From Planctomycetota bacterium (lineage in GTDB: Bacteria > Planctomycetota > UBA1135 > UBA2386), in contig OZ245006.1 in NCBI GenBank assembly GCA_965223545.1, positions 2,816,001 through 2,880,000 of the forward strand: DNA of 64,000 bases, given 5' to 3'. A model generated the notes under the pieces. The model did no database searches. It saw nothing but the letters and a program-made list of their open reading frames with translations, and was not told the DNA's origin. Positions 1 through 64,000 of the stretch are shown piece by piece. Position numbers and translations under genes: made by a program. How positions within the stretch are numbered: the first letter of the stretch is position 1; every line of letters starts with the position of its first letter.

Positions 1-671
1 TCGGCGGCGGTCATCGCCATCTGAATCGTCTCCAGATCGCGCAGCTCACCGATCAGGATCACGTCGGGATCCTGGCGCAGCGCACGCCGCAGGGCCTGGG
101 AGAACGTCGGCGAGTCCTGCCCGATCTGCCGCTGGGTGATGTAGCAGCGCTTGTCGCGATGGATGAACTCGAGCGGGTCCTCCATCGTGATGACGTGGCC
201 CTCGCGGTTGGTGTTGATGTAGTCGATCATCGACGCGAGCGTCGTCGACTTGCCGCTGCCCGTCGGGCCCGTGACCAGCACGATGCCGCGCGGGCGGTCG
301 GCCATGCGCCGGCACACCTCGGGCATGCCCAGCTGGTGCATCGACGGGATCACGTCGGGGATGTAGCGCACCACCATGCCCATGGTGCCGCGCTGCGAGA
401 GCACGTTGATGCGGAAGCGGGCGCCGTCCTTGAGCGAGTAGGAGAAGTCGAGATCCTTGTCCTCCTCGAAGGCCTTGCGCTGGCGCGGCGTCATGATGCT
501 GTAGGCCAGCTCCTTGACCTGCTCCGGTGCGAGACGCGGCATGTTCTCGCCGGGGCGCAACTCGCCATCCACCCGAAACCCCGGCGGCGACAACGCCTTG
601 AGGTGCAAGTCCGACGCCTCCAGCTCGCGCATCTGCTGGAGCAACTGCTGCATGACCCCGTCCATTCCCAC
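1..671 (-). CDS. pilT: Type IV pilus twitching-motility ATPase PilT/PilU family (partial, runs off the left edge)
   Basis: Manual translation of the minus strand: MQQLLQQMRELEASDLHLK...RFRINV...GPTGSGKSTT (Walker A)...TMEDPLEF (Asp box)...ALRQDPDVILIGELRD (Walker B). GTG at 671 (alternative ATG 665) with AGGAGG upstream. Absent from the ORF track because there is no stop in the window. Confidence 0.93.
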   Translation of the reverse strand, partial: MGMDGVMQQLLQQMRELEASDLHLKALSPPGFRVDGELRPGENMPRLAPEQVKELAYSIMTPRQRKAFEEDKDLDFSYSLKDGARFRINVLSQRGTMGMVVRYIPDVIPSMHQLGMPEVCRRMADRPRGIVLVTGPTGSGKSTTLASMIDYINTNREGHVITMEDPLEFIHRDKRCYITQRQIGQDSPTFSQALRRALRQDPDVILIGELRDLETIQMAMTAA

Positions 672-829
672 CGCTGCTTCCTCCTGCTTTCCCAACCCAG
701 ACTTCGGCTCGCTACCGGCGTCGGGTTGACCCCAGCCGGCGACACTCCGCCGCAGCGGTCGGTTCCCTCGATGCCACCGGCAGTCCAGCCCGGCAGCCGG
801 CCGCGACCTCAGCACGACCGTCGGGTCGA

Positions 830-1993
830 TCAGTGGGCGCGGGCGCGGCGCGGGCGCAGCGCCGCCAGCAGCGCGTCGCCGTACAGCTCGACCCGCCACG
901 GCTCGATCGCGCCGGCCTCCGCCAGCTCTTCGACGGTGGTCGGCACCGGATCCAAGCGGGCCAGCCTCTGCATCGCGGCGCGGCTCATCACCAGCGACGC
1001 GTCGGTGGAGCGCTGCTGCGCGATGCCCTTCCGCCACGCGCGCAGGGCGTCGTAGACGTCGCGCTGCGCGCCGTGCAGCACCTCGCCCGGGTCGACCTTG
1101 GCCCGCGGCCGCCGGTTCAGCGGGCCCTTGCGCTCGGCGGCGCGCACCACGCGGACGATCTTCTCCGCGTAGCGGCGGGACAGCTTTTCGGGCACTCCAC
1201 GCACCGCCGCGACCGCGGCCCGCGACGATGGACGCGCCCGGGCCAACCGCAGCAGCATGTCGTTGGTCAACACCTTGAACGCCGGCACGTCGCGCTCGTC
1301 CGCGATCTCGTGCCGCATCACGAACAGACCCTGCAACACCCGTTGGGCGCGCGGGTCCAACCCATCCCAACCCTTGATGCGGATGAAGTCGCTGGCATCG
1401 AACGGGCGCGGCTCCGGCACCAGCTCGCACAGCCGCTTGCACTCGGCAGCGACCTCCAAGACGGCCGGCGCGCCGGCCTCCGCCAGCCGCCGGCGCAGAT
1501 CCGTCGCGATCCGCAACAAGTAGCGCGTGTCGCACGCCGCGTAGTCGAGCTGATCCTCGGACAGGGGCCGCTGCCCCCAGTTGCTGCGCTGGAAACGCTT
1601 GTCGAGTTCGACGCCGAACTGGTCGGCCAACATCGACGCCAAACCGAGCCTGGTCTCACCGAGCGCCGACGCCGCCACCTTGGTGTCGAACAGCGATGCG
1701 ATCTCGAACGCGTGCGTTCGCTTGAGCATGAGGACGTCGAACTCGGCGTCGTGCAGCACCTTGACGACCCCGGGGTTGGCCAGCACGCCGTGCAGCAGCC
1801 GCAGGTCGACGCCGGCGAGCGGATCGATGATGTAGTCCCGGCGCACGGTGCTGATCTGCACCAGACAGAGGCGCTCGCGGTAGGCGAACAGTGGGTTCGA
1901 CTCGGTGTCTACGGCGATCGCGGTTTGCGTCGCCAAGCGTTGGACGAGCTTGGCGAGTGCCTTGTCGGTGTCGATGTAGACGGGAGCGGTCAA
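830..1993 (-). CDS. rnd: Ribonuclease D (DEDDy 3'-5' exonuclease with HRDC domains)
   Basis: Motifs AVDTE, LCLVQIS, HDAEFD, LFDTKVA, SNWGQRPLSEDQLDYAACD, then two HRDC-like segments (RHEIADERDVPAFKVL; WRKGIAQQRSTDASLVM). Confidence 0.92.
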   Translation of the reverse strand: MTAPVYIDTDKALAKLVQRLATQTAIAVDTESNPLFAYRERLCLVQISTVRRDYIIDPLAGVDLRLLHGVLANPGVVKVLHDAEFDVLMLKRTHAFEIASLFDTKVAASALGETRLGLASMLADQFGVELDKRFQRSNWGQRPLSEDQLDYAACDTRYLLRIATDLRRRLAEAGAPAVLEVAAECKRLCELVPEPRPFDASDFIRIKGWDGLDPRAQRVLQGLFVMRHEIADERDVPAFKVLTNDMLLRLARARPSSRAAVAAVRGVPEKLSRRYAEKIVRVVRAAERKGPLNRRPRAKVDPGEVLHGAQRDVYDALRAWRKGIAQQRSTDASLVMSRAAMQRLARLDPVPTTVEELAEAGAIEPWRVELYGDALLAALRPRRARAH

Positions 1994-2108
1994 ATCGCGG
2001 ATCGATCGGTCGTCACTCGAGCCCGAGCGTAGCGCCGAATCCCGCGATCCCCGGGCAGAAATCGTCGCCGAGTTGTCGCGAGCGGTGCGCCGGAAACGCG
2101 CCGAGCGG

Positions 2109-2561
2109 CTACTCGCCGAGCGCCGTCTCGGGCGGGTCGGTCAGGATCAGCCGCTCACCGCTGCGGAGCAGACCGCTCTCCCGCCCACACTCGCGCAACA
2201 GCCGCAACAACGCGCGGTCGTCGATCCGCTCGACCCGCGGCGGTTGCGCGATTACGCGACACCGCGCCAGGACGCGGGGGTCGTCGCGAACGATGCCGAT
2301 CCTCAGCGGTTCTGCCGTGCCGGCTACGGTGCGCTCGACGGCCGGCCCGAGGTCGAGATCGGGTGCGGGCGGACTCCACCACACGGCCAGCAAGACCAAC
2401 GGCAGGGTGGCCAGCGACGCCCGTGCGAGGCGCCGGCGACGCCGACGCCGGCGCAAGACAGAGACACCGCGACCGAGGACACCCGGGGCCGCCGGCGCGG
2501 TGCCAGCGGCCGCACCGTCGTCCGCCCCGTGCGACCCGAACCATTCGGAGAAACCGCTCAT
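2109..2561 (-). CDS. Putative membrane anti-sigma factor
   Basis: ATG at 2561 overlaps the sigma-factor stop (TGATG). Basic run RRRRRRRR followed by one TM helix (LATLPLVLLAVWW). Position directly downstream of an ECF sigma. Confidence 0.6.
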   Translation of the reverse strand: MSGFSEWFGSHGADDGAAAGTAPAAPGVLGRGVSVLRRRRRRRRLARASLATLPLVLLAVWWSPPAPDLDLGPAVERTVAGTAEPLRIGIVRDDPRVLARCRVIAQPPRVERIDDRALLRLLRECGRESGLLRSGERLILTDPPETALGE

Positions 2562-3172
2562 CAGAACACCTCCTGTGCCGCGGCGCGCAGCCGTTGGACC
2601 ACGCGCCAGATGCGGCCATGCGCTGCGTGGCCGCTGATCCCGAGCGCCGCGCCACACGCCGCCAGGGTTTCACCATCTCCGTATCGCGCGTCCAGCAGCC
2701 GCCGGTCGTCGGCCGACAGCTCCGCCAGCCGCTCCCGCAGCCATTGTTGCTGTTCGCGATCGAGGACCGCGCCCAGGACCTCCGCAGCGCCGTCGTGCTC
2801 GCCGACCGCGGCGTCGCGTTCGCGCCGGCGCCGGCGCTGCTCACCGCGGAGCTGGTCCAACGCCTTGCGCACGGCCGTGTTGGCCATCCACGCTTCCACC
2901 GCCGCCTCCGAACGAAGACCGCGGATCGACCGCGCGACCGCGACCAACACATCCTGCGCGACGTCGCGGCAGAACGCGTCATCGCGGCGCGTGAACGACC
3001 GCAGCAGGCGGCAGACCCGCGCGAACCACGCATCGTAGAACCGCGCGAACGCGGCCTCGTCGCCGCGCGCGATCGCGGCGGTCAACGGCCACGTCTCGAC
3101 CGCTCCAGGAGGACGCACGGCGACCGCCACGCCAGCGGCGACGCTTTCGTCGGTTGACTGCGCTGCGTCCAC
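2561..3172 (-). CDS. ECF RNA polymerase sigma-70 factor
   Basis: Region 2 (GDEAAFARFYDAW...DVAQDVLV...AWMANTAVRKALDQLR) and region 4 HTH (LAELSADDRRLLDARYGDGETLAACGAALG). Likely GTG start at 3172; the track ORF is 5'-overextended. Confidence 0.9.
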   Translation of the reverse strand: MDAAQSTDESVAAGVAVAVRPPGAVETWPLTAAIARGDEAAFARFYDAWFARVCRLLRSFTRRDDAFCRDVAQDVLVAVARSIRGLRSEAAVEAWMANTAVRKALDQLRGEQRRRRRERDAAVGEHDGAAEVLGAVLDREQQQWLRERLAELSADDRRLLDARYGDGETLAACGAALGISGHAAHGRIWRVVQRLRAAAQEVF

Positions 3173-3197
3173 GCGAGCGGCCTCGAGCCTCGGTGAC

Positions 3198-3935
3198 CTA
3201 CTTGGCCGCGGACTTCTCCGCCCCCGACTTCTCCGCCCCGGCCGAACCGCGTCGCTCGTTGCGCATCCGTCCGTACACATCCTGCTCCATCTGGTGCAGC
3301 ACGCGGGACACGTAGTCGATCTGCCGATCACCTCCGCGCACGAACAGCAACCCCGAGTCCTCGTGGTAGTGCAGCGTCGGATCGCTCTCCCCACCGGCGA
3401 CGGCGAGCACGGTCTCGATCGCGGTGAGCACGGTCTGCGCCGGCTTCGCGGCGGCACCCGCCTCGGTGATCGACTGCAGACTGAAGATGGCGACGCTCGC
3501 CGGCACTTCATGCTGCGGTTGTTCCTGCTGGTCGACGTTCGGGCTGATCCGCACTCCGAGCGCGTGCACCGGCTTGGCGATCGAGCGCTGGTCGCGGATC
3601 ACCCGGGCACTGACTCGGTAGTCGGGGTCGAGAATCGAGTCCAACGCCTCGAGAGCGGCCTGCACGGTGGCGTCCTCGAGCTCGAGGCGTGGCACCGGCA
3701 CGCGGTGCGCACTCTCCGGGTAGACGATGTTGGCGCCGCTCGCGGCGCGAAGACGAGCGACGAACTCGACCAGGGTGCCGCCGTCGAACTCGACGGTGAC
3801 GGTCTCGGCCCGCGGTGGCGCGTCCTGCTGTGCACGGGCCGCACCGGCGGTGACCAGCGGTGTGCAGAAGGACAACAGCGAGATGACGGCGATCGGCGCC
3901 AGCCGGCGCTGCGTTGAGTGGTGCGAGTGGGTCAT
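3198..3935 (-). CDS. Secreted protein with STN/secretin N-terminal-like domains, no secretin barrel
   Basis: Signal peptide ending ARA-QQ. VEFDGGTLVEFV...NIVY...LELEDATVQAALEAL is STN-like; LHYHEDSGLLFVRGGDRQIDYVSRVLHQM is Secretin_N-like. Confidence 0.6.
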   Translation of the reverse strand: MTHSHHSTQRRLAPIAVISLLSFCTPLVTAGAARAQQDAPPRAETVTVEFDGGTLVEFVARLRAASGANIVYPESAHRVPVPRLELEDATVQAALEALDSILDPDYRVSARVIRDQRSIAKPVHALGVRISPNVDQQEQPQHEVPASVAIFSLQSITEAGAAAKPAQTVLTAIETVLAVAGGESDPTLHYHEDSGLLFVRGGDRQIDYVSRVLHQMEQDVYGRMRNERRGSAGAEKSGAEKSAAK

Positions 3936-4119
3936 TGTGGTTTCGTGTTCGGTTTTGGTTCCGAGCGTCAGACGCCACCGCGCCGCGATCTCGTCGGCGC
4001 GAACCTGAAATTTCCCGGTCGAGCTGTTACTCTCGCTGCCAGCGGTTGGGGCGAGGCGCGCATCGGTCAGGCGCATCGCCCGCGACGGCGATCGCTCTGT
4101 CCCACGATCCACGCCTTTC

Positions 4120-4356
4120 ATGTCCCCACTCGACGACCAGCTCTCCACCTACGCGCGCTGTGCTCCCCGTCTCCTGCGGGAGGGACACCGGGGCAAGTGG
4201 GTCTTGATCTACCACGACACTGTCGCCGGCATCTTCGAGTCGCGCGATCAGGGTCTGGTCGACGGCTACAAGCGCTTCGGCAACGTGCCGTTCTTGGTGC
4301 GCGAAGTCGCCGAGCGCCGCCGGCCGGTGCTGGCGCGGCCCGTCTGCGCGTCCTGA
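4120..4356 (+). CDS. Small protein, DUF5678-like
   Basis: 78 aa with pattern GKWVLIYHDTVAGIFES...GYKRFGNVPFLVREV; 10 nt upstream of an aspartic protease gene. Confidence 0.7.
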   Translation: MSPLDDQLSTYARCAPRLLREGHRGKWVLIYHDTVAGIFESRDQGLVDGYKRFGNVPFLVREVAERRRPVLARPVCAS

Positions 4357-4366
4357 GGCCCAACAC

Positions 4367-4792
4367 ATGCCCGTCTTGCGGGGCTCTCTCCGCCCGCAGG
4401 GCGCGATCGCGCCGGTCACCCTCGGCCCGTCGCAGCTGGCCGTCGAGAGCGGCGCTTCCAGCCCCCGCCCAGGCGTGCGGGTGCCGGCGCTGTTCGACAC
4501 CGGCGCCGACATCACGGTCATCCACCCGGGGCTCGCCGAGCGCATCGGGATTTTTCCGCACGACCGTATCGAAGTCGCCGGCATGCACGACTCCATCGAG
4601 ACCTGCAACGTCTTCGACGTCAACCTCGCGCTCGAAGAGTGTGGGCTGGTCATGCCCAACCTCACCGTCGTGGAGAGCCGCGTCCTCGGCGCACCGAACA
4701 TCCAGGTGCTGATCGGCCGCTCGGTGCTGTGGAAGGGGGTGCTGGTGTACGACGGCATCCACCAGACATTCTCGTTCGAAGTGCCCGGCTGA
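4367..4792 (+). CDS. Retropepsin-like (clan AA) aspartic protease
   Basis: ALFDTGADITVI catalytic motif and C-terminal VLIGRSVL motif; single-lobe size of 141 aa. Confidence 0.88.
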   Translation: MPVLRGSLRPQGAIAPVTLGPSQLAVESGASSPRPGVRVPALFDTGADITVIHPGLAERIGIFPHDRIEVAGMHDSIETCNVFDVNLALEECGLVMPNLTVVESRVLGAPNIQVLIGRSVLWKGVLVYDGIHQTFSFEVPG

Positions 4793-4842
4793 CGACCTGC
4801 GCTCTGGCGCAACGCCCAGGGGCGTGCCACACTCGGTCGACC

Positions 4843-5262
4843 GTGCACGAGTCCGACCCGCCGCCGTTGCCCCCCTTCGACCGGATCGGCGAGGAGGGCG
4901 TGCACCGGCTGGTCGCCGGCTTCTACGCGCGCGTGCGCGCCGACGCGCTCTTGGCCCCCTTGTACCCCGAGCAGGACTGGGAAGGCGCCGAGCGGCGGCT
5001 GCGCGATTTCCTGGTCTATCGCTTCGGCGGCCCACCGCGCTATCTCGAACACCGCGGGCACCCCCGGCTGCGGATGCGGCACGCCCCGTTCGCGATCGAC
5101 CGCGCCGCGCGCGACCGGTGGATGCAGCTGATGGCAGCGTCGCTGGCGGAATCGGGGCTCGCCGCCGACGACTGCGCGCGGATCGAGGCGTTTCTCGGGG
5201 ACGTCGCGACCTTCTTGATCAACCGAGACGCGCCGGCGCCGCCCGACCGCACGGCGCCATGA
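4843..5262 (+). CDS. Group II truncated hemoglobin (trHbO-like)
   Basis: IGEEGVHRLVAGFYARV...FLVYRFGGPPRYLEHRGHPRLRMRHAPFAIDRAARDRW; GTG start at 4843. Confidence 0.92.
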   Translation: MHESDPPPLPPFDRIGEEGVHRLVAGFYARVRADALLAPLYPEQDWEGAERRLRDFLVYRFGGPPRYLEHRGHPRLRMRHAPFAIDRAARDRWMQLMAASLAESGLAADDCARIEAFLGDVATFLINRDAPAPPDRTAP

Positions 5263-7034
5263 CCTCGCTGGCCCGCGCCGACCATCCGGCCGCTCCCGGC
5301 CGGCGCCGGTGGCGCGCTCGCCTCGCCGCCGTGCTGCTCGGCACGGCACTCGCCCTGTTGACGCTCGAGGTGGTGATGCAGTGCATCGCCTACGGCCACT
5401 GGCGGACCGGACGAGCAGCGCTAAACGACCTCGACCCGCGCCGGCCGGTGGTGCTGTGCCTCGGCGACTCGTTCACCTACGGACTCGGGGCTTCGGCGCC
5501 CAACCGCAGCTACCCCGAGCAGCTCGCCGATCGCCTCGACGAGCGCGTGCCGGGACACTGGCAGGTCGTCAACCGCGGCTGGCCGGGCGCCGACACCGGC
5601 CGCATCCTGGCAGAGCTCGACCACCAGCTGAGCAGCCTGCAGCCGCGGCTGGTCTACCTGATGATCGGCTACAACAACCGGCGCGCGGCGGCGCGGGAGC
5701 CGGGCGACGAAGCACCGCTCGCGCAGTCGCCGTCGCCGCCGCGCTTCGAGTGGCGTTGGCGGACGATGGAACTGCTCGAGCGGATCCGGTTCGCGTTCGA
5801 CGCCGATGGCCGCGCGGTGCGCGAAGCCGCGGGCCGACACCCCTTGCAGGTGACCGGCCGTTGGCACGCGGGCCCCTTCGACGTGCGCTTCGAACCGGAT
5901 GGCGCGGCGCACATCGGCGGACTCGAATGCCGCTGGGAGGCGGTGGGCGACACCCTGATCTTCGACCTGAACAACGGTGAGCGCCGAAAGGCGCGGTGGC
6001 GGCACGAAAGCGCCGGTCTCGAGCTGCACGCGGACTGGTTCGCGCGCAGTCCAATCTTGCTCCAGCCCGGCGGCGCCGACCCGGGGCCGCTCGAAGGAGC
6101 CCGCGCCGCGCTCGCCGCGGGCGACCTCGGTCGCGCCCGCGCCCTCCGCGAGAAGGTCACCGCACCGGCGGCACGCCTCGGGCTGACCGCCGAGCTCGCC
6201 GCCGCGGAGGAGTCCACCACGGGAGTCGACGCGGCCCTGGATCAGCTGCGCGCGCTGGCTGCCGGCGACGTCGCCGCAGCCCACGAGCTGATCCGCACCG
6301 CGCTGGCGATCGGCCGCCCCGACGTCGCCCTCGCCGCCGCGCGCGCTCGACTGCGCGTGGAGCCGCGCGACGGCTTCGTGTGGCAGGCGGTGCTCGATGC
6401 CACCGGCAGCGGCATCGAACCCGGAGAGACGATCGCCCTGGTCGACCGCGCGCTGCGCGCCACGGCACAAGATGCCGCATGGCAGTGGAAGCTGTACGCC
6501 ACGCGCGCCGGACTGCGGGAGCGGCAAGGCAAGGACATGGTCGGCGCCCTCACCGACGCGATCCGCAGCGCTCTCTTGCACGGCGCGCACACCAGCATCG
6601 CCAGTGACATGCTGGCGCGCATTCCCGCCCGCTACCGAGAGCACCTGGTCGCCGACGCGATCGGCCGTCTCGCACCGACCGCCGACCAACGCACGCTCAT
6701 CGCGCAGATCGTCGAAACGGCGACGCAGCAGACGACGACGGCGCAAGGCACCCTCGCGCGCGAGCTGCACACCATCGTCCAGCGCTGCCGAGAGCGCGCG
6801 ACGACCCTGGTGTTGCTCACCTATCCCGAGGACTCGGTCGCCAGCTTCTCGGTTCGAGACGTGGCGGCCGCGACCGCCACTCCGCTGCTCGAGCTACCGA
6901 CGGCGTTCGCGGCGGCAGCCCGCGACGGCGGCCGCCAACGGCTGTTTGCCATCGATGGCCACTGCAACGACCGTGGCTACGCATTGATCGCGACCGTAGT
7001 CGCCGATGACGTGCTCCGGCGCGCGCCGCGCTGA
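5259..7034 (+). CDS. Membrane-anchored SGNH/GDSL hydrolase with large beta + TPR-like insertion
   Basis: N-terminal TM; LCLGDSFTYG (block I), NRGWPG (II), MIGYNN (III), C-terminal IDGHCNDRGY (V). Start overlaps the globin stop (ATGA). Confidence 0.82.
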   Translation: MTSLARADHPAAPGRRRWRARLAAVLLGTALALLTLEVVMQCIAYGHWRTGRAALNDLDPRRPVVLCLGDSFTYGLGASAPNRSYPEQLADRLDERVPGHWQVVNRGWPGADTGRILAELDHQLSSLQPRLVYLMIGYNNRRAAAREPGDEAPLAQSPSPPRFEWRWRTMELLERIRFAFDADGRAVREAAGRHPLQVTGRWHAGPFDVRFEPDGAAHIGGLECRWEAVGDTLIFDLNNGERRKARWRHESAGLELHADWFARSPILLQPGGADPGPLEGARAALAAGDLGRARALREKVTAPAARLGLTAELAAAEESTTGVDAALDQLRALAAGDVAAAHELIRTALAIGRPDVALAAARARLRVEPRDGFVWQAVLDATGSGIEPGETIALVDRALRATAQDAAWQWKLYATRAGLRERQGKDMVGALTDAIRSALLHGAHTSIASDMLARIPARYREHLVADAIGRLAPTADQRTLIAQIVETATQQTTTAQGTLARELHTIVQRCRERATTLVLLTYPEDSVASFSVRDVAAATATPLLELPTAFAAAARDGGRQRLFAIDGHCNDRGYALIATVVADDVLRRAPR

Positions 7035-7103
7035 CGAGCGGCCTGGTCGAGAAATCACGACCGGCGCCGGGAACACGACCGGCGCGGCGGCGTTCGAGAA
7101 TGC

Positions 7104-8468
7104 ATGACGCCCACCAGGACCATCACCACCGCCGTTGTCATCGCCTTGTTCGGCTGCAGCCGCTCGCCCGACGGACCACCACCGCCGCAGGTCACGACTC
7201 TGGACGAGCGACTGCGCGCGCTGTGTGGAGAGCCGATCCAAGACGGTGAGAGCGGGGCGTGGACGGTCCGCCGTCTCGACCGCGCCGGCGGACGCACCCG
7301 TGTGTCGGGGCGGGCTCTCTCGGCCAAGGGCGAGCGGTCCGCGGTGGCCGACGGCTTCGCCCCCGAGGCGCCGGCGTCGATGACGGCGACCGCGGCCCCG
7401 GCAGCACCCCCGCTGCGCGCCGGCGCGACCGACGATCACGCCGACCACCGGGCGTTCGCAGAGTACCTCGCCGAGAGCTTCGCCAAGCTCGGCGAAGCAG
7501 TGCACGAGCTCGACGTGGCGGAGCGGCGTTGGATCCACGTCGTCGGCAGCCAGGGCGCCCCCCTGCCCGGAGCGCGGGTCCGGCTCGTCGACTTGCAGAA
7601 CGACACCCTGGTGTGGAGCGGCACGTCGATGGGAGACGGACGGCTGCCGTTCTACCCCGGCGTCGCCGGGGTCGCCGCGAGTGCCGAGCTCCTGGTCGAG
7701 GCCGAGGCGGCGGGTGCGAGCGTGCGGCAGAGCTGGAAGCTGAGCGAGACGACCTGCCGGGTCCAGCTCGACACGTCGTACTCCGCGCCCGAGGAAGTCG
7801 CTCTCGACGTCGTGTTCTTGATCGATACGACCGGCTCGATGGGTGACGAGATCCAGCGCATCAAGGACACCCTGAGCGGAGTCACCGACCGGCTGCAGAG
7901 CCTCTCGCGCGAGTCCGCTCTGCGCTACGGTGCCGTCCTCTACCGCGATGTCGGCGACGACTACGTCACCAAGCAGCACGCCTTCACGGCGGACCTCGAC
8001 GCGTTCGCCGGCGCGCTGCAAGAGATCGAGGCCAACGGAGGCGGCGACGGACCCGAGTCGCTCAACCAGGGGCTGGCGGTCGCCATCGACCGCATGCAAT
8101 GGCGGGCCAACGCCGCCAAGCTCGTCTTCTTGATCGCCGACGCGCCGCCGCACATGGACTACGCCGGCGACGTTCCGTACGGAGACAGCCTCGTGCGGGC
8201 GATCGAGCGCGGCGTGCGCATTCACGCCGTCGCCGCCAGCGGGCTCGATGCAGCGGGCAGCTGCGCCTTCCGCCAGATCGCGCACTTCACCCGCGGCAAG
8301 TTCATCTTCATCGAGTACGGCGGCGACGTGGCGGCCTCCGCCGCGGCGCACGGGGTTTCCAGCGCATCGGCCGCCAACAACCTCGACGCCATCCTGTTCG
8401 CGCAGATTCGCGACGAGATCGCGGGCTGGGGCCGGGCGCGGTCCGGCGAACAAGTCAGCATTCGCTGA
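7104..8468 (+). CDS. vWA-domain lipoprotein
   Basis: Lipobox-like LFGC; LDVVFLIDTTGSMGDEI (MIDAS), GGGDGPES, FLIADAPPH. Confidence 0.85.
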   Translation: MTPTRTITTAVVIALFGCSRSPDGPPPPQVTTLDERLRALCGEPIQDGESGAWTVRRLDRAGGRTRVSGRALSAKGERSAVADGFAPEAPASMTATAAPAAPPLRAGATDDHADHRAFAEYLAESFAKLGEAVHELDVAERRWIHVVGSQGAPLPGARVRLVDLQNDTLVWSGTSMGDGRLPFYPGVAGVAASAELLVEAEAAGASVRQSWKLSETTCRVQLDTSYSAPEEVALDVVFLIDTTGSMGDEIQRIKDTLSGVTDRLQSLSRESALRYGAVLYRDVGDDYVTKQHAFTADLDAFAGALQEIEANGGGDGPESLNQGLAVAIDRMQWRANAAKLVFLIADAPPHMDYAGDVPYGDSLVRAIERGVRIHAVAASGLDAAGSCAFRQIAHFTRGKFIFIEYGGDVAASAAAHGVSSASAANNLDAILFAQIRDEIAGWGRARSGEQVSIR

Positions 8469-8511
8469 CCTGCGTTTGGACCGGCAGCCAAGGGCGCGCG
8501 ATGATGCGCCG

Positions 8512-9486
8512 ATGATCGTCCCGCGCCATTGGGCGGAGGCGCGACTCCGACACCGCGACGCACACCGCCAGGTCACCGTCCGCCGCCTGGGGTGGTCGAA
8601 CGAGAGTGTCGAAGCCGCGGAAGCCCACGCCCGAGAACGGGCGCAGACCGCCCTGACGGCGATCCTGGCCGGACAAGACCTACCGCGGCGCGAGGCGGCC
8701 GTCGCCTACAACGGCGCCGAGGGCGTGCCGATCCGCGAGGAGATCGTCGCCGAACACGGCGAGGTGGTCCTCTCCCGCAATAGCTATGGAGCGGTGTGCC
8801 TCAACGTGCCCGACGTCTTGTTCGCCGACATCGACTACGCGCCGGTCGACCCGCCGTGGGGATTGGCGGCGACGGCGTGGATCGTCTTCGCCGCGGTGAT
8901 GCTGCAAGTCGAGCCCGAAGCGCGCGCCAGCTCCGCACCGGTCCTGTTCCTGCTGGGAGCGGCCGCGGTCGCGGCAACGCTGTGGCTGGCCTACCGCTTG
9001 GCGCGCGCACGACCGCGTGGCCTCGAGCGCCGCGCGCGCGAACGAGTGCGACGCTATGCCGAGAGCGAGGGCTGGCGGGTGCGCGTCTACCGCACGCCGG
9101 CAGGCCTGCGGCTGTTGGCGATGCACCGGCGGTTCGACCCGACCAGCACCGAGGTCGCCGCCGCGTTCGCCGCCATGGACGTCGACCCCGTCTACGCCCG
9201 GATGTGCACCCGGCAGCGCTGCTTCCGCGCGCGCCTCACCCCCAAGCCCTGGCGCGCGGGAATCCGCGCGCACATCCGGCCGCGTTCCGGCCGTTGGCCA
9301 GTACCCGAGACGCATCGGGCGGCGCGCCAACGGTGGATCGCGGCCTACGAGGAGGCGTCGCGGAAGTTCGCTTCCTGTCGATACCTGGAGACCCTCGGCG
9401 CCGGCGCGGCCGACCCGATGTGCGAGGACGTGCGAGTGCTGCACGACGCGCTCTGTGGCGCCGAGAAGGATCTGCCGCTGGCCTGA
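8512..9486 (+). CDS. Conserved-looking hypothetical membrane protein
   Basis: ATG at 8512; RNSYGAVCLN...LFADID, two TM helices, RVYRTPAGLRL, QRCFRARLTPKPWR. Function unknown. Confidence 0.75.
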   Translation: MIVPRHWAEARLRHRDAHRQVTVRRLGWSNESVEAAEAHARERAQTALTAILAGQDLPRREAAVAYNGAEGVPIREEIVAEHGEVVLSRNSYGAVCLNVPDVLFADIDYAPVDPPWGLAATAWIVFAAVMLQVEPEARASSAPVLFLLGAAAVAATLWLAYRLARARPRGLERRARERVRRYAESEGWRVRVYRTPAGLRLLAMHRRFDPTSTEVAAAFAAMDVDPVYARMCTRQRCFRARLTPKPWRAGIRAHIRPRSGRWPVPETHRAARQRWIAAYEEASRKFASCRYLETLGAGAADPMCEDVRVLHDALCGAEKDLPLA

Positions 9487-9504
9487 CGCGCAGGAGATGC
9501 TGTC

Positions 9505-10896
9505 TCAGGGGCGGCGCAGCAGCAGCACATCGCCGCGGAGTACGCCGTTGCCCAACCACCGCCCCAGCACCCAGCCCGGCTCGCCAACACCCACGCCGGC
9601 CAGCGTGTCGAGCCGCAGACCGCCGCCGGCGACCTGCCGCACCACGATAGCATCGGGTTCGAGCTCGACCGGGAGCTGGGTCACCTGATGCGGTCCGACG
9701 ACCAGCTTCGTCCCGCCGGCCGGCGCCAGCACCAGCGAGGTCGAGGTGGGGTCGACGCTGCGCACGACACCGTCCGCCGCGACGCGATGGCGCCCCGGAC
9801 CGCCGGCTTCGACCACCAATCGGTGCAGCGGTGCGACGCCACTCTGCAGCGGACCGTGCCAGGTGGCGGACACCAGCATTCCACGCCGCAGCTCGGCGAG
9901 GCTGGTCGCCGCACCGGGGCGGCCCCACGCCGGCAGCCAGCGCAGCAGCGTCTTCGGACCGATGCCGAGCACCAGCCGGCGGGCCGCGGCGACGCCGCGG
10001 CCGAGCTTGCGCCACGCGAGCACATCGAGGTCGACGCGCCCCGTCGCTGCATCCACGGTTTCGACCAGCCCCCGCGCTTCCGAGACGTTGCCACCCGTGG
10101 CGGGCCCGCGCCCGCGCGGCCGGTCGGTCGCGCGCAACACCCACAGGGCATCGCGGCGCTGCAGCAAGCCGTCGATCTCGAGGCGTTCCCCCAAACCGAC
10201 GCCACCGACGAACTCGGCGGGCGTGACCGCGCGTCCCGCGCGCTGCAAGTCGACGGCGACGTCGAACAGGAGGCGCACGGCGACGTCACCCCACGCCGCG
10301 ACCGTGACGGTCACCGTTTGGCCCGACCGATCGACGCGCACGACCTCGACTTCCAGATCGAACAGTGGCTGCAGATCCCGGCGCTCGCCGGCGAGGTCGG
10401 GCCGCCAGTCGAAGCCACCGTTGCCGTTCGCCACCAGCTCGACGGCGTCCCCGTGGCGCACCAACAGCCAGGACTGGGCCGCGCTCCCCGGTCGAAACAC
10501 CGGCTGCAACGGCACGCGCAGCGGTGGAGGCACATCACCCACCGCCGCGGGAGCCCCGCCGGAGGGATGCCCCTGAATGCTGCCCGGCCGCAGCGCCATC
10601 AGCAGCGCGACGTAGTCGCCCGCCGGTGGCGACCGGAGCTCGATGCCACTGCTGGCGCCGATCGGATCGCTGATGGTGACGGCGACCGGCCGCACCAGTA
10701 GGTCCGGGGTCAAGCTGCCGTCGACGCGTTCGAGCGAGACGGCGTCGACCGTAGCCGTCAGCCACGCGCCCCCGCCGTGGGTGTCGAACACCACCGGTAC
10801 TGGCGTGCTCGCGGACGGTGGCAGCACGGGCGTTGAAGCGCCGCCGCCAGAACAGCCGCAGAGGGGCAAGAGGGCGAGGAACGGCAGTGCGCGCAT
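9505..10896 (-). CDS. Lipoprotein with DUF4382/DUF5666-like beta domains
   Basis: MRALPFLALLPLCGC lipoprotein signal; repeated OB-like units (GLVETVD, GVVRSVD, LRRGMLVSA). Confidence 0.6.
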   Translation of the reverse strand: MRALPFLALLPLCGCSGGGASTPVLPPSASTPVPVVFDTHGGGAWLTATVDAVSLERVDGSLTPDLLVRPVAVTISDPIGASSGIELRSPPAGDYVALLMALRPGSIQGHPSGGAPAAVGDVPPPLRVPLQPVFRPGSAAQSWLLVRHGDAVELVANGNGGFDWRPDLAGERRDLQPLFDLEVEVVRVDRSGQTVTVTVAAWGDVAVRLLFDVAVDLQRAGRAVTPAEFVGGVGLGERLEIDGLLQRRDALWVLRATDRPRGRGPATGGNVSEARGLVETVDAATGRVDLDVLAWRKLGRGVAAARRLVLGIGPKTLLRWLPAWGRPGAATSLAELRRGMLVSATWHGPLQSGVAPLHRLVVEAGGPGRHRVAADGVVRSVDPTSTSLVLAPAGGTKLVVGPHQVTQLPVELEPDAIVVRQVAGGGLRLDTLAGVGVGEPGWVLGRWLGNGVLRGDVLLLRRP

Positions 10897-10946
10897 GCAG
10901 TAGAGTCTACCGCCCGGCATGACAGCGGGCCGGGAGCGCGCTTCGG

Positions 10947-11639
10947 CTACGCCGTCCGGCCGCGCCCCCAGCGGCGACCGAGGATCCCGGCCGCGAGGCC
11001 GAGGAGGCCGCAAACCCCACCGGACCGCGCCCATGACAACCCCAGGACACCGCCCGCGATCGCGCCGGCGGCAGCACTGACCAGGCTCAGCGCCACGGCA
11101 CCTTTGAGCACGTAGCCCCAACGCGACGTCGAGGTCAACGGTTGTCCACCGAGTCGCACCGGCCGGTCGAACAACGTCGGCGGATCCGCCTCGAGCGCCA
11201 TCAGCAGGGGCGTGCCGAAGACGCAGATCGTGTGCGCCCACGGATTGCCGAACAGGCCGAACTGCAGGTCGCCATCGGCGAAACAGGTGAACTCCGCGTT
11301 GGGCAACAGAGGCACAGTCCAATCGTCCTCGCCGACGTAGTCGAACGACTCGTGCGGCGCGAACCGGTAGCAGACCCGCCGACCGTCGGTGGCGTAGACG
11401 AACCCGTTCTCCGCCACGCACCGGCGCAGCGCGGCGAGCACCTTGTCGCACAAGTCGGAGGTCAACGCCTGGTAGCGCCGGCCGTCGCCGTAGACGTGGG
11501 CCACGTCGTAGGTCACCGAGTGCTCCGGCTCGCGCAACCCCGTGCCCTTGCGGTCCGCCAGGTCGAAACCGAGCCGGTCGCGCAGCGCGGCCCAGACAGC
11601 TTGGCGCTCGTCGGCGCCGAGCTCGACCCAGGAGTCCAC
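10947..11639 (-). CDS. DUF2716-like protein with C-terminal TM helices
   Basis: LLPNAEFTCFADGDLQFGLFGNPWAHTICVFG matches the DUF2716 pattern as I recall it; two hydrophobic C-terminal helices. Confidence 0.7.
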   Translation of the reverse strand: MDSWVELGADERQAVWAALRDRLGFDLADRKGTGLREPEHSVTYDVAHVYGDGRRYQALTSDLCDKVLAALRRCVAENGFVYATDGRRVCYRFAPHESFDYVGEDDWTVPLLPNAEFTCFADGDLQFGLFGNPWAHTICVFGTPLLMALEADPPTLFDRPVRLGGQPLTSTSRWGYVLKGAVALSLVSAAAGAIAGGVLGLSWARSGGVCGLLGLAAGILGRRWGRGRTA

Positions 11640-11683
11640 GGCGACAAGCCTAGTGGAGACGCAAAGCGAACGTACGGAGCCAG

Positions 11684-11925
11684 TCCTGCCCCGGCAGATT
11701 TGTCGGCCCTTCAGGGCAGGAAACTAGCCGCTGAGGAAGGGGGAGGGGAACGTGTGAGGGGCCCGGCAGCTACGCCCCCAATAGCCACTGGAGCACGTTT
11801 GCCCCAGAGCCAGTCTGGGTCCGAGTTGGCCATCCTTCACTGGTGAGGGGCACGTCGCCGTGCCCACTCCCGCAGGTCAGATTCGTTTGATCGCCGCCTC
11901 GGGCCGGGCCCACCACAACAATGAG
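11684..11925 (+). ncRNA. Putative IS110 bridge RNA region
   Basis: Non-coding end upstream of the recombinase with several hairpins (CCCAGA-gccag-TCTGGG; GGGCACG-tcgc-CGTGCCC). Contains CAGGTCAG (11873-11880), identical to the element right end plus core (13321-13328). Boundaries approximate. Confidence 0.6.
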
Positions 11926-11933
11926 GATGAAGT

Positions 11934-13316
11934 ATGGCTGGGAAGAGCAGAACGAGGAAGGGCAAGAAGCCCGCAGCGGAAGTATTGCCAGTCGTGAAGC
12001 CCAACGCCGCCGGAATCGACATCGGCAGCCGCGAGCACTGGGTGTGCGCAGCAGCACCCGACGGCAGTCGTCCGATCAAGCGATTCGGAACGACGACGCC
12101 CCAGCTAGAGGCGCTCGCGGACTGGCTGGAGGAGCTCGGAGTGCGATCCGTCGCGATGGAGAGCACCTATGTCTACTGGATTCCCGTCTACGAGCTACTC
12201 GAGTCGAGAGGCTTCGAGGTCATCCTCGCGAATGCCCGCGAGGTGAAGAACGTGCCGGGCCGCTCCAAGTCCGATGCCAGCGATTGCAGTTGGCTGCAGA
12301 AGCTACACACCTATGGCCTCATTCGCGCTTCGTTCCGGCCTCCGAAGGACATCTGTGCGTTGCGGACCCTGCAACGCCATGCCGCGTCTTTGATCGCGCA
12401 GCGCACGCGCCACACGCAGTTGATGCAGCGGTCACTGGATCAGATGAACGTGGCGATCCATCGCGCGGTAACGGACATCACCGGCAAGACCGGCCTCGCG
12501 ATCATCCGCGCGATTCTCGCTGGTGAACGCGACCCTCGAGCGCTCGCCAGACTGCGTGATCCGCGCTGCAAGATCTCCGAGAAGGAGCTCGCGGATCACT
12601 TGCAAGGGACCTGGATCGAGGAGCACATCTTCACTCTCGCTTCGGGCTTGCGGATGCTCGAGCACACCGACCACGAGATCGAGTCGGTCGAGAAGCGATT
12701 GATGGCGATGATCGAGGACCTGCAACCGGAGGAAGCCAAGACGGCCGACGTCCCCGAGCATCCAGACCCCCGCAAGGAGAGGAGCATCCGAACGAAGGGC
12801 GGCCGGGAGCTTCGCGATGCCCTCTGCCGGCTCGTCGGGTGTGATCTCACGCGAATCGACGGTATCAGCCCGAGCACGGCCATGATCGTGCTCACCGAGG
12901 TCGGCTACGACCTCGAAGCTTTCCCGACCGAGAAGCACTTCGTCTCCTGGCTACGCCTGTGCCCACGTCAAGCCGTCTCGGGTGGAAAGCGCATCAAGAA
13001 GCACCGCAACAACATCGCGGTCAGCAGGATCGCCACGGTCCTCCGGATGGCCGCCCTGTCCCTCCAACGTACTCAGACAGCTCTCGGCGCACACTTCCGC
13101 AAGATCGCCCGCGCGAAGGACGGCAACGTCGCCATCTTTGCCATCGCCCGCAAACTGGCCCTGCTCATCTACCGCATGCTGAAGTTCGGCCAGGACTACG
13201 TAGACGAAGGCGCCAAGGCCTACGAGGAGCGCTTCACCCAGCGACGCATCGTCGGACTCCGACAGAACGCTAAATCCCTCGGGTACAAGCTCATACCGAT
13301 CGCCGAGGCTGGGTGA
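11934..13316 (+). CDS. IS110-family recombinase/transposase (DEDD RuvC-like + Tnp20)
   Basis: GIDIG, AMESTYVYW, KSDASDC; C-terminal IDGIS...FVSWLRLCPRQAVSGG...AIARKLA. Confidence 0.95.
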   Translation: MAGKSRTRKGKKPAAEVLPVVKPNAAGIDIGSREHWVCAAAPDGSRPIKRFGTTTPQLEALADWLEELGVRSVAMESTYVYWIPVYELLESRGFEVILANAREVKNVPGRSKSDASDCSWLQKLHTYGLIRASFRPPKDICALRTLQRHAASLIAQRTRHTQLMQRSLDQMNVAIHRAVTDITGKTGLAIIRAILAGERDPRALARLRDPRCKISEKELADHLQGTWIEEHIFTLASGLRMLEHTDHEIESVEKRLMAMIEDLQPEEAKTADVPEHPDPRKERSIRTKGGRELRDALCRLVGCDLTRIDGISPSTAMIVLTEVGYDLEAFPTEKHFVSWLRLCPRQAVSGGKRIKKHRNNIAVSRIATVLRMAALSLQRTQTALGAHFRKIARAKDGNVAIFAIARKLALLIYRMLKFGQDYVDEGAKAYEERFTQRRIVGLRQNAKSLGYKLIPIAEAG

Positions 13317-13325
13317 GTTTCAGGT

Positions 13326-13391
13326 CAGGCTCCGATTCATCACCCGGCGCCGCCGGGTGATGAATCGGAGCCTGGCTCCGTACGTTCGCTT
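13326..13391. repeat. GC-rich perfect palindrome (23-bp stem, 3-nt loop); outer 20 bp pairs with 11664-11683
   Basis: CAGGCTCCGATTCATCACCCGGC-gcc-GCCGGGTGATGAATCGGAGCCTG; 13372-13391 is the exact reverse complement of 11664-11683. Lies between converging stops, so it may also act as a terminator. Confidence 0.9.
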
Positions 13392-13392
13392 C

Positions 13393-14919
13393 CTACTGTC
13401 CGAGCAGGGCCAGGGGGACGGGGCGGCTGGCGTAGACCAGCTGGGTCGCGCCGAGCACTACGTAGGCGTGGTGTAGCGTCACGCCTGCTGCCGCCGGCAG
13501 GGCGGGAAGGGTGAGAGTCGCGGTGGCGGCCGCGGCCGCGGACAGCGTGCCGCGGTGGCCGGCGAAGAACGCGAGCTGCGGCTGCGCGGTGAGCGCCGTG
13601 TAGCTGTCGGCCACCAGGGGGATCGTCACCGCGCCGACCGGAATCGGCGGGCGCGTACCGGAGAGCGACCCGAGCAGCCAGTACGGCCGACCCGCGTGGG
13701 CCGCGGGCGCCGTCAGGGACAATCGCAGGGAGCCGCCGGACGACGACGGCAGCACGGCCCGGTCGCCGGCCAAGTCGACGACACCGGTGTCCACCACAAC
13801 GGCCTCGTCCACTTCCATGGCGACCAACTCCGCCCTGCCATCGCCGTCGCGGTCGGAGATCGAAAAACGCGGCGCAGCGGTCGATCCCGCCAACAGCCAC
13901 AGGGGCACACCGGTCACCGCGCTCTCGACGACGATGCCCGCCGCCGTCGACCGTGCCAGCTCGGGCACGCCATCGCCATCCTGGTCGCCCGCATCGGCGA
14001 CCGCGCCCGGCCACGCGCCGCCAGCCGAGGACGCGGTGCGCAGCACGTTGCCACTAAGGCCCGAGACGACCGCGATCTGCGGCACGGCGACCCCGCCGAA
14101 GTCCGAGGTGACGTAATCCGCGGCGCCGTCGCCATCGACGTCGGCGCGCAGCGGCAGCAGGGAGAACGTCGCCGTCACGGGGCGGCGCGGGGTATGCGTG
14201 GCGCCGGAGTACAGCACTCCCACCGACTGCGATGAGCGCGCGTTGGCCGGGCTCCAGGTCGCATAGTCGGGGATACCGTCCGCGTCGGTATCGCCCATGC
14301 CGGCGACACCGAAGTACTGCACGTCGAACCGCGGCCGCGACCAAGACCGCAGAGTGGTGCCGCTCGCGCCGGCGACGAGGTGAAAGTCGACCGTGTAGCC
14401 CGACGTGGCATCGCCACCGTGCAGTGCGGCACTCCAGTCGCCAACGCCATCGCCATCCAGGTCGCCGACGCCCGCACAGGCGACGACCACCGTCGTCGGC
14501 GACCCCACGACCGATTGCAAGAGACTGCCGTCCACTCCCGAGCGCACTACGGCCCGCGGCGGCTCGCCGAACAACAGATCACCGACTCCGTCACCGTTGA
14601 CGTCGGCGCCGAGCGGCTGGAACGGATGACTGCGGATTCCGGTCAGACTGAGGTGCAAGCGCCCGTCCCGTCCGGAGATCACATGCACGCGATCGCCACC
14701 CCCACCGTGGGTCGCGAGTGGCGCCAGCACGAACTCCCCCACGCCATCGCCATCGAGATCGCCGGCACTGATCACCACCGGCAGCGCCGGGTAGCGCAGC
14801 GACACCTGCTGCGCGCGGAGCGGCGTGACGGCGACGAACGCCAGCGCGGAGGCTCCGCCCAGCGCGAGCGACAGCGGGCGCGCGACTGCGCGACGAAGGC
14901 ACGCATGCGAGTACGTCAT
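13393..14919 (-). CDS. Secreted FG-GAP/integrin-alpha-like repeat protein
   Basis: Signal peptide ending LRA-QQ; repeats GDLDGDGVGE, DVNGDGVGD, GDLDGDGVGD, GDTDADGIPD, DVDGDGAAD, GDQDGDGVPE, DRDGDGRAE; shared C-terminal domain. Confidence 0.88.
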   Translation of the reverse strand: MTYSHACLRRAVARPLSLALGGASALAFVAVTPLRAQQVSLRYPALPVVISAGDLDGDGVGEFVLAPLATHGGGGDRVHVISGRDGRLHLSLTGIRSHPFQPLGADVNGDGVGDLLFGEPPRAVVRSGVDGSLLQSVVGSPTTVVVACAGVGDLDGDGVGDWSAALHGGDATSGYTVDFHLVAGASGTTLRSWSRPRFDVQYFGVAGMGDTDADGIPDYATWSPANARSSQSVGVLYSGATHTPRRPVTATFSLLPLRADVDGDGAADYVTSDFGGVAVPQIAVVSGLSGNVLRTASSAGGAWPGAVADAGDQDGDGVPELARSTAAGIVVESAVTGVPLWLLAGSTAAPRFSISDRDGDGRAELVAMEVDEAVVVDTGVVDLAGDRAVLPSSSGGSLRLSLTAPAAHAGRPYWLLGSLSGTRPPIPVGAVTIPLVADSYTALTAQPQLAFFAGHRGTLSAAAAATATLTLPALPAAAGVTLHHAYVVLGATQLVYASRPVPLALLGQ

Positions 14920-14971
14920 GCCGTCGGGTTGCCCGCGCGCGGCCGGACACTGCGGAACCGGAAAAAGTGCC

Positions 14972-16126
14972 TCACTCGCGGCGCCAATGCGCACCCTCGG
15001 CGTGAGAACGCTCGACGAACACCCAAACCAGCACGCGCGCTTGCAGTGCGCCGTCTGCCCGACGTTGCAGAGCGCGCTCCACCCCGGCCAGCGGACCGCC
15101 GCCGGCGACGACGTCGGCGAAGTCGACGACGCGCCCCAGGAGTCCCGACAACAGGGGCCCGCTCGCCTGCGCGAAGCTGTCGCCGCAGACCGCGACGGTC
15201 GCACTGCCGACCTCCGCCTCGAGCTCGACCGCGACGCGTGCGCCGCCCGCGTCGCGGCGGCCCAGATCCCACGTCGGAACCCGCTCGGTCAACCGCGCGG
15301 CGAGGGATCCACCCGGGAGCAACCCGAGCAGCTGAGTGACGCCACCCTCGCGCGACTGCCAGCGCGACGCAAGCGCGACGAACGGCATCGTCCCACCAGG
15401 CGCCAGCCAACCGCGACGACGGATCTCCGCAGCCACCGCCTGCATCGCCGAGAACTCCCCTTCGGTGCGCCAGTGCGGATCACGGGCGAAGTACAGCGGT
15501 CGCTCCGGTGCGCGTGCGCGCGCACTCTGGAGGTGAGTCGCCAGATCCACGGCGGGGATGCCGGCGGCGGCGAGCTCGTCGAGCATGTCGCCGTAGTGCG
15601 CCGCCCGCGACGCCGGAACGGCGCCATCCCCGGTCAAGCGATCGGCGTAGAGCCGCACCTTGTCCGGCGCCGGCGCGGCGAGCAGGTGCACGCCGAGACC
15701 CGCAGCGCGCGCGGCGAGCTCCGCCAACCGCCGCCGTCGCTCGGGGCCGTCGGCTCGGTATCTGCCCTCGTCCAGCGACATGGTCTCGGCCAGGGCGAGC
15801 CAACGGCCGCGGCCGAAGTGCACGCGGGGATCGTCGCGCGCCCCCCAGCGCACGCGCAGGTCGTTGTGCACGCCGCGCAGCCAGACCGTCAACGGCAGGC
15901 GCTCCCGCCAAGCCCGCCCCAGCGCCGCGGTCCACGAGCCATCGCGAAACGCAGTCCAACTCCAAGCGGGCGCGCGGACCGTGGCGAGCGTGCGCGCCGG
16001 CGCAAGCCAGAACAGGAGCGGGCCCGCGACCAGGGCGGCGAGGAACAGCACCGCGCACAGGCGGCGAGAAAACCGGGACACCACCGACCCCGCGTCATCG
16101 CCCACCCCGCTCCGCTCGGTCGTCAT
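14972..16126 (-). CDS. AlgJ/AlgX-like SGNH O-acyltransferase
   Basis: TM anchor, GRGRWL, APAPDKVRLY, LYFARDPHW (DxH), VCGDSF (Ser); immediately downstream of an AlgI-like MBOAT. Confidence 0.85.
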   Translation of the reverse strand: MTTERSGVGDDAGSVVSRFSRRLCAVLFLAALVAGPLLFWLAPARTLATVRAPAWSWTAFRDGSWTAALGRAWRERLPLTVWLRGVHNDLRVRWGARDDPRVHFGRGRWLALAETMSLDEGRYRADGPERRRRLAELAARAAGLGVHLLAAPAPDKVRLYADRLTGDGAVPASRAAHYGDMLDELAAAGIPAVDLATHLQSARARAPERPLYFARDPHWRTEGEFSAMQAVAAEIRRRGWLAPGGTMPFVALASRWQSREGGVTQLLGLLPGGSLAARLTERVPTWDLGRRDAGGARVAVELEAEVGSATVAVCGDSFAQASGPLLSGLLGRVVDFADVVAGGGPLAGVERALQRRADGALQARVLVWVFVERSHAEGAHWRRE

Positions 16127-16136
16127 CGCGCCGCTC

Positions 16137-17513
16137 TCAGAACTGGGAGTAGATGAACGGGGTGAACTCGCGCGCCGCCAGCTGCGACAGCGCGACGAGG
16201 AAAGCCAACAGCACCCACCAGTCGGTCCACGGTGCGCCCCCGCGCTCGAGGCGCGCCGAGGTCGGCGCACTGAAGACGACGACGACGCCGACGACCAGGG
16301 CGGCGAACGCCTCGAAGCCGAAGCGTTCGGGCCACATCAGTGCGCCCCAGCCATGCAGGCCGCTCAGACCGCCGAAGATCGCCCCCAGACCGTCCAGGCC
16401 ATCGGCTCTGAACACGGCCCAACCGCCGAGCACGATGACGAACGTGGCGCCGACGCGCAGGGGTCGCGGCAGCGCGGCGTACAGCGGACGCTTGCCGGCC
16501 AAGCGCTCGATCACCAAGAACAGTCCTTGGTAGCCCCCCCAGAGCAAGAACGTCCACGCCGCGCCGTGCCACAGCCCGCCGAGCAGCATGGTGAGCATCA
16601 GGTTGCGATAGGTCCGCAGCGCGGTGCCGCGGTTGCCGCCCAGCGAGATGTACAGGTAGTCGCGCAACCAGCTCGAGAGGCTGATGTGCCAGCGGCGCCA
16701 GAACTCGGTGATCGAGTCGGCGCGGTACGGGGCGTTGAAGTTCTCCGGCAGGCGAAAGCCGAGCATCAGGCCCAAGCCGATCGCCATGTCGGAGTAGCCG
16801 GAGAAGTCGAAGTAGATCTGCAGCGCATACGCCAGCACGCCGAGCCACGCCTCGCAGAGACCCGGCGCCGCGGCGGCGAACACCGGGTCGGCGATCAGGG
16901 CCGCGTTGTCAGCCAGCAGGATCTTCTTGGCGAAGCCGATCTCGAACAGCAGCGCCCCTGCCGAGAACTTGGCGAACGTGTGCTGCCGTGCCACCAGGTC
17001 CTGCCGGATGTCGCGAAAGCGCACGATCGGCCCCGCGACCAGCTGCGGAAACATCGACACGTAGCACGCCAAGTCGAGCAGCGAGCGGACCGGTCGCACC
17101 TGGCCGCGGTACACGTCGATCGTGTAGCTCAGCGATTGGAAGGTGTAGAACGAGATGCCGACCGGCAGCACGACGTCCTGCCACTGCAGGTTGCCGCCAA
17201 TCGCGGCCTCGATCGTGTGGACGACCAAGTTGGCGTACTTGAAGTAGGCCAACAGGCCGAGGTTGGTGAGCAACGACAGCAGCAGCCAGCCGCGCCGGCG
17301 CGCGCCCGCCGCCGCGTGCAGATGCCGGGCGCAGACGAAGTCCACCACCGTGCTGATCCACATCAACAGCAGGAAGTCGGGCCGCCACCACGCGTAGAAG
17401 ACGTAGCTCGCCAACGTCAGGGTCGCGTTGCGCCACCGCGCCGGAGTCGCGTAATAGACCGCCAGGGCCAGCGGCAAGAAGGCGAACAGGCAGACGAAGG
17501 AGGAGAAGATCAC
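16137..17513 (-). CDS. MBOAT family O-acyltransferase (AlgI/PatA/DltB-like)
   Basis: LPVGISFYTFQSLSY, FPQLVAGPIVR, QIYFDFSGYSDMAIG, FWRRWHISLSSW, GGLWHGA (catalytic His), FIYSQF. GTG start overlaps the upstream stop. Confidence 0.95.
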   Translation of the reverse strand: MIFSSFVCLFAFLPLALAVYYATPARWRNATLTLASYVFYAWWRPDFLLLMWISTVVDFVCARHLHAAAGARRRGWLLLSLLTNLGLLAYFKYANLVVHTIEAAIGGNLQWQDVVLPVGISFYTFQSLSYTIDVYRGQVRPVRSLLDLACYVSMFPQLVAGPIVRFRDIRQDLVARQHTFAKFSAGALLFEIGFAKKILLADNAALIADPVFAAAAPGLCEAWLGVLAYALQIYFDFSGYSDMAIGLGLMLGFRLPENFNAPYRADSITEFWRRWHISLSSWLRDYLYISLGGNRGTALRTYRNLMLTMLLGGLWHGAAWTFLLWGGYQGLFLVIERLAGKRPLYAALPRPLRVGATFVIVLGGWAVFRADGLDGLGAIFGGLSGLHGWGALMWPERFGFEAFAALVVGVVVVFSAPTSARLERGGAPWTDWWVLLAFLVALSQLAAREFTPFIYSQF

Positions 17514-19162
17514 TGCCCGAGCTCCGCCGCGAGGACCTCGGCCAGGCGCCGGCAGCCGGCGGCCGACAGCAGCGCTGGCGCGCGGTGCAGCCGCGCATCG
17601 CTGCCGACCGCCACCGCGTCGATGCACCGGGCGCCGGTGCGCTCGGCCTCGCGCCGCACGACCTCACGCACCGACCGCGGCGTGGCGATCGTCAGCAAGA
17701 AGACGGGCTCGACCTGCCAGGCGCGACAGACCTGCACGATCCCGCGCACGTTGTGCGCGGTCGTGTCCGCGGCACGCCGCACGCGCCCGACCGCGCGCTG
17801 CCACCGCCGGCCTGCCCCGAGGGTTGCCTCCTCCGCCGCCACGGCCAACGCCTCGACCTCACTCTCGCGCAACGGCCACAGCCCCGGTGGTAGGGATTCC
17901 GACGCCGGCGGCACCGGCGCGGACACCGCACTCCACAGCGCCGCGACCGCCGCGGGACGGTCGGCCTCGGCCAACAGCCACGCCTCGAGCAGGCGTGCCG
18001 ACGGCGTCGGCCGCTGCCGCGCGGCGCGCACCAGGGCGTCGCGCGCGCCCGACGGCCACGCCGCGCGCGCGACCCGGTCGAAGGTCGCCGCATCGCCCAA
18101 CACGAAGTCCATGGCCGCCACCAGATCGCGCGCCGCCGCCGACCAGCGCTGCTGCGTCAGGTGCACGCGGCCGCGCAGTGCCGCGGGGCGCGGCGCACTC
18201 GCCGACAGCGCATCGAGCAGCCCGACGGCCGCCGGCTGCGCCGCTTGGAGCCCGCCTTCCAGCCAGTTCAACTCCAGCTGGGCAACACGGGCCTCGACCG
18301 AGGGCGTGGTGCCGGCCTGCTCGACGGCGAGCATCCACCGCGCCTCGGTCCACTCGCCGGCCGCCATCCGGCGGACCGCGGCGCCGGCCACCCCGGCGGC
18401 CGCGGGGCCGCGGCGGAGACGCAGGGTTCCGAGCTGCGCGGAGCGCACCTCGAGCATGTCCCCGCCCCCCTCGTAGTCGAGCTGCCAGCGCCCTCCACTG
18501 GCCAGTTCGACCTGCAGCGCGGCATTGCCGACCGACCAGAGACCGACCGCGCCGCCCAGGCGAAAGCTCCCATCCGGGCTCAGGTGGAGCTCGGTCTCTC
18601 CGGCGTGCCAGATCCCGGCGATGGCGGCCGCTGCGTCGTCGCCGGCATCGACACCGACGGTGTCGGCCTGCCCGTCAGGCGGCCACAGCCACGCCAGGGT
18701 CGCCACGCCAACAGCGAACGGACCGACCCGACCCGGCAAGTCTGCCAGCGCCACTGCATCGTCGCCGACCGCGCGCTCCGCCGCGCCGAGATGCACGATC
18801 AACCGCGCCGGCCGGTAGATCGACAGCTGATCCGGCAGCCCGCGCAGAATGTCCGCCGACGTGCGGCTCGGCCAGCACCCGTTGTCGACCCGCGCGCGGA
18901 CGACACCCGCCGCGCGCAGCGCGGCCTGCAGCTGCGCCGGCACCGCGTCCGCGCGGGCAACGCCCGCGCCGAACAGCAAATCTTCCCCGACACAGAGCAC
19001 GGCATCCGCGTCCACGCCTGCCGGCCGCGGCCACGCGGCGCGCCAGGCGAGCACGCGGTCGATCTGCAGGACGACCTCCACCGTCGCCATCGCGACGACG
19101 ACCGACCACACGACGGCCGGCCAACGGCGGCGGCGCCGCGGTTGGGGTGGACAAGGAGACAC
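17510..19162 (-). CDS. SGNH-like/TPR membrane protein, probably catalytically degenerate; paralog of 5259-7034
   Basis: Same architecture as 5259-7034, but VLCVGEDLLFG replaces GDS and there is no C-terminal DxxH. Start approximate. Confidence 0.7.
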   Translation of the reverse strand: MSPCPPQPRRRRRWPAVVWSVVVAMATVEVVLQIDRVLAWRAAWPRPAGVDADAVLCVGEDLLFGAGVARADAVPAQLQAALRAAGVVRARVDNGCWPSRTSADILRGLPDQLSIYRPARLIVHLGAAERAVGDDAVALADLPGRVGPFAVGVATLAWLWPPDGQADTVGVDAGDDAAAAIAGIWHAGETELHLSPDGSFRLGGAVGLWSVGNAALQVELASGGRWQLDYEGGGDMLEVRSAQLGTLRLRRGPAAAGVAGAAVRRMAAGEWTEARWMLAVEQAGTTPSVEARVAQLELNWLEGGLQAAQPAAVGLLDALSASAPRPAALRGRVHLTQQRWSAAARDLVAAMDFVLGDAATFDRVARAAWPSGARDALVRAARQRPTPSARLLEAWLLAEADRPAAVAALWSAVSAPVPPASESLPPGLWPLRESEVEALAVAAEEATLGAGRRWQRAVGRVRRAADTTAHNVRGIVQVCRAWQVEPVFLLTIATPRSVREVVRREAERTGARCIDAVAVGSDARLHRAPALLSAAGCRRLAEVLAAELGQ

Positions 19163-19341
19163 CGCCTCGGGAGCAGACAACGACGGCGAATGATAGCGCT
19201 CGCGAAGTGCCGGGCCGACCACTTCGCAGCGCCCACCGCATCGCCTCCTCGGGCTCCGTTGCCGTGCAACGGCTCAACCGGCCGGCGCCAGCGGGCACTG
19301 TTGCCGCCCGAGACTGCGCGTAGACTCCCGCCGGGCCCCCG

Positions 19342-20793
19342 ATGCAGTTCACGTCGCTGCAGTTTCTCGTCTTCTTCCCCAGCGTCGTCGCGGGGTATCT
19401 GGTCCTGCAGCGCTCTTGGCGCGCGCAGAACACTTGGCTGCTCGCGGCCAGTTACTACTTCTACATCGCCTTCTCGTGGAAGTTCAGCCTGCTGTTGCTG
19501 TTCAGCACGGCGGCGAACTACGTCTGCGGAGCGGCGATCCACCGCGCGACTTCGGTCGGCGTGCGCCGCGCATGGCTGTGGACATCGCTCGCGATCAACC
19601 TCGGCATCCTCGGCTTCTTCAAGTACTACAACTTCTTCGCCGCGAACCTGGAGGCGTTGCTCGGCCTGGTCGGCCTGAGCATGTCGTGGCACATCAAGAA
19701 CTTGATCCTGCCGTTGGGGATCTCGTTCTACACGTTCCAGGCCCTCAGCTATCCGATCGACATCTATCGGCGCCGCCTCGAGCCCGTGCGGTCGTTCCCG
19801 CAGTTCGCGCTGTTCATCGCGTTCTTTCCGCAGCTGGTGTCGGGCCCCATCGAGCGGGCGACCAATCTGCTGCCGCAGATCGCCGCCCCGCGCTCGGTCA
19901 CCGTGCAGAAGTTCGCCGGGGGCGTGTGGCTGGTGGTGCTGGGAATCTACAAGAAGGTCGTCGTCTCCGAGGGACTGGGCCGCTACGCGCACGGCATCTT
20001 CGATCCTGCCGACACCTATGCCGGACTCGACGTCCTGCTGGCGTGCGGTTTGTTCTCGATCAAGATCTACGCCGACTTCGCCGGCTACACCGACGTCGCC
20101 CGCGGCTGCGCGCGCATGCTCGGCTTCGAGCTGATCCAGAACTTCCGCGCCCCGTACTTCGCCCCCAACATCCAGGACTTCTGGAGCCGATGGCACCTGA
20201 GCCTGACCAACTGGATCAAGGACTACATGTTCTATCCGATGGCGCTGAGCCGCCGCTGGGCCAAGCTGCTTGGACCGGGAGGCATCTCGATGGTGATCAT
20301 GATCGTCATCGGCTTCTGGCACGGCGCGTCCTGGAACTTCCTGCTGTGGGGCGCCTACCACGGCGCCCTGATCCACGCGTACACGCTGCTGCGCCCCCAC
20401 CTGTACCGGCGCACGCAGTTCCAAGCGGCTTGGGCGCGGCGGCTGTGGTTCTGCGTCCGCGTCGCGTTCACGTTTTGGCTGGTCGCGATCGCGGAGGTCT
20501 TGTTCTACGGCAGAGACTTCGAGCACGCCTGGCACTTGTTCCGCGACATCTTCGCCAATCCGGTGGCCAGCGACGCCACCGCCGGGATCGCCCTCCAGGC
20601 GCTCGTCCTGCTGGCGATCCCGGTGCTGCTCGACCTCGACGACTACCACAACCAACCCGCCGGGCCACCGCTCAGCACTTGGCGGCCCTTTTGGCGCTTC
20701 GTGGTGCGCGTCGGAATCGTGGTCGCGACGGCCGACGTCCTGCTGTCGACCACTCCGGTCCTGGTGAATCCGTATGTCTACGCCCAGTTCTGA
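19342..20793 (+). CDS. MBOAT family acyltransferase (DltB/AlgI-like), second copy
   Basis: LPLGISFYTFQALSY, FPQLVSGPIER, IYADFAGYTD, FWSRWHLSLTNW, GFWHGA, YVYAQF. Confidence 0.95.
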   Translation: MQFTSLQFLVFFPSVVAGYLVLQRSWRAQNTWLLAASYYFYIAFSWKFSLLLLFSTAANYVCGAAIHRATSVGVRRAWLWTSLAINLGILGFFKYYNFFAANLEALLGLVGLSMSWHIKNLILPLGISFYTFQALSYPIDIYRRRLEPVRSFPQFALFIAFFPQLVSGPIERATNLLPQIAAPRSVTVQKFAGGVWLVVLGIYKKVVVSEGLGRYAHGIFDPADTYAGLDVLLACGLFSIKIYADFAGYTDVARGCARMLGFELIQNFRAPYFAPNIQDFWSRWHLSLTNWIKDYMFYPMALSRRWAKLLGPGGISMVIMIVIGFWHGASWNFLLWGAYHGALIHAYTLLRPHLYRRTQFQAAWARRLWFCVRVAFTFWLVAIAEVLFYGRDFEHAWHLFRDIFANPVASDATAGIALQALVLLAIPVLLDLDDYHNQPAGPPLSTWRPFWRFVVRVGIVVATADVLLSTTPVLVNPYVYAQF

Positions 20794-20815
20794 CTGCCTC
20801 GCCGGGCCGCGGCGC

Positions 20816-22102
20816 GTGGTGCTCATCACCGTCGCCATGGCGCTGCTGGCGACCATCGTCGCCCTGGCGCGGGGCCCCGCCGGCGGCGCGTTCGGCGCCG
20901 CGGTCGGTGTGCTGGGTCCCTGGCTCATCGCCGGCTGCCTCGCCCTGTACGGTGTGCTCAGGTGGGGCCTCGCGCCGCGCTTGCAGCGCGCACCGAGCGC
21001 CGCCGAGACAACCCACCAGCTGTGGCTCGCGGGCCGCAACGCGGCCCTCGTGCTCGTCAGCGCTGCTGCCGTATTGGAGACTTGGGAACGGGGGGCGGGC
21101 GACGGGGTGAAGCAGGAAACGTGGATGCTGAGTGGGCCGCCGCTCGGCGGTCCGCACGCATTTCGATTCGACGACGAGCTGGGCTGGGTCGGGCAGCCGC
21201 ACCGCACCACGCACCTACGCACCGGCGACGCGGTGATCTCGTCGACGACGAATGCACACGGCTTCTTCGACATCGACCAAGACATCGACCTCGACGGGCC
21301 ACCGCGCCTGGTGGTGGTCGGCGACTCGTTCGGCCGCGGCTGGGGCGTGCCGATGGAAGAGGCGCTGACGGCGCGCATCCGGGCGGCTCTGCCGCAGTAT
21401 CAGATCGTCTGCCAAGCGGTCGCGGGCTACCGGCTCGACCAGATCGGCCTGGCCTACACGCGCTTCGCCCGGCCGCTGGCACCGCACGCCGTCGTGCTGG
21501 CGGTGATCGCAAGCACCAGCGAGCGCGAGAGCCGTCCGGTGCAGGGGCATGCACGGCCATGGTGCGTTCTTCGCGACGGCGAGCTCTACTGGTACCGCGG
21601 CCCGATTCCCGCGCTCCCCGACGCTCCGGAGGCCCGCATCCGCTACGCCGCGCGCCAGGAGCACGCCGCCGTGGTCTCGGCCGGCGATGCCTGGCACGCT
21701 CTCCTCGCCTGGGTCACACGGCACACCGCGCTGGGCAGTCGCACCCAGCGCGCCCTGCAGTTCCGTTTCGATTCCATCGACCGCCGGGCAGCGCTGGACC
21801 CAGTCACCACCGCCCTGGTCGCCCACCTCGACGCGCAGGTGCGCGCCGACGGCGGCCGGCTGCTCGTCGCGGTCGCGCCACCGTCGTGGGCCACTAGGGC
21901 CAAGTGGGCGACCAACAACATCACCCGCTGGTGCGACGACCTCCGCGCCGCGGCGGGCGCGGAGGTGCTCGACCTCACGCCGGCTCTGGTGCTAGAAGAG
22001 GGCGCCCTCTACACCGAAGGCGCCAACGCCCACCCCAACGCCGCCGGGCACGCCGCCGCAGCGGCAGCGATCGTGCGCGCCCTCGAGACCCGCCAAGACT
22101 GA
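20816..22102 (+). CDS. Membrane SGNH-family protein
   Basis: N-terminal TM helices, DDELGW, TNAHGF, VVVGDSFGRG, C-terminal NAHPNAAGH. Start approximate. Confidence 0.8.
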   Translation: MVLITVAMALLATIVALARGPAGGAFGAAVGVLGPWLIAGCLALYGVLRWGLAPRLQRAPSAAETTHQLWLAGRNAALVLVSAAAVLETWERGAGDGVKQETWMLSGPPLGGPHAFRFDDELGWVGQPHRTTHLRTGDAVISSTTNAHGFFDIDQDIDLDGPPRLVVVGDSFGRGWGVPMEEALTARIRAALPQYQIVCQAVAGYRLDQIGLAYTRFARPLAPHAVVLAVIASTSERESRPVQGHARPWCVLRDGELYWYRGPIPALPDAPEARIRYAARQEHAAVVSAGDAWHALLAWVTRHTALGSRTQRALQFRFDSIDRRAALDPVTTALVAHLDAQVRADGGRLLVAVAPPSWATRAKWATNNITRWCDDLRAAAGAEVLDLTPALVLEEGALYTEGANAHPNAAGHAAAAAAIVRALETRQD

Positions 22103-22103
22103 C

Positions 22104-22352
22104 ATGGACCTGCAGCAAGAGATCATTGCGCTCATCAACCGCGTCGTCCGCGACAGCACCGGTCGCGAAGTCGACGTCCAGCCGGACGACCGCATCATCG
22201 AGACCGGGCTCTTGGACTCGCTGAGCATGGTCAACCTCGTCATGGCCCTGCAGGCGGAAATGCAGGTCGACCTCGACATCAACGACATGAACGAGACCAC
22301 CTTCGGCTCGCCCGTGGCGATTGCCGCGCTGGTCGCCGAACGGCGCGGGTAA
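22104..22352 (+). CDS. Acyl/aminoacyl carrier protein (DltC-like)
   Basis: 82 aa, acidic, GLLDSLSMVNLV phosphopantetheine-attachment motif. Confidence 0.9.
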   Translation: MDLQQEIIALINRVVRDSTGREVDVQPDDRIIETGLLDSLSMVNLVMALQAEMQVDLDINDMNETTFGSPVAIAALVAERRG

Positions 22353-22354
22353 GC

Positions 22355-23455
22355 TCAGAAGTACGACTGCAGCACGCCGCGCCGCCGGATGTCGACGGTG
22401 GCGCAGTGGAAGCTGCCGCCGAACTTGTAGTTGTTGCGGAACGGGCACGGCACGGGCTCGAACCCCCACGCGCTGAGCATGTCCATCGTCGGGCCTTCTT
22501 CGGCCTCGACGACGACGCGCCGCTCGTCGAGGTTGAGCATGTTCATCGACAGCCAGCGGAACGAGTGATACCAGGGGTGGTCCTCGGCCATGGTCGAACG
22601 CGGCGCCGGCCGCAGCTCCCAATCACCCTTGCGCAGCACGTCGGGCACTTCGCGCAGCGGCCGGTCGGGGTTGACGAGGATCTTGCCCGGGCACAGCGGC
22701 ACGAACGTCGCGTCGATGTGGATCGCGCGGTAGTCGTCGAACTCGACCCGGTGGAAGGCAAACGTGTCCCCGTACTGCCGCCGCAGCCAATCGATGCCGA
22801 AGTCATTGGTGACGTGGCTGCGCTGGATGAAGATGTCGCGGCCGCAGCGCGCCATGTCGGCGGCGTCGAACATCGGCTCGAACTCGGTGAGCACCGACGC
22901 ATCCGCCCCGCGCTGCGAGCGATAGGCCGGGCCCGACATCTCCGGCTTGGGCGCCGCCGTCCACCGCGCGCCCTGGCGGAAGTAGTCCTTCAGCAGCTTG
23001 CGGTAGGCGAACACCTCGAAGTAGCGCGACCGCCAAGCCATCGGCGCCTCGAGGATCTCGTTGCCGAGCACGATCAGCACGTCGCGCGGATCCGCCTGGC
23101 AGTTGCCACCGGGCACCGTCCAGTGCGGCGTGACGATCGGCCGGTCGTGCGCCATCGGCTGCGGCCGGCGCACCGTGACGCCGGCACCCTCGAGAATCGA
23201 GACGAACTGATCGAGCTCGCGCTGCGCGGCCGCGCAGTAGATCGCCTCGATCCGCTGGCCGCCGTGCGTCAGGTGGTAGGTACGCGAGCGCTCGAGGTGC
23301 TCAGTCGCGGTCACCGCCTCCAGGGCGGCGTCCCACGGCAGCGCCACGGCGCCGTCGAGAACGCCGACGATGATCTCCTCGAGCGGATCCCATTCGTTCC
23401 AAGAGTTGACGACCGGGAGCCGGGTCTCGCCATCCGCGCGCGCAGGTTCTGACAT
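22355..23455 (-). CDS. Amidinotransferase (glycine/inosamine-phosphate amidinotransferase family)
   Basis: VNSWNEWDPLEEIIVG, PRD, MAWRSRYFE, FDAAD (Asp), IHIDATF (His), GGSFHCATVDIRRRGVLQSYF (Cys). Confidence 0.93.
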   Translation of the reverse strand: MSEPARADGETRLPVVNSWNEWDPLEEIIVGVLDGAVALPWDAALEAVTATEHLERSRTYHLTHGGQRIEAIYCAAAQRELDQFVSILEGAGVTVRRPQPMAHDRPIVTPHWTVPGGNCQADPRDVLIVLGNEILEAPMAWRSRYFEVFAYRKLLKDYFRQGARWTAAPKPEMSGPAYRSQRGADASVLTEFEPMFDAADMARCGRDIFIQRSHVTNDFGIDWLRRQYGDTFAFHRVEFDDYRAIHIDATFVPLCPGKILVNPDRPLREVPDVLRKGDWELRPAPRSTMAEDHPWYHSFRWLSMNMLNLDERRVVVEAEEGPTMDMLSAWGFEPVPCPFRNNYKFGGSFHCATVDIRRRGVLQSYF

Positions 23456-23489
23456 CGGCTACCAGTGTGCGCCCTGCGCCCGCCCGCGA

Positions 23490-25022
23490 TCAACTCGGCA
23501 GGAAGCGGCGCACGGCTTCCAGGGTGTCGGCCTCAGCCGCAGTCTTGTCCGGCCGGTAGCGCCGCACGCGGGCGAAGCGCAGCGCCACGCCCCCCGGATA
23601 CTGGGGGCTGTGTTGGACACCGTCGAAGGCGATCTCGACGACCAGCTCCGGCCGCACGCGCACCACGTGGCCCTCGATGCCGATGGCCCGCTCCTGCAGG
23701 GCGTCCGTCTGCCACCGGAGCAGCGCATCGGTCATGCCCTTGAAGGTCTTGCCCAGCATCACGAAACCGCCATCGGGGTCGCGCGCGCCGAGGTGCAGGT
23801 TGGACAGCCAACCGCGCCGCCGGCCCGAGCCCCACTCCGCCGCCAGAACGACGAGGTCGAGGGTGTGCACCGGCTTGATCTTGCGCCACGACGCCCCTCG
23901 CCGGCCGGCTTCGTACGGAGCGTCGAGCGCCTTGGCCACGACGCCTTCGAAGCCCGTCGCCAACACCTCTTCGAGGAACGCATCGGCCGCCGGCGGCGCG
24001 TCGGTCTCGAGGCGAGGCACGGCTTGCGGAGCCGACACCACGCGGCGCAGCCCCGCCGCGCGCTCGACCGCCGGCAGATCGAGCCAGTCCTCGCCATCGA
24101 GGTGCAGACAGTCGAAGAAAAACGCGCGCAGCGGCAGCGCCGCGCGGTCGGCGGCCGCCGCTTCGCCACGGCCGAAGCGCCGCATCGTCACCTGGAACGG
24201 CAGCGGCCGGTCGTCGGCGCTCCAGGCCAAGACCTCGCCGTCGAGCACGACGGCGCGCGCAGGCAGCGCGCGCACGGTCTCGACCAGCTCCGGCACCGAG
24301 GCCGTGACGTCGCGCAGCCGGCGCGAGAACACCGCGACCCGATCGCCGTCGCGGTGCACCTGAACGCGGGCACCGTCGAGCTTGGCCTCGAAGCCGGCGC
24401 GGCCGAAGGCGTCCAGCACCTCGGAACTGTCCGCGGCCGACTGTGCCAGCATCGGCTGCAACGGCCGCATCAGTTGGAGCCCCAACCCCGCAACCGCCTG
24501 CGCGCCACCGCGGGCGGCGACGGCGGCGACCCCGGCGAGATCGCCGCGCAGCATGGCGGCGCGACGCACCACCGCCACGGGGATCTCGTAGGCGCGCGCG
24601 ACGGCGTCGGCCATGACGCCCTCCAGAGCGCCCTGGCGTAGGGCGCCGGCAAGCAGTCGCACCAGGAAGTCGACCTCGGCGGCCGTGGCCCGCGCCAGGA
24701 GCGCCGCCAACGTCGTCTCGCGGCGGGCGCGCGCGCCCGTGCCGTGCTCGACGGCGATGGTGACCAGCGCGCGCTCGACTTCGGCGACAGTGAGCGTCGA
24801 ATCTGGACATGAAGGCACGTCGCGCGCGACGGTCGCGATCCGCTGGCCACCGAGGCCGAGGGCTCCTTGCAAGGTGCGACCGCTCAACCACGCGACCACG
24901 GTCTCGACCTCGTCCGGGGCGGCCGCGCGCAGCGCGGCCGCGAGCGCGTCAGTCTTCGCCTGCCGGGCCCGCGTCGCGGCGACGGCACAGGCGGCATCCA
25001 CGAGCGCTGCCAGCGTCAGCAC
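23490..25022 (-). CDS. ATP-dependent DNA ligase (LigB-like)
   Basis: PMLAQ, EAKLDGARVQ (KxDG), VLDGE, FFDCL, EGVVAK, WRKIK, ALRFARVRRYRPDK. Confidence 0.95.
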   Translation of the reverse strand: MLTLAALVDAACAVAATRARQAKTDALAAALRAAAPDEVETVVAWLSGRTLQGALGLGGQRIATVARDVPSCPDSTLTVAEVERALVTIAVEHGTGARARRETTLAALLARATAAEVDFLVRLLAGALRQGALEGVMADAVARAYEIPVAVVRRAAMLRGDLAGVAAVAARGGAQAVAGLGLQLMRPLQPMLAQSAADSSEVLDAFGRAGFEAKLDGARVQVHRDGDRVAVFSRRLRDVTASVPELVETVRALPARAVVLDGEVLAWSADDRPLPFQVTMRRFGRGEAAAADRAALPLRAFFFDCLHLDGEDWLDLPAVERAAGLRRVVSAPQAVPRLETDAPPAADAFLEEVLATGFEGVVAKALDAPYEAGRRGASWRKIKPVHTLDLVVLAAEWGSGRRRGWLSNLHLGARDPDGGFVMLGKTFKGMTDALLRWQTDALQERAIGIEGHVVRVRPELVVEIAFDGVQHSPQYPGGVALRFARVRRYRPDKTAAEADTLEAVRRFLPS

Positions 25023-25149
25023 AATTGTGAGATCCTAAGTCGCGCGCCCGGGGCTGGGGACCCCTGCAGGTCATCCGTGCATGACAAACTCTGGTGTAGC
25101 CGTTGCCAACAAGCTGCAGAAGACCTGCGAGACCACGGCCTCCGGCGAC

Positions 25150-25302
25150 TCAATCCCTATCAGGCGGACGCTCAGACTCGAGACGTTCCAACCAGCGCTT
25201 CGAGTTCAGCGTGTCGGGATGCTCCTCGCCGAGGATGCGCCGACACGCGTCGAGCTCCTGTTCTTCGAGCGTGCGCGCGCCGTCGGCGCTGCCGAGAAGC
25301 AC
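25150..25302 (-). pseudogene. C-terminal remnant of a kinesin-light-chain-type TPR protein
   Basis: ADGARTLEEQELDACRRILGEEHPDTLNSKRWL is one typical TPR_10/12 repeat (LGxEHPDTL); no convincing upstream gene body. Confidence 0.6.
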
Positions 25303-25468
25303 AGCGGAGGCGTAGGAACGTCCTGCTGCGGCGGCGCCGGTTACATCGTACCGCTGACGACGTCGCGGCCGCCAGTGCCCGGTCGCAGAGTCCGACGCAC
25401 ACGACTCTGCTGCCGGCTCGGTCATCACAGGCTTCTCTGACCGCATCGCCATGTGCATTCTGGTCGTG

Positions 25469-28135
25469 ATGCAGCCCAACTCCGAAGCCGCCGTGGCCCG
25501 CGATGCCGAAACTCCTCGACCCGCTTCGCCGGCAATGGGTGTGGCCGGCAACCCCTCGCCAGGGCCCACTCCTGCCGGAGACGAGGCCAAGGTCCACGTC
25601 GTAGCGCTGCTGAAGACTGGCAAGACCGCGGTTCCCAGCGACCTGCTCACCGATCTGCTGTGTCGCCTGCACGGCGAGGCCGGGTTCGTGATCCTGCGCG
25701 CGGCGGCCGAAGCCACGCAGCGGCGCATGCAGATCGCGGCCCGCGAGAAGCTCCGCGTTCGGGAGCGACCTGCAGGGGGAATGCTCGGCGATTATCGGAC
25801 GGCGCGGCCCCGTCAGGCGCCGCGCCCCTACACGACGCGGCTCTATCGACTCGATCCGCTCGAGGCGAGCTGCGACTGCCCGGACTTTCGCGGCAACTCG
25901 CTCGGGCTCTGCAAGCACGTGCTCGCCGTCTTGGCTGATCTGGGCAAGCGCAGGCGGGCGTTTGCCCGAGCCCGGGTGGAGGTGTTGGCCGAGAGAACGA
26001 AGCCGGAGCTGCGGTGGTCGCCATGCAAGCCGTTGACCGGAGCCGGCGACTGGATGATGCAGATCGAGTTGCTCTGGCCGAAGCGAGGCCGAAAGCCGGC
26101 AGCACGGTGGCGAGAGCTGAGGCTGGAGTTCGACGGCGGCAGCGACGGTGGTACCATGCGGTTGCGCAACGCGCACGCAAGAGACGTCCGCTTGCGAGCC
26201 GAGCTGATTCGTCGGTTGCGTTCGTGTGGCGACGACCCGGCGCTGCGCGGGTGGCTGCGCGACGAGCAGGAGCGCTTGGCGACGGCGGTCGAGTTGTTGC
26301 CGCTGTCTCGTCTCACGGCGCGACCGCGTGGCTTCCGTCGCAAGCTCTATCCGTACCAGCGGGAAGGTGTCCTGCGGTTCCTCGCGACCGGACGTCTCTT
26401 GCTCGGCGATGACATGGGGCTCGGCAAGACGACGCAGGCGATCGCCGCCTGTCACGCCCTGGTCAACCATGGAGTTGTCCGCCGCGGGCTGCTCATCGTG
26501 CCCGCGCCTCTCAAGCAGCAGTGGCTGCGCGAGTGGAATGCGTGTTGCGATCTACCGATCGAGGTCGTCGACGGAACACCCGAGGCCCGTGCCGACTGCT
26601 ACCGCCGCACGAAGCAGGGCTTCCTCGTCGTCAACTACGAGCAGGTCTTGCGAGACCTCGAGCTTGCCAAGCAATGGCAGCCGGACATCGTGCTCCTCGA
26701 CGAAGCACAGCGGATCAAGAACTGGCAGACGAAGACCGCCGCGACGATCAAGCAGCTCGACGCGCCATTTCGGCTGGTGCTGACGGGGACGCCGTTCGAG
26801 AACCGACTGAGCGAGCTCGACTCGATCCTCGAGTGGCTCGACCGCCGCCCGCTGCAACCGATTTGGCGGTTGATGCCGTATCACGAGATGCAGAACGGCA
26901 AGGGGCTCCGTCACCTCAACGTCCTCCGCGAACGATTGGCTCCCGTGCTCGTGCGACGTCGGCGCCAGGAGGTGCTCTCCCAGCTGCCCGGACGCACCGA
27001 CACGTGTATCGACGTGCCGCTCACCGACGAGCAGCGGGACGAGCACGACGAGCGCACCCAGCCGATCGTCAGGCTCCTCCAGATCTGCGATCGCCGGCCA
27101 CTGACGCGCGCCGAGTTCCTCCGGTTGATGATGTTGTTCACCGAGCAGCGGGTGCTGGCCAATGGCATGGCGCAGTTCGAGTTCGAGGAGGTGTGGCCCG
27201 GCATCGAGAAGGCGCGTCCGACGCGTGCTCTGCTGAACAGCCTGGCGATGCCCAAGCTCACCGAGCTGCGTGCGCTGTTGCACGAGATCGTCGTCGAGCA
27301 GGAGCGAAAGGTGGTCGTCTTCAGCGCATGGCGACGGGCATTGCGGCTGGCGGACTGGGCTGTCGCCGCGCCGTTGCGGCAACACGGCGTACGCAGCGCA
27401 TTCTTCACCGGCGCCGAATCCCAGCGGCGCCGCGACGAGAGCATCGTCGCATTTCACGACGACCCCGCGACGCGCATCCTCTTCGCCACGGATGCTGGCG
27501 GCGTCGGTCTCAATCTTCAGCGCGCGGCGTCGTGCTGCGTGCACTTCGACCTGCCGTGGAATCCGGCGGTGTTCGAGCAGCGCGTCGGTCGGGTCTGGCG
27601 GCTCGGGCAGACCGAGAAGGTCGACGTCTACTCGCTGGTGGGCGAACGCTGTATCGAGACACGCATGGCGGGCGCGTTGCAGACCAAGCAGGCGACGTTC
27701 TCGGCCGTGTTCGACGGGGACACCGACGAAGTTCGGTTCGAGGAGCAGGGCGGCTTCCTGCGCGCAGCCCGCAAGCTCGTAACGGACGATGGGGTCGCGG
27801 CGGACGCGGGAAGCGATGATCTTGGCGTAGACCGCGTGGGACAGACAACCCCTGCTGACGGGTCCGCAGAGCGTTTCCCGCAGGAGCGTCAGAAGCATGA
27901 TGCTCGCCCCGACAAGGAAGCAGAGGCAGGAGCACACCATGAGGGGCGGCGCGAGCCCAGCCCGGAGCCAACCGTGGTTCGCAGCTTGCTCGCGGGCCTC
28001 AGCGTGCAGCCCCGGTCCGACGGCGGTTTGGTCATCGAGGCCGATTGCGAGTCCGCGGCAGTGCTGGCCCAGGTGTTGCGCAGTCTCGCGGGAGCGATCG
28101 AAGGGGCTGCGCCGGATCGGGTGCCCGGCGCATGA
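25469..28135 (+). CDS. SWIM zinc-finger SNF2-family helicase
   Basis: SCDCPDF...LCKH (SWIM); LYPYQREG, DDMGLGKT, LDEAQRIKN, LTGTPFEN, TDAGGVGLNLQ, WNPAVFEQRVGRVWRLGQ. Confidence 0.93.
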   Translation: MQPNSEAAVARDAETPRPASPAMGVAGNPSPGPTPAGDEAKVHVVALLKTGKTAVPSDLLTDLLCRLHGEAGFVILRAAAEATQRRMQIAAREKLRVRERPAGGMLGDYRTARPRQAPRPYTTRLYRLDPLEASCDCPDFRGNSLGLCKHVLAVLADLGKRRRAFARARVEVLAERTKPELRWSPCKPLTGAGDWMMQIELLWPKRGRKPAARWRELRLEFDGGSDGGTMRLRNAHARDVRLRAELIRRLRSCGDDPALRGWLRDEQERLATAVELLPLSRLTARPRGFRRKLYPYQREGVLRFLATGRLLLGDDMGLGKTTQAIAACHALVNHGVVRRGLLIVPAPLKQQWLREWNACCDLPIEVVDGTPEARADCYRRTKQGFLVVNYEQVLRDLELAKQWQPDIVLLDEAQRIKNWQTKTAATIKQLDAPFRLVLTGTPFENRLSELDSILEWLDRRPLQPIWRLMPYHEMQNGKGLRHLNVLRERLAPVLVRRRRQEVLSQLPGRTDTCIDVPLTDEQRDEHDERTQPIVRLLQICDRRPLTRAEFLRLMMLFTEQRVLANGMAQFEFEEVWPGIEKARPTRALLNSLAMPKLTELRALLHEIVVEQERKVVVFSAWRRALRLADWAVAAPLRQHGVRSAFFTGAESQRRRDESIVAFHDDPATRILFATDAGGVGLNLQRAASCCVHFDLPWNPAVFEQRVGRVWRLGQTEKVDVYSLVGERCIETRMAGALQTKQATFSAVFDGDTDEVRFEEQGGFLRAARKLVTDDGVAADAGSDDLGVDRVGQTTPADGSAERFPQERQKHDARPDKEAEAGAHHEGRREPSPEPTVVRSLLAGLSVQPRSDGGLVIEADCESAAVLAQVLRSLAGAIEGAAPDRVPGA

Positions 28136-28142
28136 GCACGAG

Positions 28143-29132
28143 CTACGGGCAGGTCAGCGTCACCACCGGCGTGCTCATCAGCGAGGGGAACGCCGCCGGG
28201 TCATGCAGCAACTGCTGGAAGTGGACCGAGCCCCGTGCGGTCGGCGGCACGGGCAGGTCGAGCACGATCTCGCCATTGCCATCCGACCGGCCCGGCAGCG
28301 CGACCAGCGGCACGACGTTGTAGGTGCACAGCCCGCCGGGCAGCGACACCGGGGACTGCGCCACGCCGATGCCGGTCACCACCGGCGCGTTGGGCCGCAA
28401 CAGCGTGCCGGTCAAGCGCAGGCTGCCTGCGTAGGTCATCTCGCCGCGCAGCATCGGCACCAGCGCGAACGCGCAGCCGCCCTGTCCACCGGTCACCGTA
28501 CATCGCGACTGCGGCGTGACGTCGATCTGCACGTTCGAGAACGCCTGGGTGCGCTGCCCGCCCGTGAGCGGGTAGCGCACGGCGTTGTCGGTGTGGATGC
28601 GCACGGCCAAGCCGGCGGCGGTGAGCACCACCGGCACCGACACGGTGCTCTGCGCGCCGAAGCCCGCGACGAGCTCGAAGCTGCCATCGTCGCCGACGTC
28701 GATCCGCACCAGATGGCGCGCGGTCGCCTGGTTGAGGGCGCTCGCGGAGTGCCGCAGCACCACCGTCGCCGCGGCCGGGGCATTCGCGAAGAGGGTCAGC
28801 AACGTCGTGTGCGGACCGACACTCGCTTGCAGACCCGGAGTCGCGACGTTGCTGGACTCGGTGATCTGCAGCGAGGTTCCGACCGCGGCGTCGTGGCGGA
28901 AGGCGAACGACGAGACCGCGCCGCCGAGGCCCTGGGCCGCCGGCGCGGCGACCGAGAGCCGCGTCGTCTGCGGCGTCAGGTCGGTGCCGGCGGGCAGCGT
29001 GGCGGTGGCGCCGCCGGCGTTGGTGACCAAGGGAGTGGCGGCCACGTAGCGGACCGAGCTCACCTGGGCGGCGGCCGGTGCGGCGACGATCAGGGCGGCG
29101 GCGAGAGTCGTGGACGGAACGAGAGTGTGCAT
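28143..29132 (-). CDS. Secreted hypothetical protein with shared C-terminal domain
   Basis: Signal peptide ending AAA-Q; ends GQGGC...LPVP...VHFQQLLHD...STPVVTLTCP. Confidence 0.75.
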   Translation of the reverse strand: MHTLVPSTTLAAALIVAAPAAAQVSSVRYVAATPLVTNAGGATATLPAGTDLTPQTTRLSVAAPAAQGLGGAVSSFAFRHDAAVGTSLQITESSNVATPGLQASVGPHTTLLTLFANAPAAATVVLRHSASALNQATARHLVRIDVGDDGSFELVAGFGAQSTVSVPVVLTAAGLAVRIHTDNAVRYPLTGGQRTQAFSNVQIDVTPQSRCTVTGGQGGCAFALVPMLRGEMTYAGSLRLTGTLLRPNAPVVTGIGVAQSPVSLPGGLCTYNVVPLVALPGRSDGNGEIVLDLPVPPTARGSVHFQQLLHDPAAFPSLMSTPVVTLTCP

Positions 29133-29306
29133 GGCGCCTCGCGGGTCGTGGGTAGGGACGCGGGGGTGGGTTGCGCCGCGCTGCAGCGCACACGGTGGTA
29201 TCGCAGAAAGGGGCTCGACGGTGCCGAGGCCGGGAGAAACACAGCAGCCGGCGCAGTGGCGCGGCCGGGTCATTCAAGAGAGGCCATGGCGTAGGATGCG
29301 GGCGAT

Positions 29307-30941
29307 TTGCCGGGGACCCCTCACTCACTGCTCCGCCGCCTGCTGGCGGTCTCCGTCGGACTGACGCTCGGCGTGGCCGCGCTCGAGGCGGCGCTGCGGC
29401 TGGCGGGCATTCCGGCGGTGGTGCCCCCGTTCGCCCTGATCCGCGCCGAGGGGGCGGACGCCAACTTCGAGCCCGACGCCGCACTCTTCTGGCGCTTGCG
29501 CACCGACAGCGCCAAGTACCGCGGGGCGCCGCCGGGAGTCCGCGGCTGGTGGCCGGCGGGGCCGGCGACCGACGGCACGCTGCGCGTCCTCTGCCTCGGC
29601 GACTCCTCGACGTTCGGCGTCGGCGTGCTGTACGAGCACTGCTATGCCCTACGGCTCGAGCAACGGCTGCAACGGGACCGACCACTGCAGCGCGTCGAGT
29701 GCCTGATCGGCGGCCTGCCCGGCCATTCCTCGCACCAGACGCTGCAGCTGTTTCGCCATCACGGCCGACAGCTGGCACCTGACGTCGTCGTCGCCTACCT
29801 CGGTGCGTGGAACGACCACCGCCCGGCGAGCGAGCGCAGCGACGCCGCCTGGTCACGGCATCTCGCCGCGGCGGCCGATCCGTGGGTGCCGCGCATCTGG
29901 CTGGCGGGGGAGCGATTGCGCGGCCGACTGCGCGGAGAAACCGGCCTGCGCGTGCCGCTGGCCGACTTCGTGCACAACCTCGACGCCCTGGTCCGCGACG
30001 CGCGCGCCGCCGGCGCCGCGGTCGTGCTGCTGGTGCCCCCGCTGCACCCGGCGGGGATCGAGGCCAATCCGATCGCCCGCGACTACCGGGCAGCGGTGCG
30101 CGCCCGTGCAGGTCGCGGCGTGACCGTGATCGACGCTGCCGCACTGCTGGAAGACGCGCACACCGCCCTGCCGGCCGCCGCCACTGGCGGCGCCACCGAT
30201 GTGTTCCTCGACTGGGTGCACCCGACGGCGCGGGGTCACGACATGCTGGCAACCGCGCTCGCCGAGGCGATCGACGACCTCACGCCGCCGGCGATCGACG
30301 GCGCGTTCGCGAGCGCGCTCGCCGGCAGCGTCGCACCGACCGCTGTCGACGCCCTCGCACCGGGCACACTCTCGGTGCGCACGGAAGCGCCGGTCGATGA
30401 GCGCACGCGGGTGTGGATCGGCGAGCGCTGGGCAAGCGACGTCACCCGCCAGGGGCCGGAGCTGCGCGTTTCGCTGCCGGCCCTCCTGCTGCCTGGAAAG
30501 CACCTGGTCGAGCTGCGCACCGAACACGGCCCGCATACGGTCGGCCACCTGCGCGTCCGCGCGCCTCCGCTCGAGGTCGAGATCACTGGCGCCGAGGGCG
30601 CGCGTCAAGTCCACCTCAAGTGGTCCGGTCCTGCGGGTTGGCACGCGCTGGCCTGGTTGGCGCCCACGGTACGACCCAGTCCCGCGCAGACTCGATTCGG
30701 CCCCATCCACCTCGACCTGCCATTCGCGCCCGGAGTGCCCCCCATGGTCGAGCTGCCCCCGGCGCCGATCGCGCTAGAGCTGGACGACCGCGGCCACGCC
30801 ACGACGACGCTTCCGTCCGGCGCCAGCACCGGCCAGCTCCACATCCAAGGCGTCCTGCTCTGGCCAGAAGCGCGACGGGTCTCGAGTTGGCCGCAGGCGC
30901 AGCCCGGACTCGCGACAGCCGCGGTGACGGTCACCCTCTGA
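29307..30941 (+). CDS. SGNH/GDSL hydrolase with C-terminal Ig/IPT-like domains
   Basis: TM anchor; LCLGDSSTFG, GLPGHSS, YLGAWND, FLDWVHPTARGH. Confidence 0.85.
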   Translation: MPGTPHSLLRRLLAVSVGLTLGVAALEAALRLAGIPAVVPPFALIRAEGADANFEPDAALFWRLRTDSAKYRGAPPGVRGWWPAGPATDGTLRVLCLGDSSTFGVGVLYEHCYALRLEQRLQRDRPLQRVECLIGGLPGHSSHQTLQLFRHHGRQLAPDVVVAYLGAWNDHRPASERSDAAWSRHLAAAADPWVPRIWLAGERLRGRLRGETGLRVPLADFVHNLDALVRDARAAGAAVVLLVPPLHPAGIEANPIARDYRAAVRARAGRGVTVIDAAALLEDAHTALPAAATGGATDVFLDWVHPTARGHDMLATALAEAIDDLTPPAIDGAFASALAGSVAPTAVDALAPGTLSVRTEAPVDERTRVWIGERWASDVTRQGPELRVSLPALLLPGKHLVELRTEHGPHTVGHLRVRAPPLEVEITGAEGARQVHLKWSGPAGWHALAWLAPTVRPSPAQTRFGPIHLDLPFAPGVPPMVELPPAPIALELDDRGHATTTLPSGASTGQLHIQGVLLWPEARRVSSWPQAQPGLATAAVTVTL

Positions 30942-31004
30942 GGCGGCGAGCGATCGCCCTTGACGCGGCACTCGGACTAAGGCAAAAGCTTTTTGCTTAT
31001 AAGA

Positions 31005-32474
31005 ATGACCGCTGCAACCCATTCCAAATGGGGCTTTTACGGCCGTAGGCAAGAACTCGACGAGATCCGTGAGATCTTGCGTCGGGAACGCTGGTTCTTT
31101 CTGAAGGTGTCCGGGCGGCGACGGATCGGGAAGACCAGCTTGGTTCAGCAAGCGCTCCGGGCAGAGGGTCGAGAGAGGGTCCTATACCTACAGACTCCAG
31201 ATTCTGACCCGGCCGGCGTCGTCTCCTCCGCTCGCGATTTCTACGAGCTGTTCGGGGTGACTCACCCACTTCCGGTGGACCTTCGCTCGCTGGCCGCCTC
31301 CATCGCGGAGCTCGCGCGGCGCGGCTTCGTCATCGCAGTGGACGCGTTTCAGTACTTCCATCGAAAAGCGCTGTTCGAGTTCACCTCCTACCTACAGGCA
31401 GAGGTCGACCGTCTCGCTCGCGACGCGGCAGAGGTGCCAGGCGGCTTGATCGTCCTGGGCTCGATCCACACGGAGATGGCAGCGCTCCTCGAGGATCGCA
31501 GTGCGCCACTCTTTGCGCGACTGACACACTCGCTCGAGGTGCCACACCTCGACATTGCGTCCGTACTCGAGATACTCGGCGCGCACGCAGATCCGACAGC
31601 CGAACGGCTCTTGTTCCTTTGGAACCTCTTTGAGGGCGTGCCGAAGTTCTACCGTGACGCTTTTGAGGAGAGCGTCCTCGGAGCCGACCGAAACGAGCTG
31701 TTGCAGGAGCTCTTCTTCTCGAGGTCCTCCCCGCTCCGCACGGAGGCGGAGAACTGGTTCTTGCGCGAGCTCCGAGGCCGCTACGACTTGGTCCTGAAGT
31801 ACATCGCTCGAAACCCCGGATGCACGAACGGCGAGATCAATGCGCACGCCCGGTCGGTCGAGCCCGATAGTGCGAAACAGGTTGGCGGCTATCTGAAAGT
31901 TCTTCGAGAGCGCTACCAGATGGTTGATCAACTGCAGCCGATCTTCGCCAAGCCAACCTCTCGAAACAGCCGCTACTACATCAGCGACAACTTTCTCCGT
32001 TCATGGCTGGCGGCGCTGGCGGCGCCCGCCGCTTCGGTGAACTTCCGTCCACTCGATGAACTGGTGCGAGAGGCTGGCGATCGCCTCGCCGATGCCGAGG
32101 GTCATGGCCTCGAGAAGCTCGTCGGGACCTTGTATCAGGAACGCAGTCGCAAGGGGCTTTCTGGCTTCCGGCTGACCCAACGAGTGCGCGGATTCTGGGA
32201 CCGTGGGCAAACCGAAATCGACCTGGTAGCCCTCAACGAGGACGAGCGCATCGTCCGGTTGGGGACGTGCAAACGCTCCGCCCACCGACTCGCCCCCGAC
32301 CTTGCCACGTTCGACGGACACGTCAGCCGGTTCGTGCAAGCGGCGTCTCGCATCCGGGGGTGGCGCATCGAGAAGGTCGCCATCGCGACTCGGCACATTC
32401 CTGAGACCCGGCGGGCTGTGCAGCGGGCCGGCTACCTCGCCCAAGACCTCGACGACCTGACGGAGGACCTGTGA
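31005..32474 (+). CDS. Archaeal-type ATPase (DUF234-like) with wHTH and PD-(D/E)xK-like C-terminus
   Basis: FYGRRQEL, SGRRRIGKTSL (Walker A), VIAVDAFQY (variant Walker B), LFARLT, YYISDNFLRSW, FWDRGQTEIDLVA...GTCK. Confidence 0.88.
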   Translation: MTAATHSKWGFYGRRQELDEIREILRRERWFFLKVSGRRRIGKTSLVQQALRAEGRERVLYLQTPDSDPAGVVSSARDFYELFGVTHPLPVDLRSLAASIAELARRGFVIAVDAFQYFHRKALFEFTSYLQAEVDRLARDAAEVPGGLIVLGSIHTEMAALLEDRSAPLFARLTHSLEVPHLDIASVLEILGAHADPTAERLLFLWNLFEGVPKFYRDAFEESVLGADRNELLQELFFSRSSPLRTEAENWFLRELRGRYDLVLKYIARNPGCTNGEINAHARSVEPDSAKQVGGYLKVLRERYQMVDQLQPIFAKPTSRNSRYYISDNFLRSWLAALAAPAASVNFRPLDELVREAGDRLADAEGHGLEKLVGTLYQERSRKGLSGFRLTQRVRGFWDRGQTEIDLVALNEDERIVRLGTCKRSAHRLAPDLATFDGHVSRFVQAASRIRGWRIEKVAIATRHIPETRRAVQRAGYLAQDLDDLTEDL

Positions 32475-32544
32475 GGGAGCTCCCGACCCGGCATCGAGAA
32501 AGCACCGTGACGCAAACGACAACGGCAATACAGTCGCGGCCCGC

Positions 32545-33333
32545 ATGACCTCGCCCGCACCGCGCGATCCAGCCGAATGGGCCGCCTTGCTCCGCACCAA
32601 TTGGGAGAAGCGCGCCCGGTCCCCGTCCCGCGACTTCTACGTCGCGTCGTGTCCGGGATGGAACGACGCGCAACGATGGGAGCAGCAGGCCGAGAGCGAC
32701 GCCGACTTTTTTCTCACCGGCCTGGACGACGCTTTCCTCGCCGACGCAGAGGTGCTCGAGGTCGGCTGCGGCGTCGGGCGGCTGGCGCGGCCGCTCGCGC
32801 AGCGCGTCCGCAGCTACACCGGCGTCGACATCGCGCCCGGCATGGTCGAGGAGGCGGGCCGGCGCTGCGCCGACCTCACCAATGCGCGCTTCTTCGTCAG
32901 CAGCGGCGATGGCATCGCGGCCGAGGCCCGCGACCGGCGCTACCGGCTCATCGTGTTCTTCGCGGTCCTGATCCACTGCCCCAAGGCGCTGATCGCAGCC
33001 TTGGTCGGCGACGCGTTCGCCCAGCTCGACGACGGCGGACAGCTGCGCTTCAACGTGCGCGCCGACCCCGACGATCCGACCGGCATCGAAGCGCCGGCAG
33101 CGACGGTCGAGCGCGCCCACGACGAGATGGCGGAAGTGCAGGAAGCCGTGGTCACCGACGCCGAGATGGCGCTGATCGACGACCACTACTACATGGGCGA
33201 CGCCTTCCGCTACGACGAACTTCCCGGGTTCTTCGAGAGCGCGTGCGGCACGGCTGTCGACGTCGTGCTGCGCCGGTTCGACGCTGCCAACATCTACGGC
33301 TGGCTCCGAGGCCGCGACCGGCGCGACGCCTGA
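32545..33333 (+). CDS. Class I SAM-dependent methyltransferase
   Basis: VLEVGCGVGR (motif I), GVDIAPGM, VLIH. Confidence 0.9.
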   Translation: MTSPAPRDPAEWAALLRTNWEKRARSPSRDFYVASCPGWNDAQRWEQQAESDADFFLTGLDDAFLADAEVLEVGCGVGRLARPLAQRVRSYTGVDIAPGMVEEAGRRCADLTNARFFVSSGDGIAAEARDRRYRLIVFFAVLIHCPKALIAALVGDAFAQLDDGGQLRFNVRADPDDPTGIEAPAATVERAHDEMAEVQEAVVTDAEMALIDDHYYMGDAFRYDELPGFFESACGTAVDVVLRRFDAANIYGWLRGRDRRDA

Positions 33334-33351
33334 AGCTGGATCTACCGACGC

Positions 33352-34692
33352 TCACTTGGCGCCGAGGAGCACGGTCCCGCCGGCCGACGCGCCGAGCCCC
33401 CCGATGCCCGACGGGTCGACGACCATTGCCTGAACGTGGAGCTCGGCTCCCGCCAAGGACGCCACCGACGGAATCGGCAAGGCGAGGTTCACGCTGCCCG
33501 CCCCACTGAACCACGGCACGCCGACGTCGGGGCTGACCAACAGCGCGCAGCCGGAGAAACCGAATCGCTGCATCGCCAACGGCAACGACAGCGGGCCCCA
33601 CTGTCGATTGGAGGCGCCGAGCCAGAGGACACCGGGTTGCGCCGCCGGCAGCTGCCCGAGGCGGAGTCGAAACTCCTCGCCGATCCAGGGCAACGCACGC
33701 GGGGCCGGCTGGAGCGTGGGAGTCCCCGCGGTTCCTCCGCAACCGGCGCCAAACGAGCTGTAGTTCGCCGGGTTGACCGGCAGGTACTGCATCGTCATCG
33801 CCGAGTCCGAGGTCCCCACCATCTGTCGGCGGCGCTCGTCGTAGGCCAGTCCCAGATCGCGTCCGATCGAGGATCCCGGCGACAGCACGCCGGGGACCCA
33901 GTCCCCGTCCACCCACTCCCAGACCGAGAATCGGTAGCCGGGTGGCGCGCCCGACGCCTGACCGATGATCATCCGCTGGCGCGCGGTGTCGAAGGCCATC
34001 GCGATGCCCGTGTAGGCGAGCGCGGGCCGCGTCGGCGTCAGCCGCTGAGACCAATCCACGCCATCCCACTCCCAAGTCTGACGCTCTCCGTACAGGACGG
34101 TCCGCCCGCGGCTCGGATCGTACGCCATCGCGTGGCGCGCGGTAAACGACGGCGAAGTCTGCGGGAGTCGCTTGCGCCACTGCTGGCCATCCCATTCCCA
34201 GGTGTCGGACAGGGCCATCCGCTGGCTGTCCAAGCCGCCGAACAGCACGACGCGCTGTCGCAGTGCATCGTACGCCATCGACGCGTAGCGCCGCGGTTGC
34301 GGTCCGGCCGCCGCCACCAGACTCCACGCGCTACCGTCCCACTCCCAGGTCTCGCCACTGTCCCCGTTGCCGTCGAATCCCCCGAAGAGAACGATACGGT
34401 CGCGGTGAGTGTCGGTCACCATCGCGTGCCCGTAGCGGTGGGGTCCGAACGCCACCGTCACCCACGCGCTACCATCCCACAGGTTGGTGAGATTCTGAGG
34501 ACTCCAAACCGCCATGAGGGCACGGCCGCCGTGGCGCAGCACGCGCCCCCCGACCCGATCGTAGGCCATCGCGCCTTCCAACGCCTCCGGACAGCAGGTG
34601 TAGACCGAGGTCCACGTCATCTGGGCCGAAAGCGCGGTGGTGAGCGCGCCGAGCAGAGCCGGACGCAGCACACGAAGGGGGAGGTTCGTCAT
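33352..34692 (-). CDS. Secreted Kelch-like beta-propeller protein with shared C-terminal domain
   Basis: Signal peptide ending LSA-Q; repeats AMAYD...VLFGG...TWEWDG..W. Real start at 34692; the track ORF is 5'-overextended. Confidence 0.88.
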   Translation of the reverse strand: MTNLPLRVLRPALLGALTTALSAQMTWTSVYTCCPEALEGAMAYDRVGGRVLRHGGRALMAVWSPQNLTNLWDGSAWVTVAFGPHRYGHAMVTDTHRDRIVLFGGFDGNGDSGETWEWDGSAWSLVAAAGPQPRRYASMAYDALRQRVVLFGGLDSQRMALSDTWEWDGQQWRKRLPQTSPSFTARHAMAYDPSRGRTVLYGERQTWEWDGVDWSQRLTPTRPALAYTGIAMAFDTARQRMIIGQASGAPPGYRFSVWEWVDGDWVPGVLSPGSSIGRDLGLAYDERRRQMVGTSDSAMTMQYLPVNPANYSSFGAGCGGTAGTPTLQPAPRALPWIGEEFRLRLGQLPAAQPGVLWLGASNRQWGPLSLPLAMQRFGFSGCALLVSPDVGVPWFSGAGSVNLALPIPSVASLAGAELHVQAMVVDPSGIGGLGASAGGTVLLGAK

Positions 34693-34845
34693 GCAATGGT
34701 CCTGGACAACGCGGCACCGGAACGCTGCGCGCTTCGAGGCGATTTTTGGGCCAAACGGCCGTGACGTCACCGGCCTGTGGCCGGTGTATCCCGCGGGCAA
34801 GCGCGATCGCTGACCCGCAAACCGTTTCCGCCCTGGAGCCAAACC

Positions 34846-35934
34846 ATGACCGTTGCCACGACCCTCTCCTCCCCCACGCCGAAGACCGAGCCTCACGCGG
34901 ACCCCGCCCGCCGCAGACCGCGCAAGCGCGGCGCCCATGCCTTCATCGCGGCAGCGCTGATGGGCCTGGGTCTTTCTTCCCCCACCGCGACACAAACTCT
35001 CGGCGACTCGAACGTGATCGCCCCAGTCCCCCTGTCGGGCTTCCCCGAGGGCATCGCCGTCCGCGGCAACAGCTTCTACGTCTCGGGACCCGCGGCGTTC
35101 GGCCTGCCGCTGGGCTCGGCCTTCGTGCACAAGTACGACAAGCAGACCGGCAACCTCGAGACCACGTTCCCCATCACTCTGACCAACCCGATGGCGGGCA
35201 TGAGCGGGGCTTCCTGCATCGCGTTCGGCCCCGATGGAGGCCTGTTCGTCGTCGAGCCCTTCGTCGGCATCCTCAAGCTGGATCTCGACCCGGCCAACAC
35301 TCAGTCGGTGTACGCGCCGTTCGCGCCGATGGGGCCGTCCCTGCTCAACGACCTCACCTTCGACGAGGACGGCAACCTCTACGTCACCGACTCCTTCGCC
35401 GCGTCGATCTACAAGGTGCCCGCGGGTGGCGGGCAGCCCGTGCTTTGGTTCAGCGACCCCGCCCTCGCCGGTCACCCCGCTCTGCCGTTCGGTGTCAACG
35501 GCATCCGCATCGACAGGAACAACCAGCACGCCTACTTCTCCGTGACGGTCGACACGTCGTGGAACGGGGTCATCTACCGCCTCCCGCTGGTGGACAGCCC
35601 CGACGCCGGCGATCTCGAGGTGTTTGCGTCGCTGGGGTTCACGGGCCCGGACGGCATTGCCTTCGGCAAGTCCGGCAACCTGTACGTCGCCGAAGCGCTG
35701 TCCAGCACGATCAAGGTGCTCGATCCCAGCGGCGCCGTCACCGCGGTCCATGCGGGACCGGCGACCAACCCCGCAGGGGGGACCATTCCCTGGGCGAACC
35801 CGGCGAACATCGCGTTCAACGACCAAGAGCGGACGCTGCTGGTGACCAACCACGCCAGCCTCGTCCCCTACGATCCGAGCCTCTTCGTCGTGTTCGACGT
35901 GTTCGTCGACGACAAGGCGTCGCCGCTGCCGTGA
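34846..35934 (+). CDS. SMP-30/gluconolactonase-like beta-propeller protein
   Basis: FPEGIA, LNDLTFDEDGNLYVTDS, VNGI, PDGIAFGKSGNLYVA. Confidence 0.85.
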   Translation: MTVATTLSSPTPKTEPHADPARRRPRKRGAHAFIAAALMGLGLSSPTATQTLGDSNVIAPVPLSGFPEGIAVRGNSFYVSGPAAFGLPLGSAFVHKYDKQTGNLETTFPITLTNPMAGMSGASCIAFGPDGGLFVVEPFVGILKLDLDPANTQSVYAPFAPMGPSLLNDLTFDEDGNLYVTDSFAASIYKVPAGGGQPVLWFSDPALAGHPALPFGVNGIRIDRNNQHAYFSVTVDTSWNGVIYRLPLVDSPDAGDLEVFASLGFTGPDGIAFGKSGNLYVAEALSSTIKVLDPSGAVTAVHAGPATNPAGGTIPWANPANIAFNDQERTLLVTNHASLVPYDPSLFVVFDVFVDDKASPLP

Positions 35935-36046
35935 GGTCGGCGCGCGAGCGCGATTTGCCGGCAACAACCGTGACGTTTGCTCCGGCCGGCGGGTGAAAGA
36001 GTGCCGCGCGTGAGTGCGCGGTGATGCCACTTCCCTTGGAGCAACG

Positions 36047-38317
36047 ATGAATCGCCTATAGCTTCTGGGCGGCCTGATGGCCGCCGTCCTTCCGGTCCAA
36101 GCCCAGGACTCGAGCCGGTCGCAGCCGTCGCCGGAGGCTGCCGCAGCCGAGTGGATGATCCCGCTCCACACCCAGCCCGACGACGTCGATGGCGCCGCTT
36201 ACGGCACCTGGGCTGCCGGCCCCGACTACAAGGCCTCGTTCGACGACGGCTTCACCTTCTACCCGGTGCTCGGCGAGGACTACCCCCGCAACCTCCCCCT
36301 GCGCTGGCGCACCGAGGACATCTCGGCCGGGGGTGTTTCGTTGATCGGGGCCATGCCGGCCGCGTCCCGGCACGCCGCAAACTGGCGCTACGAGCTGCGC
36401 TACGGCACTGTCACCGAGGCCTACGACATCCGCACCGACGGGGTCGAGCAGACCTTCGTCTTGCACCGAGATGCGGGCGGCCACGACGTCGTCGTCACCG
36501 GTCGCATCGACACCGAGCTGCACGGCCAACCGACATCGGCCAGAGTTCAGGCCCTGTCGTTCGCCGACGACGCGGGGCGGCCGATCGTGCGCTACGGCGA
36601 GGCCCTTGCGTTCGACGCTCTCGGTCGAACCATCCCGGTGACGACGAGCTTCGACGGCGAGCGCATCCGGTTGACCGTCGACGGGCGGTGGCTCGACAAC
36701 GCCGCTTTTCCGGTGACGATCGACCCGCTGACTTCGAGCAAACTGATCGCGGTGACGACCGCGTTCGTCAACTACCCGAACGTCGCGCGTGACACCATCA
36801 ACGACCGGCTGATGACGACCTACTCGCGCGCGAGTTCGGGCTCGGACTACGACCTCATCGGCCGTCTACTCACGGACGACTTCAACAACCTCGGCCTGGT
36901 GTTCATGGACATCACGGCCAATTGGAGCACCCGATACGCCTCGGTGGCCTACGCGCGCAGCGCGGACAAGTGGATCATCGCGTTTGGCCGCGAGAACCTG
37001 CCGGGTGCAGGAGTCCGCCTCTACTACCACGATGGCACCAGCACCGCGAGCATGAGCGGAAACACCGTGTTCGTACCGCGACCCGTTGGCTACCAAGACC
37101 AGGTGCCGAGCATCGGTGGCAACGCGACGGACTCGGCCGCGGGTCGCGCTTACCTGGCGTTCCGTCGCGACCAGGGCTCCGGCTCGCCAAACACGATGCA
37201 CTCGCGCATCTACGGCGTGCTGATCGACCCGCAGAACGAAACCCTCGGCCCCGCCAACAACCTGCGCACCAGAGCCGTCTTCACGACCTACGACGCGGAG
37301 GCGCCGTGTGTCACCCCCGACAACGGCGGCCTCGGCGCCTGGATCATCGGCTGGCAAGAGCAGGACCACACCTTCGGGCCAGGCGACGCATGGGACATCT
37401 ACATCCAGCAAGTGCGCGCGTTCGGCCAGATCGGCTTCGAGACCAAGGTGGGCGATCCTGGCGCGACCAATCGGCACAAGCTCCGACCTCAGGTGGCCGG
37501 CTCCGGCGGCAACTTTCTGCTGACGTACTTCACTCGGGACAACGTCCTGCCGTTCAGCGACCTGACCGGTGACGAGATGTTCACCCAGCGCTTCAGCTGG
37601 CCGGATTCATTCGCGAGCCCGACCTACCGCGCCCCACGCTCCTTGGTCGCAGGTCCCGGCAACGGGCTGCGCACCAACGTGACCAACCGAGCAATCGCGT
37701 TCGACGCGGACACCGAATCACACTGGGCGGTGGGCTACCGCACCGTCGCCAACGACTCCTTCGTCGCCCGACTCGGCTGGCGGGGCGGCGTCGTCGAGAG
37801 CGCGGTCGTCTACGCGGACCCCGTCGACGCCGCTGGCTCGTCCGGCCTCTGCTACAACGAAGACGCGCACGAGTTCGCGATCGTGTTCGGCACGCAGCAG
37901 TTCAACCGGCTGCAGGGCCGGCGCTTTCAGTACCAGGCGGCCGCCAACATCGTCTTCGGCCTCTCCTGTGGGCCGTTGACCATCGCCGGCGACAACCGCG
38001 GCAAGTTCGACCAACCGTTCGCCGGCTCGCAGTGGTATCAGGTCACCCTGGATGGTGTGCCCAACCAGCCCGCGGCGCTGTTCCTCGGCCTCAACCGAGG
38101 CAGCACCCCGATCGCCGGCTGCACCCTCTTGATCGACCCCGCTGTCGGGTTCACCCACGTCTTCACCGGCTTGACCAATCCGCTGGGCAAGCTCAGCGTG
38201 CCGGTCGCACTACCGAACTCGATCCTCAGCGCCGATGTCGTATGGCAGTTCTTCCAGTACGACGGCGGCACGGGGCAGACGCTGGCCTCCAACGGGCTGA
38301 TCAGCCAAGTCCGCTGA
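36047..38317 (+). CDS. Large secreted protein with shared C-terminal domain; in-frame TAG at codon 5 (possible pseudogene, or start at 36077)
   Basis: GGAG-N6-ATG AAT CGC CTA TAG CTT CTG GGC GGC CTG ATG is in frame with the 746-aa ORF. Body has GVEQTFVL...FPVTIDP and ends QFFQ...SNGLISQVR. Confidence 0.75.
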
Positions 38318-38350
38318 TTGCGGCACTCCAGCTGCGCGAGCGGCGACCCG

Positions 38351-39742
38351 TCAGAAGCCGATGGTGAGCCCGAGGCCGTTGCTGAACTCGAGCGGCCGCC
38401 CGGTGCCTGGGACCGCGGCCTGCGCGGCGAGGTCGGCGCCGAGGAACGCCGGGTCGGGCGGGACACCGATCGCGACGGCACCGGTACCCGCGGCGTCGGC
38501 GACGAACGACTGGATCAGCAGCGGCCCGGTCAAATCTACGTGGACCGGACAGCCGAACAGCGAGAGCGGCACGGCGAGCGGTAGACCGACGGCGACGGCG
38601 ACCGCGGTGCCCGGTGTCGCACCGTCCACCTGCAGGTCGAGCCCGGCGTAGATCAACGGAGCTGCCGCGCGCACCTGCAGTGCCCCGCAGCCGGCGCCCA
38701 GCGCCGTCACGGCCGCAGCCGGCGAGACCGGGTCCAGCCGCAACGCGTGCGGAGCAGTGCCACTGCGCGGATTGCCCGAGCCCGCGATCTGGCCCAGCTC
38801 GTTGACCGCAACGAGCTGGTCGACCTCCCAAGCGGGATCGACGATGCCGTTGGTGGCCGGCGACAGATCGACCAAGCCGCTGGCCGGCGTGTACGCGAAC
38901 GCACCGGAACGGAAGATCGTGGAGGAGCCGATGATGACGTAGTACTGCCAGTTCCCGACGATCAGACCGGCCGCGTTGCGGCCGTTGACCGTCCAACCGT
39001 TGTACTGACCGCTCAGCGTCGGGATCAGAGTCTCGGTGCCGAAGCGATCCCGCACCACGAGGGCGCGGTTGTCGGTGGTGCGGCCGGTAACCGTGCCGTC
39101 GGCCTGCAGGCTTTGCGGCCGAAACGAGAGCGGCACGAACAGGCCGGTGGCTCCCGAGGACCGCAGCCAGTAGCCATAGATGTTGCCGATCTGACCGATG
39201 GCCTCGCCGGCGTCGTTGAGGTCGCACAGGTATCCGGTCACGCCCTGCTGCACCGACTGCATGCCGGCCGCCGGGCTCCACAAGAACGGCTCACCTCCCG
39301 CCGCCAACCCGTTCGCGCTGCCCACGACTTCACCCAGATTGTTCAGACCGCAAGTCGTCCCCCCCGGACTGCTGGAGAGCGGCAGCTGGCCCAGGTCGAC
39401 GAAGCCCTGACCCGGTGTCCGCACGAACATCGAAGTGCCAGCGCTGCCCGCGACCTGGCCCGCATCGTTGATCGTGCTGGCGACGAATCGCCGCGAGTTC
39501 GGCGAGCCGAGATGACGCAGCGCGCCCGTGCGCGGATCGTGCACGTAGGAGACGCGCGGCCACTCGGCGTGCACCAACACCTCGCCGCGGGCGTTGATGT
39601 CGATCGCCGCGCTCGACGGATAGCCCGGGGACCCCAGGTCGACGACCTTGTACAGATACCCCTGCGCGACGAGCGGCGCGCCCAGGACGACTGCGCAAGT
39701 AACCGCCCGGCCGAGCGCGGGGAACGAGGGAGAAGGAATCAT
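38351..39742 (-). CDS. Secreted HAF-repeat/DUF3466-like protein with shared C-terminal domain
   Basis: Signal peptide ending LVA-Q; repeats INARGEV, INDAGQVAG, LNNLGEVVG, LNDAGEAIG, VNELGQIAG. Confidence 0.82.
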   Translation of the reverse strand: MIPSPSFPALGRAVTCAVVLGAPLVAQGYLYKVVDLGSPGYPSSAAIDINARGEVLVHAEWPRVSYVHDPRTGALRHLGSPNSRRFVASTINDAGQVAGSAGTSMFVRTPGQGFVDLGQLPLSSSPGGTTCGLNNLGEVVGSANGLAAGGEPFLWSPAAGMQSVQQGVTGYLCDLNDAGEAIGQIGNIYGYWLRSSGATGLFVPLSFRPQSLQADGTVTGRTTDNRALVVRDRFGTETLIPTLSGQYNGWTVNGRNAAGLIVGNWQYYVIIGSSTIFRSGAFAYTPASGLVDLSPATNGIVDPAWEVDQLVAVNELGQIAGSGNPRSGTAPHALRLDPVSPAAAVTALGAGCGALQVRAAAPLIYAGLDLQVDGATPGTAVAVAVGLPLAVPLSLFGCPVHVDLTGPLLIQSFVADAAGTGAVAIGVPPDPAFLGADLAAQAAVPGTGRPLEFSNGLGLTIGF

Positions 39743-39956
39743 GGGTAGGCCACCAGTCTTGCGGAACAGGAGATACTGACAAGCGCCGCGGCGCTCGCCT
39801 TGGCATCGCACGTGAGGCAAGGGGCGTGCCGCGGGCCCGAGGGACAAGTACTGTCCCCCCACCGAACACTCCGGCGTCCGCGCCGTGTGCGGCGCGGACG
39901 CAGCGCGGCTCGGAGTGGCTTGGCACGCCGGTTGCTCGGCAACGATTGCTTCTTAG

Positions 39957-41945
39957 CCCAACTTCCGCAGTTCGACGGGTCGTCACGTTGAAAAGCAACG
40001 ACTTACGTCGATTGGTTGGCACTACATCGCGGTCGAACGGAGTGGCGCGGGGACGGATAGCCTCCTGGGTAGCTGGATGCCGAGCCGGTCGAGCAGGTGC
40101 GCCTGCGCCTCGTTGGGGGTGACCACGCAGCGGACCCGGAGTTCGCGGCCGTCAGTAGTTGGCAGGAGCACGTCTGCGCTTTGGACCTGACGGAGCTCCT
40201 CGAGGATGGCGGCCGGGCTGTTGCCGAGTCCGGCCTTCTCCTGCCAGAGCTCGAGCGTTTTCCACAAGGCGTAGGCGAGGAAGCAGACGAGGATGTGCGC
40301 CCTGACCCGGTCCTCGCGTTGATGCCACACCGGGCGGATCGACAGCTCGGACTTCTGGATCCGAAACGCGGACTCAGCATCAGTGAGCTGGATGTACGTC
40401 CGCCAAAGCTCCTCATCTGTCCAACCCGTCACGTTGGACCTGAGCAGGTAGCACCCGGCGCTCTGGTCCACCCAGTTCGTGTTCTCACAAGCCTCCACGG
40501 CAAGCCCCGATGGTCGATCCGGGGCTTCGATCAACGAAACCGAGAAGCACGTGGAGGCCCGCGAGTTCTGGGCCAAGATGCGTCCGATCTGTTGATTGAC
40601 GCGGTCCCGTTCGATCGACTTCTTCGACGCCGCCAGTCGGCGTTCGAGCGACGCAAGCCTCGCGCGAATGCGTTCGGCTGCTCGCGCGACAATTGCGGCG
40701 TCCTTCTCGATGCGCGCCTGGGAGCGACACAGGATGAACGTCTCCTCCCCGTCCTCGCTCGGGCAGAGCTTGACCTCGACATCCTCACGAATGCTGCGCC
40801 AGTCTCGACGGTCGACGATCTCCTGTTCGAAGCGGCGCAGGTCCGAACGCGATGCGCCGATGACGTACCGTCGCCTTCCCTCCTTCAACCATTTCAGGTT
40901 GCGCTTGCTCACCATTCCGCGGTCCATGACCCAGATGCGATCAGCAGCACCGAATCGCCGCTCCATCGTCTCGACGATCTCGCGGACCGTCGTGACGTCA
41001 GTCCGATTGCCGTCGAACACTTCGTGCGCAAGAGGGATTCCCTGTCTGGTCACGACCAGAGCGATGCAAACCTGTTTGCAGTCAGGCCGGTGATCTCGGC
41101 TGTAGCCACGCTGCGCCTGGGGGTTGCCCAGCATGAGGCCTTCGAAGTAGGTCGAGGTCACGTCGTAGAGCAGCAAGTCGTACTGAACGTCGAACAACTC
41201 GCCGAGCCGTGCGCGGAGATGCTGCTCCAGCGCCTCTTTGTGCGGCAGGATCTGGTCGAGAGCCCGGTAGAGCCGGTCGTCGTTGACCTTGCCTTCCGGC
41301 AGGCCAAGCAGGTCGTCAAGCGCGGTCTGGCGGTACAGGACTTCAGCCAGGTGCAGCTCGCTGGAGGGCATGCACAACCGACAGATGACCATCGCTGCCG
41401 CCATCGTCGACCACGGGACATCTTCACGGCCCCGCGGCATGAGCTCCCAGAGTGCGTCGTCGAACTTCAGTGCGTGCCACAGCGCCAGGCCGACGAAAAC
41501 GTCGCCGAAGCGGCGTGTCCGGTCGAGGCTGACCTCCTTCAAGCGAATCGACTCGACCGGGTCGTCGTCTGTCACCGGTGGCTCAAACAGGCTCGGGTGC
41601 ATTCGGCGACCGGTCATCCGATCTGCCAGCGCACGAGCCCGGCGTCGCCCCTTCGCATCCAGTTTGCCCAGCTGCGCGATCACCTCCTGCCGCACTCGAC
41701 GACCGTGCCGCACCGACCGAACGAGGAGCCAGTACTCGTGGGTCTTGCCGTTCTTTCTGACCGTCTTGCGTCGCAGGTACACGTCCGCCGCCTCGCACAC
41801 AGTTGTCGTGCTCCCTGCCACACCGATCAACGGGGCGGGTTGGCACTACACGGCCGATCTGCGCCGCCGCGACGGTGGATAGCGGGCTGGCGCCGCGCCG
41901 AGGCTCCGAATTGGCCTCAAAAATCGTCGAGCTGCGGAAGTTGGG
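39957..41945 (-). mobile_element. IS1634-family insertion sequence, complete
   Basis: 21-bp terminal inverted repeats with 1 mismatch (CCCAACTTCCGCAGTTCGACG at 39957-39977; CGTCGAGCTGCGGAAGTTGGG at 41925-41945), flanked by direct repeat TTAG (39953-39956, 41946-41949). Confidence 0.92.
40022..41782 (-). CDS. IS1634-family DDE transposase
   Basis: YLRRK...YWLLVRSVR, LYDVTSTYFEG, GYSRDHRPDCKQ, VMDRGM, YIQLTDAESAFRIQKSELSIRPVWH, HILVCFLAY. Confidence 0.95.
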   Translation of the reverse strand: MYLRRKTVRKNGKTHEYWLLVRSVRHGRRVRQEVIAQLGKLDAKGRRRARALADRMTGRRMHPSLFEPPVTDDDPVESIRLKEVSLDRTRRFGDVFVGLALWHALKFDDALWELMPRGREDVPWSTMAAAMVICRLCMPSSELHLAEVLYRQTALDDLLGLPEGKVNDDRLYRALDQILPHKEALEQHLRARLGELFDVQYDLLLYDVTSTYFEGLMLGNPQAQRGYSRDHRPDCKQVCIALVVTRQGIPLAHEVFDGNRTDVTTVREIVETMERRFGAADRIWVMDRGMVSKRNLKWLKEGRRRYVIGASRSDLRRFEQEIVDRRDWRSIREDVEVKLCPSEDGEETFILCRSQARIEKDAAIVARAAERIRARLASLERRLAASKKSIERDRVNQQIGRILAQNSRASTCFSVSLIEAPDRPSGLAVEACENTNWVDQSAGCYLLRSNVTGWTDEELWRTYIQLTDAESAFRIQKSELSIRPVWHQREDRVRAHILVCFLAYALWKTLELWQEKAGLGNSPAAILEELRQVQSADVLLPTTDGRELRVRCVVTPNEAQAHLLDRLGIQLPRRLSVPAPLRSTAM

Positions 41946-41988
41946 TTAGCGGAGTCCTTCCCGACCGTTCCGCGAGTCCGAGAACACG

Positions 41989-43098
41989 ATGCTGCACCGT
42001 CTCTCCCTTGCCGTTGGCGTCGCCGCTCTCGTGGCCGCGCCCCTCGCCGCCCAGAACCGCATCATCCTCCCCGTGGGCTACGCCAACACCGAGGCGCTGT
42101 CGAGCCATTCGTATCCGTTTGGCCGCGGCGGCAACCTGGGCTCCTTCGGCTGCCGGGTGCAGATGGCGTACGACACGGTCTACTTCACCGCGCAGGGCTT
42201 CAGCGCGAACCGACCGATCCAGCGCCTGCGCTGGCGCGCCGACGGCCTCAGCAATCCCAGCAGCTCGGGTGGGCGCTACGACGACGTCATCATCGAGATG
42301 TCCACCGCGGCGGTCGACCACCGGCGCCTGTCGAAGACCTTCGACCAGAACCACGGCGCGGATCGCACCACGGTCTACCGCGGGCCGATCACCCTGCTGC
42401 CCACCGGCACGCAGAGCCCCAACGTTTTCTACATCGACGTCACTCTGGACACGCCGTTCCCCTACGACCCGAGCACCGGCGGAGATTTGCTGATCGACGT
42501 CGGCGTCACCGACACGTGGACCGGCGGGACCGCGGCCCGTACCGACGCCGAGTCCGGTGGCAGCTTCGGCCGCAGCGTGGAGGCTTCGATGGTGATGCAC
42601 CGCTTCCACTACCGCGCCGTCACCGGCGAAGCGGTCCTCAACGACGTCGCCCACGTCGTCACCATCGACTTCGGCGGCGGCGGGCAGGCGACGGTCGGGC
42701 CGTATGGCCAGGGCTGCGGCCCGGCCGGAGCCGTCGCGGTGGACCTCACCTCGATCACCCGGCCGGTGACCGGCACCCGCTTCGACGTGGCCGCGCAGAA
42801 CCTGCCGGCGGGAACCGCCGGCGGCGCGTTCTTCCTGAGCCCGACGCAGGTGGTGCCGGGCCTCGACTTGAGCGCGCTGGGAGCTCCCGGCTGCGTCGCG
42901 TTGGTCGGCCTGGGTGGGGCCGCACAGTTGCCTCTGCAACCCTTGGGGCAGCTCGCGACCGCGAGCTTTCCGGTTCCGGCACTGCCGGCACTGGCAGGGG
43001 TCCGCGTCTTCGTGCAGGCGGCGGCGTTCGTGCCGGGCGTGAACCCGCTCGGAGTGCTGACGAGCAACGGGTTGGACGCGCAGATCGGCACGCTGTAG
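41989..43098 (+). CDS. Secreted hypothetical protein with shared C-terminal domain
   Basis: Signal peptide ending LAA-Q; PFPYDPSTGGDLLID motif; ends YGQGC...GC...VQAA...TSNGLDAQIGTL. Confidence 0.82.
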   Translation: MLHRLSLAVGVAALVAAPLAAQNRIILPVGYANTEALSSHSYPFGRGGNLGSFGCRVQMAYDTVYFTAQGFSANRPIQRLRWRADGLSNPSSSGGRYDDVIIEMSTAAVDHRRLSKTFDQNHGADRTTVYRGPITLLPTGTQSPNVFYIDVTLDTPFPYDPSTGGDLLIDVGVTDTWTGGTAARTDAESGGSFGRSVEASMVMHRFHYRAVTGEAVLNDVAHVVTIDFGGGGQATVGPYGQGCGPAGAVAVDLTSITRPVTGTRFDVAAQNLPAGTAGGAFFLSPTQVVPGLDLSALGAPGCVALVGLGGAAQLPLQPLGQLATASFPVPALPALAGVRVFVQAAAFVPGVNPLGVLTSNGLDAQIGTL

Positions 43099-43120
43099 GC
43101 GAGGCCACTATGATGGCGCA

Positions 43121-44260
43121 ATGCGCCATCGCCCGACCGCCGCCCTCGGCACCATCCTGCTCGCGTGCTGCCCAGCCGCCCAAACCACGTGGGTCGTCGC
43201 GCCGACCACCGGCGCCGGCGTGCACTTCACATCGATCCAGGCCGCGATCGACGCCGCCGCACACGGCGACACCGTCATTGTCCGAGCGGGCAGCTACAAC
43301 GAGGCGCCAAGCATCGGCAAGGGCATCACGTTGGTCGGCGACGCAGGTGCCACGATCACCTCGTTGTCCCCCATCAACCTCGACGTCGCCGGCGTACCGG
43401 CCGGCACGTCGCTCACGGTGCGCGGCCTCGGCTTCGGCCAAATCAGCCGCATCGCCATCCGCGAGTGCCGCGGGCAAGTTCACCTGGAGCAGATCGCGCA
43501 ACCGGTGACCACGGTGTCCAACGCGTTCTCGATCACCGACTGCGCTCAGGTCACGCTGACGCGATTGAGCGCCATCGGCTTCCCGGCGGTCACGGTCGCC
43601 GACAGCCACGTGGTCCTGACCGACTGCACCGTCGCCGCTGCCGGTTTCTTGACGACCTCGGTTGCGATGCTCGTCGACGGTGGCGAGACCACGGTCGTCG
43701 ACGGCACCTACCGCGGGGGATCCTCAGCTCTGGCGCCCGGCTCTCCCGCCATCGAGCTGCGGCAGGGCGGCCTGGTGCTCGCGGGGTCGAGCACTCTCGT
43801 GCAAGCGGGCGACGACCCTACCGGCGGTGCGGTCTCGGCGATCGGAACACTCGGGGGCAACGTCTCCGTCGACCCAGCGGTGATGCTGCGCACGACGAGC
43901 GGCGCACCGGGGATCGCCGGTGCCGCCTCGGTCGTCGTGCAGCCCGTGCCGTCGGTGGTGGCCGACGATCTACCATCGGGCGGCGACTGGCAGCTCACCC
44001 TGCACGCACCGGCGGGCAGCGCGTTCTGCTTGTTCGCGAGCCTGCCACAGCCTCGCCTCACGTCGCCGTGGGGTGAGGTGTGGTTCTCGCCAGCCACCCA
44101 CTTGGTCATCGCGTGCGGTCTGGTCGGACCCGGCGACGTCTTTGCCGCGAGCGTCCCGGTGCCGCCCCTGCCGCGCGGACTCGCTCTCGTGGCCCAAGCC
44201 GGCGTGGCGACTTCGGGCGCCATCGTCACCAGTGTCCCGGTGGTCACCGCAACCCCTTGA
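43121..44260 (+). CDS. Secreted parallel beta-helix/DUF1565-like protein
   Basis: FTSIQAAIDAAAHGDTVIVRAGSYNE motif; C-terminal domain ending AQAGV...VTSVPVV. Confidence 0.8.
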   Translation: MRHRPTAALGTILLACCPAAQTTWVVAPTTGAGVHFTSIQAAIDAAAHGDTVIVRAGSYNEAPSIGKGITLVGDAGATITSLSPINLDVAGVPAGTSLTVRGLGFGQISRIAIRECRGQVHLEQIAQPVTTVSNAFSITDCAQVTLTRLSAIGFPAVTVADSHVVLTDCTVAAAGFLTTSVAMLVDGGETTVVDGTYRGGSSALAPGSPAIELRQGGLVLAGSSTLVQAGDDPTGGAVSAIGTLGGNVSVDPAVMLRTTSGAPGIAGAASVVVQPVPSVVADDLPSGGDWQLTLHAPAGSAFCLFASLPQPRLTSPWGEVWFSPATHLVIACGLVGPGDVFAASVPVPPLPRGLALVAQAGVATSGAIVTSVPVVTATP

Positions 44261-44495
44261 GCCTCCGGCACCTCGAATCGTCGAGCGGCGACAACATTCT
44301 CGAGGCAACGTCGCCGCCTTGGCAGCGACGCTGCCGCGCCGGAGGCTCGGAGAGACAGTGCCTCCTGGCTCAGCGCGGCGGCGGATGTGTCGGACCTTCC
44401 ATCTGCTCTGGGAAGAGCGGCATCCGAGTTTGATATCTCCTAAGTCATGTCAAGGGGTTTTCGCTGGGGCTCGACATCGCGTGTGCACGGCTTGT

Positions 44496-45998
44496 TCAGG
44501 ACTCTTCCACAAGACCAGGGAAGTGTTCTTGCATGAGATCACCGATCGGGTGAGGTTGACGTGGGGATTCCACGGCCAGGCCTGTGGCGTCCATTGGGCG
44601 GCCACTCAAGTCCCTCGTCGTCGGAGTCCCCACTCGTCCCTGTCGCCGTTGGTCGCGCTCATGCCGCTGTGGCGCGACGATGCTGCGCGTGAACTTGGCT
44701 GCGATGAGCGCGCGCGCGGCAACCTTCGTGAGCTCGTTGCCGTCGGCGTCTCGCAGGACGTAGCGGACTTGCGTCGACGCCGGCTTGTCATCGGCGCGCT
44801 GGCTGTCGCGACGCTTCAGGAGGGCGTAGACGCGGCGCGCCATCTTGCCAGCCAATGCGATGAGGATGAGGTTGTGGTGATCACCTGCGGCGTAGCGGCG
44901 AGCGTAGTACGCCGCGAAATCCGGATCCCACTGGCGAGCGACGTCAGCTGCTAGGTAGAGGTACTTCTTGAGTACTCGTTGGCCGGTTTTGGTGATTGGC
45001 ATCGAGGGGTCGCTCATGCCCGTCTGCTTCCGGCGTGGACACAGTCCGCAGTAGCTCACGAACTTCTTGCCGTTCGAGAACCGCGCGATGTCGCCTACCA
45101 AGGCTTCGATGGCCGCAGCGATCGTGGGACCGACGCCGCGCAGTTGCTCGAGTGTTCGGTCAGGATCGACGCCCAGGTAGAGCTTCTTGATCTTTGCGTC
45201 GAGCTTGCGAACGTCCGTGTTCTTGCGCTCGATCTCATCCAGCTCGTACACCACATCCTCTTGGATGGCCTCGTAGTCGAACGGCATCTGCCCCGCAGCT
45301 CGCAGCTCAGCGTAGTACTCGGCGGCCTGTCGGCAGGACTCGAGCACGCGGTCGACCAAGCACGGGTCATGCGTTCCCTTGGATCGCTTCGTCAAGAAGC
45401 GCTCCAAGCGACTCTTCCCAAGGCCGACCGCTTTCACCGGATCGACGTAGCGCCGCAGAAACCCCATCTTAGCGGCACTGAACTTCTCTGCCCCCAAGGC
45501 CTTCATGAGGCTGGGATTCGCCAGTACCAGTATCGCGTGCACACGACGCTTGTGGTCGCTGAGCTCGCGCGCCAACCGCTCACGCCGCTTCACGAGTCGA
45601 CGGATCGTCGTCTCGTCGGCAGTTGGAACACGCAGCTGGTGGACGCCCTTTGGATCCATCTGCGGCAGACGCGCAGCGGCCTCGGCGTCTACTACGTCGG
45701 TTTTGGTGTGCTTGCTATAGAACTTCCGCAGGTCGCTCAGCTTCTGTGGTTTGCTCACGTAGATCTGGAACCCTGCGGCGTTCACGTGCGCCGCGATGGG
45801 CAGCCACGCCAACCCCGTTGGTTCCATCACGAAGCTCACCGGACCCTCGGCACCTTCCTGTGCACGGCGCAGCAGAAGGTCAATACCCTCACGGCTGTTC
45901 TCGACTGAAAACGGTCTGCCCCGAGACTTCGCACCATCCAGAACGACGGCTCGGTGCTTGCTCCTCAAGCCGAGATCCAATCCAACGAATCGATTCAT
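44496..45998 (-). CDS. IS110-family recombinase/transposase
   Basis: VGLDLG, VMEPTG, KTDVVDA (DEDD); LRGVG...FVSYCGLCP...ALAGKMARR; GGAGG RBS upstream. Confidence 0.95.
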   Translation of the reverse strand: MNRFVGLDLGLRSKHRAVVLDGAKSRGRPFSVENSREGIDLLLRRAQEGAEGPVSFVMEPTGLAWLPIAAHVNAAGFQIYVSKPQKLSDLRKFYSKHTKTDVVDAEAAARLPQMDPKGVHQLRVPTADETTIRRLVKRRERLARELSDHKRRVHAILVLANPSLMKALGAEKFSAAKMGFLRRYVDPVKAVGLGKSRLERFLTKRSKGTHDPCLVDRVLESCRQAAEYYAELRAAGQMPFDYEAIQEDVVYELDEIERKNTDVRKLDAKIKKLYLGVDPDRTLEQLRGVGPTIAAAIEALVGDIARFSNGKKFVSYCGLCPRRKQTGMSDPSMPITKTGQRVLKKYLYLAADVARQWDPDFAAYYARRYAAGDHHNLILIALAGKMARRVYALLKRRDSQRADDKPASTQVRYVLRDADGNELTKVAARALIAAKFTRSIVAPQRHERDQRRQGRVGTPTTRDLSGRPMDATGLAVESPRQPHPIGDLMQEHFPGLVEES

Positions 45999-46009
45999 GT
46001 CCCCTCCAT

Positions 46010-46340
46010 GTTCAACGAGTGAGTGTCGACGAGAGGACTCTCCCTACCCGCGCAGTCCGCCTGAGGAGGCGAGTCGCCAAAACGGTTCGTGTTTCGGGGC
46101 CGTGATTTCTCACGCCGCCAATCTCCTAAATCGGGTCCCCCACGCGGGAGGAGAGTCGCAGAACCAAATGAGGGGCCGCTCGAAGCGCCACCATTGCGGC
46201 AGATCGCGAAACCTCTCCGTCGCACGCCGGGGGACCCTAAGCTCTCTTGCGGCCGATGACCAGACTCCCGACACGACTCCTGCGGCTGCACCATCGCGCG
46301 AGTCTTCCACACCGCTACGGCGCGACGGGTGTGGAGAACT
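46010..46340 (-). ncRNA. Putative IS110 bridge RNA region (copy 2)
   Basis: Non-coding region upstream of the recombinase, with hairpins (e.g. CGTGA-GAAA-TCACG). Contains GATTTAGGAGAT (46121-46132), matching the element end GACTTAGGAGAT (44435-44446) at 11/12. Confidence 0.6.
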
Positions 46341-46449
46341 CTAGCTTCGCAGATCATGGAACCACACATACCGTTGCGGCCGTGGCCGTGCTGAGTCGCT
46401 GGTGATCCGGGGGGGTTACCCTCCCGACGATCAACAGTAGTAGCTCCCC

Positions 46450-47490
46450 GTGACGCTCGGGGAGCATCGGCAGGCGAGCGGAATCGCGATGGTCGCCGCG
46501 GGTGCGGTCGCATGTTTGGCGTGGCTCTGTCTCGACAGGTCCGAGTCACCGCGCCGAATCGAGACGGCGAACCCTTCGGTCCAGCCAGCGGCGACAAGAA
46601 CGCCGCAACGAAGCGCCCGAAGAGAACTGCGCGCCGTGGAGGCCCGGAGTTCGCGGCGCCCGACGCCGCTCAGCGTACAGCACCCCGACGTACCCGAATG
46701 CGTCGAAGTGGAGATCCGCAATCAAATCGGACGCCGCGTCGACAACGCCGAACTCATGTTCTGGGGGACCAAGCCCAAGATCGTCGCGCACAGCGGACCG
46801 GACGCCATCATCCGCGTCGAGATTCCCAAAGGGGCGCCCACCGACGGACTCGTCACGGTGGACGCACCAGGCTATGTCCCGGCGCGCGTGAACTCGGAGC
46901 GCATCGCCGGGTGGGGACTCCATCAGCGCGCGACGATCACCGTGCATCGCGGGCCACCGCTCGGGCTGCGCGCCCTGGATCACGCCGGCCGACCTTCGAG
47001 TGGCGTCCTGGTGCTGGCAAGCATGATCGACGCACCCCCCGAGTCGCTGCGCGTTTGGGCATATCCCCACGCAACGACCGACGAAGATGGGTGGGCGGAC
47101 TTCGGCAGGCTGCTAAGGGGCACTTGGAAGTTCGAAGTGCGGGCTCATCGGCGATCGACGTCCGTCACGAGGACGATCGAGCTCGGTGGCGACGCCCCGG
47201 TCGTTCTCATCGTCGAGCGTCCCGAGATTGGCCTACACCGGTATGCGTCAGGCCATGTAGTGCCTCGTATTCTCGACGACCACGCTCCCACACTCCTGCA
47301 AGTCGAGGTGAAGGGCGGCATGACGCACCCCGTTCATGCCGACGGACAATTCTTCCTGTGGTCGGTCTTCGAGAAGCCTGAAGGCGTGAGGCTGCGAACG
47401 CATGCCGCCAAGATCGCGCGCGAGGCATCCAGAGTCGGCGAGTGGGTGACCGTGCGGCCGGGGCACCACAGCGTGTCGCTGGCGTGGTGA
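46450..47490 (+). CDS. Membrane-anchored protein with carboxypeptidase-regulatory-like (transthyretin/Ig-like) domains
   Basis: N-terminal TM; VDAPGYVP, ATTDEDGWADFGRLLRGTWKFEV. Start uncertain. Confidence 0.6.
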   Translation: MTLGEHRQASGIAMVAAGAVACLAWLCLDRSESPRRIETANPSVQPAATRTPQRSARRELRAVEARSSRRPTPLSVQHPDVPECVEVEIRNQIGRRVDNAELMFWGTKPKIVAHSGPDAIIRVEIPKGAPTDGLVTVDAPGYVPARVNSERIAGWGLHQRATITVHRGPPLGLRALDHAGRPSSGVLVLASMIDAPPESLRVWAYPHATTDEDGWADFGRLLRGTWKFEVRAHRRSTSVTRTIELGGDAPVVLIVERPEIGLHRYASGHVVPRILDDHAPTLLQVEVKGGMTHPVHADGQFFLWSVFEKPEGVRLRTHAAKIAREASRVGEWVTVRPGHHSVSLAW

Positions 47491-47579
47491 GCGGCGTTGG
47501 CTCGACTCGACCCGGCGATTCGCGGTGCCGATACAATCCGGTGACGCAGGAACCCCGGGGAATCGACTCCAATCCCCCC

Positions 47580-48719
47580 ATGCTTCGCACTCTTCTCCAC
47601 GCGCGCGGCTTCCGCCTCTGCTTGGCGATCGCCATCGCGATCTCGTCCGCACCGGCCTCGACCGCCGCGCAAGAAGCCGATCCCGCCGACGCCTGGCGCA
47701 CCCGTCTCCTCGAGATCGCCGAGACCTACACCCAGTGGGAACGCGTCGACGACGAAGCGCCGCGTTGGGCGCCGGCCAACTGCCGCTTGCCGTCGCGAGG
47801 CACCGGCCGGTTCAGCGAGGCGGAAGCCCTCACGGCACACGGCCGCAAGCTCTACTACCTGTACGCGCTGCACGCGGCGGCCTACCGAGAGACGCGCCCC
47901 GACATGGGTCTGCCGGGGCAAGTGCTCGTCAAGGAGGCGTGGCAGCCAGAGGAAGTCGAGCGCGACCGTCCACCGCACGACTTCGAAGTCGACGAGCGCT
48001 CCGACCGGCCGTTCGCGCACCGCGGCGGCAAGGTCTATCGCGCCGGCGCCCCCGCCGGTCTGTTCGTCATGTTTCGCGAGCCGGCCGACGTGCCGGGCAC
48101 CGACGACGGCTGGGTCTACGGCACACTCGACCAGGGCGGGCGCGTCACCGCCGCCGGCCGGCTGCAGAGCTGCGTGGATTGCCATCGCTTCGCGCCGCAC
48201 GGGCGCCTGTTCGGCGTCGAGCTCGAGCCGACGCCGATGCTCGAGTTCTACCCGCCGCCCGCGGGCACGGCAGAGCGATGGGAGGACATTCAGAACCGCA
48301 TCGCCAAGAGGTTCGCGGAGGTGCCGCAGCTGTCGCTCGAGCACTACCGGCGGCGCGCGGCCGACTCCCCACCACCGGAGCTCATCGACGTGCGGGCGCG
48401 CGAGGAGTTCGAGGTGGCGTGGATCCCCGGCGCACGGCACGTCGCGCATGGACCCGACTTCGTCGACGCGTTCGACGGCGTGCCGCGCGACCGCGAGATC
48501 GTCCTGTACTGCTCGGTCGGCTGGCGCTCCTCGGCCGCGGCGCAGGAGCTGCGCGCGGCGGGGTTCACCGACGTCTCCAATCTCGACGGATCGATCTTCG
48601 CGTGGGCCAACGCGGGCCGGCCGCTGCGCAACGCGCAGGGCTACACCTACCGCGTCCACGGCTACGACGCAGAGTGGAGCCAGCTGCTGCGGCCCGAACG
48701 GCGCGCGCCGCTGCCGTGA
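47580..48719 (+). CDS. Secreted cytochrome P460-like c-type heme domain fused to a rhodanese domain
   Basis: Signal peptide; GQVLVKE, LFVMFR, DGWVYG, CVDCH; then LIDVRAREEFEVAWIPGA, LYCSVGWRS, NLDGSIFAW. Confidence 0.82.
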   Translation: MLRTLLHARGFRLCLAIAIAISSAPASTAAQEADPADAWRTRLLEIAETYTQWERVDDEAPRWAPANCRLPSRGTGRFSEAEALTAHGRKLYYLYALHAAAYRETRPDMGLPGQVLVKEAWQPEEVERDRPPHDFEVDERSDRPFAHRGGKVYRAGAPAGLFVMFREPADVPGTDDGWVYGTLDQGGRVTAAGRLQSCVDCHRFAPHGRLFGVELEPTPMLEFYPPPAGTAERWEDIQNRIAKRFAEVPQLSLEHYRRRAADSPPPELIDVRAREEFEVAWIPGARHVAHGPDFVDAFDGVPRDREIVLYCSVGWRSSAAAQELRAAGFTDVSNLDGSIFAWANAGRPLRNAQGYTYRVHGYDAEWSQLLRPERRAPLP

Positions 48720-48841
48720 TCGCGGGTCGCGGCGCACGGAGCTTTGCCCCATTTCGAAACCGTGCACCGTCGCTACGGCTACGGCGGCCACCGAGGCCCC
48801 CCCTTTTGCCTTACCCTGGCCCGCACCCGAGGAAACCGCTC

Positions 48842-49303
48842 ATGAAATTCACCCTCTCCGTCGCGCTCGCCGCAGCGCTGTTCTGCACCGCACCGCTCGC
48901 CGCCCAGGGCTCCCAAGCCGCGATCGGCGGCGGCTGTCCCAACCGCTCGACGCCAACCGTGTCCGGCAGCCTCACGATCGGCACGACGGCGCGCGTCGAT
49001 GACATCGGCTGCTTCGCCGGTCAGTCCGGCTTCGGCGTGCTGTTCTTCGGCTCGCGGTTGCCGGCGAGCCAGTGGGTGACGGTCACGCTCTCCGCGTCGA
49101 TCACCGGCGCCCAGCCGTGTGACGTCGTCCTGCTTCCCGCAATCGGTGTACCGGTGGGCGCCAGCGGCGCGCTGGCCGTGCCGATCCCCAACAACCCGGC
49201 CCTGCAGGGGGCCCAGGTCAGCCTGCAGGCGTTCTGCAACGAGTGCGGGTTTGCCGGCTGCTTCGACGTCCTGACCCAGGGACTCGAGATCACCATCGGC
49301 TGA
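48842..49303 (+). CDS. Small secreted protein consisting only of the shared C-terminal domain
   Basis: MKFTLSVALAAALFCTAPLAA-Q signal, then IGGGC...PC...VPIPNNPALQGAQVSLQA...TQGLEITIG. GAGG RBS. Confidence 0.82.
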   Translation: MKFTLSVALAAALFCTAPLAAQGSQAAIGGGCPNRSTPTVSGSLTIGTTARVDDIGCFAGQSGFGVLFFGSRLPASQWVTVTLSASITGAQPCDVVLLPAIGVPVGASGALAVPIPNNPALQGAQVSLQAFCNECGFAGCFDVLTQGLEITIG

Positions 49304-49433
49304 TCTTGCGCTGGTGCCGGCGCGATCGACCAGCCGGCACGCGGGCAGGCAGAACAGCTATGCTGGATCTGCCAAGCGTCGCGCGAGACCCAGCGCCGCG
49401 GCCGCGACGGCTCTTCACGACCGAGGAAGGACC

Positions 49434-51041
49434 ATGCCCGCACCCCGAATCTCCGTCCCGATCATCTCGAGCCTACTGCTCTGCAGCGCGGTCGCGGCCC
49501 AGGGAGCCTCCCCGCCCCTCCTCCTGTTCGGGCCGATGACGACGACCGATGCGCACCTGGTCGACCGCAACGGCAACACGGTGCACACGTGGGTCACGCC
49601 CCACCCACCCGGCGTGAGCGTCTACCTCGACCAGGACGGGACGCTGTTGCGCACGATCGCCACCGGTGTCCCTCCCGGCGCCGGCGGCGGTTCCGGCGGC
49701 GGCCTGCAGCGATTGGCGCTCGACGGCACCGTGCTCTGGGACTTCCGCTACGACACCGGCGGAGTCTGGGCACACCACGACATCGAGCCACTGCCCAACG
49801 GCAACGTGCTGATGATCGCGTGGGAGGACAAGACCCCGGCCGAGGCAATCGCAGCCGGGCGCGATCCGGCGAGTCTGTCGACGGTCCCGTTCCGCCCCGA
49901 CCACATCATCGAAGTGCAGCAGACCGGCTTGACCACCGGCACCATCGTCTGGCAGTGGCACGTTTGGGACCACCTGATCCAAGACTTCGATCCGACGAAG
50001 GCGAACTTCGGCGTGGTCGCCGACCACCCGGAGCTCGTCGACATCAACTACCCGCCGGGCGGAAACTCGGGCGACTGGAACCACTGCAACGGCATCGACT
50101 ACGACCCGGTGAACGACTGGATCGTGCTGAGTAGCCGCTTCCAGGAGGAGATCTGGATCATCGACCACTCGACGACCACGGCCGAGGCGGCGGGCCACAC
50201 CGGCGGCAACTACGGCATGGGCGGCGACCTGATCTACCGCTGGGGCAATCCACAGGTGTACCAGCGAGGCACGGCGGCCAACCAGCAGACCTTCGGCCAA
50301 CACTCGTCCAACTTCATCCCACAGGGCTACCCCGGCGCTGGCAACATTCTCTTGTTCAACAACCTGCGCCCGGGCGGCTCGTCGGCGGACGAGCTGGTCC
50401 TGCCGCTGGATGCCAGCGGCAGATTCGTGATCGCGCCCGGCCAACCCTTCGGGCCGTCGACCGCAACGGTGATCCACCAGCTCGGCTACACCAGCCAGAT
50501 CGTGTCCAGCGCCCGCAGGGCGAAGAACGGCAACACCCTGATCTGCGCCGGCCAGCAGGGCAATCTGCTGGAAGTGGACCCGAATGGACGGAGGGTGTTC
50601 GCGCTCAACTACGGCCAGCCCATCTTCCACGCGCACTACGTCGAGCGCATGGCGTGGAGCGATCGCGCGTCGGTGTCGGCCAACGCCGGCGGCAGTGTGA
50701 ACTTCGATCTGATCGCCGGCACCGGGCACGCGGCGCGGCTCTACCTGATGCTGGGCTCCGCGTCCGGCACACAGCCCGGGTTCTCGATCCACGGCCAACC
50801 CGTTCCCCTCGTGCCGGACTCGTACCTGCTCGCCAGCGCCACCTACGCCAACAGCGGAGCGTTCGGCGGAACGCTCGGCACGCTCGACGGCTTCGGCCGC
50901 GCCCGCTCGACGCTCACCGTGCCAAGCGGCCTGCCAGCGCTGGTCGGGCTGCACCTCGACCACGCCTTCTTGATCGTCGAACCGACGACCATCCGTGTGC
51001 TGCAGGCGACCAATGCGGTGCCCCTCGACCTGACCCAGTAG
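49434..51041 (+). CDS. Aryl-sulfate sulfotransferase (ASST)-family protein with shared C-terminal domain
   Basis: HHDIEPLPNGNVLMI, WQWHVWDH, DWNHCNGIDY, LIYRWGNP, QH, ILLFNN; signal peptide. Confidence 0.88.
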   Translation: MPAPRISVPIISSLLLCSAVAAQGASPPLLLFGPMTTTDAHLVDRNGNTVHTWVTPHPPGVSVYLDQDGTLLRTIATGVPPGAGGGSGGGLQRLALDGTVLWDFRYDTGGVWAHHDIEPLPNGNVLMIAWEDKTPAEAIAAGRDPASLSTVPFRPDHIIEVQQTGLTTGTIVWQWHVWDHLIQDFDPTKANFGVVADHPELVDINYPPGGNSGDWNHCNGIDYDPVNDWIVLSSRFQEEIWIIDHSTTTAEAAGHTGGNYGMGGDLIYRWGNPQVYQRGTAANQQTFGQHSSNFIPQGYPGAGNILLFNNLRPGGSSADELVLPLDASGRFVIAPGQPFGPSTATVIHQLGYTSQIVSSARRAKNGNTLICAGQQGNLLEVDPNGRRVFALNYGQPIFHAHYVERMAWSDRASVSANAGGSVNFDLIAGTGHAARLYLMLGSASGTQPGFSIHGQPVPLVPDSYLLASATYANSGAFGGTLGTLDGFGRARSTLTVPSGLPALVGLHLDHAFLIVEPTTIRVLQATNAVPLDLTQ

Positions 51042-51164
51042 GAATCGGTGGTCAGCGCGCTCGATCCGATCACGCGAAACACCGCACGACGAGCTGCTCG
51101 ACGTGCGGCGCTCGGGCGCGGGCGCCGCAGCACAGCCTGACGGCGTGCCCGCCCGCGACCACCG

Positions 51165-52448
51165 TCACCGCTCGGCGCCGCGCTTCTTTACCAAGCCGCC
51201 ATCGACGAGCATCTCGGTCGGGTAGAGCACCACCTCGTCGCTCTCGACCAGCCCGTCGCGTACCTCCGACTCGAGCGGGCCGCGCCGGCCGAGCTGAACG
51301 ATGACCCGCTCCGCCACCTCGCCGCGCACGACGAACACCGCCCACTGATCGCGCCAGCGAAACAGCGCACCCGCCGGCACCAGCAAGAGGTCGTCACCGC
51401 GCCACAGCTCGACGCGCACCTCGACCCGATAGCCATCGCCGAGCCGCGCCCACGCGCCGGCGGCGACCTGCTCGGGGTCCGGGTCGACGATCACGTTGAC
51501 GCGCTGCTCCTCGATGCCGAGCGCCGAGACGCGCGTGAAGCCACCCGGCTCGATGCGACGCACCCGCCCACCGAGCACGCGGGCGGCGCCCGCCTCGGTC
51601 TCGCCGCCGAAGCCGTGCACCTCGACCGGCATGCCGGGCCGCATCTTGACCGCCTGCTGCGAGAGAAAGTCGGCGACGATCTCCAGCTCGGCCACGTCGC
51701 CCACGTCCAAGATCGCGGTCCCCGCCGGCATCGTCCGAGCGCTCTCCTCGAACACGCGGAGCACCGCCCCGTCGATCGGCGAGCGCAGGCGCAGCACGCC
51801 ATCGTGCTCCGCATCGGTCCGGCCGCCGGCGTCCGACGGCGCCACCGCCGCCGGCAACCCGTCCTGGTCCGCCGCCCTGACGCGCAGCGTCGCGTTTGCC
51901 AGCTCCAGCTCGTACTCGGCCACCGCCACGCGGAACTCGGCGGCGCGCACCGCTTCGCGCGCCTGGCGCGCATCCCGCACCGCCGCGTCGAGCGCGCGCG
52001 GCGGCGCGTTGTCCCGCGCGCGGAGCTCCTCGGCGCGGCGCAGTTCGGCGGAGGCGTACTCCTCCTGCGCAGCCGCCTGGGCCAGCTCGGCGCGGGCCTG
52101 CCGCAGCGCGGCCTGTGCCCGCCGCTCGCGGGCGACCGCCTCGGCGCGGGCACGCGCATCGAGCGGGTCGGCGGCGATCGGCGCGAACTCGGCCACCAGG
52201 GTCTCGCGTGCGCGCACGGTGTCGCCGGCCTCGAGCGGAGGTCGCAGCAGCCGGCCGCGCACCGGCGCGCTGATCGTGTAGCGGTCGCGCACGCGGGTGC
52301 GCCCGTCGTCATCCGCGGTGATGGCGAGCGCCCCCCGACGCACGCCAGCGGCGTCCACCAATACGGGTTGGGGCTGGAAACCTCGCCACAACCCGAAGGC
52401 CACCGCGCCCAATACCACAAGCCAGATCGATCGTTTCAGCCAACGCAC
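51165..52448 (-). CDS. Periplasmic adaptor (membrane fusion) subunit of an ABC exporter
   Basis: TM, ISAPVRGRL and LRSPIDGAVL lipoyl halves around a coiled coil, SALGIEEQRV. Confidence 0.92.
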   Translation of the reverse strand: MRWLKRSIWLVVLGAVAFGLWRGFQPQPVLVDAAGVRRGALAITADDDGRTRVRDRYTISAPVRGRLLRPPLEAGDTVRARETLVAEFAPIAADPLDARARAEAVARERRAQAALRQARAELAQAAAQEEYASAELRRAEELRARDNAPPRALDAAVRDARQAREAVRAAEFRVAVAEYELELANATLRVRAADQDGLPAAVAPSDAGGRTDAEHDGVLRLRSPIDGAVLRVFEESARTMPAGTAILDVGDVAELEIVADFLSQQAVKMRPGMPVEVHGFGGETEAGAARVLGGRVRRIEPGGFTRVSALGIEEQRVNVIVDPDPEQVAAGAWARLGDGYRVEVRVELWRGDDLLLVPAGALFRWRDQWAVFVVRGEVAERVIVQLGRRGPLESEVRDGLVESDEVVLYPTEMLVDGGLVKKRGAER

Positions 52449-52449
52449 T

Positions 52450-54819
52450 TCAGTCTCGGGTCTTCAGCACTTGCACGATATCCAGGGAGTCCAACCGTCG
52501 CCAAGCCGACCACGCCGACAGCACCGCGGCGACCAGTACGGTCGCCACCGCCAGGGCATCGGTGGCCGGCGCGATCACCAGCGGCAGACGGAACTGGTCG
52601 CTGACGAAGCCGGGGCTGTTGACCAACAACGCCGCGAACCAATGGCCGAGGAGCAGACCCACCGGCAACGCAAGGGCGACCAGGATGCCGAGCTCGCCGA
52701 GCAGGATCGCCGACACCTCGCGCCGGCGGAAGCCCAGCACGCGCAGGCTCGCCAGCTCGCGCGCGCGCTCGGCGACCGTGATGCGCGCGGTGTTGTACAG
52801 CACGCCAGCGGCGAGGATCAGCGAGAACAGCAGAGTGACCACGACCGAGCGGCCGAGATTCTCGCGCAGCAGGGTGCGCATGCTGCGCAACGCCGTCTCC
52901 CGCACCGACAGCCCCGCGATCGCCGGCGTGTCGATCACCGCGCGATGCAGCGCGGGCAGCTCCGCCGCGTCCACCGCACACCAGGCACCGTTGAGGTTGG
53001 GGGTCTCGCCGAGCAGCTCGCAGAGCGCATCCAACCGCATGTACGCCGACACCCCGACCCAGGTCTCGGCCACGCGCGCGACCGCCACGTCGCGCACCGT
53101 GCGCGCGCCTTCCTGGATCTCCATCCGCACCCGGTCGCCGGCGGTGACGCCCAAGCGCCGCGCCAGGATGCCCGACAGCACCAAGCCCGCGGGCGGCGGC
53201 TCGATGTCGCGGAGCTCGACGTCCAAGAGGCCGTGGAGCGTGGTGTCCGCCGTCAGGCCCGTGACCGCGGTCGTCCGACTGCGCCAGCCCGCGCGCAGCC
53301 GCACCGGCACCAGCCGGAATGCCTCGGCGTGGCGCACGCCGGGGAGCTGCTCGATCTCGGTCAGCACGCCGGGGCCGCGCGGTTCGATGAGGGTGAGCCG
53401 CGCATCGGCGCGCTCGGCGAGACCGAACTGCACCTGCATGAGATGGGACACCGAGTCGAACAAGAACGCCGTGGTGATCACCAGCGCGGTCGCCATCGCG
53501 ATGCCGCCCGTGGTCATCACCGCGCGCCACGGCCGCCGCTCCAGCTCGCGCAGCACCATGCGGGCCGCAAACGGCGTCCAGCGTGCCAGCCCCAGGCGCT
53601 CGATCCAGGTCGGGCGGTACCCCGCCGGCGCCTCCGGCCGCATCGCCTCCGCCGGCTGCAGGCGCACGGTGCGCCACACCGCGCCCCAGGCGCCGACCAC
53701 GGCGATCGCGGCCGTGATCGCCACAGTGCGCGAGACGGCACCAAAGCCGAGGACCACCGGCAGCGACGGAAACCGGTAGTAGTCCAGATAGACCTGTGTC
53801 ATGCCGTGCGCCAGCCAGGCCCCGACCGCCAGACCGAGCACACAGCCGGTGGCGACGACCACGCCGACCAGTTTGGCGAAGTGCAGGCCGACCTCCAAGT
53901 CGCGGTAGCCGAGCGCCTTGAGCGCCGCGATCTGCTCGCGCTGGGCGGCGACGACCCGGCCGATGACGATGTGCAACAAGAACGCGGCGACGGCGAAGAA
54001 CAGGCCCGGCAGCATGGTGGTGAACGTGCGCAGCTGCGTGATCTCGTTCTCGACGAAGAACGCCGACACTTGATCGGCGCGCGGCACGGCGCCGACGCCA
54101 CCGTAGGCGGCGAGCACGCGGTCGACGCGGGCCAGCGTCGCCGGCATCGACACACCGCGACCGATCTGCAGGCAGACGTCGTTGAAGGCGCCGTCCATGT
54201 CCACGGCCGCCGCCAACGCGTCGCGGCGCATCCACAGCACTCCGAAGCGGCGGTCGTCCGGAAACAACTGGCCCGGTCCCACCGTGTAGATGAACTCCGG
54301 CGAGAGCGCCGTGCCGACCACGGCGAGCTCCTGCCACCTCCCTTCGATGACCGCTTGCACGGTATCGCCGAGCTGCAGCCGGTTGGCGAGCAAGAACGCT
54401 TCGTTGACGACGACCTCGGCGGCGCTGCGCGGCGCCGGCAGCCGCCCACTGCGCAGGCGGAGGTCGTTGACCAGCGGGCGCCCGTCCTCGGGCAGCGAGA
54501 GCAGCCGGCCGGTCGCGGTCTCGCTGGCTCCCGGCACCCGCATGGTGACGTCGACCAAGACGCGGGTCTGCGCCCGCTCGACGCCGGGCAACGCCGCCAA
54601 CCGTTCCGCGACGTGCTCGGGCGCGCGCACCAGGCTGGCGAACACGTGCGCGAAGCGCTCGCGCGCGTAGTAGTCGCCGCGCGCTGCCAGCAGCGAGTGC
54701 ATCGTCGCACCGAGGCCGACGTAGAGCGCGATGCCACTGGCCACGACCAACGCGATGGCGAGCAGCTGACCGCGCATCCGCGCGACGTCGCGCCAGACCT
54801 TGGTATCGAGGGCGCGCAT
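52450..54819 (-). CDS. FtsX/MacB-type ABC permease, duplicated
   Basis: Two MacB-PCD/FtsX halves (QREQIAALKALG; ERARELASLRVLG). ATG at 54819 overlaps the ATPase stop. Confidence 0.93.
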   Translation of the reverse strand: MRALDTKVWRDVARMRGQLLAIALVVASGIALYVGLGATMHSLLAARGDYYARERFAHVFASLVRAPEHVAERLAALPGVERAQTRVLVDVTMRVPGASETATGRLLSLPEDGRPLVNDLRLRSGRLPAPRSAAEVVVNEAFLLANRLQLGDTVQAVIEGRWQELAVVGTALSPEFIYTVGPGQLFPDDRRFGVLWMRRDALAAAVDMDGAFNDVCLQIGRGVSMPATLARVDRVLAAYGGVGAVPRADQVSAFFVENEITQLRTFTTMLPGLFFAVAAFLLHIVIGRVVAAQREQIAALKALGYRDLEVGLHFAKLVGVVVATGCVLGLAVGAWLAHGMTQVYLDYYRFPSLPVVLGFGAVSRTVAITAAIAVVGAWGAVWRTVRLQPAEAMRPEAPAGYRPTWIERLGLARWTPFAARMVLRELERRPWRAVMTTGGIAMATALVITTAFLFDSVSHLMQVQFGLAERADARLTLIEPRGPGVLTEIEQLPGVRHAEAFRLVPVRLRAGWRSRTTAVTGLTADTTLHGLLDVELRDIEPPPAGLVLSGILARRLGVTAGDRVRMEIQEGARTVRDVAVARVAETWVGVSAYMRLDALCELLGETPNLNGAWCAVDAAELPALHRAVIDTPAIAGLSVRETALRSMRTLLRENLGRSVVVTLLFSLILAAGVLYNTARITVAERARELASLRVLGFRRREVSAILLGELGILVALALPVGLLLGHWFAALLVNSPGFVSDQFRLPLVIAPATDALAVATVLVAAVLSAWSAWRRLDSLDIVQVLKTRD

Positions 54820-55571
54820 CACCAGGCGACGGACTCGGGCGCGACGCGCTGTGCGTTGCGCTGCACTTCGACCACCGCGCCGCCGGCCAAGCGCACCACG
54901 CGGTGCGCCAGACCGGCGATCGCCGCGTTGTGCGTGATCACCGCCGTCGCAGTGCCGAGCTCGCGGTGGATCCGGTCCAGCGCGGACAGCACACGGATGC
55001 CGGTCTCCACGTCCAGGGCACCCGTGGGCTCGTCGCAGAGCAGCACCTCGGGCTGCTTGGCGATGGCGCGGGCAATCGCCACGCGCTGCTGTTCGCCACC
55101 GGAGAGCTGCGCCGGGAAGTGGTCGGCGCGGTCCGCCAAGCCGACCAGCTCCAGCGCCGCATCCGGCGCCATCGGACGCGGCGCGATCTCGGTGACCAGC
55201 GCGATGTTCTCCCGGGCGGTCAGGCTCGGGATCAAGTTGTAGAACTGGAATACGAAACCGACGCGCGCCCGGCGGAACTCGGTCAGGCGGTTGCGGCCAG
55301 CACCGGTCAACTCCTCGTCGCGAAACCACACCTGCCCGGCGGACGGCACATCCAAGCCGCCGAGAATGTTGAGCAGCGTCGACTTGCCGCTGCCCGACGG
55401 TCCGAGCAGTACCAGAAACTCACCTGCTTCGAGCTCGAAGTCGACCCCGCGCAGCGCGACCACGTCGACCGCCCCCATGCGGTAGGTCTTGGTCACCCCG
55501 CGCATGCGGAACACCGGTCGTGCGGCCGCGGACGCGCCGGGAGCGGCAGCCGTGCGGACAGCCTCGGACAC
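54819..55571 (-). CDS. LolD/MacB-type ABC transporter ATP-binding protein
   Basis: [46 protein letters not shown]. Confidence 0.95.
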
Positions 55572-55943
55572 GAACCAACGGTACGCGCGCGGACAGGGGC
55601 CAGTCCAGACCCACGGCCTGTGGGGCACGCGGCTCGCAGGTCTGCCACCTTACGCGCCAAGGCCGGCCGCGCCGCTCGCCAGCAGCACTCCGCGCAACGC
55701 GCCTGGTGCGTCGCCTGCGCGGCACACGACGCCACCGCACGATCAACCGTAACAGTCATGTTCACGGGGATTTGCGCCGCCGGCAAACCACGGGGTCCGA
55801 CCGGCGCGGTTTCTCGCGAGTTTCTCCGGTCGATTCCGCGCGCTCCTGTCGTCCCGCTGGACGGAGCCGATCCCGGGCGGCCGGCTCCGCCGACCTCCGG
55901 CGCCCTTCCGCCGCCCACTACGACCTGAAGCAACGAGATCATC

Positions 55944-56135
55944 ATGCACGCCAAGAAGAACAAGAAGAACGTCCGACAAGCGCGCCCCGAGCTGCGCGAG
56001 CTCAACGCCAAGCAGCAAGCCGAGATCGTCGGTGGCGACGGCTCCACGCCGGTCACCACGTCGAGCTCCATCGGCGGCTCCTGGAGCTGGGGAGCCTTCA
56101 ACCCGCAGCCCGAACCGCCGCGCTTCTACTTCTAA
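55944..56135 (+). CDS. Double-glycine-leader precursor peptide (bacteriocin/RiPP-like)
   Basis: Leader ...RELNAKQQAEIVGG fits the ELxxxxxxxIxGG pattern; 32-aa core DGSTPVTTSSSIGGSWSWGAFNPQPEPPRFYF; directly upstream of a C39 ABC transporter. Confidence 0.88.
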   Translation: MHAKKNKKNVRQARPELRELNAKQQAEIVGGDGSTPVTTSSSIGGSWSWGAFNPQPEPPRFYF

Positions 56136-56219
56136 CCCACTGTGCCGCCGCGCCGGCCGCCGAACGACGGCCGGCGCGGCGTGCCGTCCTTCCCGCTTGT
56201 CCCTCCGGAGGGTTTCGCG

Positions 56220-58445
56220 ATGTGGAGACGCCGCGCCATCGTGCGCCAGCACGACCAATCCGACTGCGGGCCCGCGGCCCTCGCGACAGTGGCCGTCCAC
56301 CACCGCATGCCCGCGGCCCTCCACCGCCTGCGTGAGCACACACACACGGGCCGATCGGGCACCAGCCTGCTGGCCCTGTCGACGACCGCCGAGCGCATCG
56401 GTTTCGCCGCGCGCGCCGTAGACGTCGTCGACCGCGCCCTGCTTCGCGAGTGCCCGCTGCCGGCGATCGCACACGTGCGTCTGCCGGACGGCGGCGGCCA
56501 CTACGTCGTCGTCCACGCCGTGCGCGGCCGCCATGTTGTCATCGCCGATCCGGCCCGAGGCATCGACAAGCTCGCCGCTGACGAGTTCGACGCGCGCTGG
56601 ACCGGGCACCTCCTGCTGCTCACCCCCGACAGCACGCGCCAGCCGACGGCCACCGCTGGCACGCACCCGGCGCGGCGGTTCGTCGGGTTGATCGCAGCGC
56701 ACCGCCGCTTGCTCGCCGAAGTCGCGGTCTGCGCGCTCTTCGTCGGCGCGCTCGGCCTCGCTTCAGCCCACTTCGTGCGCCACCTCGTCGACGCGGTGTT
56801 CTCGCGCGGCGATCGCACGCTGCTCGACGGTCTCGGCGCCGGCATGCTGCTCGTCGTCGCCTTCCGCGCCCTGTTCGGCGCGGCCCGCGAGTACCTGTTG
56901 GCGCACGTCGGACGCCGCCTCGACCTCGCGCTGCACGGCGCATACACCGCCAAGATCCTGCGGCTGCCCCAGCGGTTCTTCGAGACCCGGCAGGTCGGCG
57001 AGATCCTGTCCCGCCTCACCGACGCCGGCAAGGTGCGCGAGGCGGTGACCGCTACTGCAACCACGGTGCTGGTCGACGGCTTCTTCGTCGTCGCCGCGAT
57101 GGCGATGATGCTGGCCTACGACCCGGGCTTGGGGGCGTGCGCCGCCTGCCTCGCCCCGGTGCTGGCGGTGTGCATGCTGGCCCACCAGCCGGCGGCCCGC
57201 CGCCGCGCCCACGCGGTGATGGAGAGCACGGCGCGGTTGCACGCGCAGTTGGCCGAGGACGCGGGCGCCGGCGAGACGATCAAGGCACACGGCGCCCAAC
57301 GGCAGCGCCGCGAGGCCGGCGAGGCGCGATTGGTGCAGCTCGCCCACGCGGGGTTCGACCTGCGGCAGCTCAACATGAGCCTCGGCCTGCTGGCGACTCT
57401 CGCCACCGGCGCGGCCACGGTCGCCGTACTCTGGTTCGGCGGCCACCGCGTGCTGTCCGGCGCGCTGAGCGTCGGCCAGCTCATGCTCTTCTTCACCTTG
57501 CTCGGCTACGCGCTGGATCCGCTGCAGAAGCTGGCGGTCGTCCACCTGCAGGTGCAGGAGGCGCTGGTCGCGATCGAGCGGCTGCACGACGTTCTCGATC
57601 TCGACGCCGAGGACGACGAAAGCGAGGGACGCGTGGTCTTGCCGGCCCTGCGGGACGGCATCGGCTTGCGCGGAGTCCACTTTGCCTACGACGCGGGACG
57701 CCCGACGCTGGACGGCATCGACCTGCAGATCGCCGCCGGCAAGACGACGGCCATTGTCGGCGGCAGCGGATCGGGCAAGTCGACGTTGCTGCGCCTGCTG
57801 CTGCGATTCTACGACCCCGACCAGGGCCAGGTGCTGGCCGACGGCATCGACCTGCGCGACTGCGTGCTCGATTCGCTGCGGGACCGCATCGGCCTGGTCT
57901 CGCAGGAGCCGTTCGTGTTCTCCGGCACGATCCGCGCGAACATCGCGCTCGGTCGACCCGACGCGCCGATGGCCGACATCGTGCGCGCCGCCGAGGCCGC
58001 CGGCCTGGCCGCGTTCATCGCCCGCCAGCCGCAGCGCTACGACACGTTGCTCGGCGAGCGCGGCGCCAATCTGTCCGGCGGCGAGCGCCAGCGCCTGGCG
58101 ATCGCCCGCGCTCTGCTGCGCGATCCCGACATCCTCCTGTTCGACGAGGCCACCAGTCACCTCGACACCGTGACCGAGCGCGCCATTCACGACACACTGC
58201 GCGCCGCGTCGGCCGGCAAGACGGTGGTCCTGGTCGCCCACCGGCTGAGCACGATCCAGCACGCCGACACGATCTACGTCCTCGAAGGGGGCCGCGTCGT
58301 GGAACACGGCGACCACGCGACCCTGCTCTCCCACGACGGCGCCTACCGCCGGTTGTACGACGCGCAGCTCGGGCAGCGATCGCCGCACGCACCCCGCCTT
58401 CCCCATCGCCCCGCGGCCGACGCCGCCCTGCAGGAGACCGCCTGA
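56220..58445 (+). CDS. Peptidase-containing ABC transporter (C39 + TMD + NBD)
   Basis: QHDQSDCGPAAL (Gln/Cys), HYVVV (His), IADPA (Asp), [40 protein letters not shown] before ATG 56220. Confidence 0.95.
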   Translation: MWRRRAIVRQHDQSDCGPAALATVAVHHRMPAALHRLREHTHTGRSGTSLLALSTTAERIGFAARAVDVVDRALLRECPLPAIAHVRLPDGGGHYVVVHAVRGRHVVIADPARGIDKLAADEFDARWTGHLLLLTPDSTRQPTATAGTHPARRFVGLIAAHRRLLAEVAVCALFVGALGLASAHFVRHLVDAVFSRGDRTLLDGLGAGMLLVVAFRALFGAAREYLLAHVGRRLDLALHGAYTAKILRLPQRFFETRQVGEILSRLTDAGKVREAVTATATTVLVDGFFVVAAMAMMLAYDPGLGACAACLAPVLAVCMLAHQPAARRRAHAVMESTARLHAQLAEDAGAGETIKAHGAQRQRREAGEARLVQLAHAGFDLRQLNMSLGLLATLATGAATVAVLWFGGHRVLSGALSVGQLMLFFTLLGYALDPLQKLAVVHLQVQEALVAIERLHDVLDLDAEDDESEGRVVLPALRDGIGLRGVHFAYDAGRPTLDGIDLQIAAGKTTAIVGGSGSGKSTLLRLLLRFYDPDQGQVLADGIDLRDCVLDSLRDRIGLVSQEPFVFSGTIRANIALGRPDAPMADIVRAAEAAGLAAFIARQPQRYDTLLGERGANLSGGERQRLAIARALLRDPDILLFDEATSHLDTVTERAIHDTLRAASAGKTVVLVAHRLSTIQHADTIYVLEGGRVVEHGDHATLLSHDGAYRRLYDAQLGQRSPHAPRLPHRPAADAALQETA

Positions 58446-59716
58446 TGAACCGCCCCTGGCTCGAGGTCCACGACAGCGCCACCCTCCGCGGCGCCCTCGC
58501 TGCGCGGCCGCCCCGGGTCGCGCGCGCGACGATCCTGCTCGCCGCCGCCCTGCTCGCCACCGCGACGGTATGGCTCGCCACCGCCGAGGCCACCGAGGTG
58601 GTCATGGCGAGCGGCCGCCTGCGCCCCGTCAGCCCGCCGACCGCCGTGTTCAGCAGCCTGCGCGGCGATCACGACGGCGCCGGCGCCCGCGTGCTCGCGG
58701 TCGGCGTCGCCCCCGGTGACACCGTGCGCCAAGGCGACGTCCTGCTGCAGCTCGACGACCGGTGGTTGGTCGATCGACTCGACCAGGCCGAGCGCGACGC
58801 CGGCAGCGCCGAGGCCGAGCTGGTGCGCCTCCGCGCGCTGGCCGCACTTGCGGCACGGCGCCACACCGCCGATTCCGCGAGCGCGGATGCCGACATCGAG
58901 CGCGCGGCGAACACCGTTGCCCGCGCCGAGCGCCAGCGCGCGGCGACCCTGGCGCTCGCCGAGCTCGCTCAGACCGAATGCCAGCGCGACGTCGACCGAC
59001 TGCGCACCTTGGTTGCGCGCGACGCCGCCGCTCACCAGCGCTTGCTCGACGCCGAGGGCGCGTTGCAGCGCGCGCGGGAAGAGCGTGCGCTGGCGGCACT
59101 CCCGGTCGACGACGCGCCGCACACGGCAGCGCGCCACGCCCGCGCGCTGCTCGACCGCGAGTTCGCCATCGAAGTCGAGGAACACGCGATCGCGATCGAG
59201 CGACAACGCGCTGTCCTGGCGACGGCGCGGGCCGAACGCGACAAGTGGCGGCGCGAGCGCTCGCGCGCGACGATCCACGCGCCGATCGACGGCGTCGTGG
59301 TGCGCGGCGAGCACGCCGCCGGCGACCTGGTCCGTCCGGGCAGCGTCGTCTTCGAACTGGCGGCGACCGACCGCCTGTGCTTCACCGCGGAGGTCGCCAA
59401 CGCCGACGTCGCCGACTTGACCGCCGGCATGCCGGTGCGAATCAAGATCGACGCGCTCGACCATCAGCGGCACGGCACAGTGGTCGGGCGGATCGAGTTC
59501 GTCGCACCCGACGCGGGGTCACGCCAGGCCGGCGACGGCGGCGCGGCGGCGAGCTTCGAAGTGCGCGTCGCGATGGGTGAACCCGCGCGCTGGCACGGCG
59601 GCGAGGGCGGCACGCTCCGGCTGGGAATGACCGGAGTCGCCGAGATCGCCATCGAGCGGCGCACGCTGGGCGCGCTGCTGCTCGACCGCGTGCGGCGCGC
59701 GATTCGACTGGGCTGA
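58445..59716 (+). CDS. HlyD-family membrane fusion protein
   Basis: ATG overlaps the transporter stop (TGATG); TM, GDTVRQGDVLLQLD, coiled coil, IHAPIDGVV, LRLGMTGVAEI. Confidence 0.93.
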   Translation: MNRPWLEVHDSATLRGALAARPPRVARATILLAAALLATATVWLATAEATEVVMASGRLRPVSPPTAVFSSLRGDHDGAGARVLAVGVAPGDTVRQGDVLLQLDDRWLVDRLDQAERDAGSAEAELVRLRALAALAARRHTADSASADADIERAANTVARAERQRAATLALAELAQTECQRDVDRLRTLVARDAAAHQRLLDAEGALQRAREERALAALPVDDAPHTAARHARALLDREFAIEVEEHAIAIERQRAVLATARAERDKWRRERSRATIHAPIDGVVVRGEHAAGDLVRPGSVVFELAATDRLCFTAEVANADVADLTAGMPVRIKIDALDHQRHGTVVGRIEFVAPDAGSRQAGDGGAAASFEVRVAMGEPARWHGGEGGTLRLGMTGVAEIAIERRTLGALLLDRVRRAIRLG

Positions 59717-59820
59717 CTGCCCCGCCAACGAGCTTGGCAGCGGGTTTCTCGAATGCGTCTCGGCTGCACCGCGACGAGCCGCTGAATACCGGCGCGGACC
59801 CCCGTTAGGGTGTCAGACGC

Positions 59821-60765
59821 ATGCATGACTCCCTCGACCATGATCTCGCGCAGCTGCGCGAGCGGATCCACGAGCGAACTCGGTTGCAAGACAAGCTGAC
59901 GGCGGCCCGCGCCGAGCTCGCCAAGGCCAACCGCCAGCGCCAGAAGCTGCGCACCGAGCTCGAGAAAGAAGGCACCGACGTCGCCGAGCTGGAGCGCATG
60001 TCGTTCACCAACCTGATCGTCAGCTTGTTCGGCGACAAGGACCGGCGGTTGGACAAGGAGAAGAAGGAGCTCGCCCAGGCCCAGCTGCGCTACGAGGAGC
60101 ACATGACGCACGTCGAGGCCCTGCGCGACGAGGTCGCCGAGCTGCAGGCCGCCGCCGACGCGCTGCCGGCCGATCTGGACGATCAGTTTGCCGAGCTGTG
60201 CGCGCGCAAGGAGAAGGCGATCCTCCAGTCCGCCGGCGCATCCGGTCGCCAGCTCCAGGCCGTCGCCGAGCAACGGTCCGCGCTCGCCGCCGAACTTGCC
60301 GACATCGACGGGGCGCGGAGCGGGACGGAGCACGCGCTCGCCGCGCTCGAGTCGCTCAAACGCGAGCTCGACGGTGCCCGAGGCTGGGGGATGGTGGACA
60401 TGGCCGGCGGCGGCCTGTTGACCACCGCGCTGAAGCACGGGCGGCTGTCAGCGGCGAAGACCGCGGCCGGCAGAGCGCAGCGCGCGATGTCCCGGTTGCG
60501 CCGCGAGCTGCAGGACGTCGAGGCGCGCGTTCCGCGCCTGAAGGTCGACGTCGGCGGGCTGATGCAGGCGAGCGACTACGTGTTCGACGGCCTGCTCTTC
60601 GATTGGATCGTGCAGTCGAAGATCGGCAAGGCGCGGGAGGAAGTCGATCTGGCGCGGCGACAAGTGCGCAGTGTCGGCACGCGCCTCACTACGCGACACC
60701 GCGAAGCAACGGTGCAGCTCGAGCAGCTGGACCGACAGCGCGACGCGCTGCTCGGCCTCGACTGA
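59821..60765 (+). CDS. Coiled-coil hypothetical protein
   Basis: Heptad-rich; KEGTDVAELE, WGMVDMAGGG, DYVFDGLLFDWIVQSKI; coding-like codon usage. Confidence 0.8.
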   Translation: MHDSLDHDLAQLRERIHERTRLQDKLTAARAELAKANRQRQKLRTELEKEGTDVAELERMSFTNLIVSLFGDKDRRLDKEKKELAQAQLRYEEHMTHVEALRDEVAELQAAADALPADLDDQFAELCARKEKAILQSAGASGRQLQAVAEQRSALAAELADIDGARSGTEHALAALESLKRELDGARGWGMVDMAGGGLLTTALKHGRLSAAKTAAGRAQRAMSRLRRELQDVEARVPRLKVDVGGLMQASDYVFDGLLFDWIVQSKIGKAREEVDLARRQVRSVGTRLTTRHREATVQLEQLDRQRDALLGLD

Positions 60766-60786
60766 GGGCGGCCACGCCGCAGGACG

Positions 60787-62787
60787 TCAGCGGCACTGGA
60801 TGCGCACCCCCGGCGCCACCGCCCAGGTGTGGCTCTCGACCTCGTTGAGCGGCCGCAGCGCGTAGTCCACGCCGTCCGCGAGCTTGGCGTACTCGGCGGG
60901 CGCAACCTGAATGTAGATCTCGCGGAACTCACCGTCCGCCGATGAGAAGCAGCCGACAGCGGCCTCGACGGCGACACTCGGCTGCCCCGCCGCCTCGAGC
61001 ACGAAGCTGCGGTCGGCGTGGCGCGTGAACGCCTTGAGCTGATCCCCGTCCTGGCCGTCGATCCACTCGTCGACGTGCGCCAACAAGTGGCCCGATCCCG
61101 GCAGAGCTTCGCGAATCCACGACGGGGTGTCGGGAGCGTTGGCCCAGTACAGCCGGGTGACGGTGAGCCGCCGGTGACCGCCGGCGCCGACAGCCGATTC
61201 CGCGCTCCCCTCATCGGCCGGGCGCGTGAGTGTCACTCCGGAGAGCACTTTCCAGTGCGGGGGGCCGCCGCCGTTGACCGCCCGGAGCGTGTAGGCGACC
61301 CCCGCGGTCATCTTCGCCAGCTCGGGGGGATCGATCTGCAGGTAGAACTCATTGGTCCAGAAACCGCGCCGCGCCTCGGCACGGACGTCGGGGTGTCCCG
61401 CCGCCTCGAACACGAACTCCTTGTCGAGCGCCGCATAGACCTCCATGTAGCGATCGACTCCGTCGAACTCTTCGTCGACACGCATCAGGACGTGGCCCGA
61501 TCCGTCGCGCACACACTCGTCCTCGCCGATCCACGCCGGCCGGTCGGGCCCGTGGAACCAACAAGCCCGCGAGACGGTCAAGCGCTGCAACGGCCCATCC
61601 TCGACCTCGGGATTGTCGAGGTCCGCGTGCACCCCGAACCGGTCGGAGATGCCGATCGCGGCGTACGGGTTGTTGTGGTTGAAGACGAACGTCTTGCGGT
61701 GTTTGGCCGACCAAACACCCCAAGTGTCCTGCAGCCCCCACTCGCTCAGATCGTTGAAGGTGTGGACGTGGGTCAGCAACCCGAACATGCCGCGGTCCAG
61801 GATCGGCTGACCCAACCGACTGTAGTTGAGGCGCCGCCAGCGCCCGCCGACGTACACCTCGTTGAACGTGTGGGACGCGAAGGCGTTCTCGAGCGGCGCG
61901 AGCCCGCGCAGAATCGCGGCCCGCACCGCGTGGTGGGTCACGCCATGGCGCACCATCTCCACTTGGCGTGGATCGGAGCCATCGACGACCGGGATTGCCA
62001 AGATCATCCGGGTCGGGATGCCGACCGCGCGCAGCACCGTGGTGAGCGCCATCGCCGACGACGTGCAGGTGCCGCGCGTCTTGTGGTAGTACATCGAGCG
62101 ACCGAGCAGCTCGCGTTCGAACAACTCCTCGAAGCTCCACGACAGGTCGGCCTTGTCGATGTTCCGCTCGCGCCCCGGGATTGGCTGAACGACGCCGTCC
62201 GGGTAGTGCACGTGCAGTGCGTTGAAGAGCGGGTAGCTCCGGTAGGTGTCGACGAACCAGCGAGACACCTTCTCCACCACTTCCACGTCGGTCAACGCGT
62301 CCCGTTCGATCCCGGCAGCGCCAAGCTCGGCGAGGAGATCCCGGCGCATCTTGGCGTCCCAGTTCGTGTTGATGCGCGGCGCCAAGAACTCCTTCATCCG
62401 CGCCGCCGCCACCTGCCAGCGACGGGTGCCTTCGATCGCGTCGCCCGCGGTCGACAGCGGATAGTGGATCACCTCGAGCTCGACGTAGTCGGCGGTCTGC
62501 TCGAGCACCCGCGCATCCTGGTAGTCGTCGTCGAGACCGTCACCCAGTCCGCACGGCGGCATCACGCGGACGATCGAGCGGAGCGAATAGGTGTACTCCC
62601 GGCGCTCGTTCCAGTCCCCGTCGGGGGTGCCGTCGCCATCGCTATCGGCGCTCTCGGGATCGGTGCGGTATTTGTGGAGCTCGTGGAAGTCGGCGAGACC
62701 ATCGCGGTCCGTGTCCGGCCCGGCATCGGTTTGAGCGGCGGCTGCGCCGCAGACGAACAGGCCGAGGAGAGAGAACGGAGCGTGCAT
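60787..62787 (-). CDS. Secreted transglutaminase-like protein with N-terminal Ca-binding-type repeats and a duplicated C-terminal domain
   Basis: Signal peptide; DTDRDGLAD..E, DSDGDGTPDG; RGTCTSSA (Cys), RAVGIPTR, HTFNEVYVGGRWRRLN (His). Confidence 0.85.
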   Translation of the reverse strand: MHAPFSLLGLFVCGAAAAQTDAGPDTDRDGLADFHELHKYRTDPESADSDGDGTPDGDWNERREYTYSLRSIVRVMPPCGLGDGLDDDYQDARVLEQTADYVELEVIHYPLSTAGDAIEGTRRWQVAAARMKEFLAPRINTNWDAKMRRDLLAELGAAGIERDALTDVEVVEKVSRWFVDTYRSYPLFNALHVHYPDGVVQPIPGRERNIDKADLSWSFEELFERELLGRSMYYHKTRGTCTSSAMALTTVLRAVGIPTRMILAIPVVDGSDPRQVEMVRHGVTHHAVRAAILRGLAPLENAFASHTFNEVYVGGRWRRLNYSRLGQPILDRGMFGLLTHVHTFNDLSEWGLQDTWGVWSAKHRKTFVFNHNNPYAAIGISDRFGVHADLDNPEVEDGPLQRLTVSRACWFHGPDRPAWIGEDECVRDGSGHVLMRVDEEFDGVDRYMEVYAALDKEFVFEAAGHPDVRAEARRGFWTNEFYLQIDPPELAKMTAGVAYTLRAVNGGGPPHWKVLSGVTLTRPADEGSAESAVGAGGHRRLTVTRLYWANAPDTPSWIREALPGSGHLLAHVDEWIDGQDGDQLKAFTRHADRSFVLEAAGQPSVAVEAAVGCFSSADGEFREIYIQVAPAEYAKLADGVDYALRPLNEVESHTWAVAPGVRIQCR

Positions 62788-62802
62788 CGCTACAACCTCC
62801 AG

Positions 62803-64000
62803 TCAGTAGGAGAGGACCTCGATCTTCTCGGGATCGAGCCGAATCGGCCGGCGGCCGAGCTCGACGCCAGCTCTGAAGGCCACCAGAGTGGTGGCGGCCT
62901 CGCTGGTGGTGAGCACTGGCGACTCACCGCCGCGGAGGCCGCATCGCAGCTCGCCCACGCTAGCACGGTAGCTCGTCGCGTACAGTCGCAGCGGCCGACC
63001 CTCGACATCGAGGAGAGAGAAGGCATCGACCGGCAAACCCGGCGAGGCCTCGAAGCGAAAACGACAGCGCCGCGCCAGCTCGAGCTCGTGCCATCCGGCG
63101 CGCTCGACCGGTCGGCTCCAGTCCAAGACCTCCGGTCCGCTGGCGTTGAGGCGCATGCTCGCCATCACCACCTCGCCCAGGTCGAAGTGACCGCGCGCGT
63201 CGGTGCACACGACGCGCCCACGCGTCGAGCGACGGTAGCCGCGCCCGTTGTCGTCGACCTCGAGTCCGAGCGCGACCTCGATGCCCGCCAGCGGCAGGCC
63301 GCCCAGCGAGCGCGCCACGCCGCGCACTCGGGTGCGGGCCGGCAACGGAACCGACAGCACGACGTCTCGGGAACCGACTTCGAGCGGCGGAGACTCGAAG
63401 CTCTGCAGGTCGCGCGGATTCCACGCCCAAACGCGGTACGGCCCAGAACGGAGACCGCGCATCTCGAAGGAACCGTCCGCGCGCGTGCGCACCCGATTGG
63501 GCGCACCACGCGACAGATCCTCCGCCAGAACGACGGGCAGCTCGCGGTCATCGACGACGACGCCATCGAGCAACTTGACCATCCAGCCCGCACAGGGCGC
63601 GCCGTCCGGGCGGCGGAGCCGCGCCGAGATCGACCTCGCCGGCCCGCCGAGGACAAGACAGACGTGGGCTTCCCCTAGCGGCAGCCGCCCACCGAAGTTC
63701 TCGAGCACCGCGGGCTGCCACCCCGGCGCGGCGGCAACCAGCGGCGCCGGCGATGACGGCGTGGAGATCGCGAACTCGCCGCGCTCACCGGCGCGCGCTT
63801 CTCCTCCGCCCCACCGGACGACGGCTCCCGCGACTGGCAAGCCACCGCGGTCCACCACCGTTCCACGCAGGCTGCGGCGGGCTGGCGGCTCGGCGCTCAA
63901 CGCGATCGCCATCACCTCTCCGGCCGCGCCCAACGGCCGCCGCGCCGTATGGTAGCCCGCCGCGCGCACGGTGAGCACGGCGTCTTCGGCGGTCGGAACG
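62803..64000 (-). CDS. Carboxypeptidase-regulatory-like repeat protein (partial, start beyond the right edge)
   Basis: Repeats LRGTVVDRGGLPVAGA, TRADGSFEMRGL..GPY, TDARGHF. Confidence 0.75.
   Translation of the reverse strand, partial: VPTAEDAVLTVRAAGYHTARRPLGAAGEVMAIALSAEPPARRSLRGTVVDRGGLPVAGAVVRWGGGEARAGERGEFAISTPSSPAPLVAAAPGWQPAVLENFGGRLPLGEAHVCLVLGGPARSISARLRRPDGAPCAGWMVKLLDGVVVDDRELPVVLAEDLSRGAPNRVRTRADGSFEMRGLRSGPYRVWAWNPRDLQSFESPPLEVGSRDVVLSVPLPARTRVRGVARSLGGLPLAGIEVALGLEVDDNGRGYRRSTRGRVVCTDARGHFDLGEVVMASMRLNASGPEVLDWSRPVERAGWHELELARRCRFRFEASPGLPVDAFSLLDVEGRPLRLYATSYRASVGELRCGLRGGESPVLTTSEAATTLVAFRAGVELGRRPIRLDPEKIEVLSY

Follow-up and report, generated by a model that had tools for sequence, protein, structure and literature searches.

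In the bridge RNA of IS621 the bottom-strand guide lies 5′ of the top-strand guide within a loop. Work is under way to turn bridge recombinases into tools for genome writing, and the design rules now in use presuppose the layout of IS621, in which the donor guides read both sides of the core contiguously. The right donor guide of IS621 is reported to pair with the top strand beside the core (PMC11208160). A bottom-strand guide 5′ of the top-strand guide is likewise described for the IS110-type element ISEc21, whilst a top-strand guide placed first is the order of IS1111-type, not IS110-type, RNAs (PMC11187229). Insertion of IS110 elements into REPs is already known, the closest studied case being ISPpu9 of Pseudomonas putida KT2440, which has an AG core and inserts in REPs and REP doublets (PMC12288879; PMC8450116). 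At its left end is an A box of 43 bp that contains an inverted repeat, and at its right end a B box of 16 bp; the element makes its circles at AG, has no junction promoter and needs the A box. A mutant of the A-box hairpin still made circles (PMC12288879), an observation that speaks against an essential role of the hairpin in excision. Transcription of ISPpu9 begins about 84 nt in, on the downstream side of the box (PMC8450116). In the accessible text of these two papers the group is described as lacking end inverted repeats, the A box is left unexplained, no mutant of the box alone is described and the guides of the bridge RNA are unmapped.

Here we analysed an IS110-family element in a 64,000-nucleotide stretch of a Planctomycetota bacterium genome (the window; contig OZ245006.1, positions 2,816,001 to 2,880,000), which an earlier note had described from its letters alone. 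The reading that we favour, with some confidence, is that an intact IS110 element sits at the AG of a REP and that its left-end RNA guides the recombinase both to this site and to a box inside the element's own left end. The element spans 11684-13328 on the plus strand (1645 bp counting one AG core), is intact and is present in the genome as 23 full copies with 99.4-100% identity. The only DNA common to all 23 is 11681-13328, so the flanking arms are target DNA and lie outside the element in every copy, and the ends deduced earlier from the reconstructed empty site were exact. All 23 copies start at one identical REP base; they are preceded by GAGC plus CAG in 23/23 and by GGAGC in 22/23, and followed by GCTCC in 22/23, the exception being a tandem duplication. 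Insertion is site-specific and duplicates a short core at most (CAG alone being shared over the 23 copies). The CAG noted previously is indeed present at both junctions (11681-11683 and 13326-13328), but it does not stand as the recombination core: the left-junction triplet in relatives is TAG, AAG or GAG, so the core is the AG alone that their junctions share, and the C is common here by coincidence.

The recombinase gene (11934-13316, plus strand) is intact and encodes 460 aa matching PF01548, PF02371 and NF033542, the last at 248 bits against a cut-off of 140. Both features of IS110 membership are present, namely a DEDD RuvC-like domain (D29/E76/D114/D117) and a Transposase_20 domain with an SG serine (S349), although the match to IS621 is distant (E 2e-10; 460 vs about 326 aa). 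Non-coding DNA extends for 250 nt upstream of the gene and 12 nt downstream. By its motifs, compared by eye, the recombinase falls near ISPpu9 and the ISfinder neighbours of that element, ISAzo22 and ISCARN20, and the clade is large, with 7880 of the 8000 candidates scored reaching E ≤ 1e-50; motif and protein scans of viral contigs found no ISPpu9 element. The neighbours of the insertion in the window are a DUF2716 gene and an FG-GAP gene, each on the minus strand, and the REP site itself is extragenic. In public runs, which may come from the source sample, element depth was ~15-20x that of the flanks (143 vs ~10 in X1; 688-727 vs 33-35 in X2/X3). No contig of these runs covers the locus from end to end or crosses a junction with 31 letters, and a circle junction was found neither in the genome nor as a joint in those contigs.

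Deleting 11684-13328 gives, exactly as claimed beforehand, a perfect inverted repeat of 83 nt, formally 41 + 1 + 41, or 40-bp arms with a 3-nt loop (arms at 11664-11683/13372-13391 and 13326-13349/13351-13374). The mini-palindrome nested within it is equally real, its 13-nt core GGAGCC[A/T]GGCTCC having 85 empty occurrences in the genome against 0.33 expected from an order-5 Markov model. Empty copies of the reconstructed site, which the earlier note had proposed to seek, exist as near-identical doublets at C1:5038492, C1:769833 and C1:5274454; the flanks beyond the arms are unrelated, and an assembly fold-back is thereby ruled out. The 83-nt palindrome is an inverted doublet of a near-palindromic REP unit of ~31 nt. 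An IS-free reconstruction of the genome holds 120 such units (68 singlets, 40 in inverted groups and 12 in direct groups), 22 of which are occupied (13 singlets, 5 in inverted groups and 4 in direct groups). Since 13 of the 22 occupied sites are singlets, the target is the ~31-nt REP unit and not the 83-nt palindrome. In the window, the left half of the interrupted unit (the left target) is at 11664-11683 with the AG core at 11682-11683, and its right half, a spacer and the second, inverted unit follow at 13329-13391, all read on the plus strand. The unused symmetric site predicted for the other arm was found in this second unit, at 13367-13383 on the minus strand. Of the 5 inverted doublets that are occupied, not one carries an insertion in each arm; at an occupancy of 18% this is not significant. 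The direction of insertion may be set by the centre base of the REP, which is near-palindromic.

Two inverted REP units flank an HUH Y1 tyrosine transposase gene at C1:3914571, the product of which beats the Pfam cut-off for Y1_Tnp and scores 63.5 against a cut-off of 80 for NF047646. As its units flank a RAYT-like HUH Y1 gene, the family is REP/REPIN-like; of the REP/MITE-like target family suggested earlier, the REP part is borne out by the 120 units, whilst the MITE part is not borne out, no duplication having been seen and the link being to a RAYT-like gene instead. A second REP class (class B), which flanks a second HUH Y1 gene, departs from the first at position -2 of the left guide described below; occupied sites fall in class-A REPs in 22/22 cases and in none of the 34 class-B REPs that bear AG (P=0.003). 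Two of 60 relatives have the exact 17-nt REP motif, in one copy each. That this is an IS110 element in a REP is virtually certain.

Relatives were drawn from 75 loci on genome contigs, the best 80 of 224 from metagenomes, genome searches and 7 plasmid regions. At an identity of at least 48%, 10 of 84 loci did not parse and the other 74 collapsed to 64 distinct ones; two (L157 and L231) were dropped as misparsed. Of 39 anchored RNAs, 37 were aligned. A tandem copy (L210) and a self-join (L140) were left out of the right-flank tests, the tree of 32 elements leaves out L153 and L059, for which an incorrect reading frame had been taken, and 21 of 140 and 24 of 147 deep relatives were parsed. In the guide tests DNA ends were defined by motifs independent of the RNA, and the labels LTG, RTG, LDG and RDG follow PMC11208160.

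Over about 155 nt the left ends of the 37 relatives can be aligned, and their common fold is a three-way junction. In the window the predicted bridge RNA core is at 11760-11910 on the plus strand, with an outer stem, the three-way junction, a target-binding arm and a donor-binding arm. Changes on both sides were seen in 20 of 34 pairs and 94% of cells are paired, against 30-56% in slid alignments, and none of 500 shuffles did as well; an Rfam search of the left-end RNA returned two chance matches only. Both arms contain an internal loop, each of its two strands being 9 nt long; the 3′ strand ends in AG. The 3′ strand of the target loop (11805-11813, plus strand), the left-target guide (LTG), has the same sense as the left flank plus AG and matched that flank at 4.54 vs 1.91 of 5 over 30 RNA types. 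The 5′ strand of the same loop (11779-11787, plus strand) is a short right-target guide (RTG), its AGC at 11783-11785 being complementary to the GCT right of the core, and it matched the right flank at 1.87 vs 1.13 of 5 (34 types, p=0.0005) at offset 0 only. This guide is weak in several relatives, and right flanks are variable in the multi-copy families of G004, G002 and G623. A same-sense match of this strand further along the right flank gave no peak at offsets 0-29. A 2-nt bulge in the right-target guide proved unnecessary, a continuous register pairing C with the core G at the cost of one mismatch, and the GG after CACT was ruled out as a handshake guide, being paired with CC in a stem with A-U covariation. 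The right-target guide lies 5′ of the left-target guide, so that in this loop the top-strand guide precedes the bottom-strand guide, an IS1111-like order.

The left guide alone matches 315 empty sites in the genome, 84 of them REP, and the left guide plus core plus GCT matches 104, 86 of them REP; RNA pairing therefore suffices for site choice without a hairpin gate, and target hairpin gating of the ISPpu10 kind is not required by the empty-site counts. A 78%-identical relative (G159) has the left guide GTGCCAG, and its host has 118 copies of GTGCCAGGCAC against 4 of the reversed control. Judged from these sequences, the relative is retargeted to the REP of its own host, which carries the matching compensatory change. 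RNA-guided target choice is very probable.

The 3′ strand of the donor loop (11872-11880, plus strand), the left-donor guide (LDG), has the same sense as the right end of the element plus AG and matched it at 4.79 vs 2.71 of 5 over 14 distinct guides. By covariation only, target and donor guides are thus both predicted to be present in the putative non-coding RNA.

The ends of the element have a set order. From the left come AG, four free bases and GC, then a hairpin whose sequence varies, a box, 4-6 nt and GAAAC, whilst the right end reads GTTTC, 5 nt, AG. In the window, on the plus strand, the DNA hairpin (6-bp stem) is at 11691-11706, the internal box at 11705-11713 and the left subterminal inverted repeat, GAAACT, at 11720-11725, 36 nt inside the left junction; the right end, with the repeat AGTTTC, 5 nt and the AG core, is at 13316-13328. 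The subterminal repeats are 6 bp here and 5-8 bp in relatives, in which the left copy lies 34-42 nt inside the end, and their outer 3 nt covary between left and right (2.04 vs 1.10 of 3; 23 combinations). The hairpin is of modest stability relative to shuffles (median z -0.97; 13/33 below -1.5), and a 6-copy subtype has an A-T in place of its G-T pair plus an extra T in the loop.

The remaining RNA strand, the 5′ strand of the donor loop (11831-11839, plus strand), tracks the internal box, which lies 22-30 nt inside the left end, behind the hairpin and beside the subterminal repeat. It has the same sense as the box, in the window as the last 6 nt of it (CCTTCA). Over 17 distinct guides the two agreed at 5.47 of 6 variable positions, against 3.90 (p<1e-4); in relatives of 40-47% identity the match was 4.27 vs 2.55 over 11 guides, and in a largely overlapping deep set 4.17 vs 2.30 of 5 over 12 guides. 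In the canonical control, in which the guide would be antisense to the bases after the core, nothing was significant (p=0.31, 0.57 and 0.97). An unbiased scan comparing RNA with DNA columns placed among its top 10 pairs four of the left guide with the left flank, four of the donor 5′ strand with the box and two of the donor 3′ strand with the right end; the donor 5′ strand and box, with column matches at z 6.1-8.3 (e.g. 33/34 vs 11.5 expected), rank level with the left-target guide. On the protein tree of 32 elements, 21 of 25 changes in the guide are mirrored in the same box column, whilst off-register controls gave a mean of 4.4 and a maximum of 10 over 265 pairings, and unrelated variable columns about 9. 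Agreement is weak at columns 1-2, and it is partial or absent in the deep relatives L030, L254 and L258-L260. Independent pairs number 1-4 per column, too small for significance, and columns 3-6 together hold about 11 concordant and 0 opposite. Four RNA strands thus track four DNA stretches. The donor 5′ strand likely pairs with the bottom strand at the box, although the kinds of mismatch do not decide between the strands, 6 fitting a wobble with the bottom strand and 5 the opposite; reading of the box by base pairing with the donor loop we consider probable. Since one guide strand tracks an internal box, the element likely grips its own DNA in a way of which we found no description for this family. 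We found no mapping of this guide to an internal box in the IS110 literature, in which subscription papers were thinly covered. The displaced same-sense donor guide is a well-supported pattern at the level of sequence, with a putative function.

The alternative that survives best, though it is unlikely, is that the donor 5′ strand pairs with the box for regulation, the recombinase-RNA complex sitting on the element's left end and damping its promoter, and that the donor is recognised through the half match at the right end together with protein contacts. Donor half matches are reported to suffice for excision of IS621 (10.64898/2026.08.31.748434; PMC13626964), the promoter of ISPpu9 lies just downstream of its A box, with a start at about +84, and the bases right after the left AG of ISPpu9 matter for a correct junction, whilst no guide matches those bases here. 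The spacing of 4-6 nt from the box to the left repeat, however, mirrors that from the core to the right repeat, as in a recombination half-site, and deletion of the A box in ISPpu9 abolishes circles, although that deletion also removes the end. A role of the guide/box pairing in excision or insertion rather than in regulation is slightly favoured. The box is itself unlikely to be a -10 element, as the spacing to a -35 varies, a sigma-70 scan of the linear left end gave 0 matches and transcription of ISPpu9 starts downstream.

A likeness of guide and box without any RNA-DNA pairing, arising from gene conversion, templated rewriting or a shared protein pocket, is improbable. Identity in the same sense is the expected product of copying, and the mismatch spectrum favours neither strand; yet only one loop strand shows the match, the one that symmetry with the target loop puts in the guide position, and the match fades at the outer columns in the manner of a guide. 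A protein-binding motif would not be expected to vary in sequence as freely among clades as the box does.

The last two alternatives are largely excluded. An ordinary IS621-like bridge, with the right donor read beside the core and the box match due to shared ancestry, is very improbable: the relatives are kin, permutation tests ignore kinship, and the upstream RNA, like the family, is typical of the IS110 group, but no guide matches the bases beside the core and no such pair is among the top matches of the column scan, the tree counts 21/25 shared changes against at most 10 off register, and the match recurs with different letters in relatives of 40-47% identity. Equally improbable is an inverted donor intermediate, in which a Piv-like flip, of either the element's body or the 30-nt segment, joins the right end to the reverse of the box. 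Such a join would match the donor loop fully and canonically, but there were 0 inverted joins in the genome and 2 chance-level 6-nt matches among 56 loci, whilst direct joins of right end, AG and left end were seen in 2 of these 56 related loci (L153 and L140) and ISPpu9 circles, as reported, join the A and B boxes directly at AG.

Returning to a box read for recombination, we envisage that an RNA of about 150 nt plus a leader would be made from the left end and bind the DEDD/serine recombinase. On the bottom strand the left end would present the repeat, about 5 nt, YG and the guide-matched bases, a mirror of the right end; because the box lies 4-6 nt from the left repeat, as the AG lies 5 nt from the right one, the donor loop may grip the two ends as inverted half-sites, with a turn at the hairpin in the DNA that separates core from box. 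Cutting would take place at the terminal AG, and the ends would be joined at AG into a circle, as in ISPpu9; the circle would recombine into an empty REP. Tentatively, and with rather less confidence than in the locus itself, we suggest that a widespread IS110 clade, with ISPpu9 as a probable member, may use a split-donor bridge, in which the bottom strand is paired at the right end and at an inverted left half-site. The bases of the new junction would then not be read by the RNA, and so the geometry of donor capture, and with it the programming rules, would differ from the solved IS621 complex.

The clade probably includes the lab-tractable ISPpu9, and the 43-bp left box of that element lacks an explanation in the accessible parts of PMC12288879 and PMC8450116; the covariation yields a base-by-base prediction for compensatory mutants. 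Many bridge RNA models are reported to deviate from IS621 (10.64898/2026.10.21.760802), so the layout seen here may already stand there unremarked, although the donor reconstructions in that source, made in 25-nt windows, could miss or truncate a guide to the box. The guide of the IS also differs in step with the host REP in two related genomes.

The REP family resembles REP/REPIN-RAYT systems in its short palindromes, its singlets and inverted doublets, and the two units flanking an HUH Y1 gene, and differs in its 5′ foot, which is GTAC where those systems have GTAG. The two linked proteins, of 333 and 307 aa, fall below the NF047646 cut-off and their length recalls RAYT subclass 2.1, for which the consulted part of the source of the subclass scheme reports that no REPs were found (PMC6006769). 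ISPpu10 (10.64898/2026.03.19.712850) is likewise an IS110 element confined to REP, but it is described with a CT core and a target stem-loop that adds specificity, whereas here guide pairing accounts for site choice and the unusual hairpin is in the donor end. With the IS1111-type elements ISEc11, ISKpn4 and ISPa11 (PMC11187229) the locus shares a top-strand match 5′ of the bottom-strand one and subterminal inverted repeats; the RNA is downstream there and upstream here, the repeats are shorter here, the left one lying about 36 nt inside, and the transposases reported there have 330-350 aa against 460 aa. Neither the long downstream non-coding region nor the 7-17 bp subterminal repeats near both ends of IS1111 elements are present here.

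IS621 was the example cited earlier; among studied elements ISPpu9 is the closest, and the arrangement of the RNA guides departs from that of IS621. Shared with IS621 and ISCro4/IS622, as described in PMC11208160 and in PDB 8wt6 and 9t56, are the DEDD and serine recombinase, an upstream non-coding RNA (here in the left end), target and donor loops, a 2-nt core inside the guides and, for IS621, a REP target. Two IS621-type features are absent, the bottom-strand guide 5′ of the top-strand guide and the right donor guide beside the core. The core there is CT and here AG, the RNA here has a three-way junction with the guide order reversed in both loops, 5-8 bp subterminal repeats are placed asymmetrically, and, where IS621 has a guide that reads the top strand beside the core, the fourth guide here follows a box inside the element, with which it shares its sense. 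The core, end boxes and target of ISPpu9 have counterparts here, with an AG core, a left box of ~43 bp with a hairpin, a right box of ~16 bp and a REP target. Its published ends fit the anatomy seen here (AG, spacer, hairpin, box, 5 nt, CAAAC; GTTTG, 5 nt, AG), the inverted repeat of its A box being analogous to the hairpin at 11691-11706, and its transposase is also long with the same motifs, compared by eye only. It differs in its REP and its guides, and no Ssr9-like MITE was seen here. Set against these systems an IS110 element in a REP is by itself ordinary, and what is new is the displaced donor guide of the left-end RNA.

The orientation of insertion of this IS110-family element (window 11684-13328) is set by whichever strand of the REP, its near-palindromic target unit of ~31 nt, reads CAG. 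At C1:1714943-1718282 of G000, the genome carrying the window, a single REP doublet holds the IS in each arm, and the two copies lie in the same orientation because the centre base is flipped in the doublet's second unit. In G159, which holds a 78%-identical relative of the IS, the REP (L264:1490-1590) retains the GAACGTAC foot whilst its stem changes are compensatory, and these changes are mirrored in the guide of the resident relative. Within G000, six of the 23 full copies form a subtype with ~10 differing positions, the differences at window 11694 and 11698 improving the stem of the left-end hairpin or lengthening its loop.

In the G000 region L002 (C1:3912820-3917193), a RAYT-like Y1 gene of about 330 aa is flanked by two inverted REPs, each holding this IS with its right end pointing toward the gene, and the REPs split in this way belong to a gene that may maintain the target family of the IS. 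Another RAYT-like gene (L001, C1:1729780-1731000) is bordered by a second REP class, with the core GGAGTCAGGCTCG and variants and numerous perfect doublets, in which no copy of this IS was found in G000.

A sequence resembling a right end directly precedes 16 of the 55 related loci (L159, L107, L111, L114, L091, L095, L137, L138, L018, L165, L166, L233, L244, L250, L252 and L253), and the left-target guides of these 16 look like donor guides, which suggests that in some lineages the targets are sibling elements, so that arrays build up. At L020/L090 the right end agrees with the element's target guide and not with its donor guide. Deeper, plasmid-borne relatives (L254, L258, L259 and L260; about 43%) appear, judged by eye, to have AA as their core and a run of A as their guide; their insertion sites, also by eye, are A-runs within other transposase genes, and the L254 type is frequent on Citrobacter/Enterobacter plasmids.

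In G000 a short deletion derivative (C1:988112-988240), with the first transposase codons fused to the right end, lies outside any REP. At C1:4826228-4829693, where 170 bp plus the IS are duplicated in tandem, the AG to which the IS right end is joined is an unrelated one, located 170 bp upstream of the left end; this join resembles the off-boundary or half-match events reported in mutants of ISPpu9 and at expanded IS110 loci.

Follow-up and report, generated by a model that had tools for sequence, protein, structure and literature searches.

A lineage-restricted, uncatalogued domain on diverse exported proteins of Planctomycetota: a candidate surface-docking module

The tail shared by unrelated exported proteins in the 64,000-nucleotide stretch of planctomycete DNA analysed here (the window) is a real, lineage-restricted and uncatalogued domain on diverse exported cargo. 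We show directly that its copies are homologous, how many there are and where they lie, that it is confined to certain lineages, and that other anchors take its place on homologous cargo. On balance, and with modest confidence, we favour the reading that it is an uncleaved module that docks proteins at the cell surface, with export likely through type II secretion.

A shared domain in the window

The earlier note on this DNA described a C-terminal module, in a type A and a type B form, on ten proteins. All ten open reading frames (ORFs) and the quoted motifs are present in the window sequence; nine of the proteins carry one domain, and the tenth, a GDSL-like hydrolase (29307) with a hydrophobic anchor at its N-terminus (by inspection), is a putative member with a marginal match (Table 1). 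Pairwise matches between single tails were mostly weak (FG-GAP protein 13393 and the arylsulfotransferase (ASST), E = 3e-22; Kelch protein and 48842, 3e-7; most others above 1e-3). Profiles built from the tails retrieved eight of the ten proteins (E = 9e-32 to 1e-12 for type B, approximately 1e-42 for type A), and reversed-sequence controls stayed blank (0 matches in 69,417 ORFs; no reversed tail reached the inclusion thresholds, the best at 0.032). By hhalign (95.2%, E = 2.8e-8), types A and B belong to one homologous family rather than two; the letters quoted for type A were found, but in an alignment of 20 type A domains its ‘DRA’ is not a conserved element. The frame of 36047 contains an in-frame TAG (36059–36061) within the signal peptide, with identical letters in contigs from three runs of one study. 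The cargo of 43121 gave weak NCBIfam matches, below cut-off, to pectin-lyase-like families, and the ESM Atlas neighbours of the cargo-less 48842 (30 neighbours; Pfam 38.1) are Planctomycetota proteins of 141–168 amino acids with no Pfam family in common.

Table 1. Proteins of the window and their copies of the domain
Protein	Coordinates	Strand	Cargo and domain
FG-GAP repeat protein	13393..14919	-	Signal peptide; Pfam FG-GAP; type A domain 13396-13788, E 6.8e-42
Exported protein	28143..29132	-	Cargo family without name, no Pfam/NCBIfam match; type B domain 28146-28508, E 3.5e-15
GDSL-like hydrolase	29307..30941	+	PF13472; tail marginal, E 0.0037; putative member
Kelch-repeat protein	33352..34692	-	Pfam Kelch; type B domain 33355-33768, E 9.2e-32; pLDDT 97
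Exported-type protein	36047..38317	+	Type B domain 37940-38314, E 2.8e-19; frame open from 36077
HAF-repeat protein	38351..39742	-	TIGR02913; type B domain 38354-38716, E 8.6e-21
Exported protein	41989..43098	+	Cargo family without name, relatives in G177; type B domain 42688-43095, E 7.1e-22
Exported protein	43121..44260	+	Divergent cysteine-less domain ~43943-44257, E 1.9e-6, improving to 9.8e-16 with divergent-type model
Stand-alone form, no cargo	48842..49303	+	21-residue signal peptide; domain 48908-49300, E 1.2e-12
Arylsulfotransferase (ASST) family protein	49434..51041	+	PF05935; type A domain 50640-51038, E 2.5e-42; pLDDT 94

Sequence and predicted structure

The domain is approximately 125 residues long, with a mean column identity of 25% among paralogues. 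It is hydrophobic (GRAVY +0.49) and poor in charge (8% charged residues, compared with 17% in the cargo), lysine is nearly absent, and its cysteine pair co-varies (both present in 190 copies, neither in 92 and only one in 12; n = 294). AlphaFold predicted a confident immunoglobulin (Ig)-like beta-sandwich for the Kelch and ASST domains (pLDDT in Table 1), with eight strands listed for the Kelch domain model. The closest folds were the MG domains of alpha-2-macroglobulin, TEP1 and complement proteins (Z 8–9.2, rmsd approximately 3 Å over 106–112 residues), a likeness of fold only, approximately one Z unit above generic Ig/fibronectin-type folds and with 9–16% identity. Lipid-binding ML/NPC2 folds returned by Foldseek were rejected (rmsd 8–13 Å), and the structural matches listed included no T9SS tail or cohesin chain. 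The domain is uncatalogued: no Pfam or NCBIfam family matched it in the ten window proteins (for Pfam, also in 80 proteins of the host genome) and no PDB sequence did so at E up to 1, which speaks against a carbohydrate-binding module or other catalogued domain; nor is it described in the literature searched (titles and abstract openings, subscription journals lying outside the coverage).

Copy number, cargo and distribution

The profile search of the genome holding the window (G000; 91% complete) and its relatives, proposed in the earlier note, found the domain in approximately 440 of 5,887 G000 genes and in a restricted set of lineages. Most carriers have signal peptides, as called by a loose heuristic of our own that is also positive for 41% of other proteins. 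Of 387 copies of the module, 346 end no more than 20 residues before the C-terminus, 26 are followed by 21–60 residues and 15 by more than 60. It is therefore not strictly terminal, and N-terminal forms also exist. Its position is flexible: more than 100 residues follow the domain in 14 G000 proteins and in 6 of the best 150 public matches. No G000 protein has more than one copy. Stand-alone proteins, consisting of a signal peptide and the domain, number approximately 11 in G000 (counted by eye) and also occur in public data. Carriers span 116 different cargo types, including peptidases M14, M43 and S8, peptidylarginine deiminase, CotH, BNR, FG-GAP and Kelch proteins, di-haem cytochrome c peroxidase and PQQ/GSDH-type propellers.

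Clustered at 50% identity, the family comprises 37,010 representatives. Of 301 Planctomycetota genomes, 55 have it in high copy, nearly all-or-none by family, and at least 16 family-level groups of the sampled Planctomycetota carry it. Two single-copy genomes (G187 and G220) each encode a cytochrome c peroxidase in which a degenerate copy of the domain is internal and approximately 310 further residues form an extra tail; this tail has only 1–2 matches per genome and is therefore not established as a rival lineage-wide tag. The dockerin-rich genomes (at least 12 matches; 5 of 80) all lack the domain, and the 34 domain-rich genomes have 0–4 dockerin matches.

These features bear on a further reading, which we regard as improbable: copies of the domain would assemble with one another into an S-layer-like lattice that displays cargo outward and has the stand-alone proteins as filler. 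Such a lattice would suit the stand-alone proteins in the window (48842) and in public data, the hydrophobic, uncharged character of the domain and a weak second-ranked Foldseek match to the Deinococcus HPI S-layer chain (TM-score 0.41, rmsd 6.3). However, the low identity among paralogues is hard to square with a regular lattice, each G000 protein has at most one copy, and codon use reveals no dominant, highly expressed subunit (4 of 434 carriers in the top 5%, an uninformative ranking in a genome with weak codon bias).

Exchange with other anchors on homologous cargo

On homologous cargo the domain trades places with lipoprotein anchors, dockerins and T9SS tails. Exchange of anchors is clearest on the conserved PF28492 cargo, which at C1:4672417 of G000 shares an operon with a TonB-dependent receptor (Pfam-confirmed in G177). 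Among the best 120 homologues of this cargo, 85 carry the domain, 11 a divergent form of it, 8 dockerin-like tails (3 of them sub-cut-off NF041540 matches), 7 an unrelated 90-residue tail, 3 short W-x-Y/F-type tails and 6 no tail, the classes other than the 85 domain carriers being assigned by eye. Inspection shows the more distant homologues, which come from two Bacteroidota and a planctomycete without the domain, to be lipoproteins. In two G000 cargo families, the domain is N-terminal to a region whose paralogues are likewise lipoproteins by inspection (8009385 with the domain versus lipoproteins 4277182, 5777335 and 7167276; 4938098 and 4934992 versus 354937 and 357581). Lipoprotein signals are rare in carriers (strict rule, 0/438 versus 137/2,013; looser rule, 2 versus 49), two of which look like true lipoproteins. 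Only 3 of 92 domain-less cargo paralogues are lipoproteins by the strict rule; most simply have no tail. The tails of 72 ASST homologues include 27 T9SS tails (NCBIfam), one Soli_cterm and three copies of this domain.

In other bacteria, a lipid anchor, dockerin or T9SS tag occupies its position on related proteins; the domain therefore likely holds proteins on the surface, and cargo type, taken by itself, suggests that carriers are located and retained there. The domain might instead tether proteins inside the envelope, to peptidoglycan, a scaffold in the periplasm or the periplasmic side of the outer membrane. We give this little credence, although some of the cargo can be periplasmic (di-haem cytochrome c peroxidase and PQQ/GSDH-type propellers), the lipoprotein counterparts could face the periplasm and a dedicated exporter was not found. 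Against it, the cargo is largely adhesin-like or polymer-degrading, ASST homologues of Bacteroidota and relatives bear T9SS tails and are therefore secreted, and the dockerin counterparts are proposed to act at the outer surface in the ‘planctosome’ hypothesis for planctomycete dockerins (PMC6461901).

Secretion machinery and docking partner

SprA (TIGR04189) was not found in G000 or in three other carriers (G157, G033 and G105), and was found in both Bacteroidota controls. The C25 peptidase (PF01364), also present in both controls, was not found in G000, G157 or G105; G033 has one 580-residue frame matching PF01364. Cohesin (PF00963) was not found in G000 (two control genomes were positive), no scaffoldin-like repeat protein was evident among the listed G000 exported proteins of at least 700 residues, and G000 gave no match to glutaminyl cyclase PF05096. 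Of the co-occurring machinery that the earlier note had proposed to look for, two secretion candidates were profiled across 80 genomes and neither tracks the domain specifically. A pseudopilin operon with a 1,751-residue GspK-like protein occurs in 32 of 33 domain-rich genomes, but the GspK-like protein, a region of which gave no usable ESM Atlas match, is also present in 15 of 40 domain-less genomes; the secretin of a twin-secretin/ExbBD operon occurs in 32 of 33 and 28 of 40, respectively. The search for a partner covered slowly evolving proteins that have a signal peptide and do not span the membrane several times: 2,081 exported-looking G000 proteins were matched against 2.30 Mb of sequence from the distant carrier G177. 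Of the 264 reciprocal best matches, 211 have no more than one membrane segment, and 155 were scanned in Pfam. No plausible receptor appeared among the candidates without Pfam matches that were inspected, and no docking partner was found.

The C-terminal bias and the T9SS-tail exchange suit a secretion signal equally well. The domain would then be mainly a folded signal, similar to a T9SS tail, that is recognized in the periplasm by a translocon of the type II kind or another, and possibly then removed, an explanation that we consider unlikely but worth keeping in view. Its single, mostly terminal copy, its replacement of the T9SS tail on ASST homologues, the spectrum from M14, M43 and S8 peptidases to Kelch proteins, the six secretins of G000 and the near-constant pseudopilin operon are all consistent with it. 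The failure to find SprA and, less clearly, the C25 peptidase speaks against it, as do the occurrence of both candidate operons in domain-less genomes, the recurrence of N-terminal and stand-alone forms, and the swaps with dockerins and lipid anchors, which do not signal secretion. Of the options raised in the earlier note, surface attachment is favoured because of the swaps with lipoprotein anchors and dockerins, the N-terminal and stand-alone forms and the failure to find SprA; a cleaved secretion signal is less likely.

Proposed mechanism and implications

For surface docking, we propose four steps. Carriers would be exported by Sec, with the signal peptide predicted from sequence to be cut usually before Gln. 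They would fold in the periplasm, where the co-varying cysteines suggest a disulfide in approximately two thirds of type B copies. They would cross the outer membrane, most plausibly through a type II-type secretin of G000, and would be retained non-covalently by the uncharged, hydrophobic surface of the domain, the target being perhaps an outer-membrane protein or a surface glycolipid. The domain would stay on the mature protein and so dock hundreds of exported enzymes and propeller proteins via a lineage-specific partner. More broadly, and tentatively, a branch of Planctomycetota may run a system for general surface display with no relation to T9SS, sortases or cohesin–dockerin pairs. In it, one beta-sandwich module, on up to 7% of genes, would clip an entire exoproteome to an outer-membrane receptor or a glycolipid not described so far, and could stand in for a lipid anchor. 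‘System’ is a putative term here: the searches for dedicated machinery found none.

A very large family has stood without a name in the catalogues searched, and it marks approximately 7% of host genes. In poorly studied Planctomycetota, the domain can serve at once to mark the likely surface proteome. Should it prove to be an anchor, diderm cells would have a further independent way of displaying enzymes, in addition to T9SS, dockerins and surface lipoproteins. The PF28492 partner of the TonB-dependent receptor, which naturally occurs with a lipid anchor, a dockerin or the domain, offers a ready-made swap case.

Comparison with known systems

As with PEP-CTERM, GlyGly-CTERM and LPXTG signals, many unrelated exported proteins share one kind of C-terminal ending. 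Those signals combine a motif with a transmembrane helix and a basic cluster (PMC3237569). The earlier analogy to PEP-CTERM fails on this architecture: the domain is folded, a transmembrane-like window at the C-terminus was seen in 1 of 335 cases and at least two K/R within the last six residues in 34 of 335, and there was no NCBIfam match.

Among Bacteroidota and relatives, the T9SS type A C-terminal domain (TIGR04183, Por_Secre_tail) ends hundreds of signal-peptide proteins and is an Ig-like sandwich, the fold predicted for the domain described here; its cargo overlaps, and it occupies the same slot on homologous ASST proteins. Cleavage before Gln is common among T9SS cargo and among carriers of the domain; it is reported not to control T9SS targeting (PMC5837995). 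In contrast to T9SS tails, which have 67–108 residues (PMC11285876), the domain is longer and has almost no lysine, whereas the T9SS tail has a conserved lysine in its last strand. The cysteine pair, the N-terminal and stand-alone forms and the failure to find SprA also set it apart. The sandwich of the type A domain has seven strands and our model lists eight; the two folds may still be alike. TIGR04183 and the Pfam T9SS tail matched none of the ten window proteins, none of the 80 G000 proteins (Pfam) and nothing in G000 overall.

The Solibacter C-terminal domain (TIGR03437, Acidobacteriota) is also a lineage-restricted paralogous tail, in the same slot on one ASST homologue; its model spans 225 positions, and NCBIfam gave no match to the domain described here. 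The dockerin fold is a calcium-binding helical repeat, whereas this domain is a predicted beta-sandwich, and dockerin models gave 0 PF00404 matches in G000 and no Pfam or NCBIfam match on the carriers examined. Type I dockerins (PF00404) and the GC-type dockerins (NF041540) of other Planctomycetota are nevertheless, like the domain, small modules on diverse exported enzymes; the two trade places on the same cargo, and no genome searched uses both in high copy.

A large and unnamed domain family

An earlier note had proposed that ten exported window proteins, named here by start coordinate, share one C-terminal domain. All ten ORFs and their quoted motifs were located in the window sequence; eight tails matched at E values of 1e-12 or better and that of 43121 at 1.9e-6, but 29307 reached only 0.004, leaving its membership marginal. 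Single window tails matched each other weakly, the exceptions being the type A pair (E 3e-22) and the pairings of the Kelch tail with 48842 and with 41989. The proposed types A and B were both recovered, although they are related rather than separate (profile–profile alignment at 95.2% probability). Iterated profiles matched 340 of 69,417 six-frame ORFs in the source genome (8.1 Mb, 91% complete) and zero reversed ORFs. Refined models identified 387 carriers (358 type B, 29 type A) among the 5,887 genes of our own gene calling, rising to 442 when divergent forms from a protein-tail search were included; several more look-alike tails score under threshold, and a cysteine-rich form from other genomes aligns with the domain at 73%. 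The search gave the kind of result that the note had named as support: hundreds of matches, mostly C-terminal, frequently with signal peptides and restricted in lineage.

The domain matched nothing in Pfam-A, NCBIfam 20.0 or the sequences of the PDB. In 80 selected carriers scanned with Pfam the tail stayed unmatched, the more recent precomputed Pfam annotations of carriers give the cargo family alone, and ESM Atlas neighbours shared no common family. No description was found in the titles, abstract openings and passages of the literature searched, and the consulted portion of bioRxiv 10.1101/817700 mentions no such domain under the terms checked. The family is real, very large and unnamed.

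Anatomy, fold and cargo

Carriers in the source genome have one copy each, which ends within 20 residues of the C terminus in 346 of 387; 21–60 residues follow in 26 and more than 60 in 15. Approximately 11 genes (counted by eye), including 48842, encode a signal peptide and the domain alone. By our own loose rule, signal peptides were called in 305/358 type B and 28/29 type A carriers, compared with 1,922/4,700 other proteins and 16/145 P-loop proteins. The same rule called Ala-Gln cleavage in 214/358 type B carriers and 470/4,700 other proteins. Genome-wide, cleavage before Gln was called in 77% of carriers versus 27% of other heuristic calls, using a heuristic that itself prefers Gln. This recalls the Bacteroidetes Q-rule (for Gln cleavage in T9SS proteins, see PMC5837995); the PF05096 cyclase was not found in the source genome.

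The diversity of cargo noted earlier holds genome-wide: 360 cargo regions fell into 116 clusters. The Pfam scan of 80 carriers identified propellers (Kelch, FG-GAP, RCC1 and BNR), peptidases (M14, M43, S8 and S15), and peptidylarginine deiminase, CotH, sulfatase, amidase, beta-lactamase-like and cytochrome c peroxidase domains. AlphaFold predicted confident beta-sandwiches for types B and A (pLDDT 97 and 94), of which the best structural matches were macroglobulin-type domains (Z ~9, barely exceeding generic Ig folds). Conservation peaks at a Gln (94%), a Pro (90%) and three Gly (84–88%). Two cysteines are present together (190) or absent together (92), with a single one in 12, implying a disulfide. 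Charged residues make up 8% of the domain, 17% of cargo and 22–24% of other proteins.

Distribution across genomes

Of 301 Planctomycetota genomes, 55 had at least ten matches among the 14 scored candidates, 5 had one and 241 had none; the families listed in this survey were nearly all-or-none. The assignment to Planctomycetota rests on the Atlas neighbours and on the nearest ASST relatives. In a set of 50 genomes with titles, the domain-rich ones were just two unclassified Planctomycetota; five Planctomycetia and four Phycisphaerae had no matches, and three genomes of other phyla had 1–2. The domain-rich group presumably resembles OM190/UBA1135-related groups. At E 0.001 a library of representative sequences yielded 37,010 matches, and at 1e-10 it yielded 15,362. 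One record titled Phycisphaerales (G303, the genome of locus L103) had 20 matches, against none in four other Phycisphaerae records, which may reflect mislabelling, contamination or transfer.

Exchange with other tails and anchors

The best-conserved carrier common to the source genome and a distant genome, G177 (66% identity), is the PF28492 protein, whose operon also includes genes for a TonB-dependent receptor and, by inspection, ExbB/ExbD/TonB-like genes. Its 120 best homologues bear the domain (85), divergent forms of it (11), a dockerin-like tail (8), an unrelated 90-residue tail (7), a short W-containing tail (3) or none (6). Remoter homologues from two Bacteroidota and one domain-less planctomycete (40–43% identity across about half the length) are lipoproteins, two of them encoded immediately before a receptor-like gene (both by inspection). 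The unrelated ~90-residue tail (proteins P0242, P0243, P0177, P0194, P0197, P0225 and P0269; loci L308, L314 and L316) also occurs on the PF28492 protein in three domain-rich genomes. The same cargo families carry other lineage-specific tails in Verrucomicrobiota (loci L114, L134, L150, L155 and L095), archaea (L085, L086 and L088) and proteins P0153–P0155, with weak or absent NCBIfam matches; these have an F-Y-R-I/V-like end, a hydrophobic basic stretch at the end or a short W-x-x-Y/F end.

Relatives of the window arylsulfotransferase (ASST) occupied 78 loci, 72 with tails of scannable length; of these 72 tails, 27 were T9SS type A, three were this domain, one was the Solibacter C-terminal domain and one was dockerin-like, just below the Pfam cut-off. 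The genome of the last has 39 dockerin matches and zero domain matches. Across 80 genomes, the five with at least 12 dockerin matches were all domain-less; dockerin matches numbered 0–4 in the 34 that are domain-rich.

Within the source genome, the domain precedes, in two cargo families, a region whose paralogues begin with a lipoprotein signal and Ig-like spacers. A strict rule, biased against carriers, called lipoprotein signals in 0/438 carriers versus 137/2,013 others, and a looser rule in 2 carriers versus 49 others; two lipoproteins bear the domain nonetheless. The majority of 92 domain-less cargo paralogues have no evident anchor, which cautions against over-reading this exchange.

Candidate export machinery

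The T9SS translocon SprA was not found in the source genome or three further carrier genomes (two Bacteroidota controls were positive), nor were C25 peptidase and cohesin in the source genome; no scaffoldin-like repeat protein was evident among its listed exported proteins. It encodes six secretins and two type II-like pseudopilin operons. A giant GspK-like protein, whose G177 orthologue had no Pfam match, occurs in 32/33 domain-rich and 15/40 domain-less genomes, and a twin-secretin/ExbBD operon, which could be a motor-driven secretin system, in 32/33 and 28/40. Both are therefore plausible routes rather than dedicated partners. Screening conserved exported proteins of no known family, shared with G177, yielded no receptor. 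More broadly, the GspK-like operon was present in 51 and the twin-secretin locus in 66 of 80 Planctomycetota genomes searched.

Features of the window and candidate export loci
Feature	Location	Basis
In-frame TAG at codon 5, in the signal peptide of domain-bearing gene 36047	window 36047-36061	
Two MBOAT-type acyltransferase genes, SGNH/GDSL-like partners and a small acyl-carrier-like gene	window 14972-22352 and 29307-30941	inspection
Three transposase-like genes interrupting the run of domain-bearing genes	window 11934-13316, 40022-41830, 44496-45998	inspection
63-residue leader-like peptide gene adjoining a peptidase-containing ABC exporter and an HlyD-type gene	window 55944-59716	inspection
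Pseudopilin operon with 1,751-residue GspK-like protein, no secretin inside	source genome C1:1835390-1853714; G177 locus L175	
Two large secretins flanking TPR proteins and ExbB/ExbD-like genes	source genome C1:7078860-7090901	

The TAG recurs in contigs of three runs from one study, so it is likely a genuine nonsense change, not an assembly error. The MBOAT and SGNH genes, whose labels (like that of the acyl-carrier gene) are putative, possibly form a surface-polymer acylation cluster amid the domain genes, and the leader-like peptide locus might serve to export a bacteriocin or RiPP.

Mechanism and comparison with known systems

One homologous domain accompanies exported cargo, is flexible in position, is restricted in lineage and is found where related cargo has a T9SS tail, a dockerin or a lipid anchor. 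The outcome shared by these three is that the envelope retains the protein; of the three, T9SS tails alone direct secretion as well. Of the roles suggested in the earlier note, we accordingly lean, by a little, towards attachment, with the domain docking its carriers on the cell surface. That it is a secretion signal seems rather unlikely: N-terminal and stand-alone copies suit a cleaved terminal signal less well than a retained binding module, although this is not decisive, as T9SS tails tolerate C-terminal extension and some are uncleaved (as reported in PMC11285876). Docking and secretion are compatible, neither shutting out the other. Lattice formation, the third suggestion, we regard as very doubtful, and a role in tethering proteins internally as just as improbable. 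For surface docking, carriers would be exported by Sec, acquire the disulfide in the periplasm and cross the outer membrane by a type II-type route, and the uncharged surface of the domain would then bind non-covalently. In one branch of Planctomycetota, the domain most likely serves as the anchor for a large exported proteome.

PEP-CTERM-type sorting signals are covered in PMC3237569, and dockerin and the hypothetical planctosome of Planctomycetota in PMC6461901. In function the domain appears to resemble T9SS tails and dockerins, yet it belongs to neither family.

Follow-up and report, generated by a model that had tools for sequence, protein, structure and literature searches.

A double-glycine peptide export operon of a planctomycete with the widespread FNPQP[DE]PP motif in its predicted cargo

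Introduction

Peptidase-containing ABC transporters (PCATs) cleave precursor peptides and export them, and the CvaAB-type PCAT system works with an HlyD partner. Hydrophobic leader residues at positions -4, -7 and -12 are recognised by PCATs, according to PMC10885120, and PMC6363468 gives Gln21, Cys27, His101 and Asp117 for LahT. Here we describe a locus of this kind in a 64,000-nt stretch of a Planctomycetota genome (GCA_965223545.1, OZ245006.1:2816001-2880000; the window), which a first-pass annotation had marked for its unusual FNPQPEPP core. The exporter is of a known kind; the cargo family and the motif are undescribed in the literature that we found.

Results

Organization of the operon

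ORF calls revealed a three-gene set on the plus strand, comprising a precursor of 63 aa with a double-glycine leader, an ABC exporter with a C39 peptidase domain and an overlapping HlyD protein (Table 1). This is the layout given by the first-pass annotation, and it was confirmed by the Pfam assignments. The HlyD ATG overlaps the exporter TGA by one base, in agreement with the translational coupling that had been claimed. All three reading frames are open, the catalytic and ATPase motifs are intact, and GC3 is host-like. The stretch was found in one contig with 0 differences in three of four public runs, which are possibly its own source. No RNA run was listed among those that contain it. Gene content and a named homologue of the transporter point to a planctomycete as the probable host.

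Table 1. Features of the export locus, with positions counted from the first letter of the window
Feature	Position	Strand	Properties
Precursor gene	55944..56135	+	63 aa; GC3 0.89; gene call exists in protein collection
Double-glycine leader	55944..56036	+	31 aa; Leu -12, Ile -4, Gln -7
Predicted exported core	56037..56132	+	32 aa, Cys-free; internal GG non-scoring as C39 site
FNPQPEPP motif	56097..56120	+	Sole NPQPxPP in six-frame genome translation
G+C-rich RNA hairpin	56140..56186	+	Immediately 3' of precursor stop codon
PCAT	56220..58445	+	741 aa; Q10/C16/H94/D110; Walker A/B, signature, H-loop
HlyD-type membrane fusion protein	58445..59716	+	423 aa; HlyD_3 2.8e-18 (Pfam)

The exporter probably starts at the ATG at 56220, which has GGAGG close upstream and gives 741 residues; the alternative GTG at 56142 falls within the RNA hairpin. 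The hairpin region (96 nt) folds with -49.9 kcal/mol and a z of -3.07, equalled by 3 of 200 shuffles, and it may make the precursor mRNA more stable or reduce read-through. A search for a sigma-70 promoter gave no match.

A Pfam scan of eight neighbouring ORFs detected neither a modifying enzyme nor a sensor kinase or regulator of the ComC/ComDE type, and no small immunity gene was seen at the locus. A divergent FtsX-type ABC system lies upstream of the operon; such a system was found beside none of the other PCAT loci fetched. Downstream, a transglutaminase-like gene is found on the opposite strand. A 314-aa gene downstream probably does not belong to the system, as none of the 11 other loci that carry this gene has an HlyD match within 1.5 kb.

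The exporter and its relatives

Peptidase_C39 (PF03412, 2e-34), ABC_membrane (PF00664) and ABC_tran (PF00005) were all matched above cut-off, and the best PDB match was 4ry2, an ABC-type bacteriocin transporter, with an E value of 7e-144. The Q/C/H/D residues reported by the first-pass annotation are indeed present, as Q10, C16, H94 and D110, with spacing matched to that of LahT in PMC6363468. The exporter is the single PF03412 match in the 8.1-Mb genome, which is 91% complete.

Among 400 genomes sampled from the phylum, 25 contain a relative of the exporter at E 1e-30, and the exporter group shows 48-59% identity over the first 330 residues among the 120 of 318 matches listed. The neighbourhoods of related exporters were read by inspection of crude gene calls. 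Five of them (L178, covering 1.5 kb only, L179, L295, L296 and L300) contain from one to about eight GG-leader peptides each; the cores are unrelated, and a modifying enzyme is not evident. Inspection of L294, L297, L298 and L299 did not reveal a clear peptide. The absence of a modifying enzyme, which the first-pass annotation had pointed out, holds for the eight neighbouring ORFs and is by inspection not unusual for the exporter group. The exporter is an ordinary machine, whose relatives likewise adjoin peptides without an evident modifying enzyme.

Precursor, leader and cut site

The precursor ORF has a GC3 of 0.89, similar to that of the flanking genes. A leader profile was built from six other leaders, with the window peptide left out of building, and the window leader ranked first among 11,837 small GG/GA ORFs genome-wide. 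The neighbour-like GC3 and this rank, together with the position beside the only C39 match of the genome, argue that the small ORF is more than a chance reading frame. Two of the three hydrophobic anchors are present in the leader (Ile -4 and Leu -12), as is the GG; position -7 is occupied by Gln.

There are five GG/GA/GS sites in the precursor, and a positive cut-site score was obtained at the first GG only (+17.8). Judged from the profile, the first GG, ending at Gly31, is likely the cut site, and with the intact C39 exporter this is consistent with the double-glycine export assigned earlier. The same annotation had suggested that a second GG could release an 18-aa peptide. This GG scored -18.3, and both the second GG and the GA were rejected as C39 sites on profile scores. 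The 18-mer is therefore unlikely as a C39 product, although trimming by another protease is possible.

The predicted 32-aa core has the composition noted from the start, with 0 Cys and 9 Ser+Thr. It is proline-rich and slightly acidic (charge -1.2) and by inspection not amphipathic, in agreement with the description of a core that is neither cationic nor amphipathic. The calculated mass of the unmodified core is 3460.7 Da. No family in Pfam or NCBIfam matched the core, and this included any described bacteriocin family.

Relatives of the window peptide

A single-sequence word search with the window peptide found the peptide itself alone, and phmmer against 1.84 billion representatives gave no full-length relative; apart from the self-match, it listed only three fibre-like proteins and a pair of LNPQPLPP-repeat proteins. 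An orthologous locus was found in 0 of 60 relatives and 0 of 90 family genomes. Three sequences, the window peptide plus a pair of GG-motif peptides, were combined into a family profile, which retrieved 24 proteins; 23 of these were fetched. In 20 of these 23, one being a query seed, GG stands directly before FNPQP[DE]PP, and seven of the 20 have an RY end just past the motif, comparable to the RFYF tail of the window peptide. In an alignment of 18 sequences the GG and F-N-P-Q-P-x-P-P are invariant. A spacer of 20 aa (Ser/Thr/Trp) separates GG and motif in the window peptide, whereas in the remaining 17 rows the motif follows the GG without a spacer.

No Pfam or NCBIfam model covers the core of the GG-motif peptides. 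TIGR03949 gave weak sub-cut-off matches in 15 of 18 family members, confined to the leader where shown, and left the window peptide unmatched. The family profile retrieved from the PDB weak leader matches only (E 0.18-2.6), to PCAT1 substrate entries and a Nif11 protein. The ESM Atlas returned unnamed clusters only, with scores of 0.87 (window peptide) and 0.91 (P0130).

Spread and conservation of the motif

FNPQP[DE]PP occurs in one copy in the host genome. Of 400 genomes of the phylum, four match a degenerate DNA pattern for the motif, and none matches the reversed pattern. In GTDB the motif occurs in at least 121 stretches. The titles of the matches listed cover about 15 phyla, of which two are archaeal, with Methylosinus, Sphingomonas, Cellvibrio and Sorangium among the carriers; a small number of matches look like chance (e.g. 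L071, L074 and L136). The first-pass annotation had placed an NPQP-type motif in uncharacterised bacterial proteins, and as far as the sequences tell, the motif is indeed widespread in such proteins, without a described function. In the literature listings that were covered, no relevant paper on the motif was found.

The 163 distinct motif copies have 134 DNA spellings, and their GC3 ranges from 0.41 to 0.79, tracking host GC. Since the spellings are so many and the third positions follow the host, selection is on the peptide. The same synonymous spread rules out a DNA-level repeat or a tRNA-antisense origin of the motif. Two LNPQP matches in the host genome overlap tRNA genes and are unrelated to the motif. 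No enrichment was seen in the host family, where a looser pattern matched 7 of 90 genomes versus 10 control matches, or in phages, where viral contigs gave 1 stretch versus 6 for the reversed-peptide control.

Contexts and carriers of the motif

The contexts of the 163 copies were assigned by heuristic rules. A signal-peptidase-I-like site precedes the motif in 14 copies, a lipoprotein Cys in 13, a KTxVKxG leader in 3 and a GG leader in 2, so that the motif follows a predicted processing site in 32; a (D/N)PGxxxG-type spacer precedes it in 45, and 86 copies have other contexts. The residue at -1 is G, A or S in 130 of 163 copies, and the motif lies at most 15 aa from the stop in 31 of 129 closed ORFs.

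The carriers include stand-alone tiny peptides, tandem-repeat proteins, PEP-CTERM proteins, secreted beta-domain proteins and Peptidase_S74 fibre-like proteins, with the Peptidase_S74 domain in three of four fibre-like carriers scanned. At one locus (L248) three ORFs of 18-19 aa consist of little beyond a short leader and the motif. Other carriers are cytoplasmic, and from their translations we take them by eye to be ATP synthase alpha tails and 2-oxoacid dehydrogenase E2 linkers. Two predicted carrier models place the motif in coil; that of a PEP-CTERM carrier is poor (mean pLDDT 55.6), and its low confidence over the motif is no proof of disorder. A fold search with a secreted beta-domain carrier gave no clear match (best TM about 0.4).

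The short words LNPQPLPP, PP[DG]PC, LPAVQ, GDGSV, IQDSED and GGPDT occur together with the motif in the same proteins. Among 128 carriers PP[DG]PC was counted 12 times, LNPQPxPP 12 and LPAVQ 10, against 0 for reversed controls, these counts being inflated by related proteins. GII[VAIL] showed no excess among the motif carriers.

No neighbour family recurs across most motif loci, the largest being present at 12 of 80, and no recurring enzyme or peptidase gene was found beside the motif genes. The search for motif peptides beside other C39 transporters, which had been proposed with the first reading, yielded the window locus only, over 80 motif loci with flanks of up to 6 kb and 41 with 300 bp; conversely, the motif was found in 0 of 74 other C39 loci fetched, some overlapping and with mostly short flanks. 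Four of five genomes with short motif peptides have a C39 elsewhere, and none was found in the fifth. A genome with two GG-motif peptides (G449) gave no C39 match.

Discussion

We propose that the leader docks on the C39 domain and is cut after Gly31, and that the unmodified 32-aa core then leaves the cell by way of the PCAT, the HlyD protein and a TolC-type channel whose gene lies elsewhere. The intact exporter, the best-ranked leader beside the only C39 match and the 19 OEP (PF02321) domain matches elsewhere in the genome, which are outer-membrane channel candidates, argue for this route, and from the present analysis we regard it as quite probable. The genes, the catalytic residues, the leader and the conservation and spread of the motif are seen in the sequence; cleavage and export are expected from what is established for PCATs, and the absence of modification is inferred.

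FNPQPEPP would be the working end of the core, a portable linear motif borne elsewhere on other leaders or on surface proteins. The free peptide would most likely act as a soluble ligand, either a signal or a competitor, for an extracellular motif-reading protein that also reads the surface proteins; this shared partner is what we infer from the recurrence of the motif. The 20 of 23 GG-motif proteins, the processing-site contexts, the mini-ORFs of L248, the 134 spellings and the four genomes against none in the phylum point to delivery of the motif. Against the ligand role stand the lack of a recurrent neighbour family that could supply a partner or receptor, the Gln at -7, the 20 residues between cut and motif, unlike in 20 relatives, the lack of a second motif locus beside a C39, the genome G449 without a C39 match and the missing host-family enrichment. 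In addition, the motif in cytoplasmic ATP synthase alpha tails and E2 linkers makes a purely extracellular role doubtful. The reading as a whole, in which an unmodified 32-mer carries the motif out of the cell to serve there as a soluble ligand, is thus tentative, and we place it slightly below an even chance.

A wider version of the idea is possible but on the unlikely side, namely that FNPQP[DE]PP is one word in a vocabulary of short portable tags that includes the co-occurring words above, read or modified by a shared protein and placed on free peptides, surface proteins and core enzymes in bacteria, and in some archaea, across about 15 phyla. If this were true, the operon would be a case of a tag exported alone by a dedicated machine.

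The cytoplasmic carriers would be accounted for if the motif, or the Ser/Thr stretch, were the substrate of a cytoplasmic enzyme encoded elsewhere, which would make the core a trans-modified RiPP and the motif a modification tag. The search for orphan enzymes that the first-pass annotation had suggested gave candidates in part. The genome has an orphan lyase-kinase-LanC enzyme with no local exporter, a second, stand-alone LanC-like gene, both far from the operon, and nine SPASM matches. No YcaO, PqqD or LanB match was found in the 91% complete genome, the LanB search matching no control genome either. About 550 bp separate a single GG-motif peptide (L252) from a partial LanL/LanKC-like gene, and a PCAT locus of the same gene order (L302) has a LanB with lanthipeptide-type, Ser/Thr-rich precursors and a similar Lys-rich leader. 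However, the lyase-kinase-LanC enzyme has its own candidate substrate in an adjoining Cys-rich 132-aa ORF, and lanthionine is impossible in the core because it is Cys-free, leaving dehydration or another change. Furthermore, no enzyme recurs beside the motif genes, and Sec-type sites, which belong to a route that exports chains unfolded, precede 27 of the 163 copies. Modification in trans is therefore unlikely in our view.

We consider it rather improbable that the core is an unmodified antibacterial, similar to class II bacteriocins or microcins, with the motif incidental or merely protective against proteases. An antibacterial role is the commonest one described for PCAT cargo (PMC6363468), sister exporters (L184, L295 and L300) carry hydrophobic, bacteriocin-like cores, and the divergent FtsX-type system could in principle confer immunity. 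The window core, however, is family-less, slightly acidic and non-amphipathic, no small immunity gene is seen, and the FtsX system was found beside none of the other fetched PCAT loci. The motif on lipoproteins and PEP-CTERM proteins is also hard to square with a toxin.

The X-Pro rhythm of the motif, four of whose eight residues are proline, and its placement at mature N-termini (32/163), near the stop (31/129 closed ORFs) and in linkers would suit a protease-resistant decoy or inhibitor that acts on proline-specific peptidases outside the cell, guards protein ends and flexible linkers and as a free peptide shields other secreted products. The invariant F-N-P-Q is unnecessary for generic protease resistance, and neither a recurrent peptidase gene nearby nor an inhibitor family match was found, which makes this role quite improbable. 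Very improbable is a recently gained or decaying cassette with a poorly processed, presently functionless peptide, as suggested by the Gln at -7, the lack of a close whole-peptide relative among the 1.84 billion representatives and the missing orthologous locus in 60 relatives and 90 family genomes, because the three frames are open, the catalytic and ATPase motifs intact and the GC3 host-like, and rapid core turnover is usual beside these exporters.

Delivery of the motif by export of the free core thus remains our preferred reading. The exporter itself adds little, and the motif is the part worth study: the cargo connects a linear motif that is widespread and apparently unpublished with an export route already known. 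A partner of the motif, once found, would explain a recurrent feature of many hypothetical proteins of soil and water bacteria. The operon offers a compact test system, with three genes, a calculable mass and a synthesisable bait peptide of 8-12 residues.

Among known systems, the Ser/Thr-rich core start and Lys-rich leader resemble the L302 precursors and so recall class IV and class I lanthipeptides, whereas the window core is Cys-free and the locus has no synthetase. The top non-self phmmer matches are Peptidase_S74 fibre-like proteins (P0145-P0147 and L059) with 27-aa FNPQPEPP repeats; unlike the window peptide, they are Sec-exported and 570-740 aa long. The window core aligns in register with one 27-aa fibre repeat, down to the GG turn and the W. 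The likeness upstream of the motif was strong only against pre-selected matches, a circular comparison, and was not significant in an unbiased test (332 of 3000 shuffles); the view of the entire core as a single fibre repeat was therefore rejected, and the likeness may serve as a lead only. Class II bacteriocins and class II microcins share with the window peptide a predicted unmodified core behind a GG leader and differ from its acidic, proline-rich, Cys-free and family-less core; the weak TIGR03949 matches of the peptide family are a further likeness to them. Compared with the PCAT/AMS systems (PCAT1-CtA, LahT-LahA, ComA-ComC and the CvaAB type with HlyD), the window locus differs in a core unlike the described cargo, in Gln at -7 and in an operon free of sensor kinase, immunity and modification genes, and it agrees with them in the C39, TMD and NBD architecture, the catalytic residues, the GG leader and the HlyD protein.

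Genes around the operon and related exporters

The divergent ABC system upstream of the peptide gene comprises an ATPase, an FtsX-type permease and a HlyD_D23-type adaptor, and a link between it and the exporter was looked for in other loci and not found. A second copy of the coiled-coil protein is encoded elsewhere in the same genome. Exporters of the PCAT's group (L185, L294, L295 and L300) often have genes close by that, on inspection by eye, resemble an ECF sigma factor and a Ser/Thr kinase; the window's locus has neither. The two precursors of the L302 cluster are long (128-134 aa) and Ser/Thr-rich.

Coordinates of the features discussed
Feature	Location	Strand	Context
Divergent three-gene ABC system	window:51165-55499	-	upstream of peptide gene
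Conserved 314-aa coiled-coil protein, no named family	window:59821-60765	+	after operon
Secreted transglutaminase-like protein	window:60787-62787	-	after operon
Orphan lyase-kinase-LanC (class IV-like) synthetase and 132-aa ORF	L262:6007-9295; C1 about 7,362,000-7,365,300		own genome
Stand-alone LanC-like protein	L263:about 7200-8562; C1 about 2,292,200-2,293,560		own genome
Class I lanthipeptide-type cluster	L302:7094-12671		genome from same order as window's host
Small-ORF array, at least 7 ORFs	L250:2795-5427
Three 18-19-aa ORFs in tandem	L248:7887-8174

LanC-type genes in the host genome

No exporter is local to the orphan synthetase, and its system might use the genome's sole PCAT. The ORF following the synthetase carries a dense Cys cluster close to its end. 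The stand-alone LanC-like gene is flanked by sugar-modification genes on one side and an ABC pair on the other.

Other carriers of the motif

In the L250 array, KTNVKAG-type leaders are repeated with varied short cores, one of which is FNPQPDPP; two of these ORFs were scanned against Pfam and NCBIfam, with no matches. In the L248 ORFs the motif follows a short, Lys-rich leader, and these two parts make up the whole peptide. Among core enzymes recognised by eye, ATP synthase alpha carries the motif in its C-terminal tail in Acidobacteriota records (L018, L084, L089, L102), and 2-oxoacid dehydrogenase E2 carries it in its linker in Alphaproteobacteria records (L017, L020, L021, L048, L058, L119), often preceded in these carriers by a PG-x-x-x-G lead-in.
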